This document shows, one piece after another, positions 1-64,000 of a stretch of 64,000 bases of DNA. The number at the start of each line of letters is the position of its first letter. Position 1 is the stretch's first letter. The notes beneath the pieces were generated by a model. The model saw only the letters and a list, made by a program, of their open reading frames with translations, ran no database searches and was not told the DNA's origin. Origin of the DNA: Methanobacteriota archaeon (GTDB taxonomy: Archaea > JAADCQ01 > Methanopyri > Methanopyrales > Methanopyraceae); contig JAMOPO010000027.1 of the NCBI GenBank assembly GCA_027064425.1, positions 179,353 through 243,352 on the forward strand, read 5' to 3'. Made by a program: the position numbers and the translations under genes.

Positions 1-1226
1 GGCTCAGCGAGTGCCTTCCCATGATCGCGAGCGAGAACGTCACAAGCCCCGCGGTCCGTGAGATGCTGGTCACGGACTTCGGTCACCGGTACGCGGAGGG
101 GCAGCCCGGGGAGCGGCTGTACGAGGGGTGCGAGTACATCGACGAGGTCGAGCTCAAGTGCGTGGAGCTGGCCAAAGATCTCTTCGGGGCGGAGCACGCG
201 AACGTTCAGCCGGTGTCCGGCGTGGTGGCCAACCTGGCCGCGCTGACGGCCCTGACCGAGCCGGGAGACGTGGTGATGGGACTCCGGATCTCGCACGGCG
301 GACACATCAGCCACCACGAGATCAGCGCGCCGGGCGTTCGCGGGCTCAAGGTCGAGTTCCTGCCCTTCGACGAGGAGGACATGAACGTGGACGTGGACGC
401 GGCGGTGAGGCGGATCGAGGAGGTCGAGCCTCGGGTGGTCATGCTCGGGGCGAGCCTGTTCCTCTTCCCCCACCCCGTGGAGGAGCTCGTAGACGCGGTG
501 GAGGCGGTCGGCGGGTACCTGGTGTACGACGGTGCGCACGTGCTGGGGCTGATCGCGGGCGGGGAGTTCCAGGACCCGATCGAGGAGGGCGCGCACGTGG
601 TGACGGGCAGCACGCACAAGACCCTGCCGGGCCCGCAGGGCGGGATCATCCTCTGCGAGCGCGAGCTGAGTGACGCGATCGACGAGGCCGTGTTCCCCGG
701 ACTGGTTAGCAACCACCATCTACACCACGTGGCGGCCCTCGCGGTCGCGCTGGCCGAGTTCAAGAAGTACGGTCGGAAGTACGCGCGGGCGACGGTGAGG
801 AACGCCCAGGTGCTCGCCGAATCCCTGCACTCCGAGGGCCTGAACGTCCTGTGCGAGCACCTGGGCTTCACGCGATCTCATCAGGTCGCGGTGGACGTGA
901 GCGAGCACGGGGGCGGGGCCGAGGTCGCCCGGCGGCTGGAGGCGGCGAACATCCTGTGCAACAAGAACCTGCTGCCGTGGGACGACGAGTCCGAGGCGGA
1001 TGATCCCAGCGGGATCCGGCTCGGGGTGCAGGAGCTGACGAGGCTGGGCATGGGTCCCTCGGAGATGGAGTACGTGGCGGAGCTGATCGCGGACGTGGTG
1101 CTGAGGCGGCGGAGCGTGGACGAGGTGCGGGAGGACGTGGTCGAGCTCCGTCGGGAGTTCCAGGAGGTTAAGTACGGTTTTGGGGACGGTGTGGGTGCGC
1201 ACGAATGGCCTCGGTTCGCGGACTAG
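1..1226 (+). CDS. glyA: serine hydroxymethyltransferase (5' partial)
   Basis: IASEN, YAEG..G.R.Y.GC, GSTHKT(PLP Lys)LPGPQGG, SGIRLG motifs; the frame stays open upstream of 21 to the window edge (LSECLP-MIASEN). Confidence 0.96.
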   Translation, partial: LSECLPMIASENVTSPAVREMLVTDFGHRYAEGQPGERLYEGCEYIDEVELKCVELAKDLFGAEHANVQPVSGVVANLAALTALTEPGDVVMGLRISHGGHISHHEISAPGVRGLKVEFLPFDEEDMNVDVDAAVRRIEEVEPRVVMLGASLFLFPHPVEELVDAVEAVGGYLVYDGAHVLGLIAGGEFQDPIEEGAHVVTGSTHKTLPGPQGGIILCERELSDAIDEAVFPGLVSNHHLHHVAALAVALAEFKKYGRKYARATVRNAQVLAESLHSEGLNVLCEHLGFTRSHQVAVDVSEHGGGAEVARRLEAANILCNKNLLPWDDESEADDPSGIRLGVQELTRLGMGPSEMEYVAELIADVVLRRRSVDEVREDVVELRREFQEVKYGFGDGVGAHEWPRFAD

Positions 1227-1855
1227 TCGTGATGGACTTCGACGGGACGCTGGTCGACGGTGAGACGATCGACGTGATGGCCGAGCTGGCGGGCGTGGGC
1301 CGGGAGGTCGAGGAGATCACGCGCCGCGCCATGGAGGGGGAGCTCGAGTTCGGGGAGGCGCTGCGCGAGCGGGTGCGGCTGCTCGCGGGCGCCCCCGCCT
1401 CGATCCTGGACGAGGCCGCCTCGCGCCTGAGGCTTAACCCGGGCGTCCGGGAGTTCGTGGCCGCGGTCCGCCGGGCGGGCGCGGCGGTGGCGGTCATCAG
1501 CGGCGGGTTCACGGAGGTGGTGCGCCGATTCGCCCGTGAGCTGGGGCTGGACGCGGTCGTCGCGAACGAGCTGGAGGTCCGCAACGGGGTCCTCACCGGC
1601 CGAGTCTACGGGCCGGTGATGAGCGGGAAGGCGAAGGGTCGGATACTGCTCCAGCTGTGCAGAAGGTTCGGGGTGAGCCCCGAGGAAACGGTGGCGGTGG
1701 GTGACGGTGCCAACGACGCATCAATGTTAAATCGCGTCGGACTCCCGCTGGGCTTCCGGCCCAAGGGGGTCATCCGGGACCTCGTGCGCAGCTCCCTGTC
1801 CGACTTCCGCGAGGCTATCCCGCTGGTAATGCGGTTCTGGGGCGTCCGTGCCTGA
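1205..1855 (+). CDS. serB: phosphoserine phosphatase (HAD)
   Basis: DFDGTL, ISGGF, GKAK, VGDGAND motifs; next to glyA. Confidence 0.93.
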   Translation: MASVRGLVVMDFDGTLVDGETIDVMAELAGVGREVEEITRRAMEGELEFGEALRERVRLLAGAPASILDEAASRLRLNPGVREFVAAVRRAGAAVAVISGGFTEVVRRFARELGLDAVVANELEVRNGVLTGRVYGPVMSGKAKGRILLQLCRRFGVSPEETVAVGDGANDASMLNRVGLPLGFRPKGVIRDLVRSSLSDFREAIPLVMRFWGVRA

Positions 1856-2805
1856 TGGTTTTCTCCGAAAAAAAGCTGCAGGAGCTCAAGCGTCTCGAGA
1901 AGGAACTGTCCGAGGTGCGGCGCGAGATCGACGAGTTGGAGGAGGAGCGGGACCGGGTGGAGCGCGAGATCGAGGAGCTTGAGCGGAAGATCGACAGGCT
2001 GAGGGAGAAGGCCGAGCGCTACCGCGAGAAGCGGGACCGACTGAACGAGCGGGTGCGCGAGCTGCGCGAGCTGGCGGAGGAGCATCGCGAGCGCCGGGAC
2101 GAGCTCAACGAGGAGGTTCAAACGTACAAGAAAAAGCGCGATAGGCTGAACGAGGAGGCCACCCAGATCGCTCGGAAGGCGAAGGAGCACGTGGAGAAGG
2201 CGAAGGCTCTCCGGGCCAAGGTTGAGCGTCCCATCGGGGAGATCCGCCGCGAGATCGAGCGGCTGGAGCGCGAGATCGAGACCCGCTCCCTCTCCCCCGA
2301 GCGCGAGGAGCGGATCGCGGAGCGGCTTGAGAAGCTCCGAGAGCAGCTCGAGTACTGGAAGCGCGCCGAGAAGCATTCCCGGGAGGCGGACCGCCTCTTC
2401 TCCCGCGCGGACGAGCTGCGGGAGCAGGCGAACAAGTACCACGAGCTGGTGCTGAAGACCGCGGAGAAGGCGAACAAGCACCACGAGAAGATGCTGGAGT
2501 ACTACGAGCAGGCGGACAAGATCAGGGAGAAGGCGGATGGGTATCACCGGAAGTACGAGGAGCTACGGTTCAAGATCCGCAGTCTGCAGGACAGGGTCCG
2601 CAAGCTTCGGTCCAAGGCCGAGGAGCTCGAGCAGAAGATCATGGAGAAGCGGGCGGAGGAGAAGGCGCTGGAGGTTCGTATTAGGGACCTGGAGAAGGCG
2701 GCCGTCGATCGGGAGAAGATCGAGGAGATCAAGGAGAAGCTGGAGCGCGGGGAGAAGGTCAGCTGGGAGGAGCTTCAGCTGCTGCAGCAGTACGGCGAGA
2801 TGTAG
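1855..2805 (+). CDS. archaeal coiled-coil protein (COG1340-like)
   Basis: Long E/K/R heptad coiled coil ending in KLERGEKVSWEEL, as in the serB-adjacent archaeal family. Confidence 0.8.
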   Translation: MVFSEKKLQELKRLEKELSEVRREIDELEEERDRVEREIEELERKIDRLREKAERYREKRDRLNERVRELRELAEEHRERRDELNEEVQTYKKKRDRLNEEATQIARKAKEHVEKAKALRAKVERPIGEIRREIERLEREIETRSLSPEREERIAERLEKLREQLEYWKRAEKHSREADRLFSRADELREQANKYHELVLKTAEKANKHHEKMLEYYEQADKIREKADGYHRKYEELRFKIRSLQDRVRKLRSKAEELEQKIMEKRAEEKALEVRIRDLEKAAVDREKIEEIKEKLERGEKVSWEELQLLQQYGEM

Positions 2806-2817
2806 AGGTGTCCGGGC

Positions 2818-3309
2818 ATGCGGGTCCCGCTCCTCGAGGTCATCTTACACACGGACGGCTCCGTCACCCGCATCCTGCGTCGCTTCTTCGAGCGCGTGGA
2901 GATCCGACCCCTCGAGACCAAGAAGGTGCACGTGCGCGGTCGGGAGGCCGAGCTACTGGGCCTGCCGGACGGGGACGTGGCCTACCTGAGGCGCGTCGTG
3001 ATCGAACTCGACGGTCGACCGGGCATCCTGGCCACGTCCTACGCCCGCCCGGACAACCTTCCCGGGCGCATGAGGCGGCTGGTCCTCCAGTCTCGTAAGC
3101 CTCTCGGCGCGATGATCGAGGAGCTGGAGCTCGAGACCCGGCGGGAGATCGTGAGAGTGGGCACGACCAGGCTGTCGGGTGAGGAGCGCCGACTGCTCGA
3201 GACCGAGGCCCGGGAGGTTCCCTGGCGGGAGTACGTGGTTTACCACAACAGGACGCCGATGCTGCTGATTCGAGAGAAGTTCAGCGCGGAGGTGTTTCGG
3301 AGGGATTAG
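2818..3309 (+). CDS. chorismate pyruvate-lyase-like (DUF98) protein
   Basis: ILHTDGSVTRIL, R.V.I, PLG..I...ETRRE motifs. Confidence 0.8.
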   Translation: MRVPLLEVILHTDGSVTRILRRFFERVEIRPLETKKVHVRGREAELLGLPDGDVAYLRRVVIELDGRPGILATSYARPDNLPGRMRRLVLQSRKPLGAMIEELELETRREIVRVGTTRLSGEERRLLETEAREVPWREYVVYHNRTPMLLIREKFSAEVFRRD

Positions 3310-3310
3310 G

Positions 3311-4162
3311 GTGGTTCAGAGGACGCTGGACGAGGTGCTGGAGGGGCGCCACGAGCTCAGCGCCGAGAGGATCCTGGTCGCCTCCGACGTGCACGTGGGT
3401 GACCGGTACCAGGGTCACGAGCCCGAGCTTCTGGAGCTGGCCCTGGAGCTCGCCCGGGATCAGGACCTCGTGGTCCTCGACGGGGACCTGGCGGACCCCA
3501 GGGCCGGGGATGAGGAGGTGAAGGGGTTCGTCGAGGAGCTCCGAGACCTGGCCTCGGAGGTCGAGGTGGTGGTCGTCCCCGGGAACCACGACACGGTCCG
3601 GCTGGTGAGACGGCTCGAGCGGGCTGGGGTCACCGTGCTGGCCCGGAAGTACGAGGAGCGTCGGGGCCGCGGTTGTCCGCCGGGGCACGAGGGCCCCTCG
3701 CTCGGTGGCCCGAAGCGGCTGGAGGTGGAGGGTCTGAAGTTCCTGATCGCGCACGGGCACGAGCCGTGCGGGGAGCTGGGGCTGGAGCCGCAGGAGCCGG
3801 GGAATCCGGTCGCCGAGGAGTCCCCGATGCCGAAGCGCGACCAGCTGCTGGACAACTACACGTGCCGGGAGCACGAGATGCCGGCCCGGCTGGAGGAGAT
3901 CGCCCGGGCGAGCGACGCGGACGTCGTGATCACGGGCCACACGCACTGCAGGTTCCTGGGCAGCTTCGGCTCGACGCTGGTCGTCAACGTTGGAACCACG
4001 GCGTGCCCGGCCACGTGCGCCACGTGTCGGGACCCTCTTAACGTCGGTAACGTGTGCCTGATCCGGCTGTCCGGGTCGAGGGTCCGAGCCAAGCTGTTCA
4101 ACCTCCGGGAGGCGCGGGTGGTGGAACGTGAGCGTGTCCGTGTCGATCGACGCGGAGACTAA
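3311..4162 (+). CDS. calcineurin-like metallophosphoesterase with Cys-rich inserts
   Basis: SDVH, GD, GNHD, HGH, GHTH motifs. Confidence 0.85.
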   Translation: MVQRTLDEVLEGRHELSAERILVASDVHVGDRYQGHEPELLELALELARDQDLVVLDGDLADPRAGDEEVKGFVEELRDLASEVEVVVVPGNHDTVRLVRRLERAGVTVLARKYEERRGRGCPPGHEGPSLGGPKRLEVEGLKFLIAHGHEPCGELGLEPQEPGNPVAEESPMPKRDQLLDNYTCREHEMPARLEEIARASDADVVITGHTHCRFLGSFGSTLVVNVGTTACPATCATCRDPLNVGNVCLIRLSGSRVRAKLFNLREARVVERERVRVDRRGD

Positions 4163-4997
4163 GCTCGTGGGCCTCATCGGTCACCCGGTGGAGCACTCCC
4201 TGTCGCCGCCCATGCACAACGCGGCGTTCCGGGAGCTGGGGCTGAACTACGTCTACGTGGCGTTCGACGTGCCGGAGGAGGAGCTGGAGGACGCCATCCG
4301 GGGCGCGTTGGGGCTCGGGATCGTCGGGCTGAACGTGACCATCCCTCACAAGGAGCGGGCGCTGGAGCTCTGCGACACCGTCGATAAGGACGCAGAGCTG
4401 ATCGGTGCGGTGAACACGCTGCGGTTCAGGAAGGGCGAGGTCGAGGGGTACAACACGGACGGTGAGGGGTTCCTGCGGGCGCTGAGGGAGGAGGTCGACT
4501 TCGATCCCAAGGGCGTGAAGGCGGTGATCCTGGGCGCCGGTGGGGCGGCGCGGGCGGTCACGTTCAAGCTGGCCACGGAGGGTGCGGACGAGCTGGTGAT
4601 CGCGAACCGGACGTACGAGCGCGGGGAGCGGCTGGCGAGGGAGCTGGAGGAGAAGACGGGCGTGAGAGCCCGGGCGGTGGAGCTCGACCGGGAGGTGCTG
4701 CGGGAGGAGCTCCGGGACGCGGAGCTGCTCGTGGACGCTACCCCGGTGGGCATGCACCCCAACGAGGACGAGCCGCCGCTGGTCACGGCCCGGGAGATGC
4801 ACGAGGACCTCATCGTGAACGACCTGGTGTACAACCCACCGAAGACCCGGCTGCTCGAGGAGGCGGAGCGGGCGGGGGCGACCCCGGTCGACGGCGTGGG
4901 GATGCTCGTGCACCAGGGTGCGCTGGCCTTCGAGCTCTGGACGGGTGAGAAGGCGCCGGTGGACGTCATGCGTGAGGCTGTGCTGGAACACCTCTGA
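4128..4997 (+). CDS. aroE: shikimate dehydrogenase
   Basis: HSLSPPMHN, NVTIPHK, GAVNT, NTD, GAGGAARA, DLVYNP, GMLVHQG. Confidence 0.96.
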   Translation: MSVSVSIDAETKLVGLIGHPVEHSLSPPMHNAAFRELGLNYVYVAFDVPEEELEDAIRGALGLGIVGLNVTIPHKERALELCDTVDKDAELIGAVNTLRFRKGEVEGYNTDGEGFLRALREEVDFDPKGVKAVILGAGGAARAVTFKLATEGADELVIANRTYERGERLARELEEKTGVRARAVELDREVLREELRDAELLVDATPVGMHPNEDEPPLVTAREMHEDLIVNDLVYNPPKTRLLEEAERAGATPVDGVGMLVHQGALAFELWTGEKAPVDVMREAVLEHL

Positions 4998-5051
4998 GGA
5001 ATCGTTGCGGATTTAAGGTGAGCAGGCCGGCGTCCGCCGGGGGTGCCGGGG

Positions 5052-5942
5052 ATGAAGATCAACGGGGTCGAGATCGAGGACACGTTCGCCGAGGCGTTCG
5101 AGGCCAAGATGGCTCGAATTCTGATCACCGCCGCGACCCACCGGTGGGCCAAGATCACGGCGCGGGAGACCGTGGGCTTCGGAACCTCCGTGATCATGTG
5201 CCCGGCGGAGGCGGGCGTCGACGTGGGGTACGTGAGGCCCGAAGAGACCCCGGACGGGCGCCCCGGAGTCATCGTGATGATCGGCCACAACGATGAGGAC
5301 GAGCTGAAGGAGCAGCTGCTGGACCGGATCGGTCAGTGCGTCATGACCGCCCCGACCGCGTCCGCCTTCGACGCGATGCCGGAGGACGAGAAGGAGGACG
5401 AGGATCGGGTAGGTTACAAGCTGAGCTTCTTCGGGGACGGTCACCAGGAGGAGGACGAGGTGGACGGTCGGAAGGTCTGGAGGGTGCCCATCGTGGAGGG
5501 TGAGTTCATCGTCGAGGACACGTTCGGCATCACGACGGGCGTCGCCGGCGGGAACTTCTACATCATGGCGGAGAGCCAGGCGGCCGGCCTGCAGGCGGCC
5601 GAGGCGGCCGTCGACGCGATCAAGCGCGTAGAGGGCGTGTACACGCCCTTCCCGGGCGGGATCGTAGCGTCCGCGTCCAAACCGGGGGCCAAGGAGTACG
5701 ACTTCCTGCCGGCGTCCACGAACGACGCCTACTGCCCAACGGTGGAGGACAACGAGCTGCCGGAGGGCGTCAAGTGCGTGTACGAGATAGTCATCAACGG
5801 GCTCAACGAGGAGGCCGTGAAGGAGGCGATGCGGGTGGGCATCGAGGCCGCCTGCCAGCAGCCGGGCGTCGTGAAGATCAGCGCCGGTAACTTCGGCGGG
5901 GAGCTGGGGCAGTACGAGCTACACCTGCACGACCTGTTCTAG
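5052..5942 (+). CDS. ftr: formylmethanofuran:tetrahydromethanopterin formyltransferase
   Basis: MKINGVEIEDTFAEAF, GFGTSVIMCPAEAG, TPDGRPG, RIGQCVMTAPT, ISAGNFGG; ATG at 5052 after GGGGTG. Confidence 0.97.
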   Translation: MKINGVEIEDTFAEAFEAKMARILITAATHRWAKITARETVGFGTSVIMCPAEAGVDVGYVRPEETPDGRPGVIVMIGHNDEDELKEQLLDRIGQCVMTAPTASAFDAMPEDEKEDEDRVGYKLSFFGDGHQEEDEVDGRKVWRVPIVEGEFIVEDTFGITTGVAGGNFYIMAESQAAGLQAAEAAVDAIKRVEGVYTPFPGGIVASASKPGAKEYDFLPASTNDAYCPTVEDNELPEGVKCVYEIVINGLNEEAVKEAMRVGIEAACQQPGVVKISAGNFGGELGQYELHLHDLF

Positions 5943-6002
5943 GGTCAGCGAGGGTGACAGTCATCACCGGCAGGCCTCGGCACGGGCCTCTCTCTTCATC
6001 CC
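5942..6002 (-). ncRNA. C/D box sRNA
   Basis: Minus strand reads ATGAAGA(C)-gagaggcccgtg-CCGA(D')-GTGATGA(C')-ctgtcaccctcg-CTGA(D); 12-nt guides; the C box overlaps the ycaO stop. Confidence 0.8.
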
Positions 6003-7126
6003 ACCGCATCCACCCTCGGTGGTTCCTCAGGTATATTACCCACCCGGCGCTCGTCCACCGCCAGCTCCGCGGCCCCGGTCACGCGCACCCGAACCACCGG
6101 GACCCCCAGGTCATCCCGCGTCAGGTCGGCCGCGATCACCCGACCCAAACCGCTCTCCCGGACCCGGTCCACCAGCTCCTTGAGGAGTTTATCCAGCGAG
6201 CGCGTCGCGAGCTCGTTCTCCAGGTCGTCCAGCTCGACCTCACCCCCGCTCCGGAACCAGTGGCGGTTGATCCGCTTCAGCCGCTTCGGGGTCAGCTTAC
6301 CACCCATCGGGCCAACGCGCCGCGCGCCCTCAAACCCCTCCCGGGCCATGAACACCCCCTGCGCCACCTCAAGCAGGGCTCGCAGCGCCGCCATCTCCGG
6401 GTTCGGGCTGCACCCGAACCCGAGCACCATTTCTCGAACGGAGGGGGCCTCCGCCACCGCACCCACCGCGTAAACTCCCGGGACGCGGGACGGCAGCAAC
6501 CGCAGGTGGATCTCGCCGCCCACGTCCTCACCGATCGCCAGTCGGAGCCGCTCCAACCGGCCGTGCAATCGCAGCTCGGGCGCGGGCTCCCGGTGGTACT
6601 CGAACACGCTCCAGGCGTCCCGCTCCAGGACCTCCAGCAGCCCCTGAACGATCGCCTCCTCCCGCGTGCGGCCCGCGGCCAGCCCGTTCGTGTGCGAGGG
6701 CAGCTCATCCTCGGGCCAGGGATGCAGCACCTCGTTCGCCGGGATGTGCACCGTGCCCCCTTCCGTTAGGTCCTCCGCAGGCATCCAACCGCGCGGCTCG
6801 GTCCGGTACCACGGGGGAACCCAGACGTTTCCGGGCCCGGGGTCACGCAGGGCGTCGTGATGGTCGGGCTCCGCGGAGGCTCTCTCCACGGACTCCATGA
6901 TCCCGGAGACGGCCGACTGTTCCTCCGTCGTGCCCTTCCCAGCGTGCACCTGCCGGCCGGCGGAGGCGGGGCGGAGGTAGACCCGAACCGGCACTCCTCC
7001 CACCTCACCGCTCGCCGCCCGTTTCAGACCGAGCCGGTCGGGGATGGAGCGCTCCCGCAGCCATTCCAGCGTGGCCGCGGGCTCCTTGGTCCGGAACCCC
7101 TCCACCTCGTAGACTATTTCTCCCAT
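5996..7126 (-). CDS. ycaO: YcaO family thioamide synthase (methanogenesis marker 1)
   Basis: HAGKG, SGIMESVER, HTNGLAAG, GLLEVLERDA, GFG...ALRALLEVAQ, VPVVRV. Confidence 0.92.
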   Translation of the reverse strand: MGEIVYEVEGFRTKEPAATLEWLRERSIPDRLGLKRAASGEVGGVPVRVYLRPASAGRQVHAGKGTTEEQSAVSGIMESVERASAEPDHHDALRDPGPGNVWVPPWYRTEPRGWMPAEDLTEGGTVHIPANEVLHPWPEDELPSHTNGLAAGRTREEAIVQGLLEVLERDAWSVFEYHREPAPELRLHGRLERLRLAIGEDVGGEIHLRLLPSRVPGVYAVGAVAEAPSVREMVLGFGCSPNPEMAALRALLEVAQGVFMAREGFEGARRVGPMGGKLTPKRLKRINRHWFRSGGEVELDDLENELATRSLDKLLKELVDRVRESGLGRVIAADLTRDDLGVPVVRVRVTGAAELAVDERRVGNIPEEPPRVDAVG

Positions 7127-7145
7127 CCCTCGTCACCCCCCGGGG

Positions 7146-8081
7146 ATGCGCATGCCGGACCGGGTGCTGGTATACGAGTACGCGGTGGCGGAGGGCGTGC
7201 GCGACCTGGTGGGCGAGGGAAAGGCGATGTTGGAGGCGCTACTGCTGGCGCTCCGGGAGGCAGGCGTCGAGACGGTCGCGGTCGCCGGCGAGGACGTGGG
7301 CGTGCGCTGGGCCGATCTAGTGGTGCGCCGGGAGTCGGAGGCGCTGGAGCTCGCGGACGCGGCGGTGGTGATAGCACCAGAGTCGGGCGGGGTGCTCCGA
7401 GATAAAATAAGGGACTTTAAACGCCGGCTCCGCGTGCTCGGTCCCTCTCCGGAGGCCGTGGAGGTGGCGGGGGACAAGCTCCAGACCCTGGAGGCGTTGG
7501 AGGGGGCCTCGTCGTTCCGGGTCCCCGCGCGGGGCGGCGAGGTCACCGTGGGGAAGCCCGCGGACGGGGTGGGCGCTGAGGGCGTGCGCGTCGGTGAAGG
7601 GGAGCTGGAGGTGGAGTTCGTACCGGGGTCGCACCACAGCCTCCTCTGCGTGACCGACGGGGAGTCGGTCGAGGTCGTGGGGGTCAACGACCAGTTCATC
7701 GCCCTCGCCGGAGAGGAGTTTGTGTACCTGGGGGGTAGGACGCCTTCGAGGTCGAGGAAGGTGCGAGAGGTTGCCCTGGACGTGGCCGAGGAGGTGGTGG
7801 AGCGCATCAGCGGCCTGTCGGGCATGTTCGGGGTTGACCTCGTCCTGAGCGGGGACGTGCCTTACGTCATCGAGGTGAACCCTCGGCCGACGACCCCCGT
7901 GGTCGGCGCCGCCATGGAGGATCCGGAGAGGCTGGCGGAGGCGCTGCTGGAGGGCCCGTCCCACGGGACCTGGTCTTACTCGAACGAGTACGTGTTCGTG
8001 AAAGTAGGTGCGGAGGCTCTGGTGCCGAACGGGTTCAGTAGGGTGGAAAGGCTGGGTGACATTCTAGTCTACCGGGGGTAG
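7146..8081 (+). CDS. mfnD: ATP-grasp ligase, probable tyramine-L-glutamate ligase (methanofuran synthesis)
   Basis: VYEYAVA, EGKAML, IAPE, DK, KP.DG.G, GVD, IEVNPRPTT; paired with an mfnF-like gene. Confidence 0.78.
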   Translation: MRMPDRVLVYEYAVAEGVRDLVGEGKAMLEALLLALREAGVETVAVAGEDVGVRWADLVVRRESEALELADAAVVIAPESGGVLRDKIRDFKRRLRVLGPSPEAVEVAGDKLQTLEALEGASSFRVPARGGEVTVGKPADGVGAEGVRVGEGELEVEFVPGSHHSLLCVTDGESVEVVGVNDQFIALAGEEFVYLGGRTPSRSRKVREVALDVAEEVVERISGLSGMFGVDLVLSGDVPYVIEVNPRPTTPVVGAAMEDPERLAEALLEGPSHGTWSYSNEYVFVKVGAEALVPNGFSRVERLGDILVYRG

Positions 8082-8092
8082 GCGTCCTGCGC

Positions 8093-9097
8093 GTGCTCGG
8101 GCTGGACGTCGGTGGTGCTCACACCGACGTGGCGCTGGTGAGGGTGGAGGGGAGCGAGCTGGAGGTGGTGATGACCAAGCGGAAGTACATCCCGCTGTGG
8201 AAGCGTCGGGGCAGGAGGCGCCTGCAGCGGTTCGTGAGGCGTGTGCTCTTCCGGTCCCGCCCGGAGCTTGTCGGGCTCACGATGTCCGGAGAGCTGGCGG
8301 ACGCCTTTGAGACGCGGCGGGAGGGCGTGGAGTACATCGTGAGGACCGTGACGTCCGCCTCCCGCGCGCCGGTGCGCGTGGTGACGGCGTCGGGGGACAC
8401 GATCGAGCCTGGGGAGTGCTCGGAGGCCTGGCGGGAGGTGGCCTCGGCCAACTGGCGGGCCACGGCGGAGCTGCTGGCCGAGCTGTACCCGGGCTCCTAT
8501 CTGTTCTCGGACCTGGGTTCGACCACGCTTGACCTGATCCCGATCGTGGACGGGGAGGTGCGGGCCAAGGGCCGGACGGACCTGGAGCGGTTGAAGTCGG
8601 GCGAGCTCGTGTACCTCGGGGCCCTGCGGACGCCGATCGGGTTCCTGCTGAGGGAGGTCGAGATCAACGGGACCCTGGTGCCGGTGTCCTACGAGAACTT
8701 CTCGATCATCGCGGACGCGCTGGTGCTGCTGGAGCAGATCTCCGAGGAGGACTACACGCCGGAGACTCCGGACGGTCGGGGTAAGTCGCCCGAGGACTGC
8801 GCCCGGAGGCTGGCGCGGGTCGTCTGCTCGGACCCGGAGGAGCTGGGGTGGGAGGGCGTGCTGGAGGTGGCCCGGGCGGCCTACAGGGTGCTGATGGGGA
8901 GGCTGCTCAAGCACCTCAAGCTCAAGCTCCGGGAGTACGATCTGAAGAAGGTCGTGGCGGCGGGGGCCGGGGAGTTCCTGCTGGAGTCGGCCTGCGACCG
9001 GCTGGGCGTGGAGTTCGAGTCCTTCGACGACGTGTTCGGGAGCGGATCCGAGGTGGCACCGGCCGTGGGGGCCGCGTACCTGGCCTACCGATCCTGA
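8093..9097 (+). CDS. mfnF: hydantoinase-A-like H4MPT/methanofuran-linked protein (MfnF)
   Basis: GLDVGGAHT, TMSGELADAF..RREGV, ASANW.A, DLGSTT.D.IPI, ELVYLGALRTP. Confidence 0.8.
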   Translation: MLGLDVGGAHTDVALVRVEGSELEVVMTKRKYIPLWKRRGRRRLQRFVRRVLFRSRPELVGLTMSGELADAFETRREGVEYIVRTVTSASRAPVRVVTASGDTIEPGECSEAWREVASANWRATAELLAELYPGSYLFSDLGSTTLDLIPIVDGEVRAKGRTDLERLKSGELVYLGALRTPIGFLLREVEINGTLVPVSYENFSIIADALVLLEQISEEDYTPETPDGRGKSPEDCARRLARVVCSDPEELGWEGVLEVARAAYRVLMGRLLKHLKLKLREYDLKKVVAAGAGEFLLESACDRLGVEFESFDDVFGSGSEVAPAVGAAYLAYRS

Positions 9098-9594
9098 CCC
9101 GGGCTCCAGGTGGGGAGCTCCTTCCGCGCGAGCTTCAGGTACCGCCGGGCGTTGTCCCGGATCTCCTCCAACCGGTCCTCGTCGACCTCGCCGATCTTCT
9201 TGGCGGGGACGCCGGCCCAGATCTCGCGCGGGCCCACCTCGGTCCCCTCGGTGACGACGGCACCGGCGCCCACGATGGAGCCCTCCCGGACGACCGCGCC
9301 GTTCATTACCGTGGCGTTCATGCCGATGAGGCAGTCGTCCTCGATCCGGGCCCCGTGGATGACGGCCCCGTGCCCGATGCTCACCCGGCGCCCGATCTCC
9401 ACCGGGTGCCCTCGCGAGACGTGGATCACGACGTTGTCCTGCACGTTCGACTCGTCCCCGATCGTCACGGGCTCGAGGTCCCCGCGCACGACCGCGCCCG
9501 GCCAGACGCTGACATCGCGCCCCAGCTCGACCTCACCGAGGATCGTGGCGGTGGGGTGCACGTAGGCGCGCCCCACGATCTTAACGCCCCTCAA
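9085..9594 (-). CDS. gamma-carbonic anhydrase family (hexapeptide repeat)
   Basis: RGD, SNVQDN..IH, IGHGAVIHGA, LIGM, AGVPAK. Confidence 0.9.
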   Translation of the reverse strand: MRGVKIVGRAYVHPTATILGEVELGRDVSVWPGAVVRGDLEPVTIGDESNVQDNVVIHVSRGHPVEIGRRVSIGHGAVIHGARIEDDCLIGMNATVMNGAVVREGSIVGAGAVVTEGTEVGPREIWAGVPAKKIGEVDEDRLEEIRDNARRYLKLARKELPTWSPGQDR

Positions 9595-9622
9595 TCACGG
9601 TCCCCCACAGGGTGCGTGCGCC

Positions 9623-11728
9623 TTGGAGCTGCCTGAGCACGTGGGACGGTACCTAGAGTGGCGCGGGATCAAGGAGCTCTTCCCACCCCAGCGGGAGGCG
9701 ATCGAGCGGGGGCTCTTCGAGGGTAAGAACCTGGTGGTCGCCGCGCCCACGGCCAGCGGGAAGACGCTCATCGCCGAGATGAGAGTCCTGCACGAGCTGG
9801 CCTCCCACGGCTGGCGGCGGCGCGTGGTTTACGTCGTGCCCTATCGCGCGCTGGCCCGGGAGAAGTACCGGGACTTCGAGCGGGTGGCCCAGTTCTGCGA
9901 GGAGGAGCTCGGGGAGGAGGTGAACGTCGAGCTCCGGACGGGTGACGTGAGGCGACCGATCCGGGAGCTGGAGCCGGGCGTGGTGGTGACCACGGCCGAG
10001 AAGCTGGACGCGAGCCTGCGGTCCCGGCCGGACCTCGTCGACGCCATCGACCTGCTGGTGATGGACGAGGTGCACATGGTGGGAGAGGGGGAGCGCGGGC
10101 CCACGTACGAGGGGCTCATCGCCCTGGTGCGCACGTTCCGACCGGACGCGTCCGTGCTGGCGCTCTCGGCCACGGTGGGTAACGCCCGCGAGCTGGGGCG
10201 GTGGCTGGACGCAGAGGTGGTGGAGAGCGATTGGAGGCCGGTGGAGCTGAGGTACAGGGTGGAGGAGGTGGACCAGTCGGAGGCGGACATCAGGGTGGAG
10301 GAGGTGGTCAGGAAGTGCCTGGAGGAGGACGGTCAGGCGCTGGTGTTCCTGTACTCGCGCCGGCGGGCGATGACCGAGGCCCAGCGGCTGGCCGGGATCG
10401 TGCGAGAACATCTGTCCAGGGAGGAGCGAGAGGAGCTGCAGGAGCTGGCTGAGCGGGTGGAAGAGGAGGGCGAGGGTGACGAGACGAAGGTCCTCGCCTG
10501 GGCCGTGCGGCGCGGGGCGGCGTTCCACCACGCCGGGTTGGCCCCGGGCCAGCGGGAGCTCGTGGAGGACGCGTTCCGGGAGGGGTTGATCAAGGTCGTG
10601 ACCTGCACGCCGACGCTGGCGGCGGGGGTCAACCTCCCGGCCCGCTACGTCCTGATCCGAGACTTCGGGACCCGGATCGGGGGCGAGTTCAAGCCCTCTA
10701 AGAACGAGTTCAAGCAGATGGCGGGCAGGGCCGGTCGACCGGACTACGACGAGATCGGATACGTGTACGTTTTCGTGAACCCGAGGCTGCGGGACGTGGT
10801 GGAGGAGTACATCCAGTCCGAGGCCGAGCCGGTGCGGAGCAAGATTTGGTCCACGGGCCCGCGGCTCCGGCGCTTCCTCCTGGGACTGGTGGCGGCCGGA
10901 TTCTGCGAGGACCTTTCGAGCGTGCTGGAGGTGGCGCTCAACACGTTCGTGGAGTCCGTGGAGGGAATCAGGCCGGAGGAACGCGTGGCGGAGTCGCTGG
11001 AAATGCTGCAGGACTGGGACTTCCTGAAGGAGCTCAGCGGCCGACTGCGGGTGACGACGGTGGGCAAGGCGGTGGCCGAGACCTACCTGACCCCGGACTC
11101 GGCCCGGTTCCTGCTGGAGGCGATGGAGGAGGTGGGGACGGAGGAGTCCGTCGTGCTGCCCATGATCACGCTGTCTCTGGACTTCACTCCAAGCTCGATC
11201 TCTCGGCGGGAGAGGTCGGGCACGCTCGACGAGTTCATGGGAACGTCGGGGCCGGAGCTGTCCTACGACGAGGTCGTGGAGCTGGCGGTGGACTGGTTCG
11301 GCTACGATGACTGGGAGGTGGAGCGTCGGCTGGCGTGGGCGGAGGTGCTCCGGGACTGGATCTCCGGGGTCCCCGAGCGGGCGATCCTGCGTCGATACGA
11401 CATCTACCCGGGTGACCTTTACCGGGCGCGGGAGGACGCCGCGTGGATCGCCTGGGGAATGTCCCGGCTGGCATCGGCGGCCGGAATCCGATGGCGGTCC
11501 CCGCTGCTCAGCCGGCGGATCGAGGTGGGCGTGCCCGAGGAGGTGGTGGAGCTGACGGAGGTCGAGGGGGTGGGTCGGACGCTGGCGATGCGGCTCTACG
11601 AGGCCGGGTTCAGGTCCGTGGAGGACCTGGCGAACGCGAGCCCCTCGGAGCTCATGCGGGTGCGAGGCATCGGCGAGAAGCTCGCCCGGAAAATCCGGGA
11701 GAGTGCCCGGGAGCTTATAGGAACCTGA
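9623..11728 (+). CDS. hel308: Ski2-like SF2 DNA helicase Hel308/Hjm
   Basis: APTASGKT, DEVH, LSATVGN, FHHAGL, TPTLAAGVNLPA, QMAGRAGRP, C-terminal HhH motifs. Confidence 0.93.
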   Translation: MELPEHVGRYLEWRGIKELFPPQREAIERGLFEGKNLVVAAPTASGKTLIAEMRVLHELASHGWRRRVVYVVPYRALAREKYRDFERVAQFCEEELGEEVNVELRTGDVRRPIRELEPGVVVTTAEKLDASLRSRPDLVDAIDLLVMDEVHMVGEGERGPTYEGLIALVRTFRPDASVLALSATVGNARELGRWLDAEVVESDWRPVELRYRVEEVDQSEADIRVEEVVRKCLEEDGQALVFLYSRRRAMTEAQRLAGIVREHLSREEREELQELAERVEEEGEGDETKVLAWAVRRGAAFHHAGLAPGQRELVEDAFREGLIKVVTCTPTLAAGVNLPARYVLIRDFGTRIGGEFKPSKNEFKQMAGRAGRPDYDEIGYVYVFVNPRLRDVVEEYIQSEAEPVRSKIWSTGPRLRRFLLGLVAAGFCEDLSSVLEVALNTFVESVEGIRPEERVAESLEMLQDWDFLKELSGRLRVTTVGKAVAETYLTPDSARFLLEAMEEVGTEESVVLPMITLSLDFTPSSISRRERSGTLDEFMGTSGPELSYDEVVELAVDWFGYDDWEVERRLAWAEVLRDWISGVPERAILRRYDIYPGDLYRAREDAAWIAWGMSRLASAAGIRWRSPLLSRRIEVGVPEEVVELTEVEGVGRTLAMRLYEAGFRSVEDLANASPSELMRVRGIGEKLARKIRESARELIGT

Positions 11729-12443
11729 ACTCTCGGCCCCACTCCCGGCTGATCTTCCGCTCCCACCGGGCGACGTCCACGGACGTTATCGGGAACACGC
11801 TGTCTCCCCGCCTGGGCATCTCCATCAGCTCCTGAGCCAGTGACTTGGAGATCGGCCGGCGCCGGCCGCGCACGGTGATTTGGCATCGGACCGGGTCGAC
11901 GTGGTCCCAGCGCAGCTCCAGCACGTCGATGTAGTCGGAAAGAGTCTCGAAGCAGGTTACCACGAACGGTTTGAGGTACCTCTCATCGTACTTCCTGCTT
12001 AAGTCTTCGAGAAGTAGGAACAGCTCTGTTAAGCGTAGGTCCAGCTCGAGCGACGCCTCATTGGTCCCGTCGATCTCGAACGGGAGGCTGACGTCCTGCA
12101 GGACCTGGAGGAGGCCTTCCCCGCGCGCCATCAGCTCCGCCTCGACCTCGACCTCCGGGATCACGTCCTTCACGGGTGCATCCGCGGGCAGGCGCTCGGT
12201 GAGGTATTGGACGATCTCTTCGAGCAGCGCCCGCCCAACGCGCTCTCTGGCGCGGACGTGGGTGATGGACTCGACCACCCAGAGCGGGTCCGGACTGATC
12301 TCTCTGATGTGGTCGTTCGCGAACTTGCTGGAGATGACTTTCAGGCTGAGCAGGGTGGCGTACGTTAAGGTGGATGTCGGTTTTAGGACGAGCCGTTTCC
12401 GGGTCAGGTAGCGGACGTAGCCGTCGACGAGGGAGGCGATCAT
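11715..12443 (-). CDS. hypothetical protein
   Basis: 242-aa ORF whose start overlaps the lysC stop (ATGA); no recognisable motif. Confidence 0.7.
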   Translation of the reverse strand: MIASLVDGYVRYLTRKRLVLKPTSTLTYATLLSLKVISSKFANDHIREISPDPLWVVESITHVRARERVGRALLEEIVQYLTERLPADAPVKDVIPEVEVEAELMARGEGLLQVLQDVSLPFEIDGTNEASLELDLRLTELFLLLEDLSRKYDERYLKPFVVTCFETLSDYIDVLELRWDHVDPVRCQITVRGRRRPISKSLAQELMEMPRRGDSVFPITSVDVARWERKISREWGREFRFL

Positions 12444-13843
12444 GACCCTTCACCGAGGTTGAACTCCGAGTGGATGGCGTTGACGGCCTTCGCCTCGTCC
12501 TCCTCGGAGACCACGAACGAGATGTTCACCTCGGAGGCTCCCTGCGAGATCGTTCTCACGTTCACGCCCTCCCGGGCCACGGCGCTGAACACGCGGGAGG
12601 CGACGCCGGGCGTGCCGCGCATGCCCTCCCCCACCACGGCCACGACGGCAACGTCCTCGTACGCCTTCACGCGGTCGACCAGGCGCTCACCCACGAACTC
12701 GCGCTCGATGATCCGCGCGGCCTCCTGAACGTCCTCCTCCGACACGATGATCGAGATGTTCGACTCCGAGGCGGACTGGGAGATCATCACCACGTTGATG
12801 CCGGCCTCCCCGAGCTTCGTGAAGATGCGGCCAGCGACGCCGGGTCGTCCGATCATGGTCGTGCCGCGCACGTCGACCATGCCCACGTCGGAGGAGGACG
12901 CGACGGCCTTGACGACGTCGTCGGCGGGCTGGGCCTCGGCGGTGATCAGCGTGCCCTCCGCCTCGGGGTTGAACGTGTTCTTGACGCGGATCGGTATCCC
13001 CTCGGCCTGCGCGGGGATCACGGTCTTGGGGTGCAGCACCTCCGCGCCGAAGCTGGCCAGCTCCAGGGCCTCCTCGTAGGACAGTCTGGGCACCGTCCTG
13101 GCGTCGGGAACCAGGCTGGGATCGGCCGTCATGACCCCGTCCACGTCCGTCCAGATCTGGATCTCATCCGCCTCCACCGCCGCGCCCAGGATAGCGGCCG
13201 AGTAGTCGGAACCGCCGCGGCCCAGGGTGGTGACCTCTCCCTCCACGGTTTCACCTATGAAGCCCGTGACGACGGGGATCTTGCCGGAGCGGAGCATCGG
13301 GATCAGGGTGCGTTGCGCCTTCCTGCGGCAGGCGGGGAGGATGGGTTCCGCCTCCCCGAACCGCTCGTCCGTGATCACGCCCGCCTCGCCGGCCTCCAGG
13401 TGCTCGGCCTCGAGACCTCGATCGCGGAGGGCGCCGGCCAGGATCGGGGCGGCGAGCCGCTCGCCGAAGGAGAGGACGAGGTCCATGGAGCGCCGGGTGA
13501 CCTCGCCGACGTAACTTAACCCCAAAAGCACTTTCTCAAGCTCGTCAAGGAGGGAGTCGATGTAGCCGAGGACCTCCCGGCGAATCAGGTTGGAGGAGAT
13601 GACCTCGTTGACGGTTTCCACGTGTCGCCTGCGGAGCTTGCCCACGAAGTTCTTCACTTCCTCCTCCGTCCAGTTAGGGACCCGTCGAGCCGCCCGCTCC
13701 AGCTCGTCGGTGACACCGGCCATCGCGGACGTGACGACGATCACCTCGTGCTCACGGTGCGCCTCCTCCACGATCTCGGTGACCCTCTTTATGGCGTCGC
13801 TCGAGCCGACCGAGGTGCCGCCGAACTTCATGACGACCCTCAA
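12440..13843 (-). CDS. lysC: aspartokinase
   Basis: KFGGTSV, SAMAGVTD, TTLGRGGSDYSA, WTDVDGV..ADP, GAEVLHP, two ACT domains. Confidence 0.96.
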   Translation of the reverse strand: MRVVMKFGGTSVGSSDAIKRVTEIVEEAHREHEVIVVTSAMAGVTDELERAARRVPNWTEEEVKNFVGKLRRRHVETVNEVISSNLIRREVLGYIDSLLDELEKVLLGLSYVGEVTRRSMDLVLSFGERLAAPILAGALRDRGLEAEHLEAGEAGVITDERFGEAEPILPACRRKAQRTLIPMLRSGKIPVVTGFIGETVEGEVTTLGRGGSDYSAAILGAAVEADEIQIWTDVDGVMTADPSLVPDARTVPRLSYEEALELASFGAEVLHPKTVIPAQAEGIPIRVKNTFNPEAEGTLITAEAQPADDVVKAVASSSDVGMVDVRGTTMIGRPGVAGRIFTKLGEAGINVVMISQSASESNISIIVSEEDVQEAARIIEREFVGERLVDRVKAYEDVAVVAVVGEGMRGTPGVASRVFSAVAREGVNVRTISQGASEVNISFVVSEEDEAKAVNAIHSEFNLGEGS

Positions 13844-13885
13844 GCTCCTCCTCCCTTGCCGCGCCCGCGGTTGGGGGTGCGCCCG

Positions 13886-14584
13886 GTGGGTAAGGGAGAG
13901 TGTGATATCTGGCTCCCTGACGAGGAGGCCAGGTCGATCGGGGCCGAGGTGAGCCGGAAAGCGCTGGAGGTGATCGCCGACGCCGGGCGGCCCGTTTACG
14001 ATCTAAAAAAGCACCGGGGGGTGGACGTCAAGTCGGTGGCGCGGGAGATCGTGCGAGAGATCGGAACCATTGTCGGGCTGGAGTTCTCTCTTAAGGGGGT
14101 GGATAAGCTCTTCGACAAGGTAATGAAACGGGTGCCGCTGATCCGCACCGTGCTCTCCGAGGAGGAGCTGGAGTCGCTGGAGGAGGACAAATACATCTGC
14201 TTCGTGGCCGTGCATCCGAAAAATTACCGTAAAATCAGCGAGCGGGCCGGAGCCATCGCGGTCACCGCCCGGGAGGAGCTCGAGCTGGACCACACCCCGC
14301 TGGTCCTGGTCAGGAACGACCTGTGCTTGGATGAGAACGAGTTCGGCGTGCTGGTCCTGCACTCGTCCGAGGTGGTCCAGAGCCGGCCCGAGTTCGACGT
14401 GGAGGTGCTCGTTGGTGAGGACATGAAGCCGACGATGATCAAGCTCGCTCGGTTCATCGCGAGCACGGTGGCCACGCGGACGGGCCACCTGAAGTTTCCC
14501 TACGTGATGGTGAAGGAGAGCCTGCTGGTGGAGGAGGGGGAGTTTCGCGTCCGGGTTAAGTTTACGGATAGCGGGGCCGAGTAG
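13886..14584 (+). CDS. hypothetical protein
   Basis: Divergent from lysC; GTG start after GGGGTG SD; stop abuts the next TTG; no known motif. Confidence 0.65.
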   Translation: MGKGECDIWLPDEEARSIGAEVSRKALEVIADAGRPVYDLKKHRGVDVKSVAREIVREIGTIVGLEFSLKGVDKLFDKVMKRVPLIRTVLSEEELESLEEDKYICFVAVHPKNYRKISERAGAIAVTAREELELDHTPLVLVRNDLCLDENEFGVLVLHSSEVVQSRPEFDVEVLVGEDMKPTMIKLARFIASTVATRTGHLKFPYVMVKESLLVEEGEFRVRVKFTDSGAE

Positions 14585-15982
14585 TTGACGGAAGAGCGAC
14601 CCTCGCGGCTCAGCTTCGCCCTAGTTCGGCTCTCCGCGAGGCCGAGGATCAAGGGGCGTGTGATCGCCTGCGGGACCCGATACGACCCGATCACGGAGGA
14701 AGAGGAGGAGCTAGTTAACATCCTGAACTCCAACGCGCTGCTGCTCGTGTGCTTCGAGGAGTATCCGCTCCCCACCCCTCAAATCATCTCTAACGAGCTT
14801 GGAGACATGTCCAGGAAGCTCCGCCAGGAGGGCTTCCGCCTGTCCCGCATTGAGGAGTTCAAGTACGACGACCCGGAGGTGGCGCTGGTTTCCAAGATGG
14901 TCCTGGACGAGACCCGGTACGTGTACTGCCGGGTCCCCGGGAAGCCCCGGGACCGGCTCGAGTCGCTCGCTCACGAGCACGAGTGCACCGTGGTGAGCTG
15001 GGAGCGGGAGGGTGCCGTCATCGAGGCCCCATCCAAGTACCACGCCCTGCGGCTGGCGGTCTCCATACCGCTGGAGCTGGACGGCAGCGCCGCGGTGGGG
15101 CTCACGCAGGCGGCGGCGGTCGAGCGGCACGCGAAGGCCGAGCGCTACGTCAAGGGACCGTTCGCGGCGTTCTCCAAGGCGGGCGGTGAGTGGGTCCTGC
15201 ACGAGGATGGCGACCAGGAGCTGCCCGAGCCGCAGGGGACTGACGCCGGGCCGGACCGCGTGATGTACCTCGACATCGTGGAGTCGTCGAAGCTGGTCGA
15301 AGAGCGCGGGAGGCCCTACCTGGAGAACCTGATGAAAGAGCTGATGGACCTCATCGCCGATGAGGAAGGCGTCGTTATCGACCATAAGCTGGGTGGAGAC
15401 GACGTACTCGCGAAGTTCCCCACGAAGGGGAGGGCGCTCCGGGCCGCGATCCGGATCCTCGACGAGGCGCGTCGCCGAGGGATCAAGATTAAAATAGGGA
15501 TCGGGGACTCCGGCGGTCGGGCGGCGGAGAACGCCGTCGCGGTGATGGACAGGATCGGCTACTCGGCCTCCTTCGTCGCGTTCCGCTTCGGCCCGTTCCT
15601 GGCCGCGTACGTTGAACCTCCGACGATCTCTGAGGTGTTCTTCCGGCGCATCCCGTCGGAGCTGGGGCGGATGGTCGGGGCGTCGATGACCACGGCCTCG
15701 CTCGCGACCATTCATCCGTACCTGGGCGCGCTGCCGCTGCTCTACTTCCCGACCGCCGCGATCAAGAGGAACAGGGACGAGGTCTCCGCCGCGTGCGTTT
15801 GGGGGACGCTCTGGCTCCTGGCCATGGTGGCCGCGGTCCTGGTCGGGGTGCACGTCCGGTCCAAGTACCTGCCCAAGCCCCTGGTCACGCTGACCGACGT
15901 CGTCGTGTCCCAGGCGATCGCATTCGCGAAATCCCGTCTCAGCTCCCTCCTAGTAAAGGGATTAGGGGCAGGACTACCGTGA
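14585..15982 (+). CDS. membrane-anchored protein with nucleotidyl-cyclase/GTP cyclohydrolase III-like palm domain
   Basis: VMYLDIVESS...GGDDVLAKF...IKIGIG motif set; hydrophobic C-terminal segments. Confidence 0.7.
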   Translation: MTEERPSRLSFALVRLSARPRIKGRVIACGTRYDPITEEEEELVNILNSNALLLVCFEEYPLPTPQIISNELGDMSRKLRQEGFRLSRIEEFKYDDPEVALVSKMVLDETRYVYCRVPGKPRDRLESLAHEHECTVVSWEREGAVIEAPSKYHALRLAVSIPLELDGSAAVGLTQAAAVERHAKAERYVKGPFAAFSKAGGEWVLHEDGDQELPEPQGTDAGPDRVMYLDIVESSKLVEERGRPYLENLMKELMDLIADEEGVVIDHKLGGDDVLAKFPTKGRALRAAIRILDEARRRGIKIKIGIGDSGGRAAENAVAVMDRIGYSASFVAFRFGPFLAAYVEPPTISEVFFRRIPSELGRMVGASMTTASLATIHPYLGALPLLYFPTAAIKRNRDEVSAACVWGTLWLLAMVAAVLVGVHVRSKYLPKPLVTLTDVVVSQAIAFAKSRLSSLLVKGLGAGLP

Positions 15983-17277
15983 CCGTGATGGAAGAGTGTC
16001 GGCACGAGGTGCCCGAGATCGTGGAGCGTATCGCCGAGAAGGAGGGAGTTAGGCCCGAGAAGATCGCGCGTCGAGTGGCCGAGGGCCGCGTGGTCGTCCC
16101 GGCTCACGCGGACCGGCGGGACGAGGTCGAGCCCGTGGGGATAGGCGAGGGCCTCCGAGTCAAGGTGAACGCGAACGTGGGCACCTCACCCGAGGTTTGC
16201 GACCCGGACCTAGAGGTGGAGAAGGCCAAGGCGGCCGTCGAGTACGGCGCGGATACCGTTATGGACCTCAGCACTGGGGGAGACCTCCGGAAGATCCGGC
16301 GCCGCATCATGAAGGCCGTGAACGTGCCCGTGGGCACCGTCCCCGTGTACGAGGCGGCCGTGGAGGCCACGTCCAAGGGCAAGGCCGTGGTGGACATGGA
16401 CGAGGACGACATGCTCCGGGTCATCGAGCGGCACATGCGCGATGGTGTCGATTTCATGACCATCCACTGCGCGGTCACCTGGGACGCCCTGGAGGACCTG
16501 CTCCGCCGCGGCCGGCTGTTGGGCGTGGTCTCCCGGGGCGGTGCGATCGTCGCCGCCTGGATGATTCACCACGAGGAGGAGAACCCGCTGTACGAGAACT
16601 TCGACTACATCCTGGAGCTGGCGCGCGAGCACGACGTGACCCTCTCCCTCGGCGACGCCATGAGGCCGGGCTCGGTCCTTGACGCGAACGACCCCGCCCA
16701 GCACCGAGAGCTCCTCGTTCAGGGCGAGCTGGTTGACCGGTGCCGGGAGCACGGCGTGCAGGCGATGGTGGAGGGACCGGGCCACGTACCCTTGGATCAG
16801 ATCCCGGCGGTGGTCAAGCTGCAGAAGCGGGTGTGCGACGGCGCCCCCTTCTACGTGCTCGGGCCCGTGCCCACGGACGTGGCCCCGGGGTACGATCACA
16901 TCGCGGCCGCCATCGGTGGGGCGATCGCCGCCTACCACGGCGCGGACTTCCTGTGCTACGTGACGCCGGCCGAGCACCTGGCCCTGCCCGACGTGGAGGA
17001 CGTGATCGAGGGGGTGATCGCCGCACGGATCGCGGCGCACGTGGCCGATACGGCCCGAGGCCGGGAGTACGCGGTTAAGGAGAACGAGGAGATGGGTAAA
17101 GCCCGGTGGGAGCTGGACTGGGAGCGGCAGTTCGAGCTGGCGCTGGACCCGGAGCGGGCGCGCAGGTACCGGGAGGAGCGGCCTCCGCAGGCGCGCGAGC
17201 AGTGCTCCATGTGCGGTGAGTACTGCGCGATCAAAATCCTGAAGGAGGCGCTCGGGCGGCAGCGGGAGGAGTCATGA
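15979..17277 (+). CDS. thiC: phosphomethylpyrimidine synthase
   Basis: KVNANVGTS, ADTVMDLSTGG, VSRGG, LGDAMRPG, EGPGH, PGYDH, CYVTPAEHL, CSMCG..C; GTG start overlaps the upstream TGA. Confidence 0.95.
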   Translation: MTVMEECRHEVPEIVERIAEKEGVRPEKIARRVAEGRVVVPAHADRRDEVEPVGIGEGLRVKVNANVGTSPEVCDPDLEVEKAKAAVEYGADTVMDLSTGGDLRKIRRRIMKAVNVPVGTVPVYEAAVEATSKGKAVVDMDEDDMLRVIERHMRDGVDFMTIHCAVTWDALEDLLRRGRLLGVVSRGGAIVAAWMIHHEEENPLYENFDYILELAREHDVTLSLGDAMRPGSVLDANDPAQHRELLVQGELVDRCREHGVQAMVEGPGHVPLDQIPAVVKLQKRVCDGAPFYVLGPVPTDVAPGYDHIAAAIGGAIAAYHGADFLCYVTPAEHLALPDVEDVIEGVIAARIAAHVADTARGREYAVKENEEMGKARWELDWERQFELALDPERARRYREERPPQAREQCSMCGEYCAIKILKEALGRQREES

Positions 17278-18341
17278 TCGAGGAGCCGGAGAAAATCCCG
17301 GAGCACCTCCGGATCACCGCCACCCGTACCATGGTCGCGGCCCGTCCCGAGGAGCCCGAGCCGACGCTCCGCCTCTTCCGGGCGTTCAACGACGATCGGG
17401 ACGTGGTGCTGGAAGAGAAGCTGGATGGAACGAACGTTCGCGTCTACGTCGAGGGTGATCGGATCGTCGCGCACACGCGCGGTTGGGTGGACGTGAACGC
17501 GTACCTGGAGGAGCTAGGGCTGGAACCGCCCTGGGAGGACCTCCGCGGCGAGTTCGACGCGCTCACGATCCTGGAGGGGGAACTCCTTCCCTACGACCTG
17601 TTCTCCCAGGAGTCGCCCCGCCTGCACGAGCTGGCCGGACGGTTGGAGACCGAGGTGCTGTTCGAGGGGGAGCCCTCCGACGTAACGGCCCGGCTGGTTT
17701 ACTACGAGGGTAAGCGGTACGAGTGCCGGCCCGAGCCGCTGTTCAGCCGGGCCTGCGAGCTGGACCCCGACCACGAGCTCATCCAGCGCTTCCTGAGCGA
17801 GAACCAGCGCAAGCCCGACCTGGAGGAGGCGATCGAGGAGGGCAAGCTGGAGGTCCGGGTCTGCTTCTACGAGGTGGACATGCTGGAGGGCGAGCGGTGG
17901 ATCACCCGGCCCCGGACCGAGCAGCTGCGCGTCTGCGAGCGGCTCTCCACCGAGCCCCCGGAGTGGGAGGTGGTGCGCGATCCAGCGCCGGAGGACCTCG
18001 AGCGCTGGCTCGACCGGCTGGAGCGTCGGTGGCGGGAGGGGATCTGCGTCAAGCCGATGGAGGAGGACCCGGACAAGCTGCACGCCGTGAAGCTACGGTG
18101 CCCGTGGTTCGTGTACCGGGAGTTCGACGGGCGGCCGCCGGGCAAGGGCTCGCACAAGGTCGCCGGCCGAGTGACGGCGCAGATGGTGCAGACGAAGGTC
18201 CTGCACCGGAACCTGAAGGAGCTCGAGGGAGAGCGGAACGTGCTCGGCAGGAAGTGGCGCAAGCTGTCGGAGCGCGTTCAGCGGGCGTTGGACCTGCAGG
18301 AGCGCCTCATGAGCCTTGGTATCGACAGCCCCAAGATTTAG
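17274..18341 (+). CDS. ATP-dependent nucleotidyltransferase / RNA ligase family (Pnkp-ligase-like)
   Basis: Motif I EEKLDG, motif III LEGELLP, IIIa FYEV, IV EGICVKP, V KLR. Confidence 0.75.
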   Translation: MIEEPEKIPEHLRITATRTMVAARPEEPEPTLRLFRAFNDDRDVVLEEKLDGTNVRVYVEGDRIVAHTRGWVDVNAYLEELGLEPPWEDLRGEFDALTILEGELLPYDLFSQESPRLHELAGRLETEVLFEGEPSDVTARLVYYEGKRYECRPEPLFSRACELDPDHELIQRFLSENQRKPDLEEAIEEGKLEVRVCFYEVDMLEGERWITRPRTEQLRVCERLSTEPPEWEVVRDPAPEDLERWLDRLERRWREGICVKPMEEDPDKLHAVKLRCPWFVYREFDGRPPGKGSHKVAGRVTAQMVQTKVLHRNLKELEGERNVLGRKWRKLSERVQRALDLQERLMSLGIDSPKI

Positions 18342-18354
18342 GGGGGTGGTCGCC

Positions 18355-19923
18355 GTGTGCGGGATCGTGTGCCTGGCCGGGAGAAGGGGGGAGGAGGTCG
18401 AGCGGGCGCTGGAGGTCATCCGGCACCGCGGCCCGGACGGGCGCGGGTTCGCCGTGGTCAGGGAGGGTGAGGTGGAGTTCTCGGAGGAGGCGCCGGACGA
18501 GGGCGAGGTTCTCCTCGGGCACGTGCGACTGCGGGTTCGAGGTGAGGAGGAGGTCCAGCCCATCACCGACGAAGACCGGGCCGTCGCAGTTGACGGGGAG
18601 CTTTACAACTACCGGCGGTTCGTGGAGGACGCTCCCTCGGACTCGTGGGCCGTGTTCGGGATGGTTAAGTCCGAGTCCGACGCCGCCGCGGCCCTGAGGC
18701 TACTGCGCGGTGAGTACGCGTTCGTGGCCGCGCTGGAGGACGGCACGGTGCTGGCCGCCCGGGACCCGATCGGTGTGCGCCCGCTCTACTTTTCCCTCGA
18801 TGGAGACGGGCTCGCGATCGCCTCGGAGCGTAAGGCGCTGTGGGCGCTGGGCCTCGAAGACGCACGACGCCTGCCGCCCGGGTCGCTGCTGGTGTACCGG
18901 GATGGTGAGCTCAGGGTCCGGAACGTGGTGGACGTGCCCCGTCCGCGTCCGGGATCTTACGGGCCTGAGGACCTGCGGCGCGCGCTGGAGCGGTCGGTCC
19001 GTGACCGGGTCCGGGAGACGGAGCGAGTCGGGATCGTCCTGTCGGGCGGCGTGGACAGCTCGACGATCGCCCTGCTCGCGTCCGAGCACGCGGAAATCCG
19101 GTGCTACGCGGCGGGGTTCGAGGGTTCCGACGACGTCGAGTTCGCTGATCGGCTGTGCGACGCGATGGGGTGGGACTTCCGCCGGATCGACCTCGGCGAG
19201 TCGTTCGAGGAGCTGGTGGCCCTGACGGTGCTGGCGGTCGAGTCGTACAACCCTATGAAGGTGGAGGTGGGCGTTCCGATCCTGGCCTGCGCGGGGGCGA
19301 TGTCCGAGGACGGGCTCAGGGTGATGCTCTCCGGGCAGGGTGCGGACGAGCTGCTGGGCGGGTATCAGCGCCACCTGCGGAACTACGGGGACTGGGAGCG
19401 GTTCGCGCTCGAGCTGTGGCGGGACGTGGCGTCGATCCACGAGGTGAACCTGGAGCGGGACGACAAGGCCGGGATGATCCACTCGGTGGAGCTTCGGGTC
19501 CCCTACCTCGACCTGGACGTGGTCCGCGTGGGACTGGGCATTCACCCGGAGGAGAACGTCAGCGGCCCGGAGGACCGGCTGCGGAAGCGGGCGCTGCGCA
19601 AGGTGGCGGAGGAGCTGGGCCTGCCGGACTTCGTGGTGGAGCGGCGGAAGCGCGCGACCCAGTACGGGTCTCTCACCTCTAAGATGCTGGACAAGCTCGT
19701 GCGGGAGCTGGGTGTCAAGCGGGCCGTCGCCAAGCAGCTCGGGTACCGGAGTCACAAGGAGCTGTTCCTGCGCGTGGTGGGCCGGCACCTCGGCTTCCCG
19801 TGGGAGGCGCCCGACGTGCGGGAGATCGAGCGCGAGTGCTCCCGGCTGAACGTGGAGTGCGAGCTGGAGGACTTCCTGGAAGAATACGTGCGACCGCTCA
19901 GTACTCGCCGAGTGAGCGGGTGA
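18355..19923 (+). CDS. asnB: asparagine synthase (glutamine-hydrolysing)
   Basis: N-terminal (M)CGI, HRGPD, GELYN, RDPIGVRPL, LSGGVDSS, SGQGADEL.GGY, ELRVPYLD. Confidence 0.92.
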   Translation: MCGIVCLAGRRGEEVERALEVIRHRGPDGRGFAVVREGEVEFSEEAPDEGEVLLGHVRLRVRGEEEVQPITDEDRAVAVDGELYNYRRFVEDAPSDSWAVFGMVKSESDAAAALRLLRGEYAFVAALEDGTVLAARDPIGVRPLYFSLDGDGLAIASERKALWALGLEDARRLPPGSLLVYRDGELRVRNVVDVPRPRPGSYGPEDLRRALERSVRDRVRETERVGIVLSGGVDSSTIALLASEHAEIRCYAAGFEGSDDVEFADRLCDAMGWDFRRIDLGESFEELVALTVLAVESYNPMKVEVGVPILACAGAMSEDGLRVMLSGQGADELLGGYQRHLRNYGDWERFALELWRDVASIHEVNLERDDKAGMIHSVELRVPYLDLDVVRVGLGIHPEENVSGPEDRLRKRALRKVAEELGLPDFVVERRKRATQYGSLTSKMLDKLVRELGVKRAVAKQLGYRSHKELFLRVVGRHLGFPWEAPDVREIERECSRLNVECELEDFLEEYVRPLSTRRVSG

Positions 19924-20308
19924 ACAGCCGGCGCGGGTCGAGCCCGGTCCGACGGGCCGTCTCGTAGTCCACGACGTACGACTTCTCCCGCTCCTCCAGG
20001 TCCTCCGGGCGGAGAAGGATCGCGTTCAGCGCGAACCCGGTCCTGCGGTGGGGCGGCTTCCACGCGATCATCGGCTCGGCGCGGAACCGCTCGGCGAACT
20101 CGACCAGCCCTTCCACCTCCTCCTTGCGCACGTAGAGCCGGTCCTCTCGACGGACCTTGCACTCCACCGCGAGGTGGCCCCGCCCCGGCACGTAGGCCAC
20201 AACGTCCACGGGCCCTCCCGACCCGGCCGCTCGGATGGCCTCGCCTCCGTGCCGGCGGACGTACCTGACGAGCTGCCGCTCGAAGTCGGCCCCCTTGCGG
20301 TAGGACAC
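19898..20308 (-). CDS. hjc: Holliday junction resolvase
   Basis: YRKGADFER, R..GSG, DVVA, ECK. Confidence 0.9.
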   Translation of the reverse strand: MSYRKGADFERQLVRYVRRHGGEAIRAAGSGGPVDVVAYVPGRGHLAVECKVRREDRLYVRKEEVEGLVEFAERFRAEPMIAWKPPHRRTGFALNAILLRPEDLEEREKSYVVDYETARRTGLDPRRLFTRSLGEY

Positions 20309-20312
20309 CGGC

Positions 20313-20897
20313 CTACCCCTCCACGACGTCGTCCGGCACGTCCAGCGAGTCTCCCACGCGCTTCAGCACCTGCCGCACGATGATCTCGGCGATCTCCTCC
20401 TTCTCCATTCCCTCAGCGTCCAGCCAGCGAACCTCCACCCCGAACTCCCTCTCGGCGCGCCGGGCCGCCCGGCGGTACTCCTTCCTGACCTTCTCGAGGA
20501 ACTCTGGGTCGAACTCCTCGTCGCGCACCAGGGGCTCCCGGTCGATCACGTAGATAAGGTCCGGCTTGGGGACGGGGCGCTGGAGCTCCAGCAGCCAGGA
20601 GAGGTCGGCTCCCAGGGCGGACTGGTAGGCGAGGGTGCTCAGGAACGTCCGGTCGGAGAGGACCACGTCCGACCCCTCGAAGTCAACGCGCTCGAGCGTG
20701 AGCAGCCGGTCGAGGGTGAAGGCGAGGGCCTGGGCGTGGGGGTTATCCCACTTCAGGGCCTTCCTGCCCAGCTCCGTGCCGGGCTCTCGCACGATGGTCA
20801 CCTCGAGCCCGTGGATCTCGAGGAGCTCGGAGGCGATGTTCACGACGGAGGACTTACCGACGCCGTCCACGCCCTCGACGCCCACGTACAGGGACAA
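20313..20897 (-). CDS. tmk: thymidylate kinase
   Basis: VEGVDGVGKSS, REPG, DR, SDR.FLS..AYQ, PKPD; TTG start inferred. Confidence 0.92.
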   Translation of the reverse strand: MSLYVGVEGVDGVGKSSVVNIASELLEIHGLEVTIVREPGTELGRKALKWDNPHAQALAFTLDRLLTLERVDFEGSDVVLSDRTFLSTLAYQSALGADLSWLLELQRPVPKPDLIYVIDREPLVRDEEFDPEFLEKVRKEYRRAARRAEREFGVEVRWLDAEGMEKEEIAEIIVRQVLKRVGDSLDVPDDVVEG

Positions 20898-20922
20898 GGT
20901 CGGCCCTCCCGAGATCGGACCG

Positions 20923-20938
20923 CGAAAATTTAATGTAT
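20923..20938 (+). promoter_or_regulatory. putative BRE/TATA promoter (tRNA-iMet / divergent tmk)
   Basis: CGAAAATTTAATGTA, AT-rich island about 30-40 nt upstream of the tRNA. Confidence 0.5.
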
Positions 20939-20967
20939 TGGATGGGGACCGGGCGCGCATGGAGGGC

Positions 20968-21046
20968 AGCGGGGCGGGGTAGCCAGGTCCATCCCGCCGG
21001 GCTCATAACCCGGAGGTCCCGGGTTCAAATCCCGGCCCCGCTACCA
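20968..21046 (+). tRNA. tRNA-iMet (CAT), encoded CCA, C at position 8
   Basis: AGCGGGG/CCCCGCT acceptor stem with A1-U72, CTCATAA loop, GTTCAAATC T-loop. Confidence 0.95.
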
Positions 21047-21052
21047 GTCCGG

Positions 21053-21077
21053 AATCGTTATGAGGTTCGTAACGATT
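21053..21077. promoter_or_regulatory. CGTTW-N9-TAACG palindromic element, copy 1
   Basis: AATCGTTA-tgaggttcg-TAACGATT, 6 nt after the tRNA-iMet CCA. Confidence 0.7.
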
Positions 21078-21101
21078 CGGGCCCGGGAGGAGGATGGAGG
21101 G

Positions 21102-22280
21102 TCAGGCTGCGGCCGGTGCCGGCGTCAGCAGCCACTGGACCAGCGTCTCCAGCAGGTAGGTGACCGTCGTCAGCAGCGAGCCTAGGAACAGGTCCTCGGG
21201 AGGTATGTCGACGCCCGTCGCGCTCTTGATGGCGGCCGCGAGCTCCCGGAATGCCTCCTGAACCTCCGGGGACAGGCCCTGGAACGCCTGGTGCTTGATG
21301 TCCTCCGGGAGCAGCATGGTCAGCACCGTGGACACCAGCGCCGCCAGGATCGACTTCTCCAGGAAGTTCACCGTCAGCATCTCGGTGAACGTCGGCTGAG
21401 ATTCCTGCCTGAGCTTACCGCCGGCCGCCCAGACGATTGCCTTCGCCAGGAGCGCGTGGGCGCCGGTTCTGTTCGTCAGCTCCGGGTGCGGTCCGAAGAG
21501 CACGAATCTGCCCCGGGGCACCCACTCGTCGCCCTCGCGGACGAAGTACTGGCCCGCGACGATCGCCCAGCCGCGGCAGGTGTCCACGTACTCGCCCACC
21601 GGCCAGATCTTGATCATGACGTCCTTGCCTTCGATCTTGGTGTACTTGATCCAGCACTTCTGACTCGGGTCGTACCGGAGACCCTCCTCCGGGCCGAACC
21701 CCGGGCCGTTCCAGTACTTGTACGTGAAGACGTTGTTCCACGTCCAGTCCGGCGTCAGCGGGTTGTTCGGCAGGATGAGCACGCGGCAGATCCGGTTGGG
21801 CCCGTTCATCCCGTCCACGACGGTGACGCCGTCCTGAATGAGGTCCTGGTGGCCCGGCCCGCTGGAGCTGTACTCGATGTTGCCCGCGTGCAGGTAGGCG
21901 CCCGCGCAAACGCCCACGTAGCCGATGCCCAGGTCGATCTGCGCGTGGTACAGGAGCTCCACGAAGTCGAAGTGCCAGTACCGCTCCGGGTGCCAGCCAC
22001 CGGGGACGTAGATCACGTTGATCTTAGCGCCGGTGAGTGGGTCGATGCCCGTCTCCAGCACGGTCCGCCAGCGGTCCTCCCTGGTCGTGTAGTGCCACAC
22101 TATCGTGTCCTGGGGACCGGTGGCCCGGTAAGTGTTCCACCAGTCCACGATCCTCTTCGTCCGCGCCACGCAGGTATCGTCCGCACCGCCTCCCGCCCAG
22201 GTGAGGATATGAATCTCCGCGGTGGCGGGCGATGCGACGAGCGTCACGGTCGCCAGGAGCACCAGGAGGGAGGGTCTCAC
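21102..22280 (-). CDS. secreted/membrane protein with class I GATase-like (BPL_N-like) domain
   Basis: Signal peptide, YVPGG, YVGVCAGAY, YWNGP, GPHPE triad, C-terminal hydrophobic helices. Confidence 0.75.
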   Translation of the reverse strand: MRPSLLVLLATVTLVASPATAEIHILTWAGGGADDTCVARTKRIVDWWNTYRATGPQDTIVWHYTTREDRWRTVLETGIDPLTGAKINVIYVPGGWHPERYWHFDFVELLYHAQIDLGIGYVGVCAGAYLHAGNIEYSSSGPGHQDLIQDGVTVVDGMNGPNRICRVLILPNNPLTPDWTWNNVFTYKYWNGPGFGPEEGLRYDPSQKCWIKYTKIEGKDVMIKIWPVGEYVDTCRGWAIVAGQYFVREGDEWVPRGRFVLFGPHPELTNRTGAHALLAKAIVWAAGGKLRQESQPTFTEMLTVNFLEKSILAALVSTVLTMLLPEDIKHQAFQGLSPEVQEAFRELAAAIKSATGVDIPPEDLFLGSLLTTVTYLLETLVQWLLTPAPAAA

Positions 22281-22339
22281 CCGGTCACCCCCGCCCGGCC
22301 CCGGCGGGAGGCCCTTTTATCGTTGGTAGGCAAGCGGTA

Positions 22340-22430
22340 CACCGGGCGCCGTGATGTGGATGGGATCTCCGGTGGGGATCGGGGAGGCCTCGCGGCCGAT
22401 GACCGGACCGGCGGGAGCCGAAACCCGCGG
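22340..22430 (+). ncRNA. candidate K-turn-containing sRNA
   Basis: TTTTAT about 25 nt upstream; GTGATGT, GA...GATGA K-turn-like motif and CCGA in a 150-nt intergenic gap. Confidence 0.35.
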
Positions 22431-22434
22431 GAAT

Positions 22435-22794
22435 TCACTCCAGCACCTTGATGTTCTCGACGACCTGCGGGTACAGCGTGATCTCGAAGTCGTCCTCCTC
22501 CCGCTTGATCACGATGTTACCTCGGTTGTCGATCCGCTCGACCTTACCCCGGATCTTCCTCCGACGGTACCCTTCGGGCGAGCGGTAGCGGATCACGACG
22601 ACGACCTCCTTGCCCACGATGTCCTCGTCCCAGTCCGGCCTGGGGAGGTCCAGGAACTCGCCGGTCTCCACGCCGAACTCCCGGTACGACGGGATCCGCT
22701 TGATCTCCTTCCCGCACTCCGGGCACTTTAACACCTCTACGCCGTCCTCCCGGAGCTCCGGGTTCATCTCGGTCCCGCACTCCGGGCACTTCAA
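22435..22794 (-). CDS. zinc-ribbon protein with Sm/LSm-like C-terminal domain
   Basis: Two CPECG knuckles; IVGKEVVV...IRGKVERIDNRGNIVI Sm1-like motif. Confidence 0.65.
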   Translation of the reverse strand: MKCPECGTEMNPELREDGVEVLKCPECGKEIKRIPSYREFGVETGEFLDLPRPDWDEDIVGKEVVVVIRYRSPEGYRRRKIRGKVERIDNRGNIVIKREEDDFEITLYPQVVENIKVLE

Positions 22795-23501
22795 TCCGGC
22801 TCACCCCGGGCCCGTTCGTGCTCTTCCGCGAGCTCCCGCGCGGAGCCGACGACCTCGTACCACAGGACCACGTCCCGACCGAGCCGCTCCACGCGCTTGA
22901 GCTTTAGTCCCACGCCCTCCGCCACCGTCGGGAACCCCTTCCCCTCCACCGGCGTGAGCGCCTCCGAGCCGCCGATCATCACGGGCGCCACCGCGACCCT
23001 GAACTCGTCGATCAGCCCATGCTTCAGGAAGCTCCAGGCGAGCGTGGGGCCACCCTCCAGCAGCAGGGACCTGACCCCGCGCTCGTACAGGACCCGCAGC
23101 CCCTCTCGCACGTCCGCGAACTCCCCTTCCCACCCGACCTCCTCCACCTCCACTCCACGCCGCTCGAGCCTGCGGCGGTGCTCCGGCTCCGCCTCGGCGC
23201 AGAGGATCAGCGTGGGGATCTCGCGGGCGGTTCGGACGAGCCGGCAGTTCAGGGGTATCCCGGTGCAGTCCGAGGAGAACACGACCCGGAGCGGGTCCTC
23301 ACCCTCAACCAGCCGGACGTTGAGCATCGGGTCGTCCCTGCGCACGGTGTTCGCGCCCACGGCGACCGCGTCGTGCTCGGCCCGAAGCCGGTGCACCTCC
23401 CTCAGGTCCTCCTCGCCGGAGATCCGGGCGTCTCCCTCCACGCTCACCACCTTGCCGTCGGCCGTCATCCCTACGTTGTACAGCACCCGGGGCCGCTTCA
23501 G
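22791..23501 (-). CDS. 2,5-diamino-6-ribosylamino-4(3H)-pyrimidinone 5'-phosphate reductase (RibD-C/ArfC)
   Basis: MTADGK, VH.LRA..DA..VGANTV..DDP.L, LLLEGG..L; start either GTG 23486 or CTG 23501. Confidence 0.9.
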   Translation of the reverse strand: MKRPRVLYNVGMTADGKVVSVEGDARISGEEDLREVHRLRAEHDAVAVGANTVRRDDPMLNVRLVEGEDPLRVVFSSDCTGIPLNCRLVRTAREIPTLILCAEAEPEHRRRLERRGVEVEEVGWEGEFADVREGLRVLYERGVRSLLLEGGPTLAWSFLKHGLIDEFRVAVAPVMIGGSEALTPVEGKGFPTVAEGVGLKLKRVERLGRDVVLWYEVVGSARELAEEHERARGEPD

Positions 23502-23522
23502 CGCGCGACGCCCCCTGGGACC

Positions 23523-25070
23523 TCAGTCGCGCTCCACGAGGTACCCCTCGATCCACAGGACGTCCGCGGTCCCTTTCAGGAAGGACCTGACGGCGTCCTC
23601 GGGCGAGCAGACGATCGGCTCCCCGTGAAGGTTGAAGCTGGTGTTCAGGACGGCGCCCACGCCCGTCTCCCCCTCGAAGGCCTCCAGGATCTCTCGGTAG
23701 AAGGGCAGCTCGTTTCCGAGCGTCTGGGGCCGGGTCGTCCCGTCCACGTGCACGACCGCGGGCGCCTCGCGCCTGAACTCATCCGTGGCGCGGAAGGCGA
23801 GGGTCATGAACGGGGCCCGACAGGGGTTGTGCAGGTACTCCTCGGCCCGCTCCTCGAGGATGGTCGGTGCGAAGGGCTGGTACTCGTCCCGGCCCAGGTC
23901 GCGGTTCAGCTTGTCCACGATCGCCCGGTCCCGTGGGTCCGCGAGGATGCTCCGGGCTCCGAGCGCCCTCGGACCGTACTCCATCCTCCCCTGGAAGACG
24001 GCGACCGTCTTACCCTCCAGCAGTCGGGAGACGATGGCCTCCGGGTCCCGGCCCACCAGCTCGGCCCGGTCGAGCAGCCCGTGCTCCTTGAGCGCCCGCT
24101 CCACCTCGCTCCGGTCGTACTCGGGGCCCAGGTACACGTGCTCCAGCCGCCGCGGTCGTGGGGTTCGACCCCGGGCCAGCTCCTCCTGCGCCCAGGCCCA
24201 GAGGGCGGCCCCCGCGGCCAGCCCGCCGTCTCCCATGTTCGGGTGGACGAAGAGGTCGAGGTCGAGCTCCTCCCGGAGGCGCATGTTGGCGATGACGTTC
24301 GCGGCGACGCCTCCGGCGTAGGCGACCCTCCGCTCCCCGTGCTCCTCGACGTGGTGCTCGAAGTACCGGAGGAGGAGGCGCTCGAGGGCCCGCTGGGCGG
24401 TGGCCGCGAGGCGCTCCCGGTCGAGCTCGGCGAGAGGTGAGCGCTTGAGCCGGCGCACGGCCTCGCCGGAGACGGCCCCCAGGAGGTTTCGGATCCGGCC
24501 CTCCTCGACGGTGATAACCTCGCTCTCGATCCACTCGAGGGCGCGCTGGTCGGGCTCGGCGTACGCGGCCAGGCACATGACCTTGCCCTCGTCCTTCATC
24601 GGCTCGAGGCCCAGGAGCTCGGTCACGTTCGCGTAGAAGTCGCCCAGGGAGTCGTAGTAAGAGTCCGTGGCGACGCGGTGCATGCGCCCGCGCTCGCACA
24701 CCCAGACGGTCGCGGAGAGGCCGTCGCCCGCCGCATCCACGGTGACCGTGAGGCAGCGGTCGAAGCCGGAGGTGTAGTAAGCCGAGGCGGCGTGGGCGAC
24801 GTGGTGCTCGACGAAGTAGAGGGGGGCCTCGAGCTCCTCGGCCAGCTCGCGCAGTCGGTCGAGGAGGCGCTTGCGGCGGTAGAGACCGGCGACGGCGATC
24901 GCGTCCGGGGCCTCCGCGCGCTCGAGGACGAACCGGAGCGACCGCTCGGGGAAGCCTCGGTGGAGTTTTTTACGCGAGAACCGCTCCTCGTTGGCGGCGG
25001 CGACGAGCTCTCCGTCGCGTACGAGCGCCGCCCCGGCGTCGTGGCCGTGGTGGATTCCGACGATCTCCAC
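23523..25070 (-). CDS. carbamoyltransferase (NodU/CmcH family)
   Basis: HDAGAAL, EERFSRKK, HH.AHAASA, EGKVM.LAAY, GGVAAN, EYGPRALGARSIL, HVDGT.RPQT, LNTSFN.HGEPIV. Confidence 0.92.
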   Translation of the reverse strand: MEIVGIHHGHDAGAALVRDGELVAAANEERFSRKKLHRGFPERSLRFVLERAEAPDAIAVAGLYRRKRLLDRLRELAEELEAPLYFVEHHVAHAASAYYTSGFDRCLTVTVDAAGDGLSATVWVCERGRMHRVATDSYYDSLGDFYANVTELLGLEPMKDEGKVMCLAAYAEPDQRALEWIESEVITVEEGRIRNLLGAVSGEAVRRLKRSPLAELDRERLAATAQRALERLLLRYFEHHVEEHGERRVAYAGGVAANVIANMRLREELDLDLFVHPNMGDGGLAAGAALWAWAQEELARGRTPRPRRLEHVYLGPEYDRSEVERALKEHGLLDRAELVGRDPEAIVSRLLEGKTVAVFQGRMEYGPRALGARSILADPRDRAIVDKLNRDLGRDEYQPFAPTILEERAEEYLHNPCRAPFMTLAFRATDEFRREAPAVVHVDGTTRPQTLGNELPFYREILEAFEGETGVGAVLNTSFNLHGEPIVCSPEDAVRSFLKGTADVLWIEGYLVERD

Positions 25071-25085
25071 GGGGGTGCTCCCCTG

Positions 25086-25400
25086 TTGGCGGAACGTCGT
25101 CGTCGGTACGTCCGGTTTCAGCAGCTCGTGGGGATGGAGGTTTACACGGAGGAGGGGAACAAGGTCGGCACGGTCCGAGACGTTACCTTCGACCCGGAGA
25201 CGGGCGACCTGAAGAGGTTAATCGTTGTGGTGACGGAGGAGTCGCCGGGCGGGCTGATTCCGATCCCGGGCGTCGAGGAGAAGCGGGTGGAGAACCTTAA
25301 CGCGGCCGCCGTCAAGGCGGTGGGCGATATCGTCATCGTGGAGGCCCGAGGACGCTCGGAGGAGGAGAAGAAGCGGTCCAAGGAGGAGGGAGAGGAGTAG
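25086..25400 (+). CDS. PRC-barrel domain protein
   Basis: LVGMEVYTEEG.KVG.V.D..FD, VKAVGDIVIV; TTG start after GGGGTG. Confidence 0.85.
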   Translation: MAERRRRYVRFQQLVGMEVYTEEGNKVGTVRDVTFDPETGDLKRLIVVVTEESPGGLIPIPGVEEKRVENLNAAAVKAVGDIVIVEARGRSEEEKKRSKEEGEE

Positions 25401-26030
25401 TTGCCGGTGGTGTTCGTCGAGCACGCGGACCGGTGGTCCCCGTGGCTGGACCTGGAGTACACCGAGTCCTTCAGGGTGGCCCGGGGGTACGGCTGGGAGT
25501 TCACGGTCACGGGCGCCGACCCGGAGGTGTTGGCCAAGGCCCGGTACCCGGCCCTGCCGTACTCGGGCTCGGAGCTCCCGTTAAAGGGCGAGCGGGTGGT
25601 CGTGCTGGACCCGGACGCGGAGGAGCCGCTGACGCCGGACGAGGAGCCGGACGTGATCGTGGTGGGTGGGATCCTGGGGGACCATCCCCGGCGGCACCGG
25701 ACCCGGAAGCTCATCACGCCCCGGTTCGAGGGGGCGGAGGTGAGGCACCTGGGTGATTACCACTTCAGCATCGACGGCGCGGTCCGGGTCGCCCTGATAA
25801 TCCTGGAGGAAGGGCTGGAGATTGAGGAGCTCGAGGTGGTGGAGCGGCCGGAGGTGGAGCTGGAGGACGGCCACTCGGTGCGGCTCCACTGCGATTACCC
25901 GGCGGAGGACGGGCGCCCGATCCTGCCGGAGGGGTTGCTGGAGTACCTCCGGGAGGGGATCATCGAGTATGAGGAAGCTGAGCTTAGGGCTCGTGGGCGT
26001 GGGAGGGATCGGGTCAACGGTGCTGACTGA
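25401..26030 (+). CDS. SPOUT methyltransferase, Sfm1-like
   Basis: VEH...W..LEY, VLDP.A...LTP, VGGILGDHP.R.RT, RHLG..FSIDGA. Confidence 0.85.
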   Translation: MPVVFVEHADRWSPWLDLEYTESFRVARGYGWEFTVTGADPEVLAKARYPALPYSGSELPLKGERVVVLDPDAEEPLTPDEEPDVIVVGGILGDHPRRHRTRKLITPRFEGAEVRHLGDYHFSIDGAVRVALIILEEGLEIEELEVVERPEVELEDGHSVRLHCDYPAEDGRPILPEGLLEYLREGIIEYEEAELRARGRGRDRVNGAD

Positions 26031-26757
26031 GGCGGCGGAGGGCCGGCTCCGGGGCCGCGTGGAGCCGGTGGCCGCGTGCGACAGGAACCGGGAGCGGCTG
26101 GAGTGGGTGCGGGAGCTTTTCCCGGAGTGCGAGACCACGACGGAGCTGGAGGAGGCGCTGGAGTGGGACTGCGACGTGATCGTGGAGGCGGCGTCCGTGG
26201 AGGCCGCCGCGGAGCTGCTGCCGGAGGCCCTGGAGCGCGCGGACGTCGTCATCCTTAGCGTGGGAGCCCTGGTGCTGGAGGACGGGCTGCTGGAGGAGTG
26301 CCTGGAGGTTGCGGAGCGGACGGGCCACCGGCTGTTCGTTCCCTCCGGGGCCGTGGGCGGTCTGGACGTGCTCCGGGCCGTGAGCGGGGCGGTCGAGGAG
26401 GTGGTGCTGACGACGATCAAGCCGCCGGAGTCCCTGGGCCGGGATGCGGAGGAGCGCGAGGTGGTCTTCGAGGGGTCCGTGCGGGAGGCGGTGAAGCGGT
26501 TCCCGAGGAACGTCAACGTGGCGGCCGCCATCTCGCTGGCGGTGGGCGACCCGTCCCGGGTCCGGGTCAGAGTGGTGTGCGACCCGGAGGTCGATCGTAA
26601 CACGCACATCATCGAGGTCCGGTCGGAGGTGGGCGACTACCGGTTCGAGCTGCGGAACGCGGCCCTGCCGGAGAACCCGAAGACGAGCGCCCTGGCGGCG
26701 TACTCGACCGTCGCGCTCCTGGAGCGGCTGACCGAGGGGCTCCGGGTGGGGACTTGA
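25969..26757 (+). CDS. nadX: L-aspartate dehydrogenase
   Basis: GVGGIG, VEAAS, SVGAL, PSGAVGGLD, KPP, FPRNVNVAA, NPKTSALAA. Confidence 0.92.
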   Translation: MRKLSLGLVGVGGIGSTVLTEAAEGRLRGRVEPVAACDRNRERLEWVRELFPECETTTELEEALEWDCDVIVEAASVEAAAELLPEALERADVVILSVGALVLEDGLLEECLEVAERTGHRLFVPSGAVGGLDVLRAVSGAVEEVVLTTIKPPESLGRDAEEREVVFEGSVREAVKRFPRNVNVAAAISLAVGDPSRVRVRVVCDPEVDRNTHIIEVRSEVGDYRFELRNAALPENPKTSALAAYSTVALLERLTEGLRVGT

Positions 26758-27548
26758 AGCCGCCCGAGCCCCGGGAGCTGGAGGTGTACTCCAACCTGCG
26801 CACGCCGCCCAACGCGCACCTGGTCCTGCGCGTGGACGGACGGGCGTTTACGAACCTGACGCGCCGGCTGGGGATGAAGAAGCCCTACGATCGGCGGTTC
26901 GCGGAGGCGATGGCCGAGACGGCCGTGCGCCTGATCCGGGACTCCGGCCTCGGCGTCACGCTCGTGTACGGGTTCTCCGACGAGCTCAACCTGCTGATCC
27001 CGCGCGACCGGATCCCGTTCTCCGGCCGGGTGGAGAAGCTCACCTCCGTCTCCGCTTCCTGCGCGGCCAGCTACCTGCAGGGCGCGCTGAGGGAGCACTT
27101 CGGGGATAGGGTGTTCGAGGAGACGATCTCCTTCGACTCCCGGTGCGTGGTCCTCACGGAGGACGACGTGATCCGGTACTTCAAGTGGCGGCAGGATGAG
27201 GCCTGGCGGAACCACCTGAACTCGTACGCGTACTGGGCGCTCAGGAAGAAGGGCCTCTCGCCGAGGGAGGCCGCCGAGCGACTCCGCGGGATGAAGGCGC
27301 ACGACGTGCACGAGCTCCTCTTCCACGAGTTCGGGATCAACCTGGGCCGCACGCCGGTGTGGCAGCGCCGCGGCTTCCTGGCGTACCGGGTGAAGGTGCG
27401 GGAGGGCGGGGTCGAGCGGTACCGGGTGACCCGGGACTGGGCCCCGCCGATGTTCGACGAGGGACCGGGGCGACGAATTTTACGATCGTGTCTCCGGGAC
27501 GGGTACGTGGAGCTGGACTCGGTGCCTGGGGGTGAGGAGGAGTCATGA
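26754..27548 (+). CDS. thg1: tRNA(His) guanylyltransferase Thg1-like protein
   Basis: LRVDGRAF, KPYD, SDE.N, F.GRVEK, FDSR, YF.WRQ..AWRN. Confidence 0.92.
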   Translation: MKPPEPRELEVYSNLRTPPNAHLVLRVDGRAFTNLTRRLGMKKPYDRRFAEAMAETAVRLIRDSGLGVTLVYGFSDELNLLIPRDRIPFSGRVEKLTSVSASCAASYLQGALREHFGDRVFEETISFDSRCVVLTEDDVIRYFKWRQDEAWRNHLNSYAYWALRKKGLSPREAAERLRGMKAHDVHELLFHEFGINLGRTPVWQRRGFLAYRVKVREGGVERYRVTRDWAPPMFDEGPGRRILRSCLRDGYVELDSVPGGEEES

Positions 27549-28096
27549 TCAACCTGTTGGTCATGGGCGACGCGCACATCCCGGAGCGCGCGCAGGAGGT
27601 GCCGCAGCCGCTGAAGGAGAAGATCGAGCAGCTGGCCCCGGTGGACGTGGTCATCTCGCCGGGGGATTACACGTCGGAGGACGTAGTCGAGTGGATGTCC
27701 TCGCTGGGAGAGAAGGCACTCATGGTGACCGGCAACTGCGACTTCGGGCTGCCGCTACCGAACCGGGTGACGGAGGAGCTGGAGGACCTGAAGGTCGTGG
27801 TGGACCACGGGAGCGGGGTGCACCCGCGCGGAGACCCGGATCAGCTGGCCTCGATCGCGGAGGAGGAGGGCGCCGACGTGATCTTCACGGGCCACACGCA
27901 TCGACCCGAGTTCAAGGAGCACCGTGAGAAGCTGATCGTGAACCCGGGCAGCCTCACGGGCGTGCCCTCGGGCGGTGGGACGAGCCCGGGCCCGTCGTTC
28001 ATGTACGGGACGATCGACGGGCGGGAGGTTTGGATCAAGCTGTACCTGCTCGAGGGGGACGAGCTGAAAACGGAGGAGTTCGAGGCGGAGCTGTAG
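27545..28096 (+). CDS. YfcE/Vps29-like phosphoesterase
   Basis: GDAHIP, GD, GNCD, HG, GHTH, NPGS. Confidence 0.9.
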   Translation: MINLLVMGDAHIPERAQEVPQPLKEKIEQLAPVDVVISPGDYTSEDVVEWMSSLGEKALMVTGNCDFGLPLPNRVTEELEDLKVVVDHGSGVHPRGDPDQLASIAEEEGADVIFTGHTHRPEFKEHREKLIVNPGSLTGVPSGGGTSPGPSFMYGTIDGREVWIKLYLLEGDELKTEEFEAEL

Positions 28097-28106
28097 GGGA
28101 GGCTCC

Positions 28107-28568
28107 GTGACTCGGACCTACCTGGTCTTCGACGTCAATCGGTACCGGAGGCTGGCCGAGGAGGTCGTCCGGGACGGGGACGTGGTCGTCGAGGTGGGCG
28201 CGGCGGCGGGAGACACCACCGTTCGGCTCGCGGAGCGGGCCGAGCTGGTGATCGCGTTCGAGAAATCGGACGAGATGTACCGGAAGCTGCTCGACCGGGT
28301 GGAGAACCTGGACAACGTCGTCCCGCTCCACGAGGACGGGTTCCGGCTTGGGGAGGTGCTGGAGCGGACGGACCGGGTCGACGCCGTGTTCATCGACGTG
28401 GGTGGGGGCGCCCAGCCCCGCCTCGCGCTCGCGCTATGGGAGGCTTACTACGTCCGGTTCCGGCCCCGAGTCATGGTCGTCCGTAACCGGCGCCTCTGCC
28501 GGCTGGTTCGGACCGTGGAGGAAGTGGAGGACGTCGAGGCGGACGCCGAGGGCGATGAGGAGGTATAG
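28107..28568 (+). CDS. class I SAM-dependent methyltransferase
   Basis: VVEVGAAAG, FEKS, DAVFIDVGG. Confidence 0.8.
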   Translation: MTRTYLVFDVNRYRRLAEEVVRDGDVVVEVGAAAGDTTVRLAERAELVIAFEKSDEMYRKLLDRVENLDNVVPLHEDGFRLGEVLERTDRVDAVFIDVGGGAQPRLALALWEAYYVRFRPRVMVVRNRRLCRLVRTVEEVEDVEADAEGDEEV

Positions 28569-28574
28569 CCGCCC

Positions 28575-28672
28575 CCGACGCGTGATGGGGAGGGCACTCG
28601 GGACCGAGCCGCGGGAAGACGATGGGGAGGTAGGACCCCGCTGAGGGGATGATGAGGACCGTTCCGCCCGAC
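28575..28672 (+). ncRNA. C/D box sRNA candidate(s)
   Basis: GTGATGG-guide-CCGA followed by AAGACGA-guide-CTGA-ATGATGA-ggaccgttccgc-CCGA in an intergenic gap between convergent genes. Confidence 0.6.
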
Positions 28673-29559
28673 TACAGCTCCTCCTTGACTCGCTCCGCCA
28701 GCTCCTGGAAGGCCTCAGCCGCCCGCGAGTCCGGGGCCGCGAGCACCATCGGCTTGCCCTCCTCCTCGGACCTCAGCTTCGCCTCCGGGTCCAGCGGGAT
28801 CCTGGCCAGCACCTCCACGCCCAGGCGCTCCGCCAGCTCCTCCGAGTGATCCTCCGTGAAGTACTCGATCAGCGAGTCGCACTCCGGGCAGATGATGCCG
28901 TGCATGTTGCTGACGACGCCCAGCAGGTTCCCGTCCATTCGCTTCACCGCCTCGCCCGCCTTAACCACGTCCGAGTGCGCCATGGACTCGGGGCTCGTTA
29001 CCAGCAGCACGTTCCGAGCCCGCTCCGGCAGCATCTCCAGGCCCGTCATGATCTCGTCACCGGTCCCCGGCGGCATGTCGACGATCAGGTAGTCCAGGTC
29101 ACCCCACTGCGTTTTCACCAGCACCTCCCGGATGAACCCGGACTTCCGGGGCCCTCGCCAGAGCACCGGTAGGTTCCTGTCCTCAAGCATCGTCCCGATC
29201 GAGACCACCTTTACGTCCCGGTAACCCTTCACCGGGAACAGCCCCGCGGGCGACGCCTGCGGGGGCCTGTCCACCCCCAGCTGCTCCGGCACGTTCGGGC
29301 CGTGGATGTCCAGGTCCAGCACACCCACGTCCGCATCCTCAGCCAGGCAGAGCGCGAGGTTCACCGTCACCGTCGTCTTGCCGACGCCGCCCTTACCGCT
29401 CATCACGACCAGCACGTGCTCCACGTTCTCGAGCCGCTTCTCGATCTCCTCCTTCTCCCGCTCGATCTGCTTCCGGATCTCCTCACGGCTCGGGTGATGA
29501 TGCGGGTGAGGAGGCTTCGCCTCCTCAGCCTTCTCCTCGGCCTCGGACTCCTCCGCCAA
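28672..29559 (-). CDS. Mrp/ApbC/Nbp35 Fe-S carrier ATPase
   Basis: SGKGGVGKT, DLDIHGP, WRGP, DMPPGTGD, NM...CPEC; His-rich N-terminus; TTG start inferred (ORF extends to 29619). Confidence 0.9.
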   Translation of the reverse strand: MAEESEAEEKAEEAKPPHPHHHPSREEIRKQIEREKEEIEKRLENVEHVLVVMSGKGGVGKTTVTVNLALCLAEDADVGVLDLDIHGPNVPEQLGVDRPPQASPAGLFPVKGYRDVKVVSIGTMLEDRNLPVLWRGPRKSGFIREVLVKTQWGDLDYLIVDMPPGTGDEIMTGLEMLPERARNVLLVTSPESMAHSDVVKAGEAVKRMDGNLLGVVSNMHGIICPECDSLIEYFTEDHSEELAERLGVEVLARIPLDPEAKLRSEEEGKPMVLAAPDSRAAEAFQELAERVKEEL

Positions 29560-29608
29560 GACCACACCCCCGTTAGGGTCGCCTAAGTCCGGCCCTCGGG
29601 CCCCGGAT

Positions 29609-30490
29609 TTAACCCCCACGGAGGCGCTCGCCCACCGTCGATCGGCCGATAAGGACCAATCGCCGGTACCCCAGCCGGCGCGCCCACTCGCCGCACTCCG
29701 GCACCTCCGCGCGGCCGAAGGTCAGCGACTTGACCAGGTCACCCAGCGCTCCACCCGTCAGCACGTCCCACACCGCGTCCATGAGCGTGGGTTCCTCGAT
29801 GCCCAGCTCACGCTCCAGGTACTCCCGGAGCCGCGGCTCCACCCGGAACCGGTACCACGCCCCGGCGAGCGTGAACGCGGTCAGGAAGACGAGCGCCCCC
29901 ACCGGGTCGCCCCGCGTCGCCGCCAGCAGCCCCGCCACCGCCAGCGACGAGTTCCCACCGTCCCCCAGCATCGCCCGGCCGCGCAGGTCCAGCGCCACGT
30001 ACGGGGCAAGTGCGGCCCACAGGACCAGCGCGGAGGTGGGGTCAAGGGTTCCCAGCGGGAGGCACGCCAGCGTCGCCACCGCGAGCGCGAAGGTGAACGC
30101 ACGGGGCTGCGTGTCCACGATGTTGGCCGGCTGAGGCAGGAACCCGGCCACCAGCCCCGTGACCGGCCCGTGGTGGTACCAGCACCACGCCAGGACCAGC
30201 AGCATGGCCAGCCCGCGCGCGAGGTGCCCCACCTCCACGCCCAGCCGGGTGAACCGGCGGCCGAGGGCGTCGTCGACGAACCCCAGGGCGGCGAGAATCG
30301 CCACCGGAACGCCACCCTCCGGGACCAGGCCGGCGTAGACCAGCGCGGGGACGATCCCCACGCCCCTCGGGGTCCCGCCGCGCACGGGCTCGTACAGGGG
30401 CCCGTCCACCAGGCGGAAGAGGCGAGCGGTGGTCAGCGTGCCGGCGGCGGAGGCTCCCAGGGCTAGGAGGGCTGGGTGCACCCCACCCAC
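29609..30490 (-). CDS. MraY-like (glycosyltransferase family 4) membrane protein, probable pseudomurein synthesis
   Basis: RGGTPRGVG, LGFVDD, N..D.QP, MLGD.G motifs; several TM helices. Confidence 0.75.
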   Translation of the reverse strand: MGGVHPALLALGASAAGTLTTARLFRLVDGPLYEPVRGGTPRGVGIVPALVYAGLVPEGGVPVAILAALGFVDDALGRRFTRLGVEVGHLARGLAMLLVLAWCWYHHGPVTGLVAGFLPQPANIVDTQPRAFTFALAVATLACLPLGTLDPTSALVLWAALAPYVALDLRGRAMLGDGGNSSLAVAGLLAATRGDPVGALVFLTAFTLAGAWYRFRVEPRLREYLERELGIEEPTLMDAVWDVLTGGALGDLVKSLTFGRAEVPECGEWARRLGYRRLVLIGRSTVGERLRGG

Positions 30491-31614
30491 CCCGAGGCGA
30501 TCCGGGAGAGGGTCTCAGGCAGCTCCTCCAGCCGCTCCGGACCCACGACCACCTCGCAGTCGGCTCGAGCCGCCACCTCCCACGTGGTCACACCGTCGAT
30601 GAACGAGCCCAGCTCGACGGAGATCCGGGGCACGATCGCGACGTCCACGTCGCTCCCCTTCAGCTCCCGGATGACGTCACGGCCCGTGAGCAGCCCCGCG
30701 CAGCGGATGTTCCCGCCGAAGTACCGGTTCCGAACGATCACGGGCTCGAGCACCCGATCCTCCAGCTCGGCGTTGACCCGCTCGCAGAGCTCCCGGATCA
30801 CGGGTCCGAAGGCCTCGCCCGTGACGAGGCCCACGCGCAGCTCCAGCCCCTCTACCGCCCGCGCGCACTCCCGGGCCACCCGCTCGAGCTCGGGCCGGAA
30901 CCGCTCCTCCGGGAGCAGGCTGTCGCAGGGGACCACGTCGAGGTCGAGCTCCTCGTCGAGCCGCCGGCAGACCTCCCACACCCACCGCTCCTCCTCGCGG
31001 GTGAGCGGCCTCAGCCCGCCCCGGTGGTACCTGGTCAGACCGACGGGAATGACCACGCACTTGCGGAGCCCCCAGTCGTCCAGGTCCCGGAGGGTCCGGG
31101 GCAGGCTGCGCAGGTTGTGACCGGGCACGAGCACGACGTTGGCGACGGTGTCGATCTCCTCGGCCGACCGGCGGACGAGCGCCAGCACCCGCTCCGCCCG
31201 GTCGACGGACTCTCGGGTCAGGGAGGCCCGCTCGCGCGGGTCGGTGGACATCAGGTGGAAGTCCAGCTGGTCCAGGTGCCTCAAGAGCACCTCCAGCCGG
31301 CGCTCGGTGAGTCCCTTCCCGGAGGTGATCAGCTTGAGCGGCAGCGGCCTCCGGGACTCCACGAGCTCCCTCGCCCGGCGGAGCACGTCCTCCAGCCGCG
31401 GGTGGTTCACGAGGTCGGAGGGGTACAGGGAGAGCTCGCTCACCACGAGCCGCTCACGCGCGTCGGGTGGCAGCTGGGTCGCGTAGCAGTGGCGGCAGGT
31501 GGGCCGGCAGGGGGGCGTGGGATCGTCGGGCGGGCCGTGGGACTCGACCAGCCAGGTGACCTCTCCGTCGTAGTCGAGGTGCTTGGTCACCCACTCGGTC
31601 TTGCGCCCGCTCAC
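30463..31614 (-). CDS. radical SAM / DUF512 (NifB/MoaA-like) Fe-S protein
   Basis: CRPTCRHC, VLVPG.N, IPVGLT.Y, N.YFGGNI.CAGLLTG.D; GTG start overlaps the helicase stop. Confidence 0.8.
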   Translation of the reverse strand: MSGRKTEWVTKHLDYDGEVTWLVESHGPPDDPTPPCRPTCRHCYATQLPPDARERLVVSELSLYPSDLVNHPRLEDVLRRARELVESRRPLPLKLITSGKGLTERRLEVLLRHLDQLDFHLMSTDPRERASLTRESVDRAERVLALVRRSAEEIDTVANVVLVPGHNLRSLPRTLRDLDDWGLRKCVVIPVGLTRYHRGGLRPLTREEERWVWEVCRRLDEELDLDVVPCDSLLPEERFRPELERVARECARAVEGLELRVGLVTGEAFGPVIRELCERVNAELEDRVLEPVIVRNRYFGGNIRCAGLLTGRDVIRELKGSDVDVAIVPRISVELGSFIDGVTTWEVAARADCEVVVGPERLEELPETLSRIASGWVGCTQPS

Positions 31615-33605
31615 GCCTCCCCCTCCCGCCGCACGCGCTCTCGCAGCTTCTTGATCAGGTCGTAGACGACCGCCAGGTAGTGCTCGGCCAGCCGCGTCGA
31701 CGGCTCGGGGGCGCCGGATGGCCACGAGCAGTGCGGGAGCCGCAGGTTCGAGGGCTCCTCGCGCTCGAGCAGTCGCCGAGCCTCCCGGACGACGTCGTCC
31801 CACTCGAGCAGGGGCATGACGGCGGGCGGCGACTCGTACAGGAGCAGGTAAGGGGGCCGCTCGGCGTCCTCCTCCGGGAGCTCCGCGTACACGGGCGCGT
31901 GCACGTAGTGGCCCACGAGCGTTAGCGGGGCGCCGGCCACCATCTTCAGCGCGTAGGTCAGGGCGTGCAGGGCGAGCTCCGCGGAGCTGACCCGCTTGGA
32001 CGAGCCGAGGCCGGGATCGGTGAGCCGGACGTAGAAGGCCCGGACGCGGACGGACAGCTCGCCGGTCTCCAGGATGATGGGGCGCTCGCGCTGATCGGGC
32101 GGGGGGACGAGCGCCGTAGCCGTCCAGCGGAGGCGGATGTGGCCCAGTCCGCAGTCCTCCGGCCCCTCCTCCGCCGTGATCTCGATGCGCGGGTAGGGCC
32201 ACCATCCCTCCTCGATGAGCTGCCGCACGGAGGGGTCGTACTCGTCCACCGGCAGGGCGGGGATCGACCGGCTCTCCTCGTCGGGCGGGCCCGTCACGAT
32301 CCAGATGTCACCCCGGTACCGGAACGCGCAGCCGGGTGCCCAGGACCGGGGCACGTCCTCCGGGTCCAGCTGGTCCCGTAGAACCCTCCGAGGGTCGTCC
32401 TCCCGGACCACCCGGTACGTCTCACGCTCCCCGTAGAACGACTGCGCCGGGTTCTCCGCGGGCGGCGCGGAAACGGGGGATCGGTGGTCGGCCAGGATCC
32501 GCTCCACCTGACCCTCCAGGTACGCCCGCCGGAACCGGGATCTTGAGGATAGGACGAACCTAGTCCAGGGATCGGCCGGGAAGATGATGGACTCGGCCGG
32601 CTGACCGCGCCGCCCGGCCCGCCCCTCGCGCTGCCAGAAGTCGGAGACCTTCTCCGGGAGGCCGTAGTGGATGATCCGGGAGACGGAGCCGATGTCGATG
32701 CCCACCTCCAGCGTCTTCACCGTGAGCATGACCGGGACCCGGGTCTTGAACTCCCGCTCCGCCCGCCACCGCTCCTCGCGGGGCAGGGCGCCGTGGTGGA
32801 TCGTGATCCGGTCCTCCAGCCCGAAGCGCCGGCGGAGGATCTGGTACGCGTGCTCCACCTGGGCGCGGGAGCGCAGAAAGACGAGCGTCTTCACGCCCTC
32901 CTCGGCGCACTCGGCGATCTCGCGCAGCAGGTCCCGGAAGGAGCCCGACTCGCGGGCCCGAAAGGTTCGAGGGGCCATCCTCCCGCGCCCTCTCACGTGC
33001 ACGCAGCGCTCCCCGGTCGCCCGCTCCACCTCGCGGCAGAAGCGGCGCGGGCGTCCCACGGTGCCGGACATGAAGAGGTGGCGCCGGTCGGAGAGCGCGC
33101 GGACGATGCCCAGGAGCAGGTTGGCCTGCCGTGGGTCGTAGAAGTGCACCTCGTCCCAGACCAGGCAGGCGGCGCGCTCCCGGAGGAACCTCCAGAACGG
33201 TAGGTTGTTCCGGGCGTGGATCCAGATCATCTGGGGGTTGGTGAGCACGAGCTCGGCGTCGTCGATGCGCGACCGCCAGCCCGGGTGGTCGCCGTCGGCG
33301 ATCACGACGTCGAACCCGTAGTCCATCATGCGCTCCGCCTGATCCCGGGCGAGGGCCTTGGTCGGGTACACGAAGACGGCCGGCTTGAGCTCCAGGTGCT
33401 CGACCGCGGCCAGGGCCGCCTCGGTCTTGCCCGCTCCCATCCCCGCGGTCAGGAGCACGTTGGCGTCCCGCAGCCGCTCGACCGTCTCGACCTGATGGGT
33501 GTACGCGGGCTCGGGCGGTAGCCGGGACGAAAAGTCCGAGAGCCTGGCGTCGGACTCCTCCGGGTGCTCACCCTCCCACTCCAGCGTCCAGAGCTCCCCG
33601 CTCAT
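31611..33605 (-). CDS. SF2 DEAD/DEAH helicase (Hrq1/DUF1998-like)
   Basis: Y.HQ, GMGAGKT, YPTKALA.DQ, TNP.M, DEVH, MSGT, TLEVGIDIG, QR.GRAGRRG. Confidence 0.85.
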   Translation of the reverse strand: MSGELWTLEWEGEHPEESDARLSDFSSRLPPEPAYTHQVETVERLRDANVLLTAGMGAGKTEAALAAVEHLELKPAVFVYPTKALARDQAERMMDYGFDVVIADGDHPGWRSRIDDAELVLTNPQMIWIHARNNLPFWRFLRERAACLVWDEVHFYDPRQANLLLGIVRALSDRRHLFMSGTVGRPRRFCREVERATGERCVHVRGRGRMAPRTFRARESGSFRDLLREIAECAEEGVKTLVFLRSRAQVEHAYQILRRRFGLEDRITIHHGALPREERWRAEREFKTRVPVMLTVKTLEVGIDIGSVSRIIHYGLPEKVSDFWQREGRAGRRGQPAESIIFPADPWTRFVLSSRSRFRRAYLEGQVERILADHRSPVSAPPAENPAQSFYGERETYRVVREDDPRRVLRDQLDPEDVPRSWAPGCAFRYRGDIWIVTGPPDEESRSIPALPVDEYDPSVRQLIEEGWWPYPRIEITAEEGPEDCGLGHIRLRWTATALVPPPDQRERPIILETGELSVRVRAFYVRLTDPGLGSSKRVSSAELALHALTYALKMVAGAPLTLVGHYVHAPVYAELPEEDAERPPYLLLYESPPAVMPLLEWDDVVREARRLLEREEPSNLRLPHCSWPSGAPEPSTRLAEHYLAVVYDLIKKLRERVRREGEA

Positions 33606-33628
33606 GCGAGCACCCCGGGGGGTCGGGG

Positions 33629-34915
33629 TTGCGGAAGCAGCTGCACGTGGTCGTGCGGGCCAGGAAGGACGCGTCGGCCGTGGAGGCGGCGCTGGAGCGG
33701 TACTACCCGGACTGGGAGTGGGAGGTGGACACGGTGCGCGGGGAACGCGACTTTTCCTGGATCATCGGGATGTGCCGCGAGCTTTTCGAGGATTCAAATG
33801 CGTTGTGGAAGGTGCTGCTGCTGGGTCGGAGGACGTACCCGCGCCGGGCCAGGTCCAGGGCGATGGTGGTGGAGGACTGGGCGGTCGTGAACGTGGGTAA
33901 GGCGGAGGTCAGGAACGCCCGGCTGGCCGAGATCGTGGACGCGATCGAGCTGGGCCGGGCGGCCCCGCGGCTCAGCGTGGCCTTCCGGGGCGTGCCGGAG
34001 CTTCGATCGGGGGACGTCGTGGTGGAGGATCAGGACGCGGACGTGTTCTTACGTTGGGGTCGGTTCGCCGAGTCGGTCGAGGAGGTGACGGGGGTCGAGC
34101 TGGAGCCGGGCGCGTACCTTTCGGTTAGGAAGCCCGGGAACCCGCCCGAGGAGGTGCTCTACGACGGCTCGGGGCGGCCGGTGCTGCGGCTCGTGACGCC
34201 GGACGAGGGGGAGCCGGAGGCGGGCCGGCTGGGCGAGGGTGAGCCGTTCGAGCTCGAGGAGTTCGTCAAGGCCAATGAGGAGGTGTTGGAGGAGCGGTTC
34301 GAGGAGTCGCGGGAGTTCCTGCGGGAGCACGTGGAGGAGTACTCGGAGGTGGTCGTGCCGGTCAGCGGCGGGAAGGACAGCGCGTGCTGTCTGGCGCTGG
34401 GTCGCGAGGTTGCGGACGAGCTGGGGCTGGACCTGGTGGCGGTGTACGTGGACACCGGGTTCGACCTGGGTCGTGAGGTGGTCGATGAGCTGGAGGAGAC
34501 GCTGGGCGTCGACATCGAGCGGGTGGACGTGTCGGAGGCGTTTCGCCGGGGGTTGAAGGAGAAGGAGCCGACGCCGGAGGATCGGTGGTGCACGGGGGTG
34601 AAGGTGGCCGGGATCCGGAAGGTGGTGAGCAGGCTGGAGGACCCGGTGCTGGTGGTGGGTGACCGGGACGCGGAGAGCAGGAGGCGCCGGCTGCGGCCGC
34701 CGGTGCACGAGAACAGGATGCTGGAGGTGCCGGAGGTGAACCCGCTGAAGTGGTGGAGCGGCGCCGAGGTGTTGGGGACGCTGTTCAGGCTGGACCTGCC
34801 GGTGAGCGAGTTCTACGAGCGGGGGTTCTACCGGCTGGGCTGCTCGGTGTGTCCGTCGCTGACGTCCTGGGAGCGGGCGCTGCTCGGGGAGGAGGAAACG
34901 TTACAAGGTGGTTAA
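33629..34915 (+). CDS. PAPS reductase/FAD synthetase family protein
   Basis: SGGKDS PP-loop, DTG, RWCT..K, GDRDAES.RR, GFYRLGC..CP. Confidence 0.85.
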   Translation: MRKQLHVVVRARKDASAVEAALERYYPDWEWEVDTVRGERDFSWIIGMCRELFEDSNALWKVLLLGRRTYPRRARSRAMVVEDWAVVNVGKAEVRNARLAEIVDAIELGRAAPRLSVAFRGVPELRSGDVVVEDQDADVFLRWGRFAESVEEVTGVELEPGAYLSVRKPGNPPEEVLYDGSGRPVLRLVTPDEGEPEAGRLGEGEPFELEEFVKANEEVLEERFEESREFLREHVEEYSEVVVPVSGGKDSACCLALGREVADELGLDLVAVYVDTGFDLGREVVDELEETLGVDIERVDVSEAFRRGLKEKEPTPEDRWCTGVKVAGIRKVVSRLEDPVLVVGDRDAESRRRRLRPPVHENRMLEVPEVNPLKWWSGAEVLGTLFRLDLPVSEFYERGFYRLGCSVCPSLTSWERALLGEEETLQGG

Positions 34916-34920
34916 CGATT
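34896..34920. promoter_or_regulatory. CGTTW-N9-TAACG palindromic element, copy 2
   Basis: AAACGTTA-caaggtggt-TAACGATT, 34 nt downstream of rps10 and containing the stop of the convergent gene. Confidence 0.65.
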
Positions 34921-34954
34921 GCGGGAAGGGCGTTACGCGTCGCCCCGTGACGGT

Positions 34955-35263
34955 TTACTTCATGATGATCTCGACGTGGACCTCCTCCGGGATGTGAATG
35001 CGCATCAGCCGCCGGATGGTCCGCTCGTCACCCTTAATGTCGATCAGCCGCTTGTGGATGCGCATCTCCCACTTGTCCCAGGTGGCCTTGCCCTCACCGT
35101 CCGGGGAGCGCCGCGTGGGCACGATCAGCCGCTTGGTCGGCAGCGGGATGGGGCCGGACATCTGGGCTCCGGTCTCCTCGACCACTTTCTTGATACGCTC
35201 GCACACCTCCTCGAGCTTCCGGTGGTCGGTGCTGGAGAGCTTGAGCCTGACCTCCTGGGCCAT
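34955..35263 (-). CDS. rps10: 30S ribosomal protein S10
   Basis: GPIPLPT, R.SP.GEG..TWDKWEMRIHKRLIDI. Confidence 0.97.
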   Translation of the reverse strand: MAQEVRLKLSSTDHRKLEEVCERIKKVVEETGAQMSGPIPLPTKRLIVPTRRSPDGEGKATWDKWEMRIHKRLIDIKGDERTIRRLMRIHIPEEVHVEIIMK

Positions 35264-35305
35264 GGGGGACTCACCCGGGAAGAAGTGGTGAGGGGCGTGG
35301 AGGGA

Positions 35306-36577
35306 TTACTCCTCCTTCTCGATCTTGACGCACATTCCTGCCGCCACGGTCTGACCCATGTCTCGGATCGCGAACCGGCCCAGCTGCGGGATGTCCTTGA
35401 CCTCCTCGATGACCATCGGCTTGGTGGGCTGCACGCGGACCCGCGCGGCCTCGCCGGTCTTCAGGAAGTCCGGGTTCTCCTCGATGACCTCACCGGTGGC
35501 TGGGTCGATCTTCTCGATCAGCTCCACGAACTTGCAGGCCACCTGCGCGGTGTGGCAGTGGAACACCGGCGTGTAGCCCGCCGAGATGGCGCTCGGGTGC
35601 TGCAGCACGACGATCTGGGCGATGAACGTGTCGTCCGGCGTGACCACGGTCGCCGGCTCGTCCGGGTGGCAGGCGACGTCACCTCGGCTGATGTCGTTCT
35701 TGCCGACGCCCTTCACGTTGAATCCGATGTTGTCACCCGGCTCGGCGCGCTCGATCTCCTCGTGGTGCATCTCGATGCTTCGGACCTCGCCCTCACCCTT
35801 GCGCCCGCCAGTGGCCGTGTACACCGGCTCGAACCGGACGGTGTCACCCACCTCTAGGACGCCGGTCTCGACTCGGCCGACGGGCACGGTACCGACACCG
35901 GTGATCGAGTACACGTCCTGCACCGGGATCCGCAGCGGCTTGTCGATCGGCTTCTCCGGCGGCTCCAGCTCGTCCAGGGCCTCGAGGATCGTCGGGCCGT
36001 CGTACCACGGCATGTTGTCGCTCCTCTCGACGACGTTGTCGCCCTCGAACGCGCTGATCGGGATGAACGGGATCTTGTCCACGTCGTAGCCGATGGTCTT
36101 CAGCAGCTCGGCGACCTCCTCCTTAACCTCCTCGTACCGGTCCTTGTCGTAGTCCACGAGGTCCATCTTGTTGATCGCGACGATCAGCTGGTCGATACCC
36201 ATCGTCTTGGCCAGGAAGGCGTGCTCCTTCGTCTGCGGCATCACTCCGTCGTCGGCGGCGACCACCAGGATGGCGGCGTCGGCCTGGCTGGCGCCGGTGA
36301 TCATGTTCTTGACGAAGTCTCGGTGACCCGGGCAGTCCACGATCGTGAACTCGTAGTTGTCGGTCTCGAACTTGGTGTGCGCCAGGTCGATGGTTACTCC
36401 TCGCTCTCGCTCCTCCTCCAGCGTGTCCATGACCACCCTGAACTTGTCCTCACCTTCACCCAGGTCCTTGTCGTCGATCACGCCCGTGTCGTACAGCAGT
36501 CGACCGACCAGGGTGGACTTACCGTGGTCTACGTGCCCGATAAACGCGAGGTTGATGTGCTCCTTCTCCTCTGCCAT
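35306..36577 (-). CDS. tuf: elongation factor 1-alpha
   Basis: [40 protein letters not shown]. Confidence 0.98.
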
Positions 36578-36621
36578 AGGGAAACATCCCCCACTCCAGC
36601 CTCTTCGGGCGGGCCGGAGTC

Positions 36622-36636
36622 ACCTATTTTATAATG
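36622..36636 (-). promoter_or_regulatory. putative TATA box of tuf-rps10
   Basis: Minus strand TTATAAAATA about 50 nt upstream of the tuf ATG. Confidence 0.5.
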
Positions 36637-36654
36637 TTGTCGGTGCGGAGTGAG

Positions 36655-37602
36655 TCAGTCCTCGAGGGATACGGGCTCGTTCCTCTCGACCGACTCGAGC
36701 GCGGCGATCGCCGTCTTGAGCACCTTGAGACCGGTCGCCCCGTCCACCCCGGGCTCCCGGTCCTCCATGATCGCCTCCGCGAAGTCCTTCAGCTCGAGCT
36801 TCAGGGGCTCCTCCCGCTCGATGTTGAACACCTTGACCCCTTCCTCGTCCATCATCCGGAGCTCCTGGTCGATGTACTGCACCTCCAGGATCGCCTCGCG
36901 CCCCGTGACCTCGAGCCGCCGCTCCTTGTACGGGGTCAGCCAGTTCACCTCGATGAGGCCCGTCGGGTCGCCGTCGAACTTGAGCATGATCTCCGCGTAG
37001 TCCTCCCGAGTGCGGACGATCGCCGAGCCGGCCGCCGCGTACACCTCGACCACGTCGGACTCGGTGAGGTACATCATGACGTCGATGTCGTGCACGGCGA
37101 GGTCCACGATCACGCCCACGTCCCGGATCCTCGGCGGGTAGGGGCCCACCCGCTTGGCCGACATCACGACGATGTCGCCGACGTCCCCGCGAGAGATCAC
37201 CTCCTTCGCCTTGATCACGCTGGGGTTGTACCGCTCGATGTGGCCAACGGCGAGCTTCAGTCCGTGGTCCTCGGCGGCCTCGATGATGCGGAGGGCGTTC
37301 TCGACCGTGTCGGCGATGGGCTTCTCCACGAGGACGTGGACGCCGGCCTCGAGCGCGTCGACGGCGACGTCCGCGTGGTACTTCGTGGGGACGCAGACGC
37401 TCACACCGTCCAGGTCCTCCTCCCGCAGCATCTTCGTGTGGTCCGTGTACCAGTTGGCCCCGTACCGCTTGGCGACCTTCCGGGCGCGGGACTCATCCAC
37501 GTCGCAGACCGCCACGAGCTCCGTCTCCTCCAGCTCGTGGTAGACTCGGGCGTGGTTGCTGCCCATCATTCCCACTCCGATCACGCCCATCCGGACGGGC
37601 AA
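36655..37602 (-). CDS. Gfo/Idh/MocA oxidoreductase (UDP-GlcNAc 3-dehydrogenase-like)
   Basis: GVIGVGMMG.NH, VEKP, GHIERYNP, DVGVI.DLAVHDID, NWLTP.K.R; TTG start inferred. Confidence 0.88.
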   Translation of the reverse strand: MPVRMGVIGVGMMGSNHARVYHELEETELVAVCDVDESRARKVAKRYGANWYTDHTKMLREEDLDGVSVCVPTKYHADVAVDALEAGVHVLVEKPIADTVENALRIIEAAEDHGLKLAVGHIERYNPSVIKAKEVISRGDVGDIVVMSAKRVGPYPPRIRDVGVIVDLAVHDIDVMMYLTESDVVEVYAAAGSAIVRTREDYAEIMLKFDGDPTGLIEVNWLTPYKERRLEVTGREAILEVQYIDQELRMMDEEGVKVFNIEREEPLKLELKDFAEAIMEDREPGVDGATGLKVLKTAIAALESVERNEPVSLED

Positions 37603-37664
37603 ATGAGGACCCCCAGAAGAGGGGACGCTCGGTCGCGTGAAGGGTGTGAAGATGGTGTCGGTCA

Positions 37665-37689
37665 AATCGTTATGAAGATCGTAACGATC
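37665..37689. promoter_or_regulatory. CGTTW-N9-TAACG palindromic element, copy 3
   Basis: AATCGTTA-tgaagatcg-TAACGATC, just downstream of the hdrA SECIS. Confidence 0.7.
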
Positions 37690-37715
37690 CGCGGGGCTGG
37701 CGTGAGCCCCCATCC

Positions 37716-37750
37716 CCCGCCCCCTGGGCGTTTCGCCCTTCGGGGGCGGG
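37716..37750 (-). promoter_or_regulatory. archaeal SECIS element in hdrA 3' UTR
   Basis: Minus strand CCCGCCCCC-GAA-GGGCG-AAA-CGCCC-A-GGGGGCGGG: GAA/A internal loop between GC stems. Confidence 0.88.
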
Positions 37751-37777
37751 TTCATCGGGGGAGGGTGACCGTGAGCC

Positions 37778-39790
37778 TTACTCCTCCTCTTCCTCCTCGC
37801 TGGTCGCCTCCTCGAGCAGTGCCTCGAGCTGCGGCATCAGCTGCTCGTCCCGGTAGTACCGCAGCTGCATGGCGCCGCTCGGACACGCCGCGGCGCACTG
37901 GCCGCAGCCCTCGCAGGCGACCTCCTCGACCTCGGCGACCTTCTTGCCGTCCTTCTCGACGATCTCGATGGCGTCGAACGGGCACACCTGCGCGCACGCG
38001 CCGCAGCCGCCGCAGACGTCCTCGTCGACGGTGGCCGTGATCAGCTCGATCTCGACCTTGCCCTGCGACATCGGGATGCTGGCCTCGCTGGCCGCACCCT
38101 TCGCCTGGGCCACCGTGTCCGGGATGTCCTTCGGACCCTGCGCTACGCCGGCGATCTGCACGCCGCGGACCTTCGTGCTGACCGGCTCCAGCTTCGGGTG
38201 CAGCTCCTTGAAGAACCCGTCCGGCGACCGGTCGATGCCCAGCATGTCGGCGAGCTTGCTGTAGGTCTCCTCCGGTGCGACCAGCGCGCAGCCGAGGACG
38301 ACCAGGTCCGCCTCGATCTCCAGCGGCTCGCCGGTGAGCGTGTCCTCGACGCGCACGATGAGGTTCTTGGTCTCCGGGTCCTCGATGATCTCCGCCGGCC
38401 GGCCGCGGATGAACCGCACGCCGAACTGCTTCTGCGCGCGCTCGTAGTACTCCTCGTAGCCCTTACCGAACGCTCGCACGTCCATGTAGCAGCAGTAGAC
38501 CTCCGCCTCCGGGTTGTGCTGCTTGATCAGCTGCGCGTTCTTGAGGATGAACATGCAGCAGATCCTGCTGCAGTACGCGTTACCCTTCTCCTCCTTGCCC
38601 GGGCACCGCGAGCCCACGCAGTGGATGAACACGATCCGCTCCGGCTCCTTGCCGTCGCTCGGCCGGATCACGTGGCCCTCCGTCGGACCCGCCGGGTTCA
38701 GCATCCGCTCGAGCTCCAGCGTGGTGATCACGTTGTCGTACTTGCCGTAGCCGTACTCCTCGAGCTGGCTCGGATCGAACTCCTCGTAGCCGGTGGCGAC
38801 GATGATCGTGCCCACCTTGAGCCGGATCTCCTCCGGCTCCTGGTCGAAGTCGATCGCCGGCGGGTCCTGCGGGCACGCCTCCTCGCACAGCCGGCACTCG
38901 ATGCAGTGCTCGCGGTCGATCGTGTAGACCAGCGGCATCGCCTGCGGGAACGGCACGTAGATCGCCTTCCTGGTGCCGATTCCGAGGTCGAACTCGTTGG
39001 GCACCTCGATCGGGCAGACCTCGGCGCAGACGCCGCAGCCCGTGCACGCCTCCTCGTCCACGTACCGCGGCTTCTTCTCGATGGTGACCTCGAAGTTGCC
39101 GATGTAACCGTCGATCTCCTTGACCTCGGCGTAGGTGATCAGCTCGATGTTCGGGTGGTTACCGACCTGCACCATCTTCGGCGCTAGGATTCACATGGCG
39201 CAGTCGTCCGTCGGGAACGTCTTCGCCAGCCGCGCCATGTTGCCGCCGATCGTCGGCTCCTTCTCGACCAGGTACACCTTGAAGCCCTGGTCCGCCAGGT
39301 CCAGCGCCGCCTGGATGCCCGCGATACCGCCACCGATGATGAGCACGCTGTCCTCGACCTCGACCTCCTTGGTGGGCACGTCCTCGAGCTTGCGCGCCCG
39401 CTCGACCGCCGCGCGGACCAGGGTCTTGGCCTTCTCCGTGGCCTTCTCCGGCTCGTCCAGGTGCACGAACGAGCAGTGCTCCCGGATGTTGACCATCTCC
39501 ATGTAGTACGGTGACAGCCCTGCCTCCTTGACGCAGTTCCTGAACGTGTTCTCGTGGATCTTCGGCGTGCAGGCGACGACCACGACGCGGTCCAGGTCGT
39601 GCTCCTTGATCGCCTCCTGGATCTTCTCCTGCCCTGGATCCGAGCAGAAGAACGGGTAGTCCGTCGCGTACACGACGCCCGGCAGCTGCTTAGCGTACTC
39701 CACGACCTCCTCGACGTCTACCACTGCCTTGATGTTGACGCCTCAGTGGCACACGAACACTCCGACCCTGACGTCGTCACTCTCGCTCAC
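37778..39790 (-). CDS. hdrA: heterodisulfide reductase subunit A, selenoprotein with two in-frame UGA (Sec16, Sec200)
   Basis: One frame joins [23 protein letters not shown] 39191-39724 ([15 protein letters not shown]) and ORF 37778-39175; GGGIAG FAD motif, ferredoxin repeats, CSRICC; SECIS downstream. Confidence 0.93.
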
Positions 39791-39903
39791 TCGTTCTCAC
39801 CCCCTTCCCGTTGTGAGAGACCCTCCCACCTCCACGCCCGCTCCCCAGCCGCGGAAACTTAAGCAGGGGTCATTGAGGAAGTTGAGAGGGGGAGCGAAAG
39901 TCC

Positions 39904-40650
39904 CTACAGGCCCGGGAGCGACAGGGGCTTCGACAGCAGCACGTAGAGCCACATTGACAGGTAATTAGCCAGGTGATCCAGCGCGCTGTTCAGCGCGCTC
40001 TCGGCGTCCCTGAAGGCGCTCTCCTCCAGCTCGTTGTTGGCCTGCTTCAGGTAGCTCTCGATCGTGTCCTTGAAGTCCTTGACCACGCTCAGCTCCTGCA
40101 GGTAGGCCTTGACGTACTCCTTAGCGGCGGCCGCGGCCACCTGCATGAGGTTGATGAGGTTGGTGTTCGGCTGCAGCGAGGCGAGGATCCCCAGGTGAAT
40201 CTGCGTGAGCGCCTTCCCGAGCTCCTGCAGCTTCTGCTGGATCACGGCCTTGAGGGCGGGCAGCGTGATCGCCACCATCAGGTCCTCCGGCCGGACCGGC
40301 TCGTGCAGCGCCCTACCGCGGAGGTAGTCCAGCACGGCCCCCACCGCGCTGGACACTGCCTGAACCAGCTCGGTGGACATGCTCTGAGCGAGGCTCAGGT
40401 ACTGACTCGGGGCGCTCGGGGCGGTCTGCCCGGTCTGCTGACCCTGCTGCGCCTGGGTCTGGGACTGCCCCTGCTGACTCTGGGCCTGGTCGGCGGTCGC
40501 CGTGTCGCCCGCACCGGCGGCCGGGGCGACCGCGGGCGCCTGGCCGACGGCGGGCTGGGCCGAGCACTGCAGCTGGGGTGCCTCGGTGGCGGCCGCGCCC
40601 GTCACCACGACCGGGATGAGCGCGAGCAGGGCGAGGATCACCGAGCGCAT
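39904..40650 (-). CDS. secreted hypothetical protein with A/Q-rich linker
   Basis: Signal peptide MRSVILALLALIPVVV, Q/A-rich segment, helical remainder. Confidence 0.65.
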   Translation of the reverse strand: MRSVILALLALIPVVVTGAAATEAPQLQCSAQPAVGQAPAVAPAAGAGDTATADQAQSQQGQSQTQAQQGQQTGQTAPSAPSQYLSLAQSMSTELVQAVSSAVGAVLDYLRGRALHEPVRPEDLMVAITLPALKAVIQQKLQELGKALTQIHLGILASLQPNTNLINLMQVAAAAAKEYVKAYLQELSVVKDFKDTIESYLKQANNELEESAFRDAESALNSALDHLANYLSMWLYVLLSKPLSLPGL

Positions 40651-40726
40651 ACCGCGGCCCCGGCGCGTAGCATCCACGATACTGTTTTAAAATTCTCTCC
40701 GCGGAGGGCGCAGGGGGTGGCTGAAC

Positions 40727-41248
40727 GTGGTGAACAGACCGGCCAGGATCTACCGGGAGTGGAAGGGCCCGGCGTACACTCGGAAGGAGTACATCAAGGG
40801 TGTGCCCGACCCGAAGATCCAGCAGTTTGACATGGGTAACCCGTCGAAGGACTTCGACGTGGAGCTGTCGCTGGTCGCGAAGGAGCGGGCGCAGGTGACG
40901 CACAACGCGCTGGAGGCGGCGCGCGTCGCGGCGAACCGGTACCTCGCGAAGACGGTCGGTCGAGACAATTACCACCTGGAGATCCGGGTGTACCCGCACC
41001 ACGTGCTGCGCGAGAACCCGCTGGCAACGGGCGCCGGTGCGGACCGAGTGCAGGAGGGCATGCGCCTGGCCTTCGGTAAGCCGATCGGCACGGCGGCCCG
41101 GGTGCGCGAGGGGCAGCGGGTCATCACCGTGCGGCTGGACCCGGAGAACTACGAGCACGGTAAGGAGGCCCTCCGGCGGGCCGGCATGAAGTTCCCGTTC
41201 CCGTTCACGATCGTGATCGACAAGGGCGAAGAGCTCGTGCAGGACTGA
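40727..41248 (+). CDS. rpl10e: 50S ribosomal protein L10e (uL16)
   Basis: [32 protein letters not shown]...GMR.AFGKP.G.AARV. Confidence 0.97.
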
Positions 41249-41254
41249 CGGGGC

Positions 41255-43576
41255 GTGCCGACCGTGGAGTACGTCAAGTGGTTTGAGGAGATCTCCAAGG
41301 ACGACGTTGACGTCGCCGGCGGCAAGGGCGCCAACCTGGGCGAGATGACGCAGGCCGGCCTCCCCGTCCCGCCCGGCTTCGTCGTGACCGCGGACGCGTA
41401 CGAGAAGTTCCTGGAGGAGACCGGCCTGCGCGAGAAGATCCGCGAGATCCTAGAGTCGCACGACCTCTCCGACGACAAGGAGCTCCGGGAGGCGGCGGAG
41501 GAGGTTCAGCGGCTGATCGTGGAGGCGGAGATGCCGGAGGAGATCCGGGAGGAGATCGTCCGGGCTTACCGGGAGCTGTGCGAGAAGGTGGGCAAGGACG
41601 AGGAGTTCGTGGCCGTGCGCTCCTCGGCCACCGCGGAGGACCTGCCCGAGGCCTCGTTCGCGGGTCAGCAGGACACGTACCTGAACGTGAAGGGCGAGGA
41701 AGAGGTCGTTAAGCACGTGCAGAAGTGCTGGGCCTCGCTGTTCAACCCGCGGGCGATCGCGTACCGGGAGGAGCAGGGCTTCGACCACTTCGACGTCTCG
41801 ATCGCGGTCGTGGTGCAGAAGATGGTCGACGCGGACAAGGCGGGCGTGATGTTCACCGTCAACCCGCACACGGGCGACCGTGATAAGCTGGTCATCGAGG
41901 CGGCCTGGGGCCTGGGAGAGGCCGTCGTGAGCGGCGAGGTCACCCCGGACACGTACATCGTCGACAAGAGCTCGTTCGAGGTGATCGAGGAGCAGGTCTC
42001 GGAGCAGGAGTGGATGTACACGCGGGACCCGGAGACGGGGGAGACGAAGAAGGTCGAGGTGCCGGAGGACAAGCGGTCGGAGCGGAAGCTCACGGACGAG
42101 GAGATCAAGGAGCTGGCGAAGACGGGCGTGGCGATCGAGGAGCACTACGGCTTCCCGCAGGACATCGAGTGGGCGATCGAGGACGGGGAGGTGTACATCC
42201 TGCAGTCGCGGCCGGTGACCACGCTCCGAGAGGAGGAAGAGGAGGAGAAGGAGGAGGTTGAGGCCGAGGCGGAGGGTGAGGTGCTCGTTCGCGGGCTGGG
42301 TGCGAGCCCGGGCGTGGGCGTCGGTCGGGTCAAGGTCGTCATGGACGTGGACGAGATCGACAAGGTGGAGGAGGGTGACGTCCTCGTCACGAAGATGACC
42401 ACGCCGGACATGGTCCCGGCGATGCGCAAGGCGGCCGCGATCGTGACGGACGAGGGTGGCATCACCTGCCACGCGGCGATCGTGTCGCGGGAGCTCGGCA
42501 TCCCGTGCGTGGTCGGCACCGGGAACGCGACGGAGGTGCTGGAGGACGGGCAGCTGGTCACGGTGGACGGGGAGAAGGGCGTCGTCTACGAGGGCGACGT
42601 GAGCGCGGAGCTGGGTGAGGAGGAGGCCGAGGCGGAGGAAGAGGAGAAGGAGGTCGTGGTCGAGCGGGCCGCGTACGAGCCCGTGACGGCCACGGAGATC
42701 AAGGTGAACGTGAGCATGCCGGAGGCGGCGGAGCGGGCGGCCGAGACCGGCGCGGACGGCGTGGGCCTGCTCCGGATCGAGCACATGATCCTGGGCATCG
42801 GCGTGCACCCGCGCAAGCTCATCGAGGAGGGTGAGCGGGAGCGGCTGGTCGAGTCCCTGGTGGACGGCATCCGGAAGGTGGCGGACGCGTTCTACCCGAA
42901 GCCGGTCTGGGTCCGGACGCTGGACGCGCCGACCGACGAGTTCCGCGAGCTGGAGGGCGGCGAGCGGGAGCCGGAGGAGGCGAACCCGATGCTCGGCTGG
43001 CGCGGCATCCGGCGGGACCTGGAGGAGCGCGAGATGCTGGAGTGCCAGTTCGAGGCGATCCGGCGGCTGTACGAGGAGGGCTACGACAATCTAGGCGTGA
43101 TGATCCCGCTCGTTCAGCACCCGGAGGAGCTGCGGCGCGCCAAGAGGATCGCCCGGGACGTCGGGCTCAAGCCGCACCGGCACGTCGAGTTCGGCATGAT
43201 GGTCGAGACGCCGGCCGCCGCCGTGCTCATCGACGAGTTCATCAAGGAGAAGCTGGACTTCGTCAGCCTGGGCACGAACGACCTGACCCAGTACACGCTC
43301 GCCGTGGACCGGAACAACGACAAGGTCGCGCACCTGTACGACGAGAAGCACCCGGCCGTCCTCAGGCTGATCAAGCGCGTGATTCGGGAGTGCAAGGAGG
43401 CGGGCGTGCAGACCAGCATCTGCGGGCAGGCGGGCAGCGACCCGCGCATGGCCGAGATCCTCGTGCGCGCGGGCATCGACAGCATCTCGGCCAACATCGA
43501 TGCGGTGCCGAAGATCCGGCGGATCGTGGCGCGCGTGGAGCGCAAGATCCTGCTGGACCAGATCCGGGGCTCCTGA
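41255..43576 (+). CDS. ppsA: phosphoenolpyruvate synthase
   Basis: GGKGANLGE, VRSSATAEDLP.ASFAGQQ, GG.TCHAAIVSRE, ADGVGLLR, GTNDLTQ, SICGQ. Confidence 0.97.
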   Translation: MPTVEYVKWFEEISKDDVDVAGGKGANLGEMTQAGLPVPPGFVVTADAYEKFLEETGLREKIREILESHDLSDDKELREAAEEVQRLIVEAEMPEEIREEIVRAYRELCEKVGKDEEFVAVRSSATAEDLPEASFAGQQDTYLNVKGEEEVVKHVQKCWASLFNPRAIAYREEQGFDHFDVSIAVVVQKMVDADKAGVMFTVNPHTGDRDKLVIEAAWGLGEAVVSGEVTPDTYIVDKSSFEVIEEQVSEQEWMYTRDPETGETKKVEVPEDKRSERKLTDEEIKELAKTGVAIEEHYGFPQDIEWAIEDGEVYILQSRPVTTLREEEEEEKEEVEAEAEGEVLVRGLGASPGVGVGRVKVVMDVDEIDKVEEGDVLVTKMTTPDMVPAMRKAAAIVTDEGGITCHAAIVSRELGIPCVVGTGNATEVLEDGQLVTVDGEKGVVYEGDVSAELGEEEAEAEEEEKEVVVERAAYEPVTATEIKVNVSMPEAAERAAETGADGVGLLRIEHMILGIGVHPRKLIEEGERERLVESLVDGIRKVADAFYPKPVWVRTLDAPTDEFRELEGGEREPEEANPMLGWRGIRRDLEEREMLECQFEAIRRLYEEGYDNLGVMIPLVQHPEELRRAKRIARDVGLKPHRHVEFGMMVETPAAAVLIDEFIKEKLDFVSLGTNDLTQYTLAVDRNNDKVAHLYDEKHPAVLRLIKRVIRECKEAGVQTSICGQAGSDPRMAEILVRAGIDSISANIDAVPKIRRIVARVERKILLDQIRGS

Positions 43577-43582
43577 CGCCCC

Positions 43583-44296
43583 TTGTCCTCCCATCTTTTG
43601 GACTCCCTCTCCCGCCTCGGCCTCTCCGAGCGGGAGGCCCGCGCCTACTTATTTCTGCTGAAAAACGGCGAGTCGACCGCGCGCGAGGTCAGCGAGGGCA
43701 CCGGCATCCCGATCTCGAAGGTCTACTCCGTGCTGAAATCCCTGGAGAAGAAAGGCTGGGTGACCGTGAAGCGCTCCTCCAGACCGGCCCGTTACGCCCC
43801 CGTCAACCCGGAGGTCGCCGTCGAGCGGGCCGTCGAGCGGGAGCTGGAGCGCAAGCGAGAGGAGCTCGAGGAGCAGGCCAGGCGCGCGCTGAGGGAGCTC
43901 GCCGAGTCCTACGCCTCGCACCGGAAAACGGTGGCGCAGGTGTACGAGGGGGAGCCCGCCAAAGACACGCTCAGAAGGACGCTCCGGCTGGCGCGCGAGG
44001 TCTGCGGGATCGTTCACGTCGGGAAAACCCTCCCGGACTGGCTGGTCCGAGACCTCTCGCGGGTCTCGGGACCACTGATCGTGCGCTGCGAGTCCGACCC
44101 CCCGCTCGAGCACCCGAGGATGGTCGTGAGGAGGCCGGGGCTGGAGGTCGACACCACGGTCCTCACGCTGGCGGTCGACCGAGGTGAGCTCATGCTGGCC
44201 CGGCTGGGCGAGCCGAACTACCTCCTGCTGGTTCGGGAGCCGATCGCCGCGGAGGGGCTCCGGAGCGTGGTGATCAAGACCTTAGAAGAGTCCTGA
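43583..44296 (+). CDS. TrmB family transcriptional regulator
   Basis: LGLS..EA.AY..LL, TA.EVS..TGIP.SKVY.VL.SL..KGWV, RP.RY.PV.P wHTH. Confidence 0.88.
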   Translation: MSSHLLDSLSRLGLSEREARAYLFLLKNGESTAREVSEGTGIPISKVYSVLKSLEKKGWVTVKRSSRPARYAPVNPEVAVERAVERELERKREELEEQARRALRELAESYASHRKTVAQVYEGEPAKDTLRRTLRLAREVCGIVHVGKTLPDWLVRDLSRVSGPLIVRCESDPPLEHPRMVVRRPGLEVDTTVLTLAVDRGELMLARLGEPNYLLLVREPIAAEGLRSVVIKTLEES

Positions 44297-44789
44297 CGGC
44301 CTCGGACAGCACGCTCCGAGGCAGGACCTCCCGGCCCACCGCCGTGAGGAGGACCTCCAGCTTGTCCGCCCACCACACGCACCAGTCGAGCCGGGTTCTC
44401 GGCGGCGGGCTGAACGGGAACATGTGCCGCCGCACCGCCGCGACGATGGCCCTCCCCTCACCCTCCCGGGCCAGCAGGTCCGCTCCGGTCTTCCAGTGGC
44501 AGACCCCGCAGTGACCGCCGGGATCCAGCCGGCAGAGCGGGCATCCTCGGATCCCGTAGCCGACGTCGTGAAGGAGTCCCGCCCGGACCGCCGTGAGCTC
44601 GTCCACGCCCAGCACCCGGGCCAGCCGCCAGCACAGGTACGCGGTCTTAACGCAGTGCTCGAGCCGCGTGTCGCCCCGGTGGCCGCGGGTACGGTGCAGC
44701 TCCCTCAACCGGTCCCGGAGGGCGTCCGACAGCTCCTCGGAGGTGCGGGCGAGGAGGTCCAGGAAGCGCCCGTATCGTTTCGATTCCAA
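44274..44789 (-). CDS. HD domain protein
   Basis: H...T.LEHC, AGLLHD, RRHMFP, ADK; extra CxxC...CxxC. Confidence 0.8.
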   Translation of the reverse strand: MESKRYGRFLDLLARTSEELSDALRDRLRELHRTRGHRGDTRLEHCVKTAYLCWRLARVLGVDELTAVRAGLLHDVGYGIRGCPLCRLDPGGHCGVCHWKTGADLLAREGEGRAIVAAVRRHMFPFSPPPRTRLDWCVWWADKLEVLLTAVGREVLPRSVLSEAVRTLLRS

Positions 44790-44797
44790 TAACGTTT
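44773..44797. promoter_or_regulatory. CGTTW-N9-TAACG palindromic element, copy 4 (degenerate)
   Basis: TATCGTTT-cgattccaa-TAACGTTT, 13 nt downstream of the ef1b stop and overlapping the HD gene start. Confidence 0.55.
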
Positions 44798-44810
44798 CAC
44801 CCTGGGGAGG

Positions 44811-45089
44811 CTAGAGGGTTCGGCTCGCGGACACGACCTCGACCTGCTTGACGTCGTCGATCTCCTTGAGCGTCTCCTCGAGCCGGTCGGTCCCGCCCTC
44901 GGCGTCCGGTACGACCACCTTGACCCTGATCGCCTTCAGCCCGAAGGCGATGGGCTCCTCGTCGATGCCCTCGATCGACTCGACGATGTCCAGCCCCTCC
45001 AGCTTCTCACGGACCGTTTCCGCGAGCTCCTCGTAGTCGACCTCCGGGCTCTCCGGCAGCACCTTCAGGTCGACCATGACCTTGGACAC
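44811..45089 (-). CDS. ef1b: elongation factor 1-beta
   Basis: [23 protein letters not shown]. Confidence 0.93.
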
Positions 45090-45102
45090 CGCCGCTCACC
45101 CC

Positions 45103-45435
45103 CTACGGGCCGATGAACCCACAGTTCGGGCACTGGTACCGGTTGCCGAGCCGCCGGCACTTCTGGCACCGGGTGATCACGACCTCACCGCACTTCGGGC
45201 ACGGGTGCGACACGGCCCGCTCGCCCGGAGCGATGGGACCACCGCAGGCGGAGCACACGGCGTAATCGCTGCGCTCGATCCGGCCGGCCTCCGTCATCTC
45301 GACTTTCTCCGCGGCCTCCTCGATGAGCTCCTCGCGGGTCTTGCCGCCGATCTCCTTCATCTCCTCGGCGGTCGCGCGCCTCACGCCGACCTCCTCATCC
45401 TCCCGCTCCTCCTCTTCCCGCTCCTCCTCCGCCAA
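45103..45435 (-). CDS. Zn-ribbon protein (DUF1610-like) with acidic N-terminal extension
   Basis: CSACG, CPKCG, RCQKCR, Y.CPNCGF.GP; conserved neighbour of ef1b. Confidence 0.85.
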   Translation of the reverse strand: MAEEEREEEEREDEEVGVRRATAEEMKEIGGKTREELIEEAAEKVEMTEAGRIERSDYAVCSACGGPIAPGERAVSHPCPKCGEVVITRCQKCRRLGNRYQCPNCGFIGP

Positions 45436-45487
45436 AGCGAGGACCCCGCCCGGGTCCGGCCCGCTGACTCGATAAATTTGTCGTGGG

Positions 45488-45721
45488 CTAGCCGCCCTTC
45501 CGGATGTAAATGACGAAGTGGTCGCCTTCCTCCTCCACCTCCAGCACCTCGTGCCCGTTCTCCTCCGCGAAGCGACGAATGTTGTCTTTCGCGGGCGGGT
45601 AGTCGCAGACCACCTTCAGCACCTCACCCTCGTCCATCTCCTCGAGCTTCTTTCGGGTTTCAAGCACGGGCATAGGGCAAACCTTACCGCGGACGTCGAG
45701 CTCGCGGTCGCACTCCACCAC
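45488..45721 (-). CDS. TusA/SirA sulfur carrier
   Basis: LDVRGKVCPMPV, GE.L.V..D, I.K; GTG start inferred. Confidence 0.9.
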   Translation of the reverse strand: MVECDRELDVRGKVCPMPVLETRKKLEEMDEGEVLKVVCDYPPAKDNIRRFAEENGHEVLEVEEEGDHFVIYIRKGG

Positions 45722-46707
45722 GCCCGGGTGACCCCCTACCGTGCCTCTCGCGGCGGGGTTCTGAAGCCTTGCTCTCTGCGGGCCCGATGGCCATTCGAGC
45801 CGTAGATAACCCCCGTACCGCGTAGGCCGTCGGCGGAGGAACGGGGGCCGGTGATCTCGGCTCGGAGCGGGTGACCGAAGGTCGGCAGACGTGGACGCCC
45901 GTGGGGGTTCGTCCGAGGTGGACTGAAGCGGCACGACGATGTTGGAGGCGCGGTCGGGGGATCAGCATTCCAGGGTCAGGAGGACCGGACGGAGGCGTTG
46001 GGGCCGTGGCTGACGTTCGTTAGGAACGCTTGCGACGACCTGGGAGGATGCATGGCTGGTACGCGGGGTTCAGGGACGCGCGTGCGGTGGTACCGTCGTA
46101 TAGGTGAGGAACGGGTGAGGGTCGGGTGCTGGCTCGAGCAGGTGATCCCGTTCAGGAAGTTTGCCTGAAGATTCGCCGGTTAGGGGTCACCCCTGGGTCG
46201 CCCGGGGGCGATCGCGTCCTGCGGTGTCGTGGAGCGTTCGCGGCGGGCACGGGAGCTGAACGAGGACCCGCGGGGGCGCGTGAAGGAGGTGAGGGGGCTG
46301 GGGGCCGAGGATCCTTATTCTCGGGGCGGAGGTCGGTGACGTGCTCCCGTTCGGCCCGGGGCGCCTCCTCTCCCGGCTTCGAGGTCCCCGAGGGCCACGG
46401 GGGTAGCTCGGACGCAGTGGTGCTGTAGCGCTCCCCGGCGTCTCTCGAGCACGGTCGGTCACGACGGGGGCCGGTCCGGGAGGCCGGGGTCTAGCTCGCT
46501 CGGCGCTCTCTCCCGGGCGGCACTTACGCTGCCTCGAGCCCAGTCCGTCACGTGGTCCGCGAGGGGGCCGTCGTCCACTATCGCATCCTTCAAGTACGGG
46601 CCCGCGTCCACCCCGCGAGACGAGCGTCGAGTGGTCGGTCGGTCACCTCCGTGCGGAGTGCGCCCCGTCCCGGACCCGTGCGCCATCGACCCGTCGGGGG
46701 GTGAGCG

Positions 46708-48033
46708 TTGCGAGCGCTGGCCGTCCTTCTCGCCCTGGCGGCCTGCGCGGCCCCGGCGGCAGCGATTAACCCGGACTTTGAGCAGGTCCTGCAGCGGATC
46801 AGCCGGGACCCCGCCTTCCAGGGCAGGGAGATCGTGATCATCTACGAGAAGGACGGCTTCCATCTGGAGGGTAAGCTGAAGATCTCCTACGCTGGGGTTC
46901 AGGAGCGGGACCTGGACCTGGGTAAATCGATGGAAGACCTGCTGCGGTTCTCGACCGATCTGAAGCCCGTCGCGCGCACGCTGGCGGAGCGGTGCAACAA
47001 GCCTGAGCTGAGGCAGCTGATCGACCTCGTCAGCGAGCATCGGGACCTGCTCGAGCAGGTCGCTAAGCGGCTGGAGGGGAAGAAGGTGAGAGTCGCCGCG
47101 TGCACGTTCAGGCTGGACATGTGGTGCACGGAGGTCCGAGGAACGCCGCCGAGTGACCTACCGTCCGTGCTGAGGGAGCTGGTGGAGAGGGGGGAGGTTC
47201 ACCGGGAGTACACGCTCCCGTACCCGGAGATTCACATCTACGTGCTGGCCGGCGCGAAGCGACTGGACGGGCTTATCGGCCTGCCAGTTCGACTGGCCTG
47301 GTCGTACGACTATCCGGCCGGGGGCGTGGAGGTCCTGGTCGACCCGGTGCGTCGGGAGGTCACGTTCCGGGCCGGCGAGCGGACGTACAACCTGGTGGTC
47401 GTGCTGCTGGAGTACCTCGGCGACGTCGTGAAGCTGCTCCAAAGGAAGATCCGAAGCGTTAGGGAGGTGCTAAGGATCCTCAGGGAGACGCGGCTGCGGA
47501 TCCTGACCCGGTCGGTGGGTGGCGAGGTGACCGTACGCGGGCTGCCGCTGTGGGTGAACAAGGGGGCGGTCGTCGTCGCGTACTTCGCGGGGACCAACCC
47601 CTTCAACGGTGTCGCGGCGTCTCGAGCGGCCGCCGCGGTGGGTAGTAACCCGATGGTGGTCAAGCTCGGGCCGGCCGACGTCCGGGTGGAGGCGCACGGT
47701 AGGGCGCTGACCATCGAGGGCGCGGCGCGCGGCGGACTGTTGGTCGTGTACGGGATGGGGATCCCGGGTAACCGGCTGCAGGTCTCGTCCACGGTCAGCG
47801 CGCTGGACCTGGCGGAACGGCTGGGGGTCGTTCGGCTCCCACCGATCATCGGGTGGCTCCTGCGGTTGATCCTGCGGCCGCTGGCCGGCACGGTGACCTT
47901 CTGCTACGCGCCGAGCTTCCAGGGTAAGGTCACCCTGGAGGCGCGAGGGTTCCCGGTGTGGTCGGTGGTCGCGCTGGTGGGGCTGTGGTTCACTCTGCGT
48001 CCACGGACGCGGCGCGGGTCAGCAGCCGCTTGA
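46708..48033 (+). CDS. secreted, C-terminally anchored hypothetical protein
   Basis: Signal peptide MRALAVLLALAACAAPAAA; C-terminal TM plus basic tail. Confidence 0.7.
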   Translation: MRALAVLLALAACAAPAAAINPDFEQVLQRISRDPAFQGREIVIIYEKDGFHLEGKLKISYAGVQERDLDLGKSMEDLLRFSTDLKPVARTLAERCNKPELRQLIDLVSEHRDLLEQVAKRLEGKKVRVAACTFRLDMWCTEVRGTPPSDLPSVLRELVERGEVHREYTLPYPEIHIYVLAGAKRLDGLIGLPVRLAWSYDYPAGGVEVLVDPVRREVTFRAGERTYNLVVVLLEYLGDVVKLLQRKIRSVREVLRILRETRLRILTRSVGGEVTVRGLPLWVNKGAVVVAYFAGTNPFNGVAASRAAAAVGSNPMVVKLGPADVRVEAHGRALTIEGAARGGLLVVYGMGIPGNRLQVSSTVSALDLAERLGVVRLPPIIGWLLRLILRPLAGTVTFCYAPSFQGKVTLEARGFPVWSVVALVGLWFTLRPRTRRGSAAA

Positions 48034-48430
48034 AGTCGTCCCGTTCGGGGAACTCCTCCAGGCACTCCTCGGACGCTTCCTCGACCTTTTCCACTCCCTC
48101 CTCCACTCGCTCCTTCTTCCTGGAGGCGACGACGGCCATGAAGGTGCGGTCCGGGGCTGCCTTCTTCACGGCCTCCGAGATCTGTCGGGTTCCGAGGAGC
48201 CGTAGCAGGAACTCGAGGTCGAGGGATCGGGCCAGGTTCTTCCCCTCCTCGTGCGCGCGTATGGCTCGGACCGCGGCGGAGGCGGCGAGCCGGTGGTCGG
48301 CGAACTCGCGGGACACCGCCTGGAGGATCGTGTCGGGAACGCTCGTCTCAATGATCTCCTCCGGGTCGCCCCGTCGGAGGGAGCAGTGGAGGTAGAGCTC
48401 TCCGGACCAGTGCTCGAGCCGGCGGATCAA
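47990..48430 (-). CDS. cgi121: KEOPS complex subunit Cgi121
   Basis: A..AIRA...G.NLARSL.LE.L..L.GTRQISEA. Confidence 0.85.
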   Translation of the reverse strand: MIRRLEHWSGELYLHCSLRRGDPEEIIETSVPDTILQAVSREFADHRLAASAAVRAIRAHEEGKNLARSLDLEFLLRLLGTRQISEAVKKAAPDRTFMAVVASRKKERVEEGVEKVEEASEECLEEFPERDDFKRLLTRAASVDAE

Positions 48431-48483
48431 GGCGGGGCTCCCCTGAAAAGACTAATTTACGGCGCGGGCTCGGGGACCCGGCA

Positions 48484-48564
48484 GGCCCGGGCCCAGCCGG
48501 CGGTCGGGAGGCGGGAGTTCCCCCGTGCGATGACCGGCCGACGCCAGCCACCCGGGCCACAGCG
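48484..48564 (+). ncRNA. H/ACA-like sRNA candidate
   Basis: GGCCCGGG/CCCGGGCC basal stem followed by ACA, internal GA...GATGA K-turn; AT-rich TATA-like stretch at about 48446-48459. Confidence 0.55.
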
Positions 48565-48667
48565 CCCGGGTGAGGTCCCCCGAAGGGGGTCACCATGAGC
48601 CCGGGCGGGTTTACCCCGCCGCACCCTCCTCACGCTCATTCATCTCCGCCGGGCAGGGGGTTGTCCA

Positions 48668-50248
48668 GTGGAGCCGAGGGAGCTCGCCGAGCGGTTGGGC
48701 GAGCGGGACCTAAAGATTCTGCTCGCGCTGCGGGAGCGCGGTCGGGCCACGCCCGAGGAGCTGGCGCGGGAGCTGGGGTACGATGAGGGTCCGGTGATGA
48801 GGTCGCTGTACTGGCTGGAGGAGCGCGGCCTGATCGAGTCGGAGGAGAGCCGTGAGCGTGTGTACGAGCTGGGTGAGGAGGGCGAGGAGTACGCGGAGAA
48901 GGGCCTGCCGGAGCTCCGGGTGGCCCGGGCTCTGGTCGAGGCGGGCGGGGAGCTCGGGCTGGAGGAGGCCCTGGAGCGGGCGGGCGTGCCCAAGCGGCTG
49001 GCCGGTCCCACGCTGGGGTGGTTGAGGAGGAAGGGGCTGGCCGAGATCAAGCGCGAGGATGGTGAGACCAGGCTCGTCTTCGTGGGCGAGGAGGAGGCCA
49101 TTGAGGAGGACCTGGACCAGCGGGTGCTGGAGGCGCTGTCGGAGGGCCCGGCCTCGGTGGAGGAAGTGGCGTCGCGGCTGGATGAGGACGTGGAGAAGGT
49201 TCGGGAGGCGCTCGAGCGGCTGTCGGAGCGGGAGAACGTGGTGGAGGAGCGGGAGGTGCGGCGTCGGGTCGTGCGGCTGACGGACCGGGGCGAGGAGGTG
49301 GCGGAGTGCGCGGAGGAGGTGCTGGAGCGGGACTGGATCACGGAGCTGAAGCCGGAGCATCTGCGCGAGGGTACGTGGCGGGAGAAGGAGTTCAAGCCGT
49401 ACGACGTGCGGGCGCCGACGAAGCCCTCGTACCCGGGCAAGCGGCACCCGCTGCGGGAGGTGATCGAGGAGATCCGGCGCGTGTTCCTGGAGATGGGCTT
49501 CAAGGAGGTGTCCGGGCCGCTGGTGGAGTCCAGCTTCTGGAACTTCGACGCGCTCTTCCAGCCGCAGGATCACGCGGCTCGGGAGATGCAGGACACGTTC
49601 TACCTGGAGGAGCCGTCGGAGGCGGAGCTGCCGGACGAGAAGGTCGTGGAGCGCGTCAAGTCGGTGCACGAGGACGGTGGTGACGTGGGCTCGCGGGGCT
49701 GGGGGTACGAGTGGGACGAGGGGATCGCGCGGAAGACGGTCCTGCGCACGCACACGACGGCCGTCTCGGTGCGCAAGCTGTACGAGGCGGAGGGGCCGCC
49801 GCTGAAGCTGTTCTCGATCGGGCGGGTCTACCGGCGCGAGACGGTCGACTACAAGCACCTCCCGGAGTTCCACCAGTGTGAGGGGATCGTGCTGGCGGAG
49901 GACGTGTCCTTCCGCGAGCTGCTGGGGATTCTGGAGGAGTTCTACAAGCGGATGGGCTTCGAGGAGGTCCGGTTTCGGCCGGCGTACTTCCCGTACACGG
50001 TCCTGTCCGTGGAGCCGGAGGTGTACTTCGAGGAGAAGGGCGAGTGGGTCGAGCTGGGTGGTGCGGGGATCTTCCGGCAGGAGGTGCTCCGGCCGCTCGG
50101 GTTCGACGAGGACGTCGTATGCCTGGCCTGGGGACTGGGCGTCGAGCGGTTGGCCATGATGAAGCTGGGCATCGACGACATCCGGGAGCTGTACATGGGT
50201 GACCTCAAGACGCTGCTGGAGCTGCCCTCGGCGCGGGCGAGGCGGTAG
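48668..50248 (+). CDS. pheS: phenylalanine-tRNA ligase alpha subunit
   Basis: G..HP, FWNFDALFQPQDH.AR, LRTHTT, YRRE.VD..H..EFHQ, PAYFPYT, AWGLG.ER. Confidence 0.97.
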   Translation: MEPRELAERLGERDLKILLALRERGRATPEELARELGYDEGPVMRSLYWLEERGLIESEESRERVYELGEEGEEYAEKGLPELRVARALVEAGGELGLEEALERAGVPKRLAGPTLGWLRRKGLAEIKREDGETRLVFVGEEEAIEEDLDQRVLEALSEGPASVEEVASRLDEDVEKVREALERLSERENVVEEREVRRRVVRLTDRGEEVAECAEEVLERDWITELKPEHLREGTWREKEFKPYDVRAPTKPSYPGKRHPLREVIEEIRRVFLEMGFKEVSGPLVESSFWNFDALFQPQDHAAREMQDTFYLEEPSEAELPDEKVVERVKSVHEDGGDVGSRGWGYEWDEGIARKTVLRTHTTAVSVRKLYEAEGPPLKLFSIGRVYRRETVDYKHLPEFHQCEGIVLAEDVSFRELLGILEEFYKRMGFEEVRFRPAYFPYTVLSVEPEVYFEEKGEWVELGGAGIFRQEVLRPLGFDEDVVCLAWGLGVERLAMMKLGIDDIRELYMGDLKTLLELPSARARR

Positions 50249-50249
50249 C

Positions 50250-50759
50250 TCACCGGCTCACGCGTGACCAAACCTCGCGCCACCTGCCCTCGCACCGGAC
50301 CTTGATCTCCCGCTTGAGGAGGTTCATGAGCGTCATCACGAAGGTCTCGTCGGTCCCGCGGATCACGGACTCGGGTTTGAACCCGTTGTCCGCGAGCGTG
50401 CGGAGCCAGGGCAGGCCGGCCTCGGACACGAAGTCCTGGACGGACACGCCCAGGTCCTGAGAGAAGGTGTCGACGACGGCGAGCACGGCCGCGTCGACGC
50501 AGACGCGCCACGCGTCCCGGTTGGCCGAGGTGATGGGGTAGTACATGTCCGACCCGTTGGCCCAGCACAGGAGGTCGGCCAGGGCGGCGGAGAACAGGCC
50601 CACGACTCCGGCGGTCAGGGAGAGCGGGTTCTCGTCGTCCCGCACGTCCATGGACAGGAGCATGAGCTCGCGGTGGTCAACCCACACGGTGGCCCGCAGC
50701 TCCTGGACCCGGAGCTTGCGGCCCGTGAGGACGTCCAGAACCCATTTTTGCACCTTCAC
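50250..50759 (-). CDS. hypothetical protein
   Basis: ORF with GGAGG SD before GTG 50759 (longest ORF extends to 50837); no recognised motif. Confidence 0.55.
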   Translation of the reverse strand: MKVQKWVLDVLTGRKLRVQELRATVWVDHRELMLLSMDVRDDENPLSLTAGVVGLFSAALADLLCWANGSDMYYPITSANRDAWRVCVDAAVLAVVDTFSQDLGVSVQDFVSEAGLPWLRTLADNGFKPESVIRGTDETFVMTLMNLLKREIKVRCEGRWREVWSRVSR

Positions 50760-50810
50760 GGAGCCCTCCTCGACGCCCGAGAACACGGTGGGATCCCCCG
50801 GACGACCCCC

Positions 50811-50872
50811 GCGGGATGATGAGACCTCGGTACGCACGGAGGAGTGATGACGACCGGCACTCGGGCTGAGCT
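50811..50872 (+). ncRNA. C/D box sRNA
   Basis: ATGATGA-gacctcggtacgca-CGGA-GTGATGA-cgaccggcactcggg-CTGA canonical box order. Confidence 0.85.
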
Positions 50873-50934
50873 AGGGCGTCTTGGCCCGGGTTGGGGCAGA
50901 AATAGGAGTTTCCGAGCCCGGCGGGGACCACGCG

Positions 50935-51822
50935 CTAGAAGGACGTGAACCGCTGGCCCTTGCGGGCCAGCCTGGCGACCTCGTCGATCGTGGCGAACGC
51001 GACGCCCGGGTGGGCGCGGGCGAAGTCAACGAACTTGAGGATGATCCACCAGTACTTCGGGTTGGCCGTGATGTGCTCGTGGAAGAGCACGACGAACACG
51101 GTCGGTCGACCCGGCCTCCCGTGCTTGTAGTACTGCATGAACCCGCGCTTAAGGTTCTCCAGCGCCTCCTCGGGGTGACCGGCCTGGATCTTAGGCCGCA
51201 CGAACAGGTCGTCGGCGAACGAGCACAGGAACTTGGGCCTAACCGGGCGACCGTCTTTGTACTCCCACTCGGTGTAGCAGGCGATCGGAATCTCCAGGAT
51301 CCGGTGGCCGTCGACCGTGATCCACCGCGGGGCCCCGCGGGTCCCGGGCCGGGTGTAGATCTCGCTGGAGTCGATCCAGATCCCCTCCTTGATCATGGCC
51401 CGGTAGGTGTTCCGGTCGATGGCCAGGCCCGGGGCCCGGTAGGCGTCCGGCCGGACCCCAGTGGCCTTCCGAATCTGCTCCTGGGCGGTGTGGATGATCT
51501 TGCGCTGCTCCTCGACCGGCAGGCCAGCCAGCTTGCCCGGGTGACCGAGGAACGCGTACGAGGCTCCCCCGTCGTTGGCGTGATTGATGAGGTCGCAGCC
51601 CAGCTTCCGGAGCTTCCTCATTCGATCCGGGTAGGCGTAGGCCTCCCACGCCGGAACGGCGAAGGTCATCGGCACGCCTCTCCGCTTGAGCTGCTCCGCG
51701 AGCTGGACGGCGTGCTTGGAGCCGCCGCAGAGGTCCTCGGTGATCACGACGATGCACCTGGCCCGTGACAGCTGGGTGAGCCGGTCCTGCTTGCCGCTCT
51801 TGGACGGGTGGAAGTAGCACAC
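50935..51822 (-). CDS. polysaccharide deacetylase (NodB-like) family, probably secreted
   Basis: VITED, P.TFAV, NH..D, YRAPG, DSS, EIP, FH motifs; signal-peptide-like in-frame extension upstream. Confidence 0.75.
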   Translation of the reverse strand: MCYFHPSKSGKQDRLTQLSRARCIVVITEDLCGGSKHAVQLAEQLKRRGVPMTFAVPAWEAYAYPDRMRKLRKLGCDLINHANDGGASYAFLGHPGKLAGLPVEEQRKIIHTAQEQIRKATGVRPDAYRAPGLAIDRNTYRAMIKEGIWIDSSEIYTRPGTRGAPRWITVDGHRILEIPIACYTEWEYKDGRPVRPKFLCSFADDLFVRPKIQAGHPEEALENLKRGFMQYYKHGRPGRPTVFVVLFHEHITANPKYWWIILKFVDFARAHPGVAFATIDEVARLARKGQRFTSF

Positions 51823-51969
51823 CGCGGCGGTGATCGCGGCGGGTAACAGGGCGGCCAGCGCGATCGCGACCTTGGTGGAGATCCGGCCGCTGCTCCCTAG
51901 GAGTCCGAAGGGGTAGGTCCTGGGGGTGCTCGGTCCGGGGCGTGACGTTTTCCGGGGCAGGGAAAGCCC

Positions 51970-52200
51970 CCCTGTGGGCCCGGGTTAAACGGCGGGTCAT
52001 CGACGGGCCGAGTCGATGGTCGGCCCTACTCCGGGGGGTGTCCCGCCGCCGTCCCCCCGGGCCCTTCATCGGCTGTACCCGGCGGTAGCCGGCCCGGCGG
52101 GTCATCCCCGGGTCAGGCCGCGTCCCCCGCGGGCGGGGAGGGCCGGGATTCGGTCCCGGCGGTCATCCCTTGCACGGGGCCTCCTGGGCCGGTCCGGGCC
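51970..52200 (-). ncRNA. multi-hairpin H/ACA-like sRNA candidate
   Basis: Minus strand has GC hairpins each with GATGA K-turn/K-loop; two end in ACA (52076-52074, 51975-51973); TTTAAG upstream at about 52215. Confidence 0.6.
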
Positions 52201-52256
52201 CGTCGCGAGGCGACTTAAATTTGACTCTCGGGCGCTCCGGTCACGAGGGGATCCCG

Positions 52257-53072
52257 GTGACCATCATCAGCGCGCTGGAGCCCGGCCTCTCCCGAGTGTC
52301 GCCGGAGGTGAGGCCCAGCCGGGAGTGGGCGTGGCTCGGCCCGCCCGTGAAGCCCTCGCGCAGGTTCCACCGGGCCGTGTCCCTGGCCGCGAGCGTGGCG
52401 GTGGGGATGCCGGTGGACGTGCGGCACCCCCGGTCGGTCCACCCGGCTGAGCTGGTTGAGTACCTGAGCTTCGACGATCGGGTGTGGGAGCTGCTTCGAG
52501 GCCTGTTGGAGCGGTCGGAGGAGGTGTCGCGCGACGCTGGGCGCGCGGTCCGCCGGGTGCTCAGGGAGGGTGTGAGGGGGCTCCTGCGCGCGGACGTGGA
52601 CGCGGTCGCGCGGATCTTCCTGCCCGTGATCGCCCTGGGGAACCGGTCGGCCTGGGACGACCGGTTCGTGGCGGAGCGTCTCTCCCGCGGGTTCTCCCGG
52701 GTGCTCGGCGAGCGGGTGTGCCTCCCGCCCGTCCTGGTTGGGGACTTTCTGAGGTGCGTGTACGAGCTGGCGGAGCGGGTCTACGTGTCGGTCCTGCTGG
52801 CGCGCGCCGTGTGCTACCGGGCGGACTCGCTGGGCGTGGGTGTGGAGGAGCTGATGGGCGAGCTCTCGCGTCCCAGGGTCGAGCGGCCGCCCGGCGAGCT
52901 GGAGGAGGTGGTGGGTGGGCTGGTGGAGCTGGCCCGGGATTTCGACGGGTACCTGACGGAGGTGTTGGAGGGGGATCGGGCGGTCGTCGTGCACGCGGGG
53001 CGGCGGCTGGTGATTCGACCCAGCGACTACGACCCGCTGTGGTCCGGGTACACGTCACGAGTCGGTCTCTGA
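52257..53072 (+). CDS. hypothetical protein
   Basis: GAGGGG SD plus GTG; host-like codon usage; no motif. Confidence 0.6.
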   Translation: MTIISALEPGLSRVSPEVRPSREWAWLGPPVKPSRRFHRAVSLAASVAVGMPVDVRHPRSVHPAELVEYLSFDDRVWELLRGLLERSEEVSRDAGRAVRRVLREGVRGLLRADVDAVARIFLPVIALGNRSAWDDRFVAERLSRGFSRVLGERVCLPPVLVGDFLRCVYELAERVYVSVLLARAVCYRADSLGVGVEELMGELSRPRVERPPGELEEVVGGLVELARDFDGYLTEVLEGDRAVVVHAGRRLVIRPSDYDPLWSGYTSRVGL

Positions 53073-54614
53073 CTCGGAGTCGCGCCCTTCGCGCCGGGCG
53101 ATCAGGGCGTTGACGCCGTCCACGAAGGCCTGCAGGCTTGCCACGACGATGTCCTCGTGGGAGGAGCCGGAGCTGACGGTCTCGCCGGTCTCGGGGTCGC
53201 GGAGCTTGACGTCGACGTGGGTGATCGCGTCGGTCCCGCCGGTCAGGGCCCGGGCCCGGTACTCGACGAGCTCGAACTCGACTCCCTGGTCCCTGAGGGC
53301 GCGCTGGAGCGCCTTGATGGTCGCGTCCACGGGTCCGACGCCGGTGGCGGCGGCCTCCTTCCTGGTCCCGTCGATCTTGACGACGACGGAGGCCGTGGGG
53401 AGCGCGTTCTTCCCGGTCACGGTGGTGAAGTCGTCGACCTCGATGTCCCGCTTCCGGGGGCGCTCGAGCACGTCCTCCGCGATCGCGCGCAGGTCGGCCT
53501 CGGTGATCCGCTTGCCCCGGTCCCCGAGGCGCTTGAGCCGCTTGGTGATCTCGAGGAGCTGCTCCTCGTCCACCTCGATGTTCATTCGGCGGAGCTTCTC
53601 GCGGATCACGGAGGTGCCCACGTGCTTGCCCAGGACGAAGCGGCGCTTGCGGCCGACCTTCTCCGGCGGGATGGGCTCGTAGGTGCTCTCGTCCTTCATG
53701 ATCCCGTCTACGTGAATGCCGGACTCGTGGGTGAACGCGTTCTCACCGACCACGGCCTTGTTGGGCGGGACCTGCACGCCCGTGAGGCGCTCCACGAGCT
53801 TGGACAGCTCGGTAAGCCGCTCGGTCTCGATGCCGGTGTCCACGCCGTACAGCTCCTCCAGGACGATCACGACCTCCTCGAGCGCGGCGTTGCCCGCGCG
53901 CTCGCCGATCCCGTTCACGGTCACGTGAACCTGCTCGGCCCCGGCCCGGACGGCGGCGACGGTGTTCGCGGTCGCCATCCCGAAGTCGTCGTGGCAGTGA
54001 ACGCTGAGGACGACCCCGTCGTCCAGGTGCTCGCGCAGCTCCCTCACGGCATGGAACATGCCCTCCGGCGCCATGATGCCCACCGTGTCGTTGTAGCCGA
54101 CCCGCTCCGCGCCGGCCTCGAGGCAGGTGTCGAAGACGTCGCGGAGGTACTCGAGCTCGGTTCGGGTGCCGTCCTCCGTGGAGATCTCAACGGTCAGGCC
54201 GTGGTCCCGGGCGTACTCCACCACCTCCGCGGCCCGCTCCAGGACCTCCTCCCGGGTCATCCGGAGCTTCTTCTCGACGTGAACTCGGGAGGTGGGCACG
54301 ACGATGTGGACCGCGTCCGCGTCCGCCTCCACGGCCGCGTCCACGTCTCCCTCGACCATCCTCGCCATGCTGCAGACCTCGGCGTCGAGCCCCTCGGCGG
54401 CGATCCGGCGGATGGCCTTGGCCTCACCCTCGCTCGCGGCCGCGAAGCCGGCCTCGATCGTGTCCACGCCGACCTCGTCCAGCTTCCGGGCGATCGTCAG
54501 CTTCTCCTCGGGCGTGAGGGCGACCCCGGGCGTCTGCTCCCCGTCCCGGAGCGTGGTGTCGAAGATCCTCACCCGGTCGGGCAGGTTGGCGTCGCTGTTG
54601 GCCTCCTCGAGCAC
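53055..54614 (-). CDS. cimA: (R)-citramalate synthase (LeuA/CimA family)
   Basis: DTTLRDGEQTPG, VHIVVPTS (CimA-type rather than LeuA IHTFIATS), HCHDDFGMATAN, GIGERAGN, regulatory domain. Confidence 0.8.
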   Translation of the reverse strand: MLEEANSDANLPDRVRIFDTTLRDGEQTPGVALTPEEKLTIARKLDEVGVDTIEAGFAAASEGEAKAIRRIAAEGLDAEVCSMARMVEGDVDAAVEADADAVHIVVPTSRVHVEKKLRMTREEVLERAAEVVEYARDHGLTVEISTEDGTRTELEYLRDVFDTCLEAGAERVGYNDTVGIMAPEGMFHAVRELREHLDDGVVLSVHCHDDFGMATANTVAAVRAGAEQVHVTVNGIGERAGNAALEEVVIVLEELYGVDTGIETERLTELSKLVERLTGVQVPPNKAVVGENAFTHESGIHVDGIMKDESTYEPIPPEKVGRKRRFVLGKHVGTSVIREKLRRMNIEVDEEQLLEITKRLKRLGDRGKRITEADLRAIAEDVLERPRKRDIEVDDFTTVTGKNALPTASVVVKIDGTRKEAAATGVGPVDATIKALQRALRDQGVEFELVEYRARALTGGTDAITHVDVKLRDPETGETVSSGSSHEDIVVASLQAFVDGVNALIARREGRDSESETDS

Positions 54615-54659
54615 CCGCCGGGCTTCAGATAAAGCGATCCCCCACGGAGGGAACCCCCG

Positions 54660-55478
54660 CTAGAGGGCGTCCTCGACGGCCTCGACGAGCGCCTCGTACG
54701 ACTCTTCAAGCTTTCGCGGGTCGGTGCGCTCCTCGCGGGAGAGTGGGGGCAGCCGGACGACCTCGATGGGCTCCAGGACCTCGAGCACGCTCAGGGTGAC
54801 GGGCTCGCGTCCCGAGGCCATCGTTTCGACGGCCCGGGCGTAGTCGCGGAGGTCGTAGAGCAGGGCCGTGCCCGGGCCCACGGCCACGACCACGCCCTGC
54901 TCCTTGAGCACCCCGGGCCAGGGGGCGGCGAGGTTGTTCAGGCTCTCGACGAGCACGGGGCCCTCGCGGCGGATCTTGCGCCAGGCCCGGTCGATGACGC
55001 GGTAGATCTCCTTGGGGGAGGGCTCCTCGGCGTGCTTCTCGATCCGGTCGCAGTTCTCGAGCATCTGGGTCGCCTCCTCGGGGAGGTAGCGGAGGTCGGC
55101 GTCCGAGCCGTAGAGCCGCACGGTGTCGCCCAGCCGGTCGAACAGGACGTAGGCGTCGGGCCGGCTGGAGACGTAGCGCAGCGACATCTCGGACTCGACG
55201 GCCTTGGCCACGTCGGGGGTGGTCCAAACCCGGTGGAAGGGGTTCACGAGGGTGGGGGGCAGGTCCTCTCCGGCGGCGTCGAGGAGGCGGGTCACGTCCC
55301 GGCTCACGGGTATCCCGAGCTCGACGCACTTCCGGGTGTGATCGTAGTGCAGCCACACGTTGTGCCCGGAGCGGGGCTTGAAGGGGACGAGGTCTAGGGC
55401 GGAGACGAGCGGGATCGACGCGGTCGTCTTGCCCGAGTCGCTCTCCAGGAGCCCCACGACCAGGACGACGGAGGTCAC
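54660..55478 (-). CDS. P-loop ATPase/GTPase (COG4028-like)
   Basis: VGLL..DSGKTT, FKP.SGHN.W, VNP, LVES.N. Confidence 0.75.
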   Translation of the reverse strand: MTSVVLVVGLLESDSGKTTASIPLVSALDLVPFKPRSGHNVWLHYDHTRKCVELGIPVSRDVTRLLDAAGEDLPPTLVNPFHRVWTTPDVAKAVESEMSLRYVSSRPDAYVLFDRLGDTVRLYGSDADLRYLPEEATQMLENCDRIEKHAEEPSPKEIYRVIDRAWRKIRREGPVLVESLNNLAAPWPGVLKEQGVVVAVGPGTALLYDLRDYARAVETMASGREPVTLSVLEVLEPIEVVRLPPLSREERTDPRKLEESYEALVEAVEDAL

Positions 55479-55494
55479 GGTACCCTCCCCCGGG

Positions 55495-56226
55495 GTGACG
55501 GGCTTGCGGGAGTGGCGGCCCGAGCCGGGGTACGACCCGCTGGAGACGGCGGAGGAGGTCCGGGAGTGGGTCTGCCGGGATCGCGCCCGGCGGTACTACC
55601 GGTTCCGGGAGACCCGGTTTTACGGTGGCTGCGCGACGGCGGACGCGGTCGGGTGCAACCTGGACTGCGCGTACTGCTACGTCAACTACCCACGCCGGAG
55701 GCCGTGGGAGCGCAGATGGCGGTTCTACCCACCCGAGGCGGTGGCGCGCCGGCTGGCGGGGATGAGGGGGGACGTGGTCCGGGTCTCGGGGTGCGAGCCG
55801 ACGCTTTGCCGGGAGCACCTGTTAAGGCTGATCGAGGCGTGCGAGCGGGAGATGCCCGAGCGGCGGTTCGTGCTCGAGACGAACGGGACGCTGCTGGGGG
55901 CGGACCGGTCGTTCGTGCGCGAGCTGGCCGACTTCGAGAACCTGCACGTCCGGGTGTGCCTGAAGGGCTGCGATGAGGATTCCTTCGCGCGGATCACCAA
56001 CGCGGACCCGAGCGGGTTCGAGCTGCAGCTCAGGTGCCTTCGGCACCTGATGAGCGAGGGGGTCTCGTTCCACCCCGCGCTCCCGGACCTGTTCGAGCGG
56101 GAGGAGGTCGAGCGGCTGGTCGAGAGGCTGAGCGAGCTGGGGATCCCGCCGGGGGCGCTGGAGGTGGAGCCGATCACGTTCTACGAGCACGTGGAGCGTG
56201 AGATGAGGAGGAGGGGGCTGCGGTAG
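55495..56226 (+). CDS. radical SAM protein
   Basis: FYGG.ATAD.VGCNLDCAYCY, R.SG.EPT, F.LETNG, VRV.LKG. Confidence 0.88.
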   Translation: MTGLREWRPEPGYDPLETAEEVREWVCRDRARRYYRFRETRFYGGCATADAVGCNLDCAYCYVNYPRRRPWERRWRFYPPEAVARRLAGMRGDVVRVSGCEPTLCREHLLRLIEACEREMPERRFVLETNGTLLGADRSFVRELADFENLHVRVCLKGCDEDSFARITNADPSGFELQLRCLRHLMSEGVSFHPALPDLFEREEVERLVERLSELGIPPGALEVEPITFYEHVEREMRRRGLR

Positions 56227-56284
56227 TCGGGCAAGGCCCCTGCTCTTCATCCGGGGCGTCCGTCGAAACCTCCCTCGTCATCCT
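56225..56284 (-). ncRNA. C/D box sRNA (second of tandem pair)
   Basis: Minus: ATGACGA-gggaggtttcga-CGGA...ATGAAGA-gcaggggccttgc-CCGA. Confidence 0.7.
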
Positions 56285-56297
56285 ACGCCTTTCGGCC

Positions 56298-56357
56298 CGG
56301 TCAGGGAAGCCCAGGTACAGATCATCGGTGCCTCACCCGGTACGGCCTCGTCATCCC
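56298..56357 (-). ncRNA. C/D box sRNA (first of tandem pair)
   Basis: Minus: ATGACGA-ggccgtaccgg-GTGA...GATGA-tctgtacctgggcttcc-CTGA; the C box overlaps the hemL stop. Confidence 0.7.
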
Positions 56358-57643
56358 GTGAGCCGGGTGAGCGCGGACTTGATCGCCTCCTCGGTGCGCT
56401 CGAGGTCCTCCTCGGTGTGCGCGGTGGAGAGGAACCACGCCTCGTAGTTGGAGGCGGCGATCCACACTCCCTCCTCGAGGAGCCCGCGGTGGAAGGTCTT
56501 GAAGGCATCGTGGTCCGCGGCGTTGACGTCCTCGTAGTCCCGCACGCGCTCCACGCCGAAGTACACCTGGAACATGGACTCGACGCGGTTGACGACGCCC
56601 TCCAGGCCCCGGTCCTCGAGCTCGTCGGCGAGCGTGGAGGCGAGCCGCTCGGCCTTGTCCGCGAGCTCGTCGTACGGCTCCTCCCGCTCGAGCACCTCGA
56701 GGGTCACGAGGCCGGCCGTGGCGGAGACGGGGTTGCCGCTGAAGGTGCCCGCCTGGTAGACCTTGCCCTCGGGCGCGAGGTGGGACATGTACTCCTCGGG
56801 GCCGGCGACGGCACCGATGGGCATCCCACCGCCGAGGATCTTGCCCAGGCAGACGAGGTCGGCGTCCACGCCGTAGTACTCCTGCGCCCCGCCCAGGCCC
56901 AGCCGGAAGCCCGTGATAACCTCGTCGAAGATCAGGAGCCGCTCGGTCCCGTCGCAGTACTCGCGGAGGGCCTTGAGGAACTCGGGGTCGGGTGGCACGC
57001 AGCCCACGTTGCCCAGGACGGGCTCGACGATGACGGCGCCGACCTCCTCGTCGAAGCGCTCCACGGTCTCCACGAACGCCTCCACGTCGTTGAAGGGGCA
57101 GACGAGCGTGTGCTCGGCCACGGACTCGGGCACGCCGGGCGAGTCGGGGGCGCCGAGCTCGGAGGCGCCGGAGCCGGCCCGGACGAGGACGGCGTCGTGC
57201 GCGCCGTGGTAGCAGCCCTCGAACTTGATGATCTTCTCGCGGCCGGTGTAGGCGCGCGCGAGCCGGAGGGCGCTCATCGTGGCCTCGGTGCCCGTGTTCA
57301 CGAGGCGGACTTTCTCCACGTTGGGGACCAGCTCGACGACCTTCTCGGCGAGGGCGACCTCGGGCTCGGTGAGGGTGCCGTAGTGGAAGCCGTCGACCAC
57401 CCGCTCCTTGACCGCCTCGACGACCTCGGGGTGCGCGTGCCCGAGGATGAGCGGGCCGAAGGCCATGCAGTAGTCGATGAGGACGCGGCCGTCGGCGGTG
57501 TACAGTCGGGAGCCCTCCGCGCGCTCGACGCAGAAGGGGTACGGGTCGAAGCGTCGGACGGGGCTGCTCACGCCGCCGGGCATCACCTTCTCGGCGCGCT
57601 TGAACACCTCCTTGGACACGGGGAACAGGTCCTCGTACTCCAA
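56351..57643 (-). CDS. hemL: glutamate-1-semialdehyde 2,1-aminomutase
   Basis: PGGVSSPVR, GPLILGH, NTGTEATM, FEGCYHG, FDEVITGFR, GKILGGGMP, QAGTFSGNP; TTG start inferred. Confidence 0.96.
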   Translation of the reverse strand: MEYEDLFPVSKEVFKRAEKVMPGGVSSPVRRFDPYPFCVERAEGSRLYTADGRVLIDYCMAFGPLILGHAHPEVVEAVKERVVDGFHYGTLTEPEVALAEKVVELVPNVEKVRLVNTGTEATMSALRLARAYTGREKIIKFEGCYHGAHDAVLVRAGSGASELGAPDSPGVPESVAEHTLVCPFNDVEAFVETVERFDEEVGAVIVEPVLGNVGCVPPDPEFLKALREYCDGTERLLIFDEVITGFRLGLGGAQEYYGVDADLVCLGKILGGGMPIGAVAGPEEYMSHLAPEGKVYQAGTFSGNPVSATAGLVTLEVLEREEPYDELADKAERLASTLADELEDRGLEGVVNRVESMFQVYFGVERVRDYEDVNAADHDAFKTFHRGLLEEGVWIAASNYEAWFLSTAHTEEDLERTEEAIKSALTRLTG

Positions 57644-57660
57644 GAGCGTCCCCCGCGGGC

Positions 57661-57685
57661 TTTCGTTAAGGTTCTCGTAACGATT
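57661..57685. promoter_or_regulatory. CGTTW-N9-TAACG palindromic element, copy 5
   Basis: TTTCGTTA-aggttctcg-TAACGATT, 5 nt after the tRNA-Thr CCA. Confidence 0.7.
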
Positions 57686-57690
57686 CCCGG

Positions 57691-57768
57691 TGGAGCCGCG
57701 GCCGGGATTTGAACCCGGGGCCACGGGATTACAAGTCCCGCGCTCTAACCAGGCTGAGCTGCCGCGGC
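57691..57768 (-). tRNA. tRNA-Thr (TGT), encoded CCA, C at position 8
   Basis: GCCGCGG/CCGCGGC acceptor stem, CGGGA-CTTGTAA-TCCCG anticodon arm, GTTCAAATC, T-CCA end. Confidence 0.95.
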
Positions 57769-57806
57769 GCCTCCGGCGACTCCCGCCACCCGTGCGTACT
57801 TAATTG

Positions 57807-58241
57807 TTACGCCTCCTCCGACCCCTCCAGCTCGCGCAGGCGTCGGACCATCTTCACCGCCGCCTCGACGGCCCGCTTGGCGTAGTGCACGCGCTCCAGC
57901 GCCTCCATGCGCGTCATGCCCGGGCCGGAGATGCCCAGGGCGACGGGCTTCCCGTACTCGACCATGAGGTCCTGAATCTTCCTGAAGGCCTGCTGCGCGA
58001 TGGCCTGGTCGTGGTCCGTATCGCCCTTGATGATCGCGCCCAGCGTGACCACGGCGTCGATGTCGTCCCGCTCCAGCAGCCGCTTGACGGCGAGCGGGAC
58101 CTCGAACGCTCCCGGCACGAGCACGCGCTCCACGACCTTGGCCCCGAGGTCCTTCGCGTGCTGGACCGCGAGCTCCTCCATCGCGTACGTAATCTCCCGG
58201 TTGAACTCCGTGACCACGAGGCCCAGCCGGATCTCGGCCAT
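57807..58241 (-). CDS. ribH: 6,7-dimethyl-8-ribityllumazine synthase
   Basis: [28 protein letters not shown]. Confidence 0.95.
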
Positions 58242-58307
58242 ACCGGCGACCCCCCTGGCCGGAAGGGGCTCACGTCAAAAACCTCTGCGGTCCGAGGTTC
58301 CGGGGGG

Positions 58308-58991
58308 ATGCGCGTGGCGGAGGACGACGAGGTGTTCCGCCGCGCCCGGGAGCGGCTGATCGAGCGGTTGAAGTCGCTGGGTTACATCAGGTCGAAGCGC
58401 GTGGAGGAGGCGATGCGAAGGGTGCCCCGGCACGAGTTCGTGCCCGAGGACCTGCGGGACCGGGCCTACGTGGACTCGCCCCTGCCGATCGGTAAGGGTC
58501 AGACCATCTCGGCCCCGCACATGGTCGCCCTGATGACCGAGCTGCTCGACCCGCGGCCGGGCGACAAGGTGCTGGAGGTGGGTGCGGGCTCGGGGTACCA
58601 CGCGGCCGTGATCGCGGAGCTGGTGAAGCCGGACGGGAAGGTGATCACGGTGGAGCGGATCCCGGAGCTGGCGGAGTTCGCTCGAGAGAATCTAAGGCGG
58701 ACCGGGTACGACGAGTGGGTGGAGGTTAAGGTGGGGGACGGGTCGAAAGGGTACCCCGCGGAGGCGCCCTACGATCGGATCCTCGTGACGGCGGGCGCCC
58801 CGGACATTCCGCCCAGCCTGCTCGAGCAGCTGAAGCCGGGCGGCCGGCTCGTCATCCCGGTCGGGGACCGGCACATGCAGGAGCTGTGGTTGGTGAAGAA
58901 GACAGAGGATGGTAAGATCGAGAAGGAGCGGCACGGTGGGTGCGCGTTCGTCCCGCTGGTGGGCGAGGAGGGGTTCCCGGACCGGGGATGA
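58308..58991 (+). CDS. pcm: protein-L-isoaspartate O-methyltransferase
   Basis: [46 protein letters not shown]. Confidence 0.96.
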
Positions 58992-59045
58992 CGAGACCGG
59001 CAGGAGCGGAGGGCAGATGATCGAGGACCCCGATAGGCCGACCCG
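58983..59045 (+). ncRNA. C/D box sRNA
   Basis: ATGACGA-gaccggcaggag-CGGA...ATGATCGA-ggaccccgatagg-CCGA with CCGGG/CCCGG terminal stem; the C box overlaps the pcm TGA. Confidence 0.7.
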
Positions 59046-59058
59046 GGGGTGAGAGCGA

Positions 59059-59760
59059 ATGAGCGAGGAGAACGAGGAGCCCGAGCGCGTGCTCAGCCGG
59101 TCCGAGGTGGCGAAGGACCCGCACCGGGCCGTGGGCGAGTACGTGGAGGCGGTGGTGGCCCAGATCAAGGGAGATCAGGGGATCCAGCTGGAGCTGGGCC
59201 TCCCGTTCGGCGTGTTCCTACCGGCCGGCGCCATCCGGGCCGCGCTGGACTGGCCCGAGCCGGTCGACCTGGAGATGCTCTTCATCCCGGGCGAGGAGAT
59301 CATCGTCCGGTTGGAGGAGCTGGACCTGAAGAACAAGGTGGCGAAGGTGTGGATCCCGAAGTTCGAGGTGGAGCGGTTGAAGGCGCGACTGGGCGAGAAG
59401 CCGCCGCGGCGCGTGATCGAGATCATGACGCGGGAGGAGTTCTTCGACCTGATCGTGGAGGGGCTGAAGACGGCGGAGATCCGGCCCTCGGACCACCGGT
59501 CGTTCAGGTACCTGGAGCCGGGTGACACGCTCGTGTTCAAGAACTTCAAGGCGGGGACGATGCGGTGCGTGGAGACGGTGGTGAAGAACGTGGAGAAGGG
59601 GCTGGACCCGGAGGAGGCCGCGGAGCGGTACTACGAGGAGGCGGGGTTCGAGAGCAAGGAGGAGTGCCTCGAGATGCTCGAGGAGATGTACGACGGGCTG
59701 CCCGAGAAGGTGGACGTGGCGGAGTTCGAACCGGTGCGTGAGTGGGAGGAGGAGCGATGA
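59059..59760 (+). CDS. S1-like + ASCH domain protein
   Basis: N-terminal OB/S1-like (GVFLP, GEEI.V....D) and C-terminal ASCH (FDLIVEG.KT.E.R, PGD.L.F). Confidence 0.65.
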   Translation: MSEENEEPERVLSRSEVAKDPHRAVGEYVEAVVAQIKGDQGIQLELGLPFGVFLPAGAIRAALDWPEPVDLEMLFIPGEEIIVRLEELDLKNKVAKVWIPKFEVERLKARLGEKPPRRVIEIMTREEFFDLIVEGLKTAEIRPSDHRSFRYLEPGDTLVFKNFKAGTMRCVETVVKNVEKGLDPEEAAERYYEEAGFESKEECLEMLEEMYDGLPEKVDVAEFEPVREWEEER

Positions 59761-60170
59761 AGCCGGAGGAGATTGCGGAGAAGATCGCGTCGGAGGTCTC
59801 GCCCCGGGTCGACTCGAACCTCGTGGACGAGATCTACGTGGCCGTGCGCCGGGGCAGGGAGGACGACCCGGATCCGGTGTCCGAGCTCGTCTCCCGGGGC
59901 GAGGACGTGTTCCTGGTGTACATCGGGCTGAAGGAGTCGGAGGAGAGCGGGGCCGATCGTACGATCGTGGACCCGCGGAACCTGGAGATGATGGCCATCG
60001 ACCTCATGGAGTGGGCGAAGGAGGAGTTCGAGGACGCGCACGTGCTCATTGGTGGAGTCTCGTTCGTGTGGAAGGGGAAGTCGTTCCGGAGCATGCTGAA
60101 GAACTACGACGAGGACCCGGACGACTTCGTCATCGTGAAGGAGGAGGCGTCGGGCGTACCGCCGCGCTAG
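59757..60170 (+). CDS. acidic hypothetical protein
   Basis: ATGA overlap with the upstream gene; host-like composition. Confidence 0.65.
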   Translation: MKPEEIAEKIASEVSPRVDSNLVDEIYVAVRRGREDDPDPVSELVSRGEDVFLVYIGLKESEESGADRTIVDPRNLEMMAIDLMEWAKEEFEDAHVLIGGVSFVWKGKSFRSMLKNYDEDPDDFVIVKEEASGVPPR

Positions 60171-60949
60171 AGCTCGTAGGCGCGCCCGTCCTTCGGGGCG
60201 ATCGTCTCCACGCCCGTCTCCCGCTCGATCCGGCGGGCCTCCCGGCCCGGGCCCACCCGGATCATCTTCATCCCGAAGTGCGTGATGAACACCCGCTCCA
60301 GCTCCGGCGCCTCCCGCACCAGCTCGATGACGTCGTGCGTGCAGAGGTGGCCGCGGATGCGGTCCGACCCGGGCCTGACCACGTTGATGATAGCCACCGT
60401 CGCGTCCTCGATGCAGTCGAACAGCTCGTCCGTCAACGCCGTGTCGCCCGTGTAGTAGATCACACCGTCATCGTACTCCAGCCGGAACCCGATGCCCGTC
60501 GGGTCGCCGTGGTCCGTGGGCGTCGCCTCGAGGTGCCCAGCCGGGAGCCGGACGACGTCACCGGGCGACAGGCTGACCACGCGCTTGGGTAGCTCCCGGT
60601 GGTACGCGCTGATGACGGGCCCGTAATCGCCCGACTCGTCCCGGTACCCCTCCACGGCCGACTCGGAGCCCAGGAACAGGCCCTTGGTCTTCGTCCCTCC
60701 CTGGGTCATCGCCTCGATGAGCACCTCGGCCTCGGTGTAGTGGTCCGGGTGCGAGTGGGAGACGAAGATCGCGTCAACGGCCGTGGTCGACCGGCCGGCG
60801 AGCCGGGTGCTGAGCAGGCAGCCTGGACCGGGATCGACCTGCATCCTGAGGTTGGGCAGCTCGATCCGGAACCCGCCGGTCCGGCGCTTCTGCGTGATCA
60901 TCGCGAACCTGCCGCCGCCGGTGCCGGCGAAGAAGATCGACGGCCCCGT
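60167..60949 (-). CDS. metallo-beta-lactamase fold hydrolase
   Basis: FAGTGGGRF..ITQ.R.TGG, DPGPG, SHSHPDH, YTGDT, H.GM; the conserved N-terminal motif lies upstream of the first ATG (60901), so the start is uncertain. Confidence 0.85.
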   Translation of the reverse strand, partial: TGPSIFFAGTGGGRFAMITQKRRTGGFRIELPNLRMQVDPGPGCLLSTRLAGRSTTAVDAIFVSHSHPDHYTEAEVLIEAMTQGGTKTKGLFLGSESAVEGYRDESGDYGPVISAYHRELPKRVVSLSPGDVVRLPAGHLEATPTDHGDPTGIGFRLEYDDGVIYYTGDTALTDELFDCIEDATVAIINVVRPGSDRIRGHLCTHDVIELVREAPELERVFITHFGMKMIRVGPGREARRIERETGVETIAPKDGRAYEL

Positions 60950-60957
60950 CCACCGGT

Positions 60958-61914
60958 CTAGTCCCTCTTCCGGCAGATTGAGTACCCCGTCGTGACCGGC
61001 ACGTCCTTTTCTGCTATCTTCATTTCCCCGTCCTCGACGATCACTCGATCGCCCGGCTCCACCTTGTCCGGGTCCTCCACGGCCATGACCACGGTGTCCC
61101 CGGGACCGGCCACGACGTCGCCCCAGTAGCGCGCCTCGACCCCCTCGGCCAGTCGGACCACGATCCGCCGCTCCGGCGGCTCCTCCTCGACGCCCTTCCC
61201 CTCCTCCTCGGTGCCGACCTCAACCACCTCGCCTACCTCGCCCTCCTCCAGCAGGTCGTAGGCCTCCCGCACGTGCTTGAGCATCTCCTCCGCCAGCTTG
61301 CGGCGGTAGCGGCGGAGCTCCTCGATGTCCTCCTTGATCGCGCTCTGCAGCCTGGCGCGGGACAGCGGGTCGGCCCTTCCATCCACCTCGTACACGTCGT
61401 ACTTCCGGCTCACCAGGATGGTCTCGGACGCGACGTGCTCGAAGAGGTCGTCGAGCGAGTCCCGTAGGGTCTCCAGGTCCGGTCGTCCCAGGTCCTCCAG
61501 GAACTCGGAGACGAGCTCCTTCACCACCTTGGGACCCTCCACGATGAGGACGGGGCCGCCGAACTTCTTCGACTTGACCTCGTCCCCCTCCAGCTCCACG
61601 AAGGCGTGAGCACCGGGCGTCACGTACACCCGACGCCGGCGCACGCCTCGGGCGGACCGGACGCCGACCTCGCCCGCGAGGACCTCATCGTTGACCTTCC
61701 ACACCTTCTTTCGGTCGTCGTGGAAGTCGACGTACCCGTCGATGCCCAGCTCCTCGACCAGCTCCTCGAACTCCTCGCGCGTGCGGACGTCCCCGGAGTA
61801 CAGCCTGCGCTCGAGCTCCTCCATCTTCTCCTCCTCGGCCCGGGCGACGAGTGTGCGGCGGTCCCCGGCGATGAGGGCCCCGTCGGTGCCGGCGTAGGCG
61901 AGAACGAGGGTCAA
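60958..61914 (-). CDS. DUF2121 / connectase family protein
   Basis: MTLVLAYAG..GA..AGDRR, LE..LYSG, GEV, RRR.Y.T, Ntn-like N-terminus, C-terminal OB-like extension. Confidence 0.8.
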   Translation of the reverse strand: MTLVLAYAGTDGALIAGDRRTLVARAEEEKMEELERRLYSGDVRTREEFEELVEELGIDGYVDFHDDRKKVWKVNDEVLAGEVGVRSARGVRRRRVYVTPGAHAFVELEGDEVKSKKFGGPVLIVEGPKVVKELVSEFLEDLGRPDLETLRDSLDDLFEHVASETILVSRKYDVYEVDGRADPLSRARLQSAIKEDIEELRRYRRKLAEEMLKHVREAYDLLEEGEVGEVVEVGTEEEGKGVEEEPPERRIVVRLAEGVEARYWGDVVAGPGDTVVMAVEDPDKVEPGDRVIVEDGEMKIAEKDVPVTTGYSICRKRD

Positions 61915-61929
61915 GGCGGGTCACCCCGG

Positions 61930-62982
61930 TCAGGCGTACCGGTAAATGCAGGCCTCCACGCGCTCCAGGTGCCGCTCCGCGGCCCGCTTGCACTCGCGCA
62001 TGACGCGGACGGGCGTGTAGCCCAGGTCGAGGGAGTGGTAGTGGGGGACGTGCTGGAGCAGCTTCAGCGGTATACTTTCGTTGACGGAAGCTAAGAACTC
62101 TGCGATCTTCTCCACCTCCTCCGGCGTCACGTACCCGGGCACGATCAGCACGCTCGGTCGCAGGATGGGGGGATCCTCCCGGTAGAACTCCTCGCCGATC
62201 AGCTCCAGGTTCTTGAACGTGTTCTCCGGGTCCGAGCCGGTGAGGGCGTAGTAAACGCGCGGGTCGTACGCCTTCACGTCCATGTTGAACCCGCCGCCGG
62301 ACTCGTAGCAGATCTCCGCGATCCTCCGCATGATCCTCGGGTCCAGGCTGCCGTTGGTCTCCAGGCAGACCCGGACGCTCAGCTCCTCCCACTCCTCCCC
62401 GACCTCCAGGACCTGGTCGTAGTGCGGCGTGGGGTCGCCGCCGAAGAAGCAGACGCAGGTCACGTCCTCGTCACGCGCCCGGCGCGCGAGCCGGTCGGCC
62501 TCGAGTCGCTCCTCCTCCACCCAGTGCTCGTGGTTCTGGCAGAAGAAGCAGTGGTGGCTGCACCCGGCGTAGAAGACGGCGAGGTTGTACCGGCCGCGCT
62601 CGGGCCCCTTGGTGTCGGTGTACTTGGGGTAGCCGGCGGACGTGGCGCCCGGGCAGACCCAGGCCCCCACGCAGTTCGTCGGGTGCGGGTCCAGGTAGGC
62701 CCGGCCGCGGTGCTCTCGGACGAGCTGGCCGTCCTTGTTGACGACGACCCCGCAGAAGCCGCGCTCGCCCTCGGGGATGCGGCAGTCGTTCACGCAGACG
62801 CCGCAGCGCTTGCCCTCCCGCGGCGGTTCCGGTGGGAGTCCCAGCTCTCGGCGGGCCCGGGCGTGGGCCTCGCGCACGTGCTTCTCGGCCTCGTCCCAGC
62901 GGTTCAGGATGCAGTCGCGGCAGACGCCCAGGAAGCTCGAGGCGGGGGCGCCGCAGAGGGCGCACTCGCCCTCACTCCTCAT
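61930..62982 (-). CDS. radical SAM protein (PFL-activating-enzyme-like)
   Basis: CxxC clusters, DPHPTNC, GCSHHCFFCQN, FFGGDP, ETNG, IVPGY. Confidence 0.85.
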   Translation of the reverse strand: MRSEGECALCGAPASSFLGVCRDCILNRWDEAEKHVREAHARARRELGLPPEPPREGKRCGVCVNDCRIPEGERGFCGVVVNKDGQLVREHRGRAYLDPHPTNCVGAWVCPGATSAGYPKYTDTKGPERGRYNLAVFYAGCSHHCFFCQNHEHWVEEERLEADRLARRARDEDVTCVCFFGGDPTPHYDQVLEVGEEWEELSVRVCLETNGSLDPRIMRRIAEICYESGGGFNMDVKAYDPRVYYALTGSDPENTFKNLELIGEEFYREDPPILRPSVLIVPGYVTPEEVEKIAEFLASVNESIPLKLLQHVPHYHSLDLGYTPVRVMRECKRAAERHLERVEACIYRYA

Positions 62983-63229
62983 CGGAGAGCACGTGCCCCA
63001 CGAGCTTGACGTCGACCTCACGGTCGGGGAACTTGGACTCGAGCACCCGCTTCACGTCCTCCACGATGAACATCGCGGAGGGGCAGAACGGGTTCGTGGG
63101 GCGGATGGTGACGCGGATCTCGTCCTCGCTCACCTCGACGTCCTCGACCAGGCCCATCTGGACGATGTCGAGTCCGGTGTGAGGGTCCTTCACCTCGCGG
63201 AGCTCCTCGAGCACGTCCTCCTTCCTCAT
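62972..63229 (-). CDS. DUF59/SufT metal-sulfur cluster assembly protein
   Basis: L..V.DP..G.DIV..GLV, PT.PFCP. Confidence 0.88.
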   Translation of the reverse strand: MRKEDVLEELREVKDPHTGLDIVQMGLVEDVEVSEDEIRVTIRPTNPFCPSAMFIVEDVKRVLESKFPDREVDVKLVGHVLSDEE

Positions 63230-63681
63230 TCCCTCGCTCCCCGCTCGAACCTTCTTAGGACGGTGCGGGCGAACTCTTGGGCGCGGCGCAGGTCGCGCTC
63301 GTTGGGTCGGCCGCGGGCGAGCACGGGGATGAAGGAGTGCTCTCCCTTTATTCTCAGCTCTCCGATGACCTCGCCCCCGCGGGCCTCGATCCGCTCGCGC
63401 ATCCAGCGGAGGGTCCGCCCCGGGTGGAGGGAGTACGTGCAGAAGAGGCCGACGCGGACGCCGGCCCAGTCGTTGTTCTCGACGAACGAGCGCACGGGGC
63501 CGGCGGGGCGGAAGCCGTGGGTCGGGGTGCCCACGAAGGCCAGGTCGGCGTCGACCCGCTCGCTCCCGGTGAGGATCTCGACTAGGTCGGCGTTCAGCGC
63601 GGAGGCGATGGCCCGGGCCACGGCCTCGGTGTTGCCTGTTTCCGAGAAATAGTAGACGATGATGGACCGGATGACGACCAC
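63226..63681 (-). CDS. flavodoxin family protein
   Basis: YFSETGNT..VA, GTPT, LFCT, GRP...DL.RA..FA. Confidence 0.88.
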   Translation of the reverse strand: MVVIRSIIVYYFSETGNTEAVARAIASALNADLVEILTGSERVDADLAFVGTPTHGFRPAGPVRSFVENNDWAGVRVGLFCTYSLHPGRTLRWMRERIEARGGEVIGELRIKGEHSFIPVLARGRPNERDLRRAQEFARTVLRRFERGARE

Positions 63682-63694
63682 CGCCTTGAGACTC

Positions 63695-64000
63695 CTAGGA
63701 CAGCACGTCCACGGCCTCCTTCAGCCGCAGGTACAGCCGCTGGATCTCCTCCTGGTACTCCGCCCGACCCAGCGCGACGGCGTCCATGCGCTCCTCCAGG
63801 TCTCGCGTCGTCTCCTCCGAGACGAACTCCTCGTACCGCGAGCTCAGGTACTCGTACACGGCCTCGCCGCGCGAGGTCGGGAAGATCCACCGGCGGCGCG
63901 GGGTCTCGTACACGTAGCCCCGGCGGAACAGCTTCTCCACGATCTGCGCGTAGGTGCTGGGCCGGCCCAGGCCGCGCTCCCGCATGTCCTCCACGAGCTC
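63695..64000 (-). CDS. rgy: reverse gyrase, C-terminal topoisomerase IA part (5' partial)
   Basis: M.ERGLGRPSTYA.IVEKL..RGYV, PT.RG..VY.YL, VSEE.TR.LE..MD. Confidence 0.85.
   Translation of the reverse strand, partial: ELVEDMRERGLGRPSTYAQIVEKLFRRGYVYETPRRRWIFPTSRGEAVYEYLSSRYEEFVSEETTRDLEERMDAVALGRAEYQEEIQRLYLRLKEAVDVLS

What the first reader, a model, noticed from the sequence alone, without database searches (positions are those of the whole stretch)
21053..57685. Recurring fixed-spacing palindrome (WWWCGTTW-N9-TAACGWTY) at the 3' ends of strong transcription units: candidate protein-bound terminator/insulator system
Seen: five copies at 21053-21077, 34896-34920, 37665-37689, 44773-44797 and 57661-57685. 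Each has a 9-nt unconserved spacer and AT-rich arms that stand out in this GC-rich DNA. Each lies directly downstream of a gene class normally expressed at high level: tRNA-iMet (+6 nt), tuf-rps10 (+34), hdrA (just after the SECIS), ef1b (+13) and ribH/tRNA-Thr (+5). Two sit between convergent genes, so they are not simply promoter operators. No long oligo-T terminator tract is obvious at these 3' ends. Inference: an 8-bp AU-rich RNA stem would be weak at hyperthermophilic temperature, while conserved arms with a fixed-length spacer suggest a dimeric DNA-binding protein. This could be a roadblock termination or read-through insulation system, or a chromosome-organising site. I do not recognise it as a described element.
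Basis: partly seen in the sequence, partly recalled or inferred. Interest (0 to 1): 0.88.

Follow-up and report, generated by a model that had tools for sequence, protein, structure and literature searches.

The report
Genus-wide palindrome marking transcript ends
A 25-base mirror-image DNA word sits just after every tRNA and other stable-RNA gene, and after some protein genes, in this heat-loving methanogen and its close relatives; it probably tells the cell where transcripts end, in place of the usual run of T's.

Summary
All five sites exist at the stated coordinates (0 expected by chance). They belong to a larger class. The true motif is a 25-bp quasi-palindrome, AATCGTTAYGA-N3-TCRTAACGATT, with about 110 copies in this 1.54-Mb genome and none in a reversed-genome null.

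- **Where it sits:** it follows 34 of 34 Infernal-supported tRNA genes, mostly 5 nt after the encoded CCA. It also follows 5S rRNA, SRP RNA and RNase P RNA, and it lies in the 16S and 23S 3' flanks. About 55 protein-gene 3' ends carry it, with a pile-up 13-14 nt after the stop codon.
- **Context:** oligo-T terminators are nearly absent in this genome.
- **Distribution:** the motif occurs in all six genomes of the genus and in no other lineage searched. Orthologous sites are conserved.
- **How it is read:** the two arms vary independently (no covariation), and the RNA hairpin is predicted to melt below growth temperature. This favours recognition as double-stranded DNA by a dimeric protein.
- **Function:** a terminator or 3'-end-forming role is likely but unproven. 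Copies inside operon-like clusters (mcrB|mcrD) and one read-through RNA contig argue against an absolute stop.
- **Prior art:** the tRNA-linked core CGTTA-N9-TAACG was published in 2017 (PMC5217627). The wider distribution and the DNA-level reading are new.

The parts
21053..21077 (.). Motif copy 1 (0 mismatches to AATCGTTAYGA-N3-TCRTAACGATT). It starts 6 nt after the CCA of tRNA-Met(CAT) and ends 24 nt from the stop of a convergent minus-strand ORF.
   Evidence: counterparts after the same tRNA in G001, G002 and G004
20973..21046 (+). tRNA-Met(CAT) gene with encoded CCA
   Evidence: aragorn; Rfam RF00005, 51.9 bits
34896..34920 (.). Motif copy 2 (5 mismatches). It lies 34 nt after the rps10 stop (tuf-rps10 unit, minus strand). 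It contains the TAA stop of the convergent PAPS-reductase-domain ORF 33629-34915.
   Evidence: orthologous copy in G002 at L107 8073 with the stop codon again inside the distal arm
34955..36577 (-). EF-1alpha (35306-36577) and ribosomal protein S10 (34955-35263) genes, whose 3' end faces copy 2
   Evidence: Pfam
37665..37689 (.). Motif copy 3 (1 mismatch). It lies at the end of the 3' UTR of the HdrA-like selenoprotein gene and 74 nt upstream of the next minus-strand gene (Gfo/Idh/MocA).
   Evidence: orthologous copy in G002 at L107 10851
37690..37777 (-). GC-rich SECIS-like hairpin in the 3' UTR, between the HdrA-like stop codon and copy 3
   Evidence: fold, (z -3.84); conserved in G002; in-frame TGA at residue 178
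37778..39724 (-). HdrA-like Fe-S flavoprotein gene with one in-frame TGA (Sec)
44773..44797 (.). Motif copy 4 (5 mismatches). It lies 13 nt after the EF-1beta stop, next to or overlapping the called start of an HD-domain gene.
   Evidence: orthologous copy in G002 at L107 17975
44811..45089 (-). EF-1beta gene
   Evidence: Pfam PF00736
57661..57685 (.). Motif copy 5 (4 mismatches). It lies 5 nt after the CCA of tRNA-Thr(TGT) and 17 nt upstream of the called start of a class-III aminotransferase (hemL-like) gene.
   Evidence: counterparts in G001, G002 and G004
57691..57768 (-). tRNA-Thr(TGT) gene with encoded CCA
   Evidence: aragorn; Rfam 66.2 bits

Best explanation
The five sites are copies of a lineage-specific (Methanopyri) 25-bp two-fold-symmetric DNA element, AATCGTTAYGA-N3-TCRTAACGATT.

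Shown: the element marks the 3' ends of transcription units. It follows all tRNA genes, 5S rRNA, SRP RNA and RNase P RNA, lies in the rRNA 3' flanks, and follows roughly a tenth of protein-gene ends that have a downstream gap.

Inferred mechanism:
1. The element is read as double-stranded DNA by an as yet unidentified dimeric protein, not as an RNA hairpin.
2. The bound protein makes RNA polymerase stop, or has the nascent RNA cut, a few nucleotides upstream of or at the near edge of the element.
3. tRNA transcripts therefore end at or within a few nt of their encoded CCA, and mRNAs end about 8-15 nt after the stop codon.
4. Because the element is symmetric, one copy can serve both genes of a convergent pair.
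5. It stands in for the oligo-T signals that other archaea use, which are nearly absent here.
6. It is probably leaky or tunable, not absolute.

The binding protein, the stop or cut, and its efficiency are all inferred.
For: **Reality and scale**
- 110 copies with at most 6 mismatches, against 0 in the reversed genome.
- A PWM scan finds a discrete class: 70 sites at 30 bits or more and 113 at 12 bits or more, with 0 in the null.
- Half-sites almost never occur alone: 59 of 62 AATCGTTA words are in pairs.

**Link to 3' ends**
- 34 of 34 Infernal tRNA genes carry it, 24 of them exactly 5 nt after CCA. tRNA-SeC and the intron-bearing tRNA-Trp carry it too.
- It lies 11 nt after 5S rRNA, 14 nt after SRP RNA and 23 nt after RNase P RNA, and it occurs in the 16S and 23S 3' flanks.
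- Of 94 sites, 5 lie inside features, 71 lie within 60 nt after a 3' end, 32 are convergent and 5 divergent. Random intergenic positions give 22%, 13% and 26% for the last three.
- The distance to the upstream stop codon is tight, with an onset at 13-14 nt (13 of 58). The distance to the next start codon ranges from -17 to 382 nt.

**A ruler**
- The modal CCA-to-motif spacer is 5 nt in G000 and 7 nt in G004 (20 of 26). It is uniform within a genome.

**Oligo-T is scarce**
- 0 of 33 tRNAs have T5 within 100 nt downstream. Only 26 of 520 CDS ends have T5 within 80 nt.

**Conservation**
- The motif is present in 6 of 6 genomes of the genus and 0 of 15 other archaeal families.
- In a scan of 185,579 species genomes, 32 of 36 matching stretches lie in three Methanopyri/Methanobacteriota MAGs. 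The other 4 are single hits in bacteria.
- Window sites 2-4 and the mcrB|mcrD site are kept at orthologous positions although the flanks have diverged.

**DNA-level reading, not a hairpin**
- Watson-Crick pairs between arms: 873 of 1210 observed, against 872.0 when arms are swapped among sites (z 0.11).
- Per position, observed pairing equals that expected under independence in 108 tRNA-linked sites from four genomes.
- On the sense strand C.A (37) outnumbers U.G (15) at pair 9, and 19 of 26 G004 sites have C.A there.
- The flanks show no complementarity.
- Predicted RNA dG is -7.3 kcal/mol at 37 C, and 0 of 31 sites are folded at 98 C. The neighbouring SECIS-like hairpin is GC-rich.

**RNA evidence**
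- In four small-RNA runs of one study, laid on G002, contigs carry loose A-runs. I read these as library A-tails. They occur at the CCA end of tRNA-Ile and at CCA+3 and CCA+7, at the CCA end of tRNA-Ala, and at the end of the tRNA-Trp-like gene.
- The published analysis of M. kandleri small RNAs lists 5'-leader and intron intermediates but no 3'-trailer intermediates. It places 3' processing first (section read).
Against: - No protein is identified and no binding is shown.
- No 3'-end map exists for mRNAs. The RNA data are assembled contigs from one study and cannot establish ends.
- A 185-nt RNA contig (in 2 of 4 runs) continues from a tRNA 3' part through the motif copy behind tRNA-Val(TAC) of G002 and about 115 nt past that copy (140 letters beyond the shared stretch). 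Some transcripts, or contaminating DNA, therefore cross a copy. That copy is degenerate and is the only one of 108 with C at position 7.
- A copy lies between mcrB and mcrD in all six genomes, 18 nt before the mcrD start in G000. About nine tandem sites leave no room for a separate promoter before the next gene. A full stop there would silence downstream genes.
- At window site 2 the convergent ORF's stop codon lies inside the far arm in both G000 and G002. That mRNA must be transcribed well into the element.
- A simple roadblock that covers all 25 bp would stall RNA polymerase before the CCA is made. The model needs the polymerase to enter the near half-site (inference).
- Lack of covariation does not exclude an RNA hairpin whose sequence is itself read by a protein.
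- An RNase Z-like gene is present, so ordinary tRNA 3' processing is possible.
- Sites at protein-gene ends show no directional asymmetry (16 agree, 14 disagree).
- Gene calls come from a home-made caller.
Confidence: 0.5

Rival explanations
1. RNA-level signal. The element is transcribed, and the RNA is recognised by a nuclease such as RNase Z or a maturation factor, either as a hairpin or by sequence. The nuclease then cuts or trims the transcript to its mature 3' end, or the element protects the upstream RNA. This is the published speculation for the tRNA-linked copies.
For: - Fixed short distance to the tRNA CCA end.
- tRNA-linked copies are strongly directional: orientation was recovered for 30 of 31 in a leave-one-out test.
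- An RNase Z-like gene is present.
- An RNA contig crosses one copy, and another contig starts inside the far arm of the tRNA-Ile copy.
- Copies inside operon-like clusters fit processing or stability better than a full stop.
- PMC5217627 proposes a 3' maturation signal.
Against: - No covariation between arms.
- On average about 3 of 11 pairs are non-Watson-Crick (873 of 1210 paired).
- Sense-strand C.A exceeds U.G.
- The hairpin is predicted to be unfolded at 85-98 C.
- An inverted repeat without pairing has no obvious reading as single-stranded RNA.
- The same element follows mRNAs, 5S rRNA, SRP RNA and RNase P RNA, which are not RNase Z substrates as far as I know (recalled).
- No 3'-trailer intermediates are listed in the published small-RNA study.
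Confidence: 0.2
2. DNA site with a topological or chromosome-structural role. It would be a preferred binding or cleavage site for a topoisomerase or nucleoid protein, placed downstream of heavily transcribed genes to absorb transcription-driven supercoils or to insulate neighbours. This resembles gyrase binding to bacterial REP elements. It would not itself define RNA ends.
For: - The DNA-level, two-fold-symmetric reading.
- Enrichment behind the most heavily transcribed genes: all stable RNAs, EF-1alpha/S10, EF-1beta, McrB, thermosome, L32e, S15, L7Ae, AtpA and the HdrA-like gene.
- Enrichment between convergent genes (32 of 94).
- About one site per 14-18 kb.
- Tolerance of positions inside operon-like clusters.
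- The lineage has its own unusual topoisomerase (recalled, not tested).
Against: - A supercoil sink needs no single-nucleotide ruler, yet the spacer to CCA is 5 nt in 24 of 34 tRNAs and shifts in concert to 7 nt in another species.
- The distance to stop codons has a sharp onset at 13-14 nt.
- Site spacing is random-like (CV 1.0).
- Many carrier genes are ordinary housekeeping or unknown genes.
Confidence: 0.15
3. Selfish or neutral repeat. A REP- or MITE-like palindromic element spread into permissive intergenic DNA at gene ends and has no host function.
For: - About 110 extragenic palindromic copies, some clustered in non-coding stretches: five on contig C2 and three on C27 31-33 kb.
- Location at gene ends and between convergent genes, as for bacterial REPs.
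Against: - No Y1/RAYT transposase in a 99% complete genome.
- Copies are kept at orthologous positions across species while the flanks diverge.
- Every tRNA gene has one at a fixed distance.
- Invariant GTT/AAC in 108 of 108 tRNA-linked sites.
- No hairpin covariation.
Confidence: 0.03
4. Operator of a transcription factor that regulates the downstream gene. The site would be promoter-proximal, as for the hemL-like gene 17 nt after site 5 or mcrD 18 nt after its copy.
For: - Several copies end 11-26 nt before the next start codon.
- The palindromic form is typical of operators.
Against: - Position is fixed relative to the upstream gene end and is variable (-17 to 382 nt) relative to the next start.
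- 32 of 94 copies lie between convergent genes with no downstream promoter, and only 5 lie in divergent regions. At least two of those five (C15 183610, C57 58959) follow tRNA genes that aragorn missed. A third at C5 15594 lies beyond the motif copy (C5 15679) that follows another such tRNA.
Confidence: 0.03

Closest known systems
[quoted passage not shown]
   Same: It has the same core, the same palindromic character, the same place just downstream of tRNA genes, and the same restriction to this lineage. It is the same element.
   Different: - The paper reports it for about half of the tRNA genes, about 10 bp downstream, and speculates on a tRNA 3' maturation signal.
- Here it follows all tRNA genes of G000 plus 5S rRNA, SRP RNA and RNase P RNA, lies in the rRNA 3' flanks, and follows about 55 protein-gene ends.
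- The consensus is 25 bp with 11-bp arms.
- It is conserved across six genomes at orthologous sites.
- The arms do not covary, which points to DNA-level recognition.
- The paper's Additional file 2 was not visible to me.
Archaeal oligo-T / U-tract terminators acting with aCPSF1 (FttA) (PMC7515710 and PMC8716108, seen as search listing and abstracts only)
   Same: It occupies the position of a terminator at the 3' ends of stable-RNA and protein genes. The 3'-end cleavage mode of aCPSF1 could be the executing step.
   Different: - There is no T-tract: 0 of 33 tRNAs have T5 within 100 nt.
- The signal is a specific 25-bp symmetric sequence limited to one lineage.
Sequence-specific protein-dependent terminators of eukaryotes and organelles: Reb1/Nsi1/TTF-I sites behind rRNA genes, and mTERF1 at the 16S rRNA/tRNA-Leu boundary in mitochondria (recalled, no call)
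   Same: A defined DNA site just downstream of stable-RNA genes, proposed to act through a bound protein. mTERF1 also works in both directions.
   Different: - No binding protein is known here.
- The site is a near-perfect palindrome.
- It would be the first such case in Archaea.
- It serves tRNA, rRNA, other non-coding RNA and mRNA genes alike.
- RNA ends appear closer to the site than a plain roadblock would give.
Bacterial REP/BIME extragenic palindromes with RAYT transposases (recalled, no call)
   Same: About 100 copies of a short extragenic palindrome at gene ends and between convergent genes, with some inside operons.
   Different: - No RAYT/Y1 transposase.
- No stem covariation.
- Positional orthology across species.
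- Obligatory presence behind every tRNA gene.
Bacterial intrinsic (hairpin plus U-tract) terminators
   Same: An inverted repeat at the 3' ends of genes.
   Different: - The stem is AU-rich and predicted to be unfolded at growth temperature.
- No compensatory changes.
- No U-tract.
- The sequence, not the structure, is conserved.

Membership tests
M. kandleri tRNA-downstream motif pair CGTTA(N)9TAACG (PMC5217627) | Core words CGTTA and TAACG separated by 9 nt, palindromic | tested here: met
   All five window sites and about 110 genome sites. CGTTA/TAACG lie at positions 4-8 and 18-22 of the 25-mer.
M. kandleri tRNA-downstream motif pair CGTTA(N)9TAACG (PMC5217627) | Located about 10 bp downstream of tRNA genes | tested here: met
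   34 of 34 Infernal tRNAs. The motif starts 8-13 nt after the discriminator base in 33 of them; the 34th reads 18 nt from a truncated model match. Window sites 1 and 5 are of this type. Sites 2-4 are not tRNA-linked.
M. kandleri tRNA-downstream motif pair CGTTA(N)9TAACG (PMC5217627) | Restricted to the Methanopyrus lineage | tested here: met
   6 of 6 genomes of the genus and 0 of 15 other families. In the GTDB-wide exact scan, 32 of 36 stretches lie in three Methanopyri/Methanobacteriota MAGs and 4 are singletons elsewhere.
Hairpin-type (intrinsic) terminator or other structured RNA element | Stem kept by compensatory changes | tested here: not met
   873 Watson-Crick pairs observed against 872.0 after swapping arms among 110 sites. 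Per-position observed equals expected in 108 tRNA-linked sites.
Hairpin-type (intrinsic) terminator or other structured RNA element | Hairpin stable under growth conditions | tested here: not met
   ViennaRNA: mean dG -7.3 kcal/mol at 37 C, -0.06 at 85 C, and 0 of 31 folded at 98 C. Standard salt parameters were used. The cell's very high salt is not modelled.
Hairpin-type (intrinsic) terminator or other structured RNA element | U/T tract after the stem | tested here: not met
   Flanks are G/C-rich. 0 of 33 tRNAs have T5 within 100 nt downstream.
Archaeal oligo-T terminator | Run of 5 or more T on the sense strand at the 3' end | tested here: not met
   0 of 54 motif-bearing CDS ends also have T5. 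Genome-wide only 26 of 520 CDS ends have T5.
REP/BIME-RAYT system | Cognate Y1 (RAYT) transposase gene | tested here: not met
   PF01797 has no match in G000 (99.17% complete). The control search found the family in 6 of 14 known genomes.
REP/BIME-RAYT system | Many extragenic palindromic copies at gene ends | tested here: met
Protein-roadblock / factor-dependent sequence-specific terminator | Specific protein bound to the DNA site | not testable with these tools
   Only indirect evidence: two-fold symmetry without pairing selection.
Protein-roadblock / factor-dependent sequence-specific terminator | RNA 3' ends at a fixed short distance upstream of the site | tested here: inconclusive
   A-tailed contig ends at CCA, CCA+3 and CCA+7 for one tRNA, and at the mature ends of two others. 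One study, contigs only. A contig crosses one degenerate copy.
DNA uptake signal sequences paired in terminators | Single copies of the word abundant, also inside genes | tested here: not met
   Only 3 of 62 AATCGTTA words lie outside paired sites.
Promoter operator of a transcription factor | Position fixed relative to downstream promoters or starts | tested here: not met
   5 of 94 sites in divergent regions against 26% expected. Distance to the next start ranges from -17 to 382 nt.

The most novel reading that the evidence does not exclude
Methanopyri have replaced oligo-T termination at all stable-RNA genes, and at a chosen set of mRNAs, with a sequence-specific, protein-dependent, bidirectional terminator. 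This would be the first such system in Archaea. Its built-in ruler (5 nt in this species, 7 nt in another) places the primary RNA 3' end at or next to the genome-encoded CCA, so tRNAs are born almost mature at the 3' end. The same element, tuned by its degeneracy, sets read-through inside clusters such as mcrB|mcrDCGA.
Probability: 0.3. Interest if true: 0.85.

Novelty: new variant of a known kind. Interest (0 to 1): 0.7.

Why it matters
Archaeal transcription termination is known only through oligo-T tracts and the general cleavage factor aCPSF1/FttA. No sequence-specific terminator element or terminator-binding protein has been described in the papers I could search.

Here an organism growing near the upper temperature limit of life has almost no T-tracts behind its genes. 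It carries one precise 25-bp word behind every stable-RNA gene. That word is conserved across the whole lineage and is read, by the sequence statistics, as DNA.

If it is a protein-dependent terminator, three things follow:
- It gives a direct handle for fishing out a new archaeal termination factor, using a defined bait.
- It explains how tRNAs with encoded CCA get their ends at 100 C.
- It offers a compact bidirectional terminator part for thermophile genetics.

If it is instead a topological or processing site, it is still the most regular non-coding element of these genomes, and its function remains unassigned nine years after its first computational sighting.

Tried and rejected
- **C/D-box sRNA link:** a strict C/D-box regular expression found only 3 candidates in the genome, 1 of them with a motif downstream. 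This is too few to say whether C/D sRNA genes carry the element. Rfam gave two sub-threshold C/D-like hits next to sites.
- **Direction at protein-gene ends:** 16 agree and 14 disagree with the direction model built from tRNA sites, so there is no signal.
- **Regular spacing along the chromosome:** CV 1.0, so spacing is not periodic.
- **GC clamp outside the palindrome:** none. Only the first flanking pair is marginal (43 against 35.9).
- **RAYT transposase:** none found.
- **Absence of RNase Z as an argument:** rejected, because a full-length RNase Z-like gene is present.
- **TrmB-family ORF at 43583:** the family is confirmed, but nothing ties it to the motif.
- **Literature:**
  - Searching four 8-letter words of the motif gave only unrelated primer hits.
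  - The search gave nothing relevant.
  - The 2013 small-RNA paper has no passage on a terminator, trailer or inverted repeat; its 'palindrom' and 'hairpin' hits concern CRISPR and an mRNA hairpin (find).
  - The 2023 paper on internal termination in M. maripaludis has no passage on mcr.
  - The genome paper could not be opened by DOI.
- **RNA contigs:**
  - Stretches without cover behind the motif copies of tRNA-Ala, tRNA-Ile and the tRNA-Trp-like gene prove nothing.
  - The fall of summed depth across the copies also proves nothing, because these are contigs.
  - One low-depth contig (one run) ends 6 nt before the convergent-gene copy at L109 9684. A contig end is not an RNA end.

Full report
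**1. The observation.** Reading the sites side by side and scanning the whole genome showed that the '9-nt unconserved spacer' is mostly conserved. The genome was laid: 1,539,955 bases, 57 contigs, 67.8% G+C; the window is C27:179353-243352. The element is a 25-bp quasi-palindrome, AATCGTTAYGA-N3-TCRTAACGATT, with 11-bp arms and a 3-bp centre.
- With at most 6 mismatches in the 22 specified positions there are 110 copies. By mismatch count from 0 to 6 the numbers are 5, 18, 9, 24, 25, 13 and 16. The reversed genome has none.
- A symmetrised weight matrix finds a closed class: 70 sites at 30 bits or more, 113 at 12 bits or more, and none in the null.
- The half-word AATCGTTA occurs 62 times, 59 of them inside paired sites. 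The palindrome, not the half-site, is therefore the unit.

**2. What the sites sit next to.**
- tRNA genes:
  - aragorn found 35 tRNA genes, and 32 have the element starting 4-8 nt after the encoded CCA.
  - The three without it are not supported by Infernal.
  - Infernal finds 34 tRNA genes, and all 34 have the element. In 24 of them it starts exactly 8 nt after the discriminator base, which is CCA plus 5.
  - tRNA-SeC and a tRNA-Trp with a 78-nt intron have it as well.
- Other stable RNAs:
  - The element lies 11 nt after 5S rRNA, 14 nt after SRP RNA and 23 nt after RNase P RNA.
  - It lies 84 and 276 nt after the 16S 3' end, 134 nt after the 23S 3' end, and 24 nt after a C/D-like sRNA hit.
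- Genome-wide context, using a home-made gene caller (1502 genes, 86.7% coding). Of the 94 sites with at most 5 mismatches:
  - 5 lie inside features, against 84% of random positions.
  - 71 lie within 60 nt downstream of a 3' end, against 22% of random intergenic positions.
  - 32 lie between convergent genes (13% expected), 46 are in tandem contexts, and 5 are in divergent regions (26% expected).
  - At least two of those five (C15 183610, C57 58959) follow intron-bearing tRNA genes that aragorn had missed. A third at C5 15594 lies beyond the copy (C5 15679) that follows another such tRNA.
- The distance from the upstream stop codon has a sharp onset: 13 of 58 gene ends are at 13-14 nt and only 3 are at 8-12 nt. 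The distance to the next start codon ranges from -17 to 382 nt. The element is therefore positioned by the upstream gene's end.

**3. The five window sites.**
- Site 1 follows tRNA-Met(CAT) by 6 nt and faces a convergent ORF.
- Site 2 lies 34 nt after rps10 of the tuf-rps10 unit. It contains the stop codon of a convergent PAPS-reductase-domain ORF.
- Site 3 closes the 3' UTR of an HdrA-like selenoprotein gene, right after a GC-rich SECIS-like hairpin. The gene has an in-frame TGA at residue 178; the hairpin fold is.
- Site 4 lies 13 nt after the EF-1beta stop.
- Site 5 follows tRNA-Thr(TGT) by 5 nt and precedes a class-III aminotransferase gene, not ribH.

**4. No oligo-T.**
- No tRNA gene (0 of 33) has T5 within 100 nt downstream.
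- Of 520 protein-gene ends with at least 40 nt of downstream gap, 26 have T5 within 80 nt.
- 54 of those 520 ends have the element within 100 nt, and none has both.

**5. Which protein genes carry it.** I scanned 38 upstream genes, plus those of the window, against Pfam.
- Highly expressed classes among them: ribosomal proteins S10, L32e, S15 and L7Ae; EF-1alpha; EF-1beta; McrB; thermosome; the A-ATPase A subunit; rubrerythrin; a polyferredoxin; an FrhB-like protein; and the HdrA-like protein.
- Ordinary genes among them: TruD, PdxS, NrdD, DHQ synthase II, topoisomerase VI A, an ABC ATPase, and Macro, CBS and FIST proteins.
- About a dozen have no Pfam family.
- 'Strong transcription units' is thus only partly true for protein genes.

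**6. Taxonomic range and conservation.**
- The 19-base core with one mismatch occurs 54, 15, 14, 37, 55 and 47 times per strand in the six genomes of the genus. It occurs in none of 15 genomes of other archaeal families, and the backward control gave 0.
- An exact 23-base pattern scanned over one genome of each of 185,579 species hit 36 stretches. 32 lie in three MAGs titled Methanopyri or Methanobacteriota archaeon. The other 4 are single hits in unrelated bacteria, about the number I expect by chance.
- The tRNA genes of G001, G002 and G004 carry the element in the same place.
- Window sites 2, 3 and 4 have counterparts at orthologous positions in G002 (61% G+C) although the surrounding intergenic DNA has diverged.
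- A copy between mcrB and mcrD is present in all six genomes.

**7. RNA hairpin or DNA site?** I analysed 108 unique tRNA-linked sites from four genomes, oriented by the tRNA.
- GTT (positions 5-7) and AAC (19-21) are invariant or nearly so.
- At every variable position the number of Watson-Crick combinations equals that expected if the two arms vary independently. Pair 9 gives 53 observed against 50.6 expected, pair 4 gives 77 against 68.1, pair 10 gives 70 against 67.5, and pair 11 gives 58 against 60.6.
- On the sense strand the non-pairing C.A (37) outnumbers U.G (15) at pair 9. In G004, 19 of 26 sites have C.A there.
- For all 110 sites of G000, swapping arms among sites gives 872.0 +/- 9.0 Watson-Crick pairs against 873 observed (z 0.11; 943 of 2000 permutations reach it).
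- The flanks add no complementarity.
- ViennaRNA predicts -7.3 kcal/mol at 37 C, about 0 at 85 C, and no folded site (0 of 31) at 98 C. The lineage grows at 84-110 C (as cited in PMC5217627).
- The organism does build GC-rich hairpins where structure matters, as in the SECIS-like element next to site 3.
- An inverted repeat that is conserved as sequence but not as pairing is what a two-fold-symmetric protein on double-stranded DNA would produce.
- Caveat: a protein that reads both the sequence and the shape of an RNA hairpin is not excluded.

**8. Direction and rulers.**
- tRNA-linked copies are directional. The arm next to the tRNA keeps AAT at positions 1-3, while the outer positions of the far arm drift. 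A leave-one-out matrix recovers the orientation of 30 of 31.
- Copies at unambiguous protein-gene ends show no such bias (16 against 14).
- The CCA-to-element spacer is uniform within a genome and differs between genomes: 5 nt in G000, 5-7 nt in G001 and G002, and 7 nt in 20 of 26 sites of G004.
- A concerted shift of this kind, together with the 13-14-nt onset after stop codons, points to a molecular ruler between the element and the RNA 3' end.

**9. RNA evidence.** One study holds four small-RNA runs that match G002. These are kept as assembled contigs, which cannot establish RNA ends. I laid them on a 5-kb stretch of G002 that holds three tRNA-type genes and one convergent-gene copy.
- Contigs carry loose A-runs, which I take to be library A-tails (my inference). 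For tRNA-Ile they occur at the CCA end, 1-2 nt before it, and at CCA+3 and CCA+7. CCA+7 is the second base of the element.
- Loose A-runs also occur at the CCA end of tRNA-Ala, and at the end and three internal places of the tRNA-Trp-like gene.
- One 185-nt contig, seen in two runs, continues from a shared tRNA 3' part through the element behind tRNA-Val(TAC) and about 115 nt past that copy. That copy is the only one of 108 with C at the otherwise invariant position 7.
- The published analysis of such libraries lists precursors with 5' leaders and with introns but none with 3' trailers. It places 3' processing first (section 13 read).
- All this fits ends made very early and close to the element, with leakage at a damaged copy. 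It does not prove it.

**10. Points against a simple terminator.**
- The mcrB|mcrD copy ends 18 nt before the mcrD start and lies inside the mcrBDCGA cluster. About nine tandem sites leave no room for a promoter before the next gene.
- At site 2 the convergent ORF ends inside the far arm in two species.
- A protein covering all 25 bp would stop the polymerase before CCA is transcribed. The observed CCA+3 and CCA+7 ends require the polymerase to enter the near arm, with the far arm as the effective barrier, or require cleavage behind a polymerase paused further in. Both are inference.
- An RNase Z-like gene exists.
- Internal, partial terminators inside operons are reported for another methanogen (PMC10450193, abstract only). 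Leaky action would therefore not be unprecedented.

**11. Comparison with what is known.**
- The tRNA-linked core CGTTA(N)9TAACG was found by a spaced-motif statistic in M. kandleri AV19 in 2017. It was described as palindromic, lying about 10 bp after about half of the tRNA genes, and specific to that organism. It was guessed to be a signal for a 3' maturation enzyme (passages read). The window's sites 1 and 5 are plain members of that class.
- It fails the tests for a hairpin terminator, an oligo-T terminator, a REP/RAYT element (no Y1 transposase), an uptake-sequence pair and a promoter operator.
- It works most like the protein-dependent terminators behind eukaryotic rRNA genes or the mitochondrial mTERF site (recalled). 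Membership cannot be claimed without a protein.

**12. Verdict.**
- Rivals are an RNA-level processing signal (0.2) and a topological or structural DNA site (0.15).
- Novelty is tempered by the 2017 report. Interest stays high because the element gives a defined bait for a possible first sequence-specific termination factor in Archaea.

Noticed in passing
window 37778-39724 (-) and 37690-37777: An HdrA-like gene is read through one in-frame TGA (U178, context DDCAMUILAPK). A very stable GC-rich hairpin lies in its 3' UTR (-59.8 kcal/mol for 126 nt, z -3.84) and is conserved in G002. This fits a selenoprotein with an archaeal SECIS.
   Followed up: partly
L109 (G002) 7813 joined to 11069: RNA contigs in two runs join the CCA end of tRNA-Ile to a point 40 nt upstream of the tRNA-Trp-like gene 3.3 kb away. 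This could be a library chimera between abundant RNAs, or a real ligation or circularisation product. It is unexplained.
   Followed up: no
G000 C27:32047-32202 (-), outside the window; L109 11109-11223 in G002: Rfam's tmRNA model gives sub-threshold hits here. In G000 aragorn resolves the hit as tRNA-Trp(CCA) with a 78-nt intron, which holds C/D-box-like words. The tmRNA hit is a tRNA-like artefact.
   Followed up: partly
G000 contig C2 514-3337; C27 32017/32253/32485; C26 312/575/845; C15 345499/345596: Motif copies cluster 100-650 nt apart in stretches without called genes. These are probably arrays of small unannotated RNA genes, each closed by a copy. Only one C/D-like hit and the rRNA flanks were identified.
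   Followed up: partly
G000 whole genome: Runs of T or A are very scarce: 134 T-runs and 162 A-runs of 5 or more, and one of each of 7 or more, in 1.54 Mb. Canonical archaeal oligo-T terminators can serve few genes here.
   Followed up: partly
tRNA-linked sites of G004 (loci L081-L106): In G004 the near arm has C and the far arm has A at mirror positions 9 and 17 in 19 of 26 sites. This is a consistent direction-specific asymmetry of the two half-sites that I cannot explain.
   Followed up: no
G000 C26:18637-23889: The mcr cluster (mcrB, D, C, G, A, followed by mtrE) has a motif copy after mcrB, and unusually long gaps before mcrG (116 nt) and mcrA (88 nt). The cluster may be transcribed in several units in this lineage.
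   Followed up: partly
G000 C16:2594-2671 and C18:379-456; C29:41813-41903 and C32:283-373: Near-identical tRNA-His and tRNA-Ser(TGA) loci with identical downstream flanks lie on separate short contigs. These are either recent duplications or an assembly split of one locus.
   Followed up: no
G000 C15:41309-41409 (+); also G001 and G002: aragorn calls a 101-nt tRNA with a four-base anticodon (gggg). Infernal scores it only 31.8 bits. It carries a good motif copy 7 nt after CCA, so it is probably a real, unusual or intron-bearing tRNA gene.
   Followed up: no
window 43583-44296 (+): A TrmB-family winged-helix regulator (PF01978, 86 bits) lies here.
   Followed up: partly
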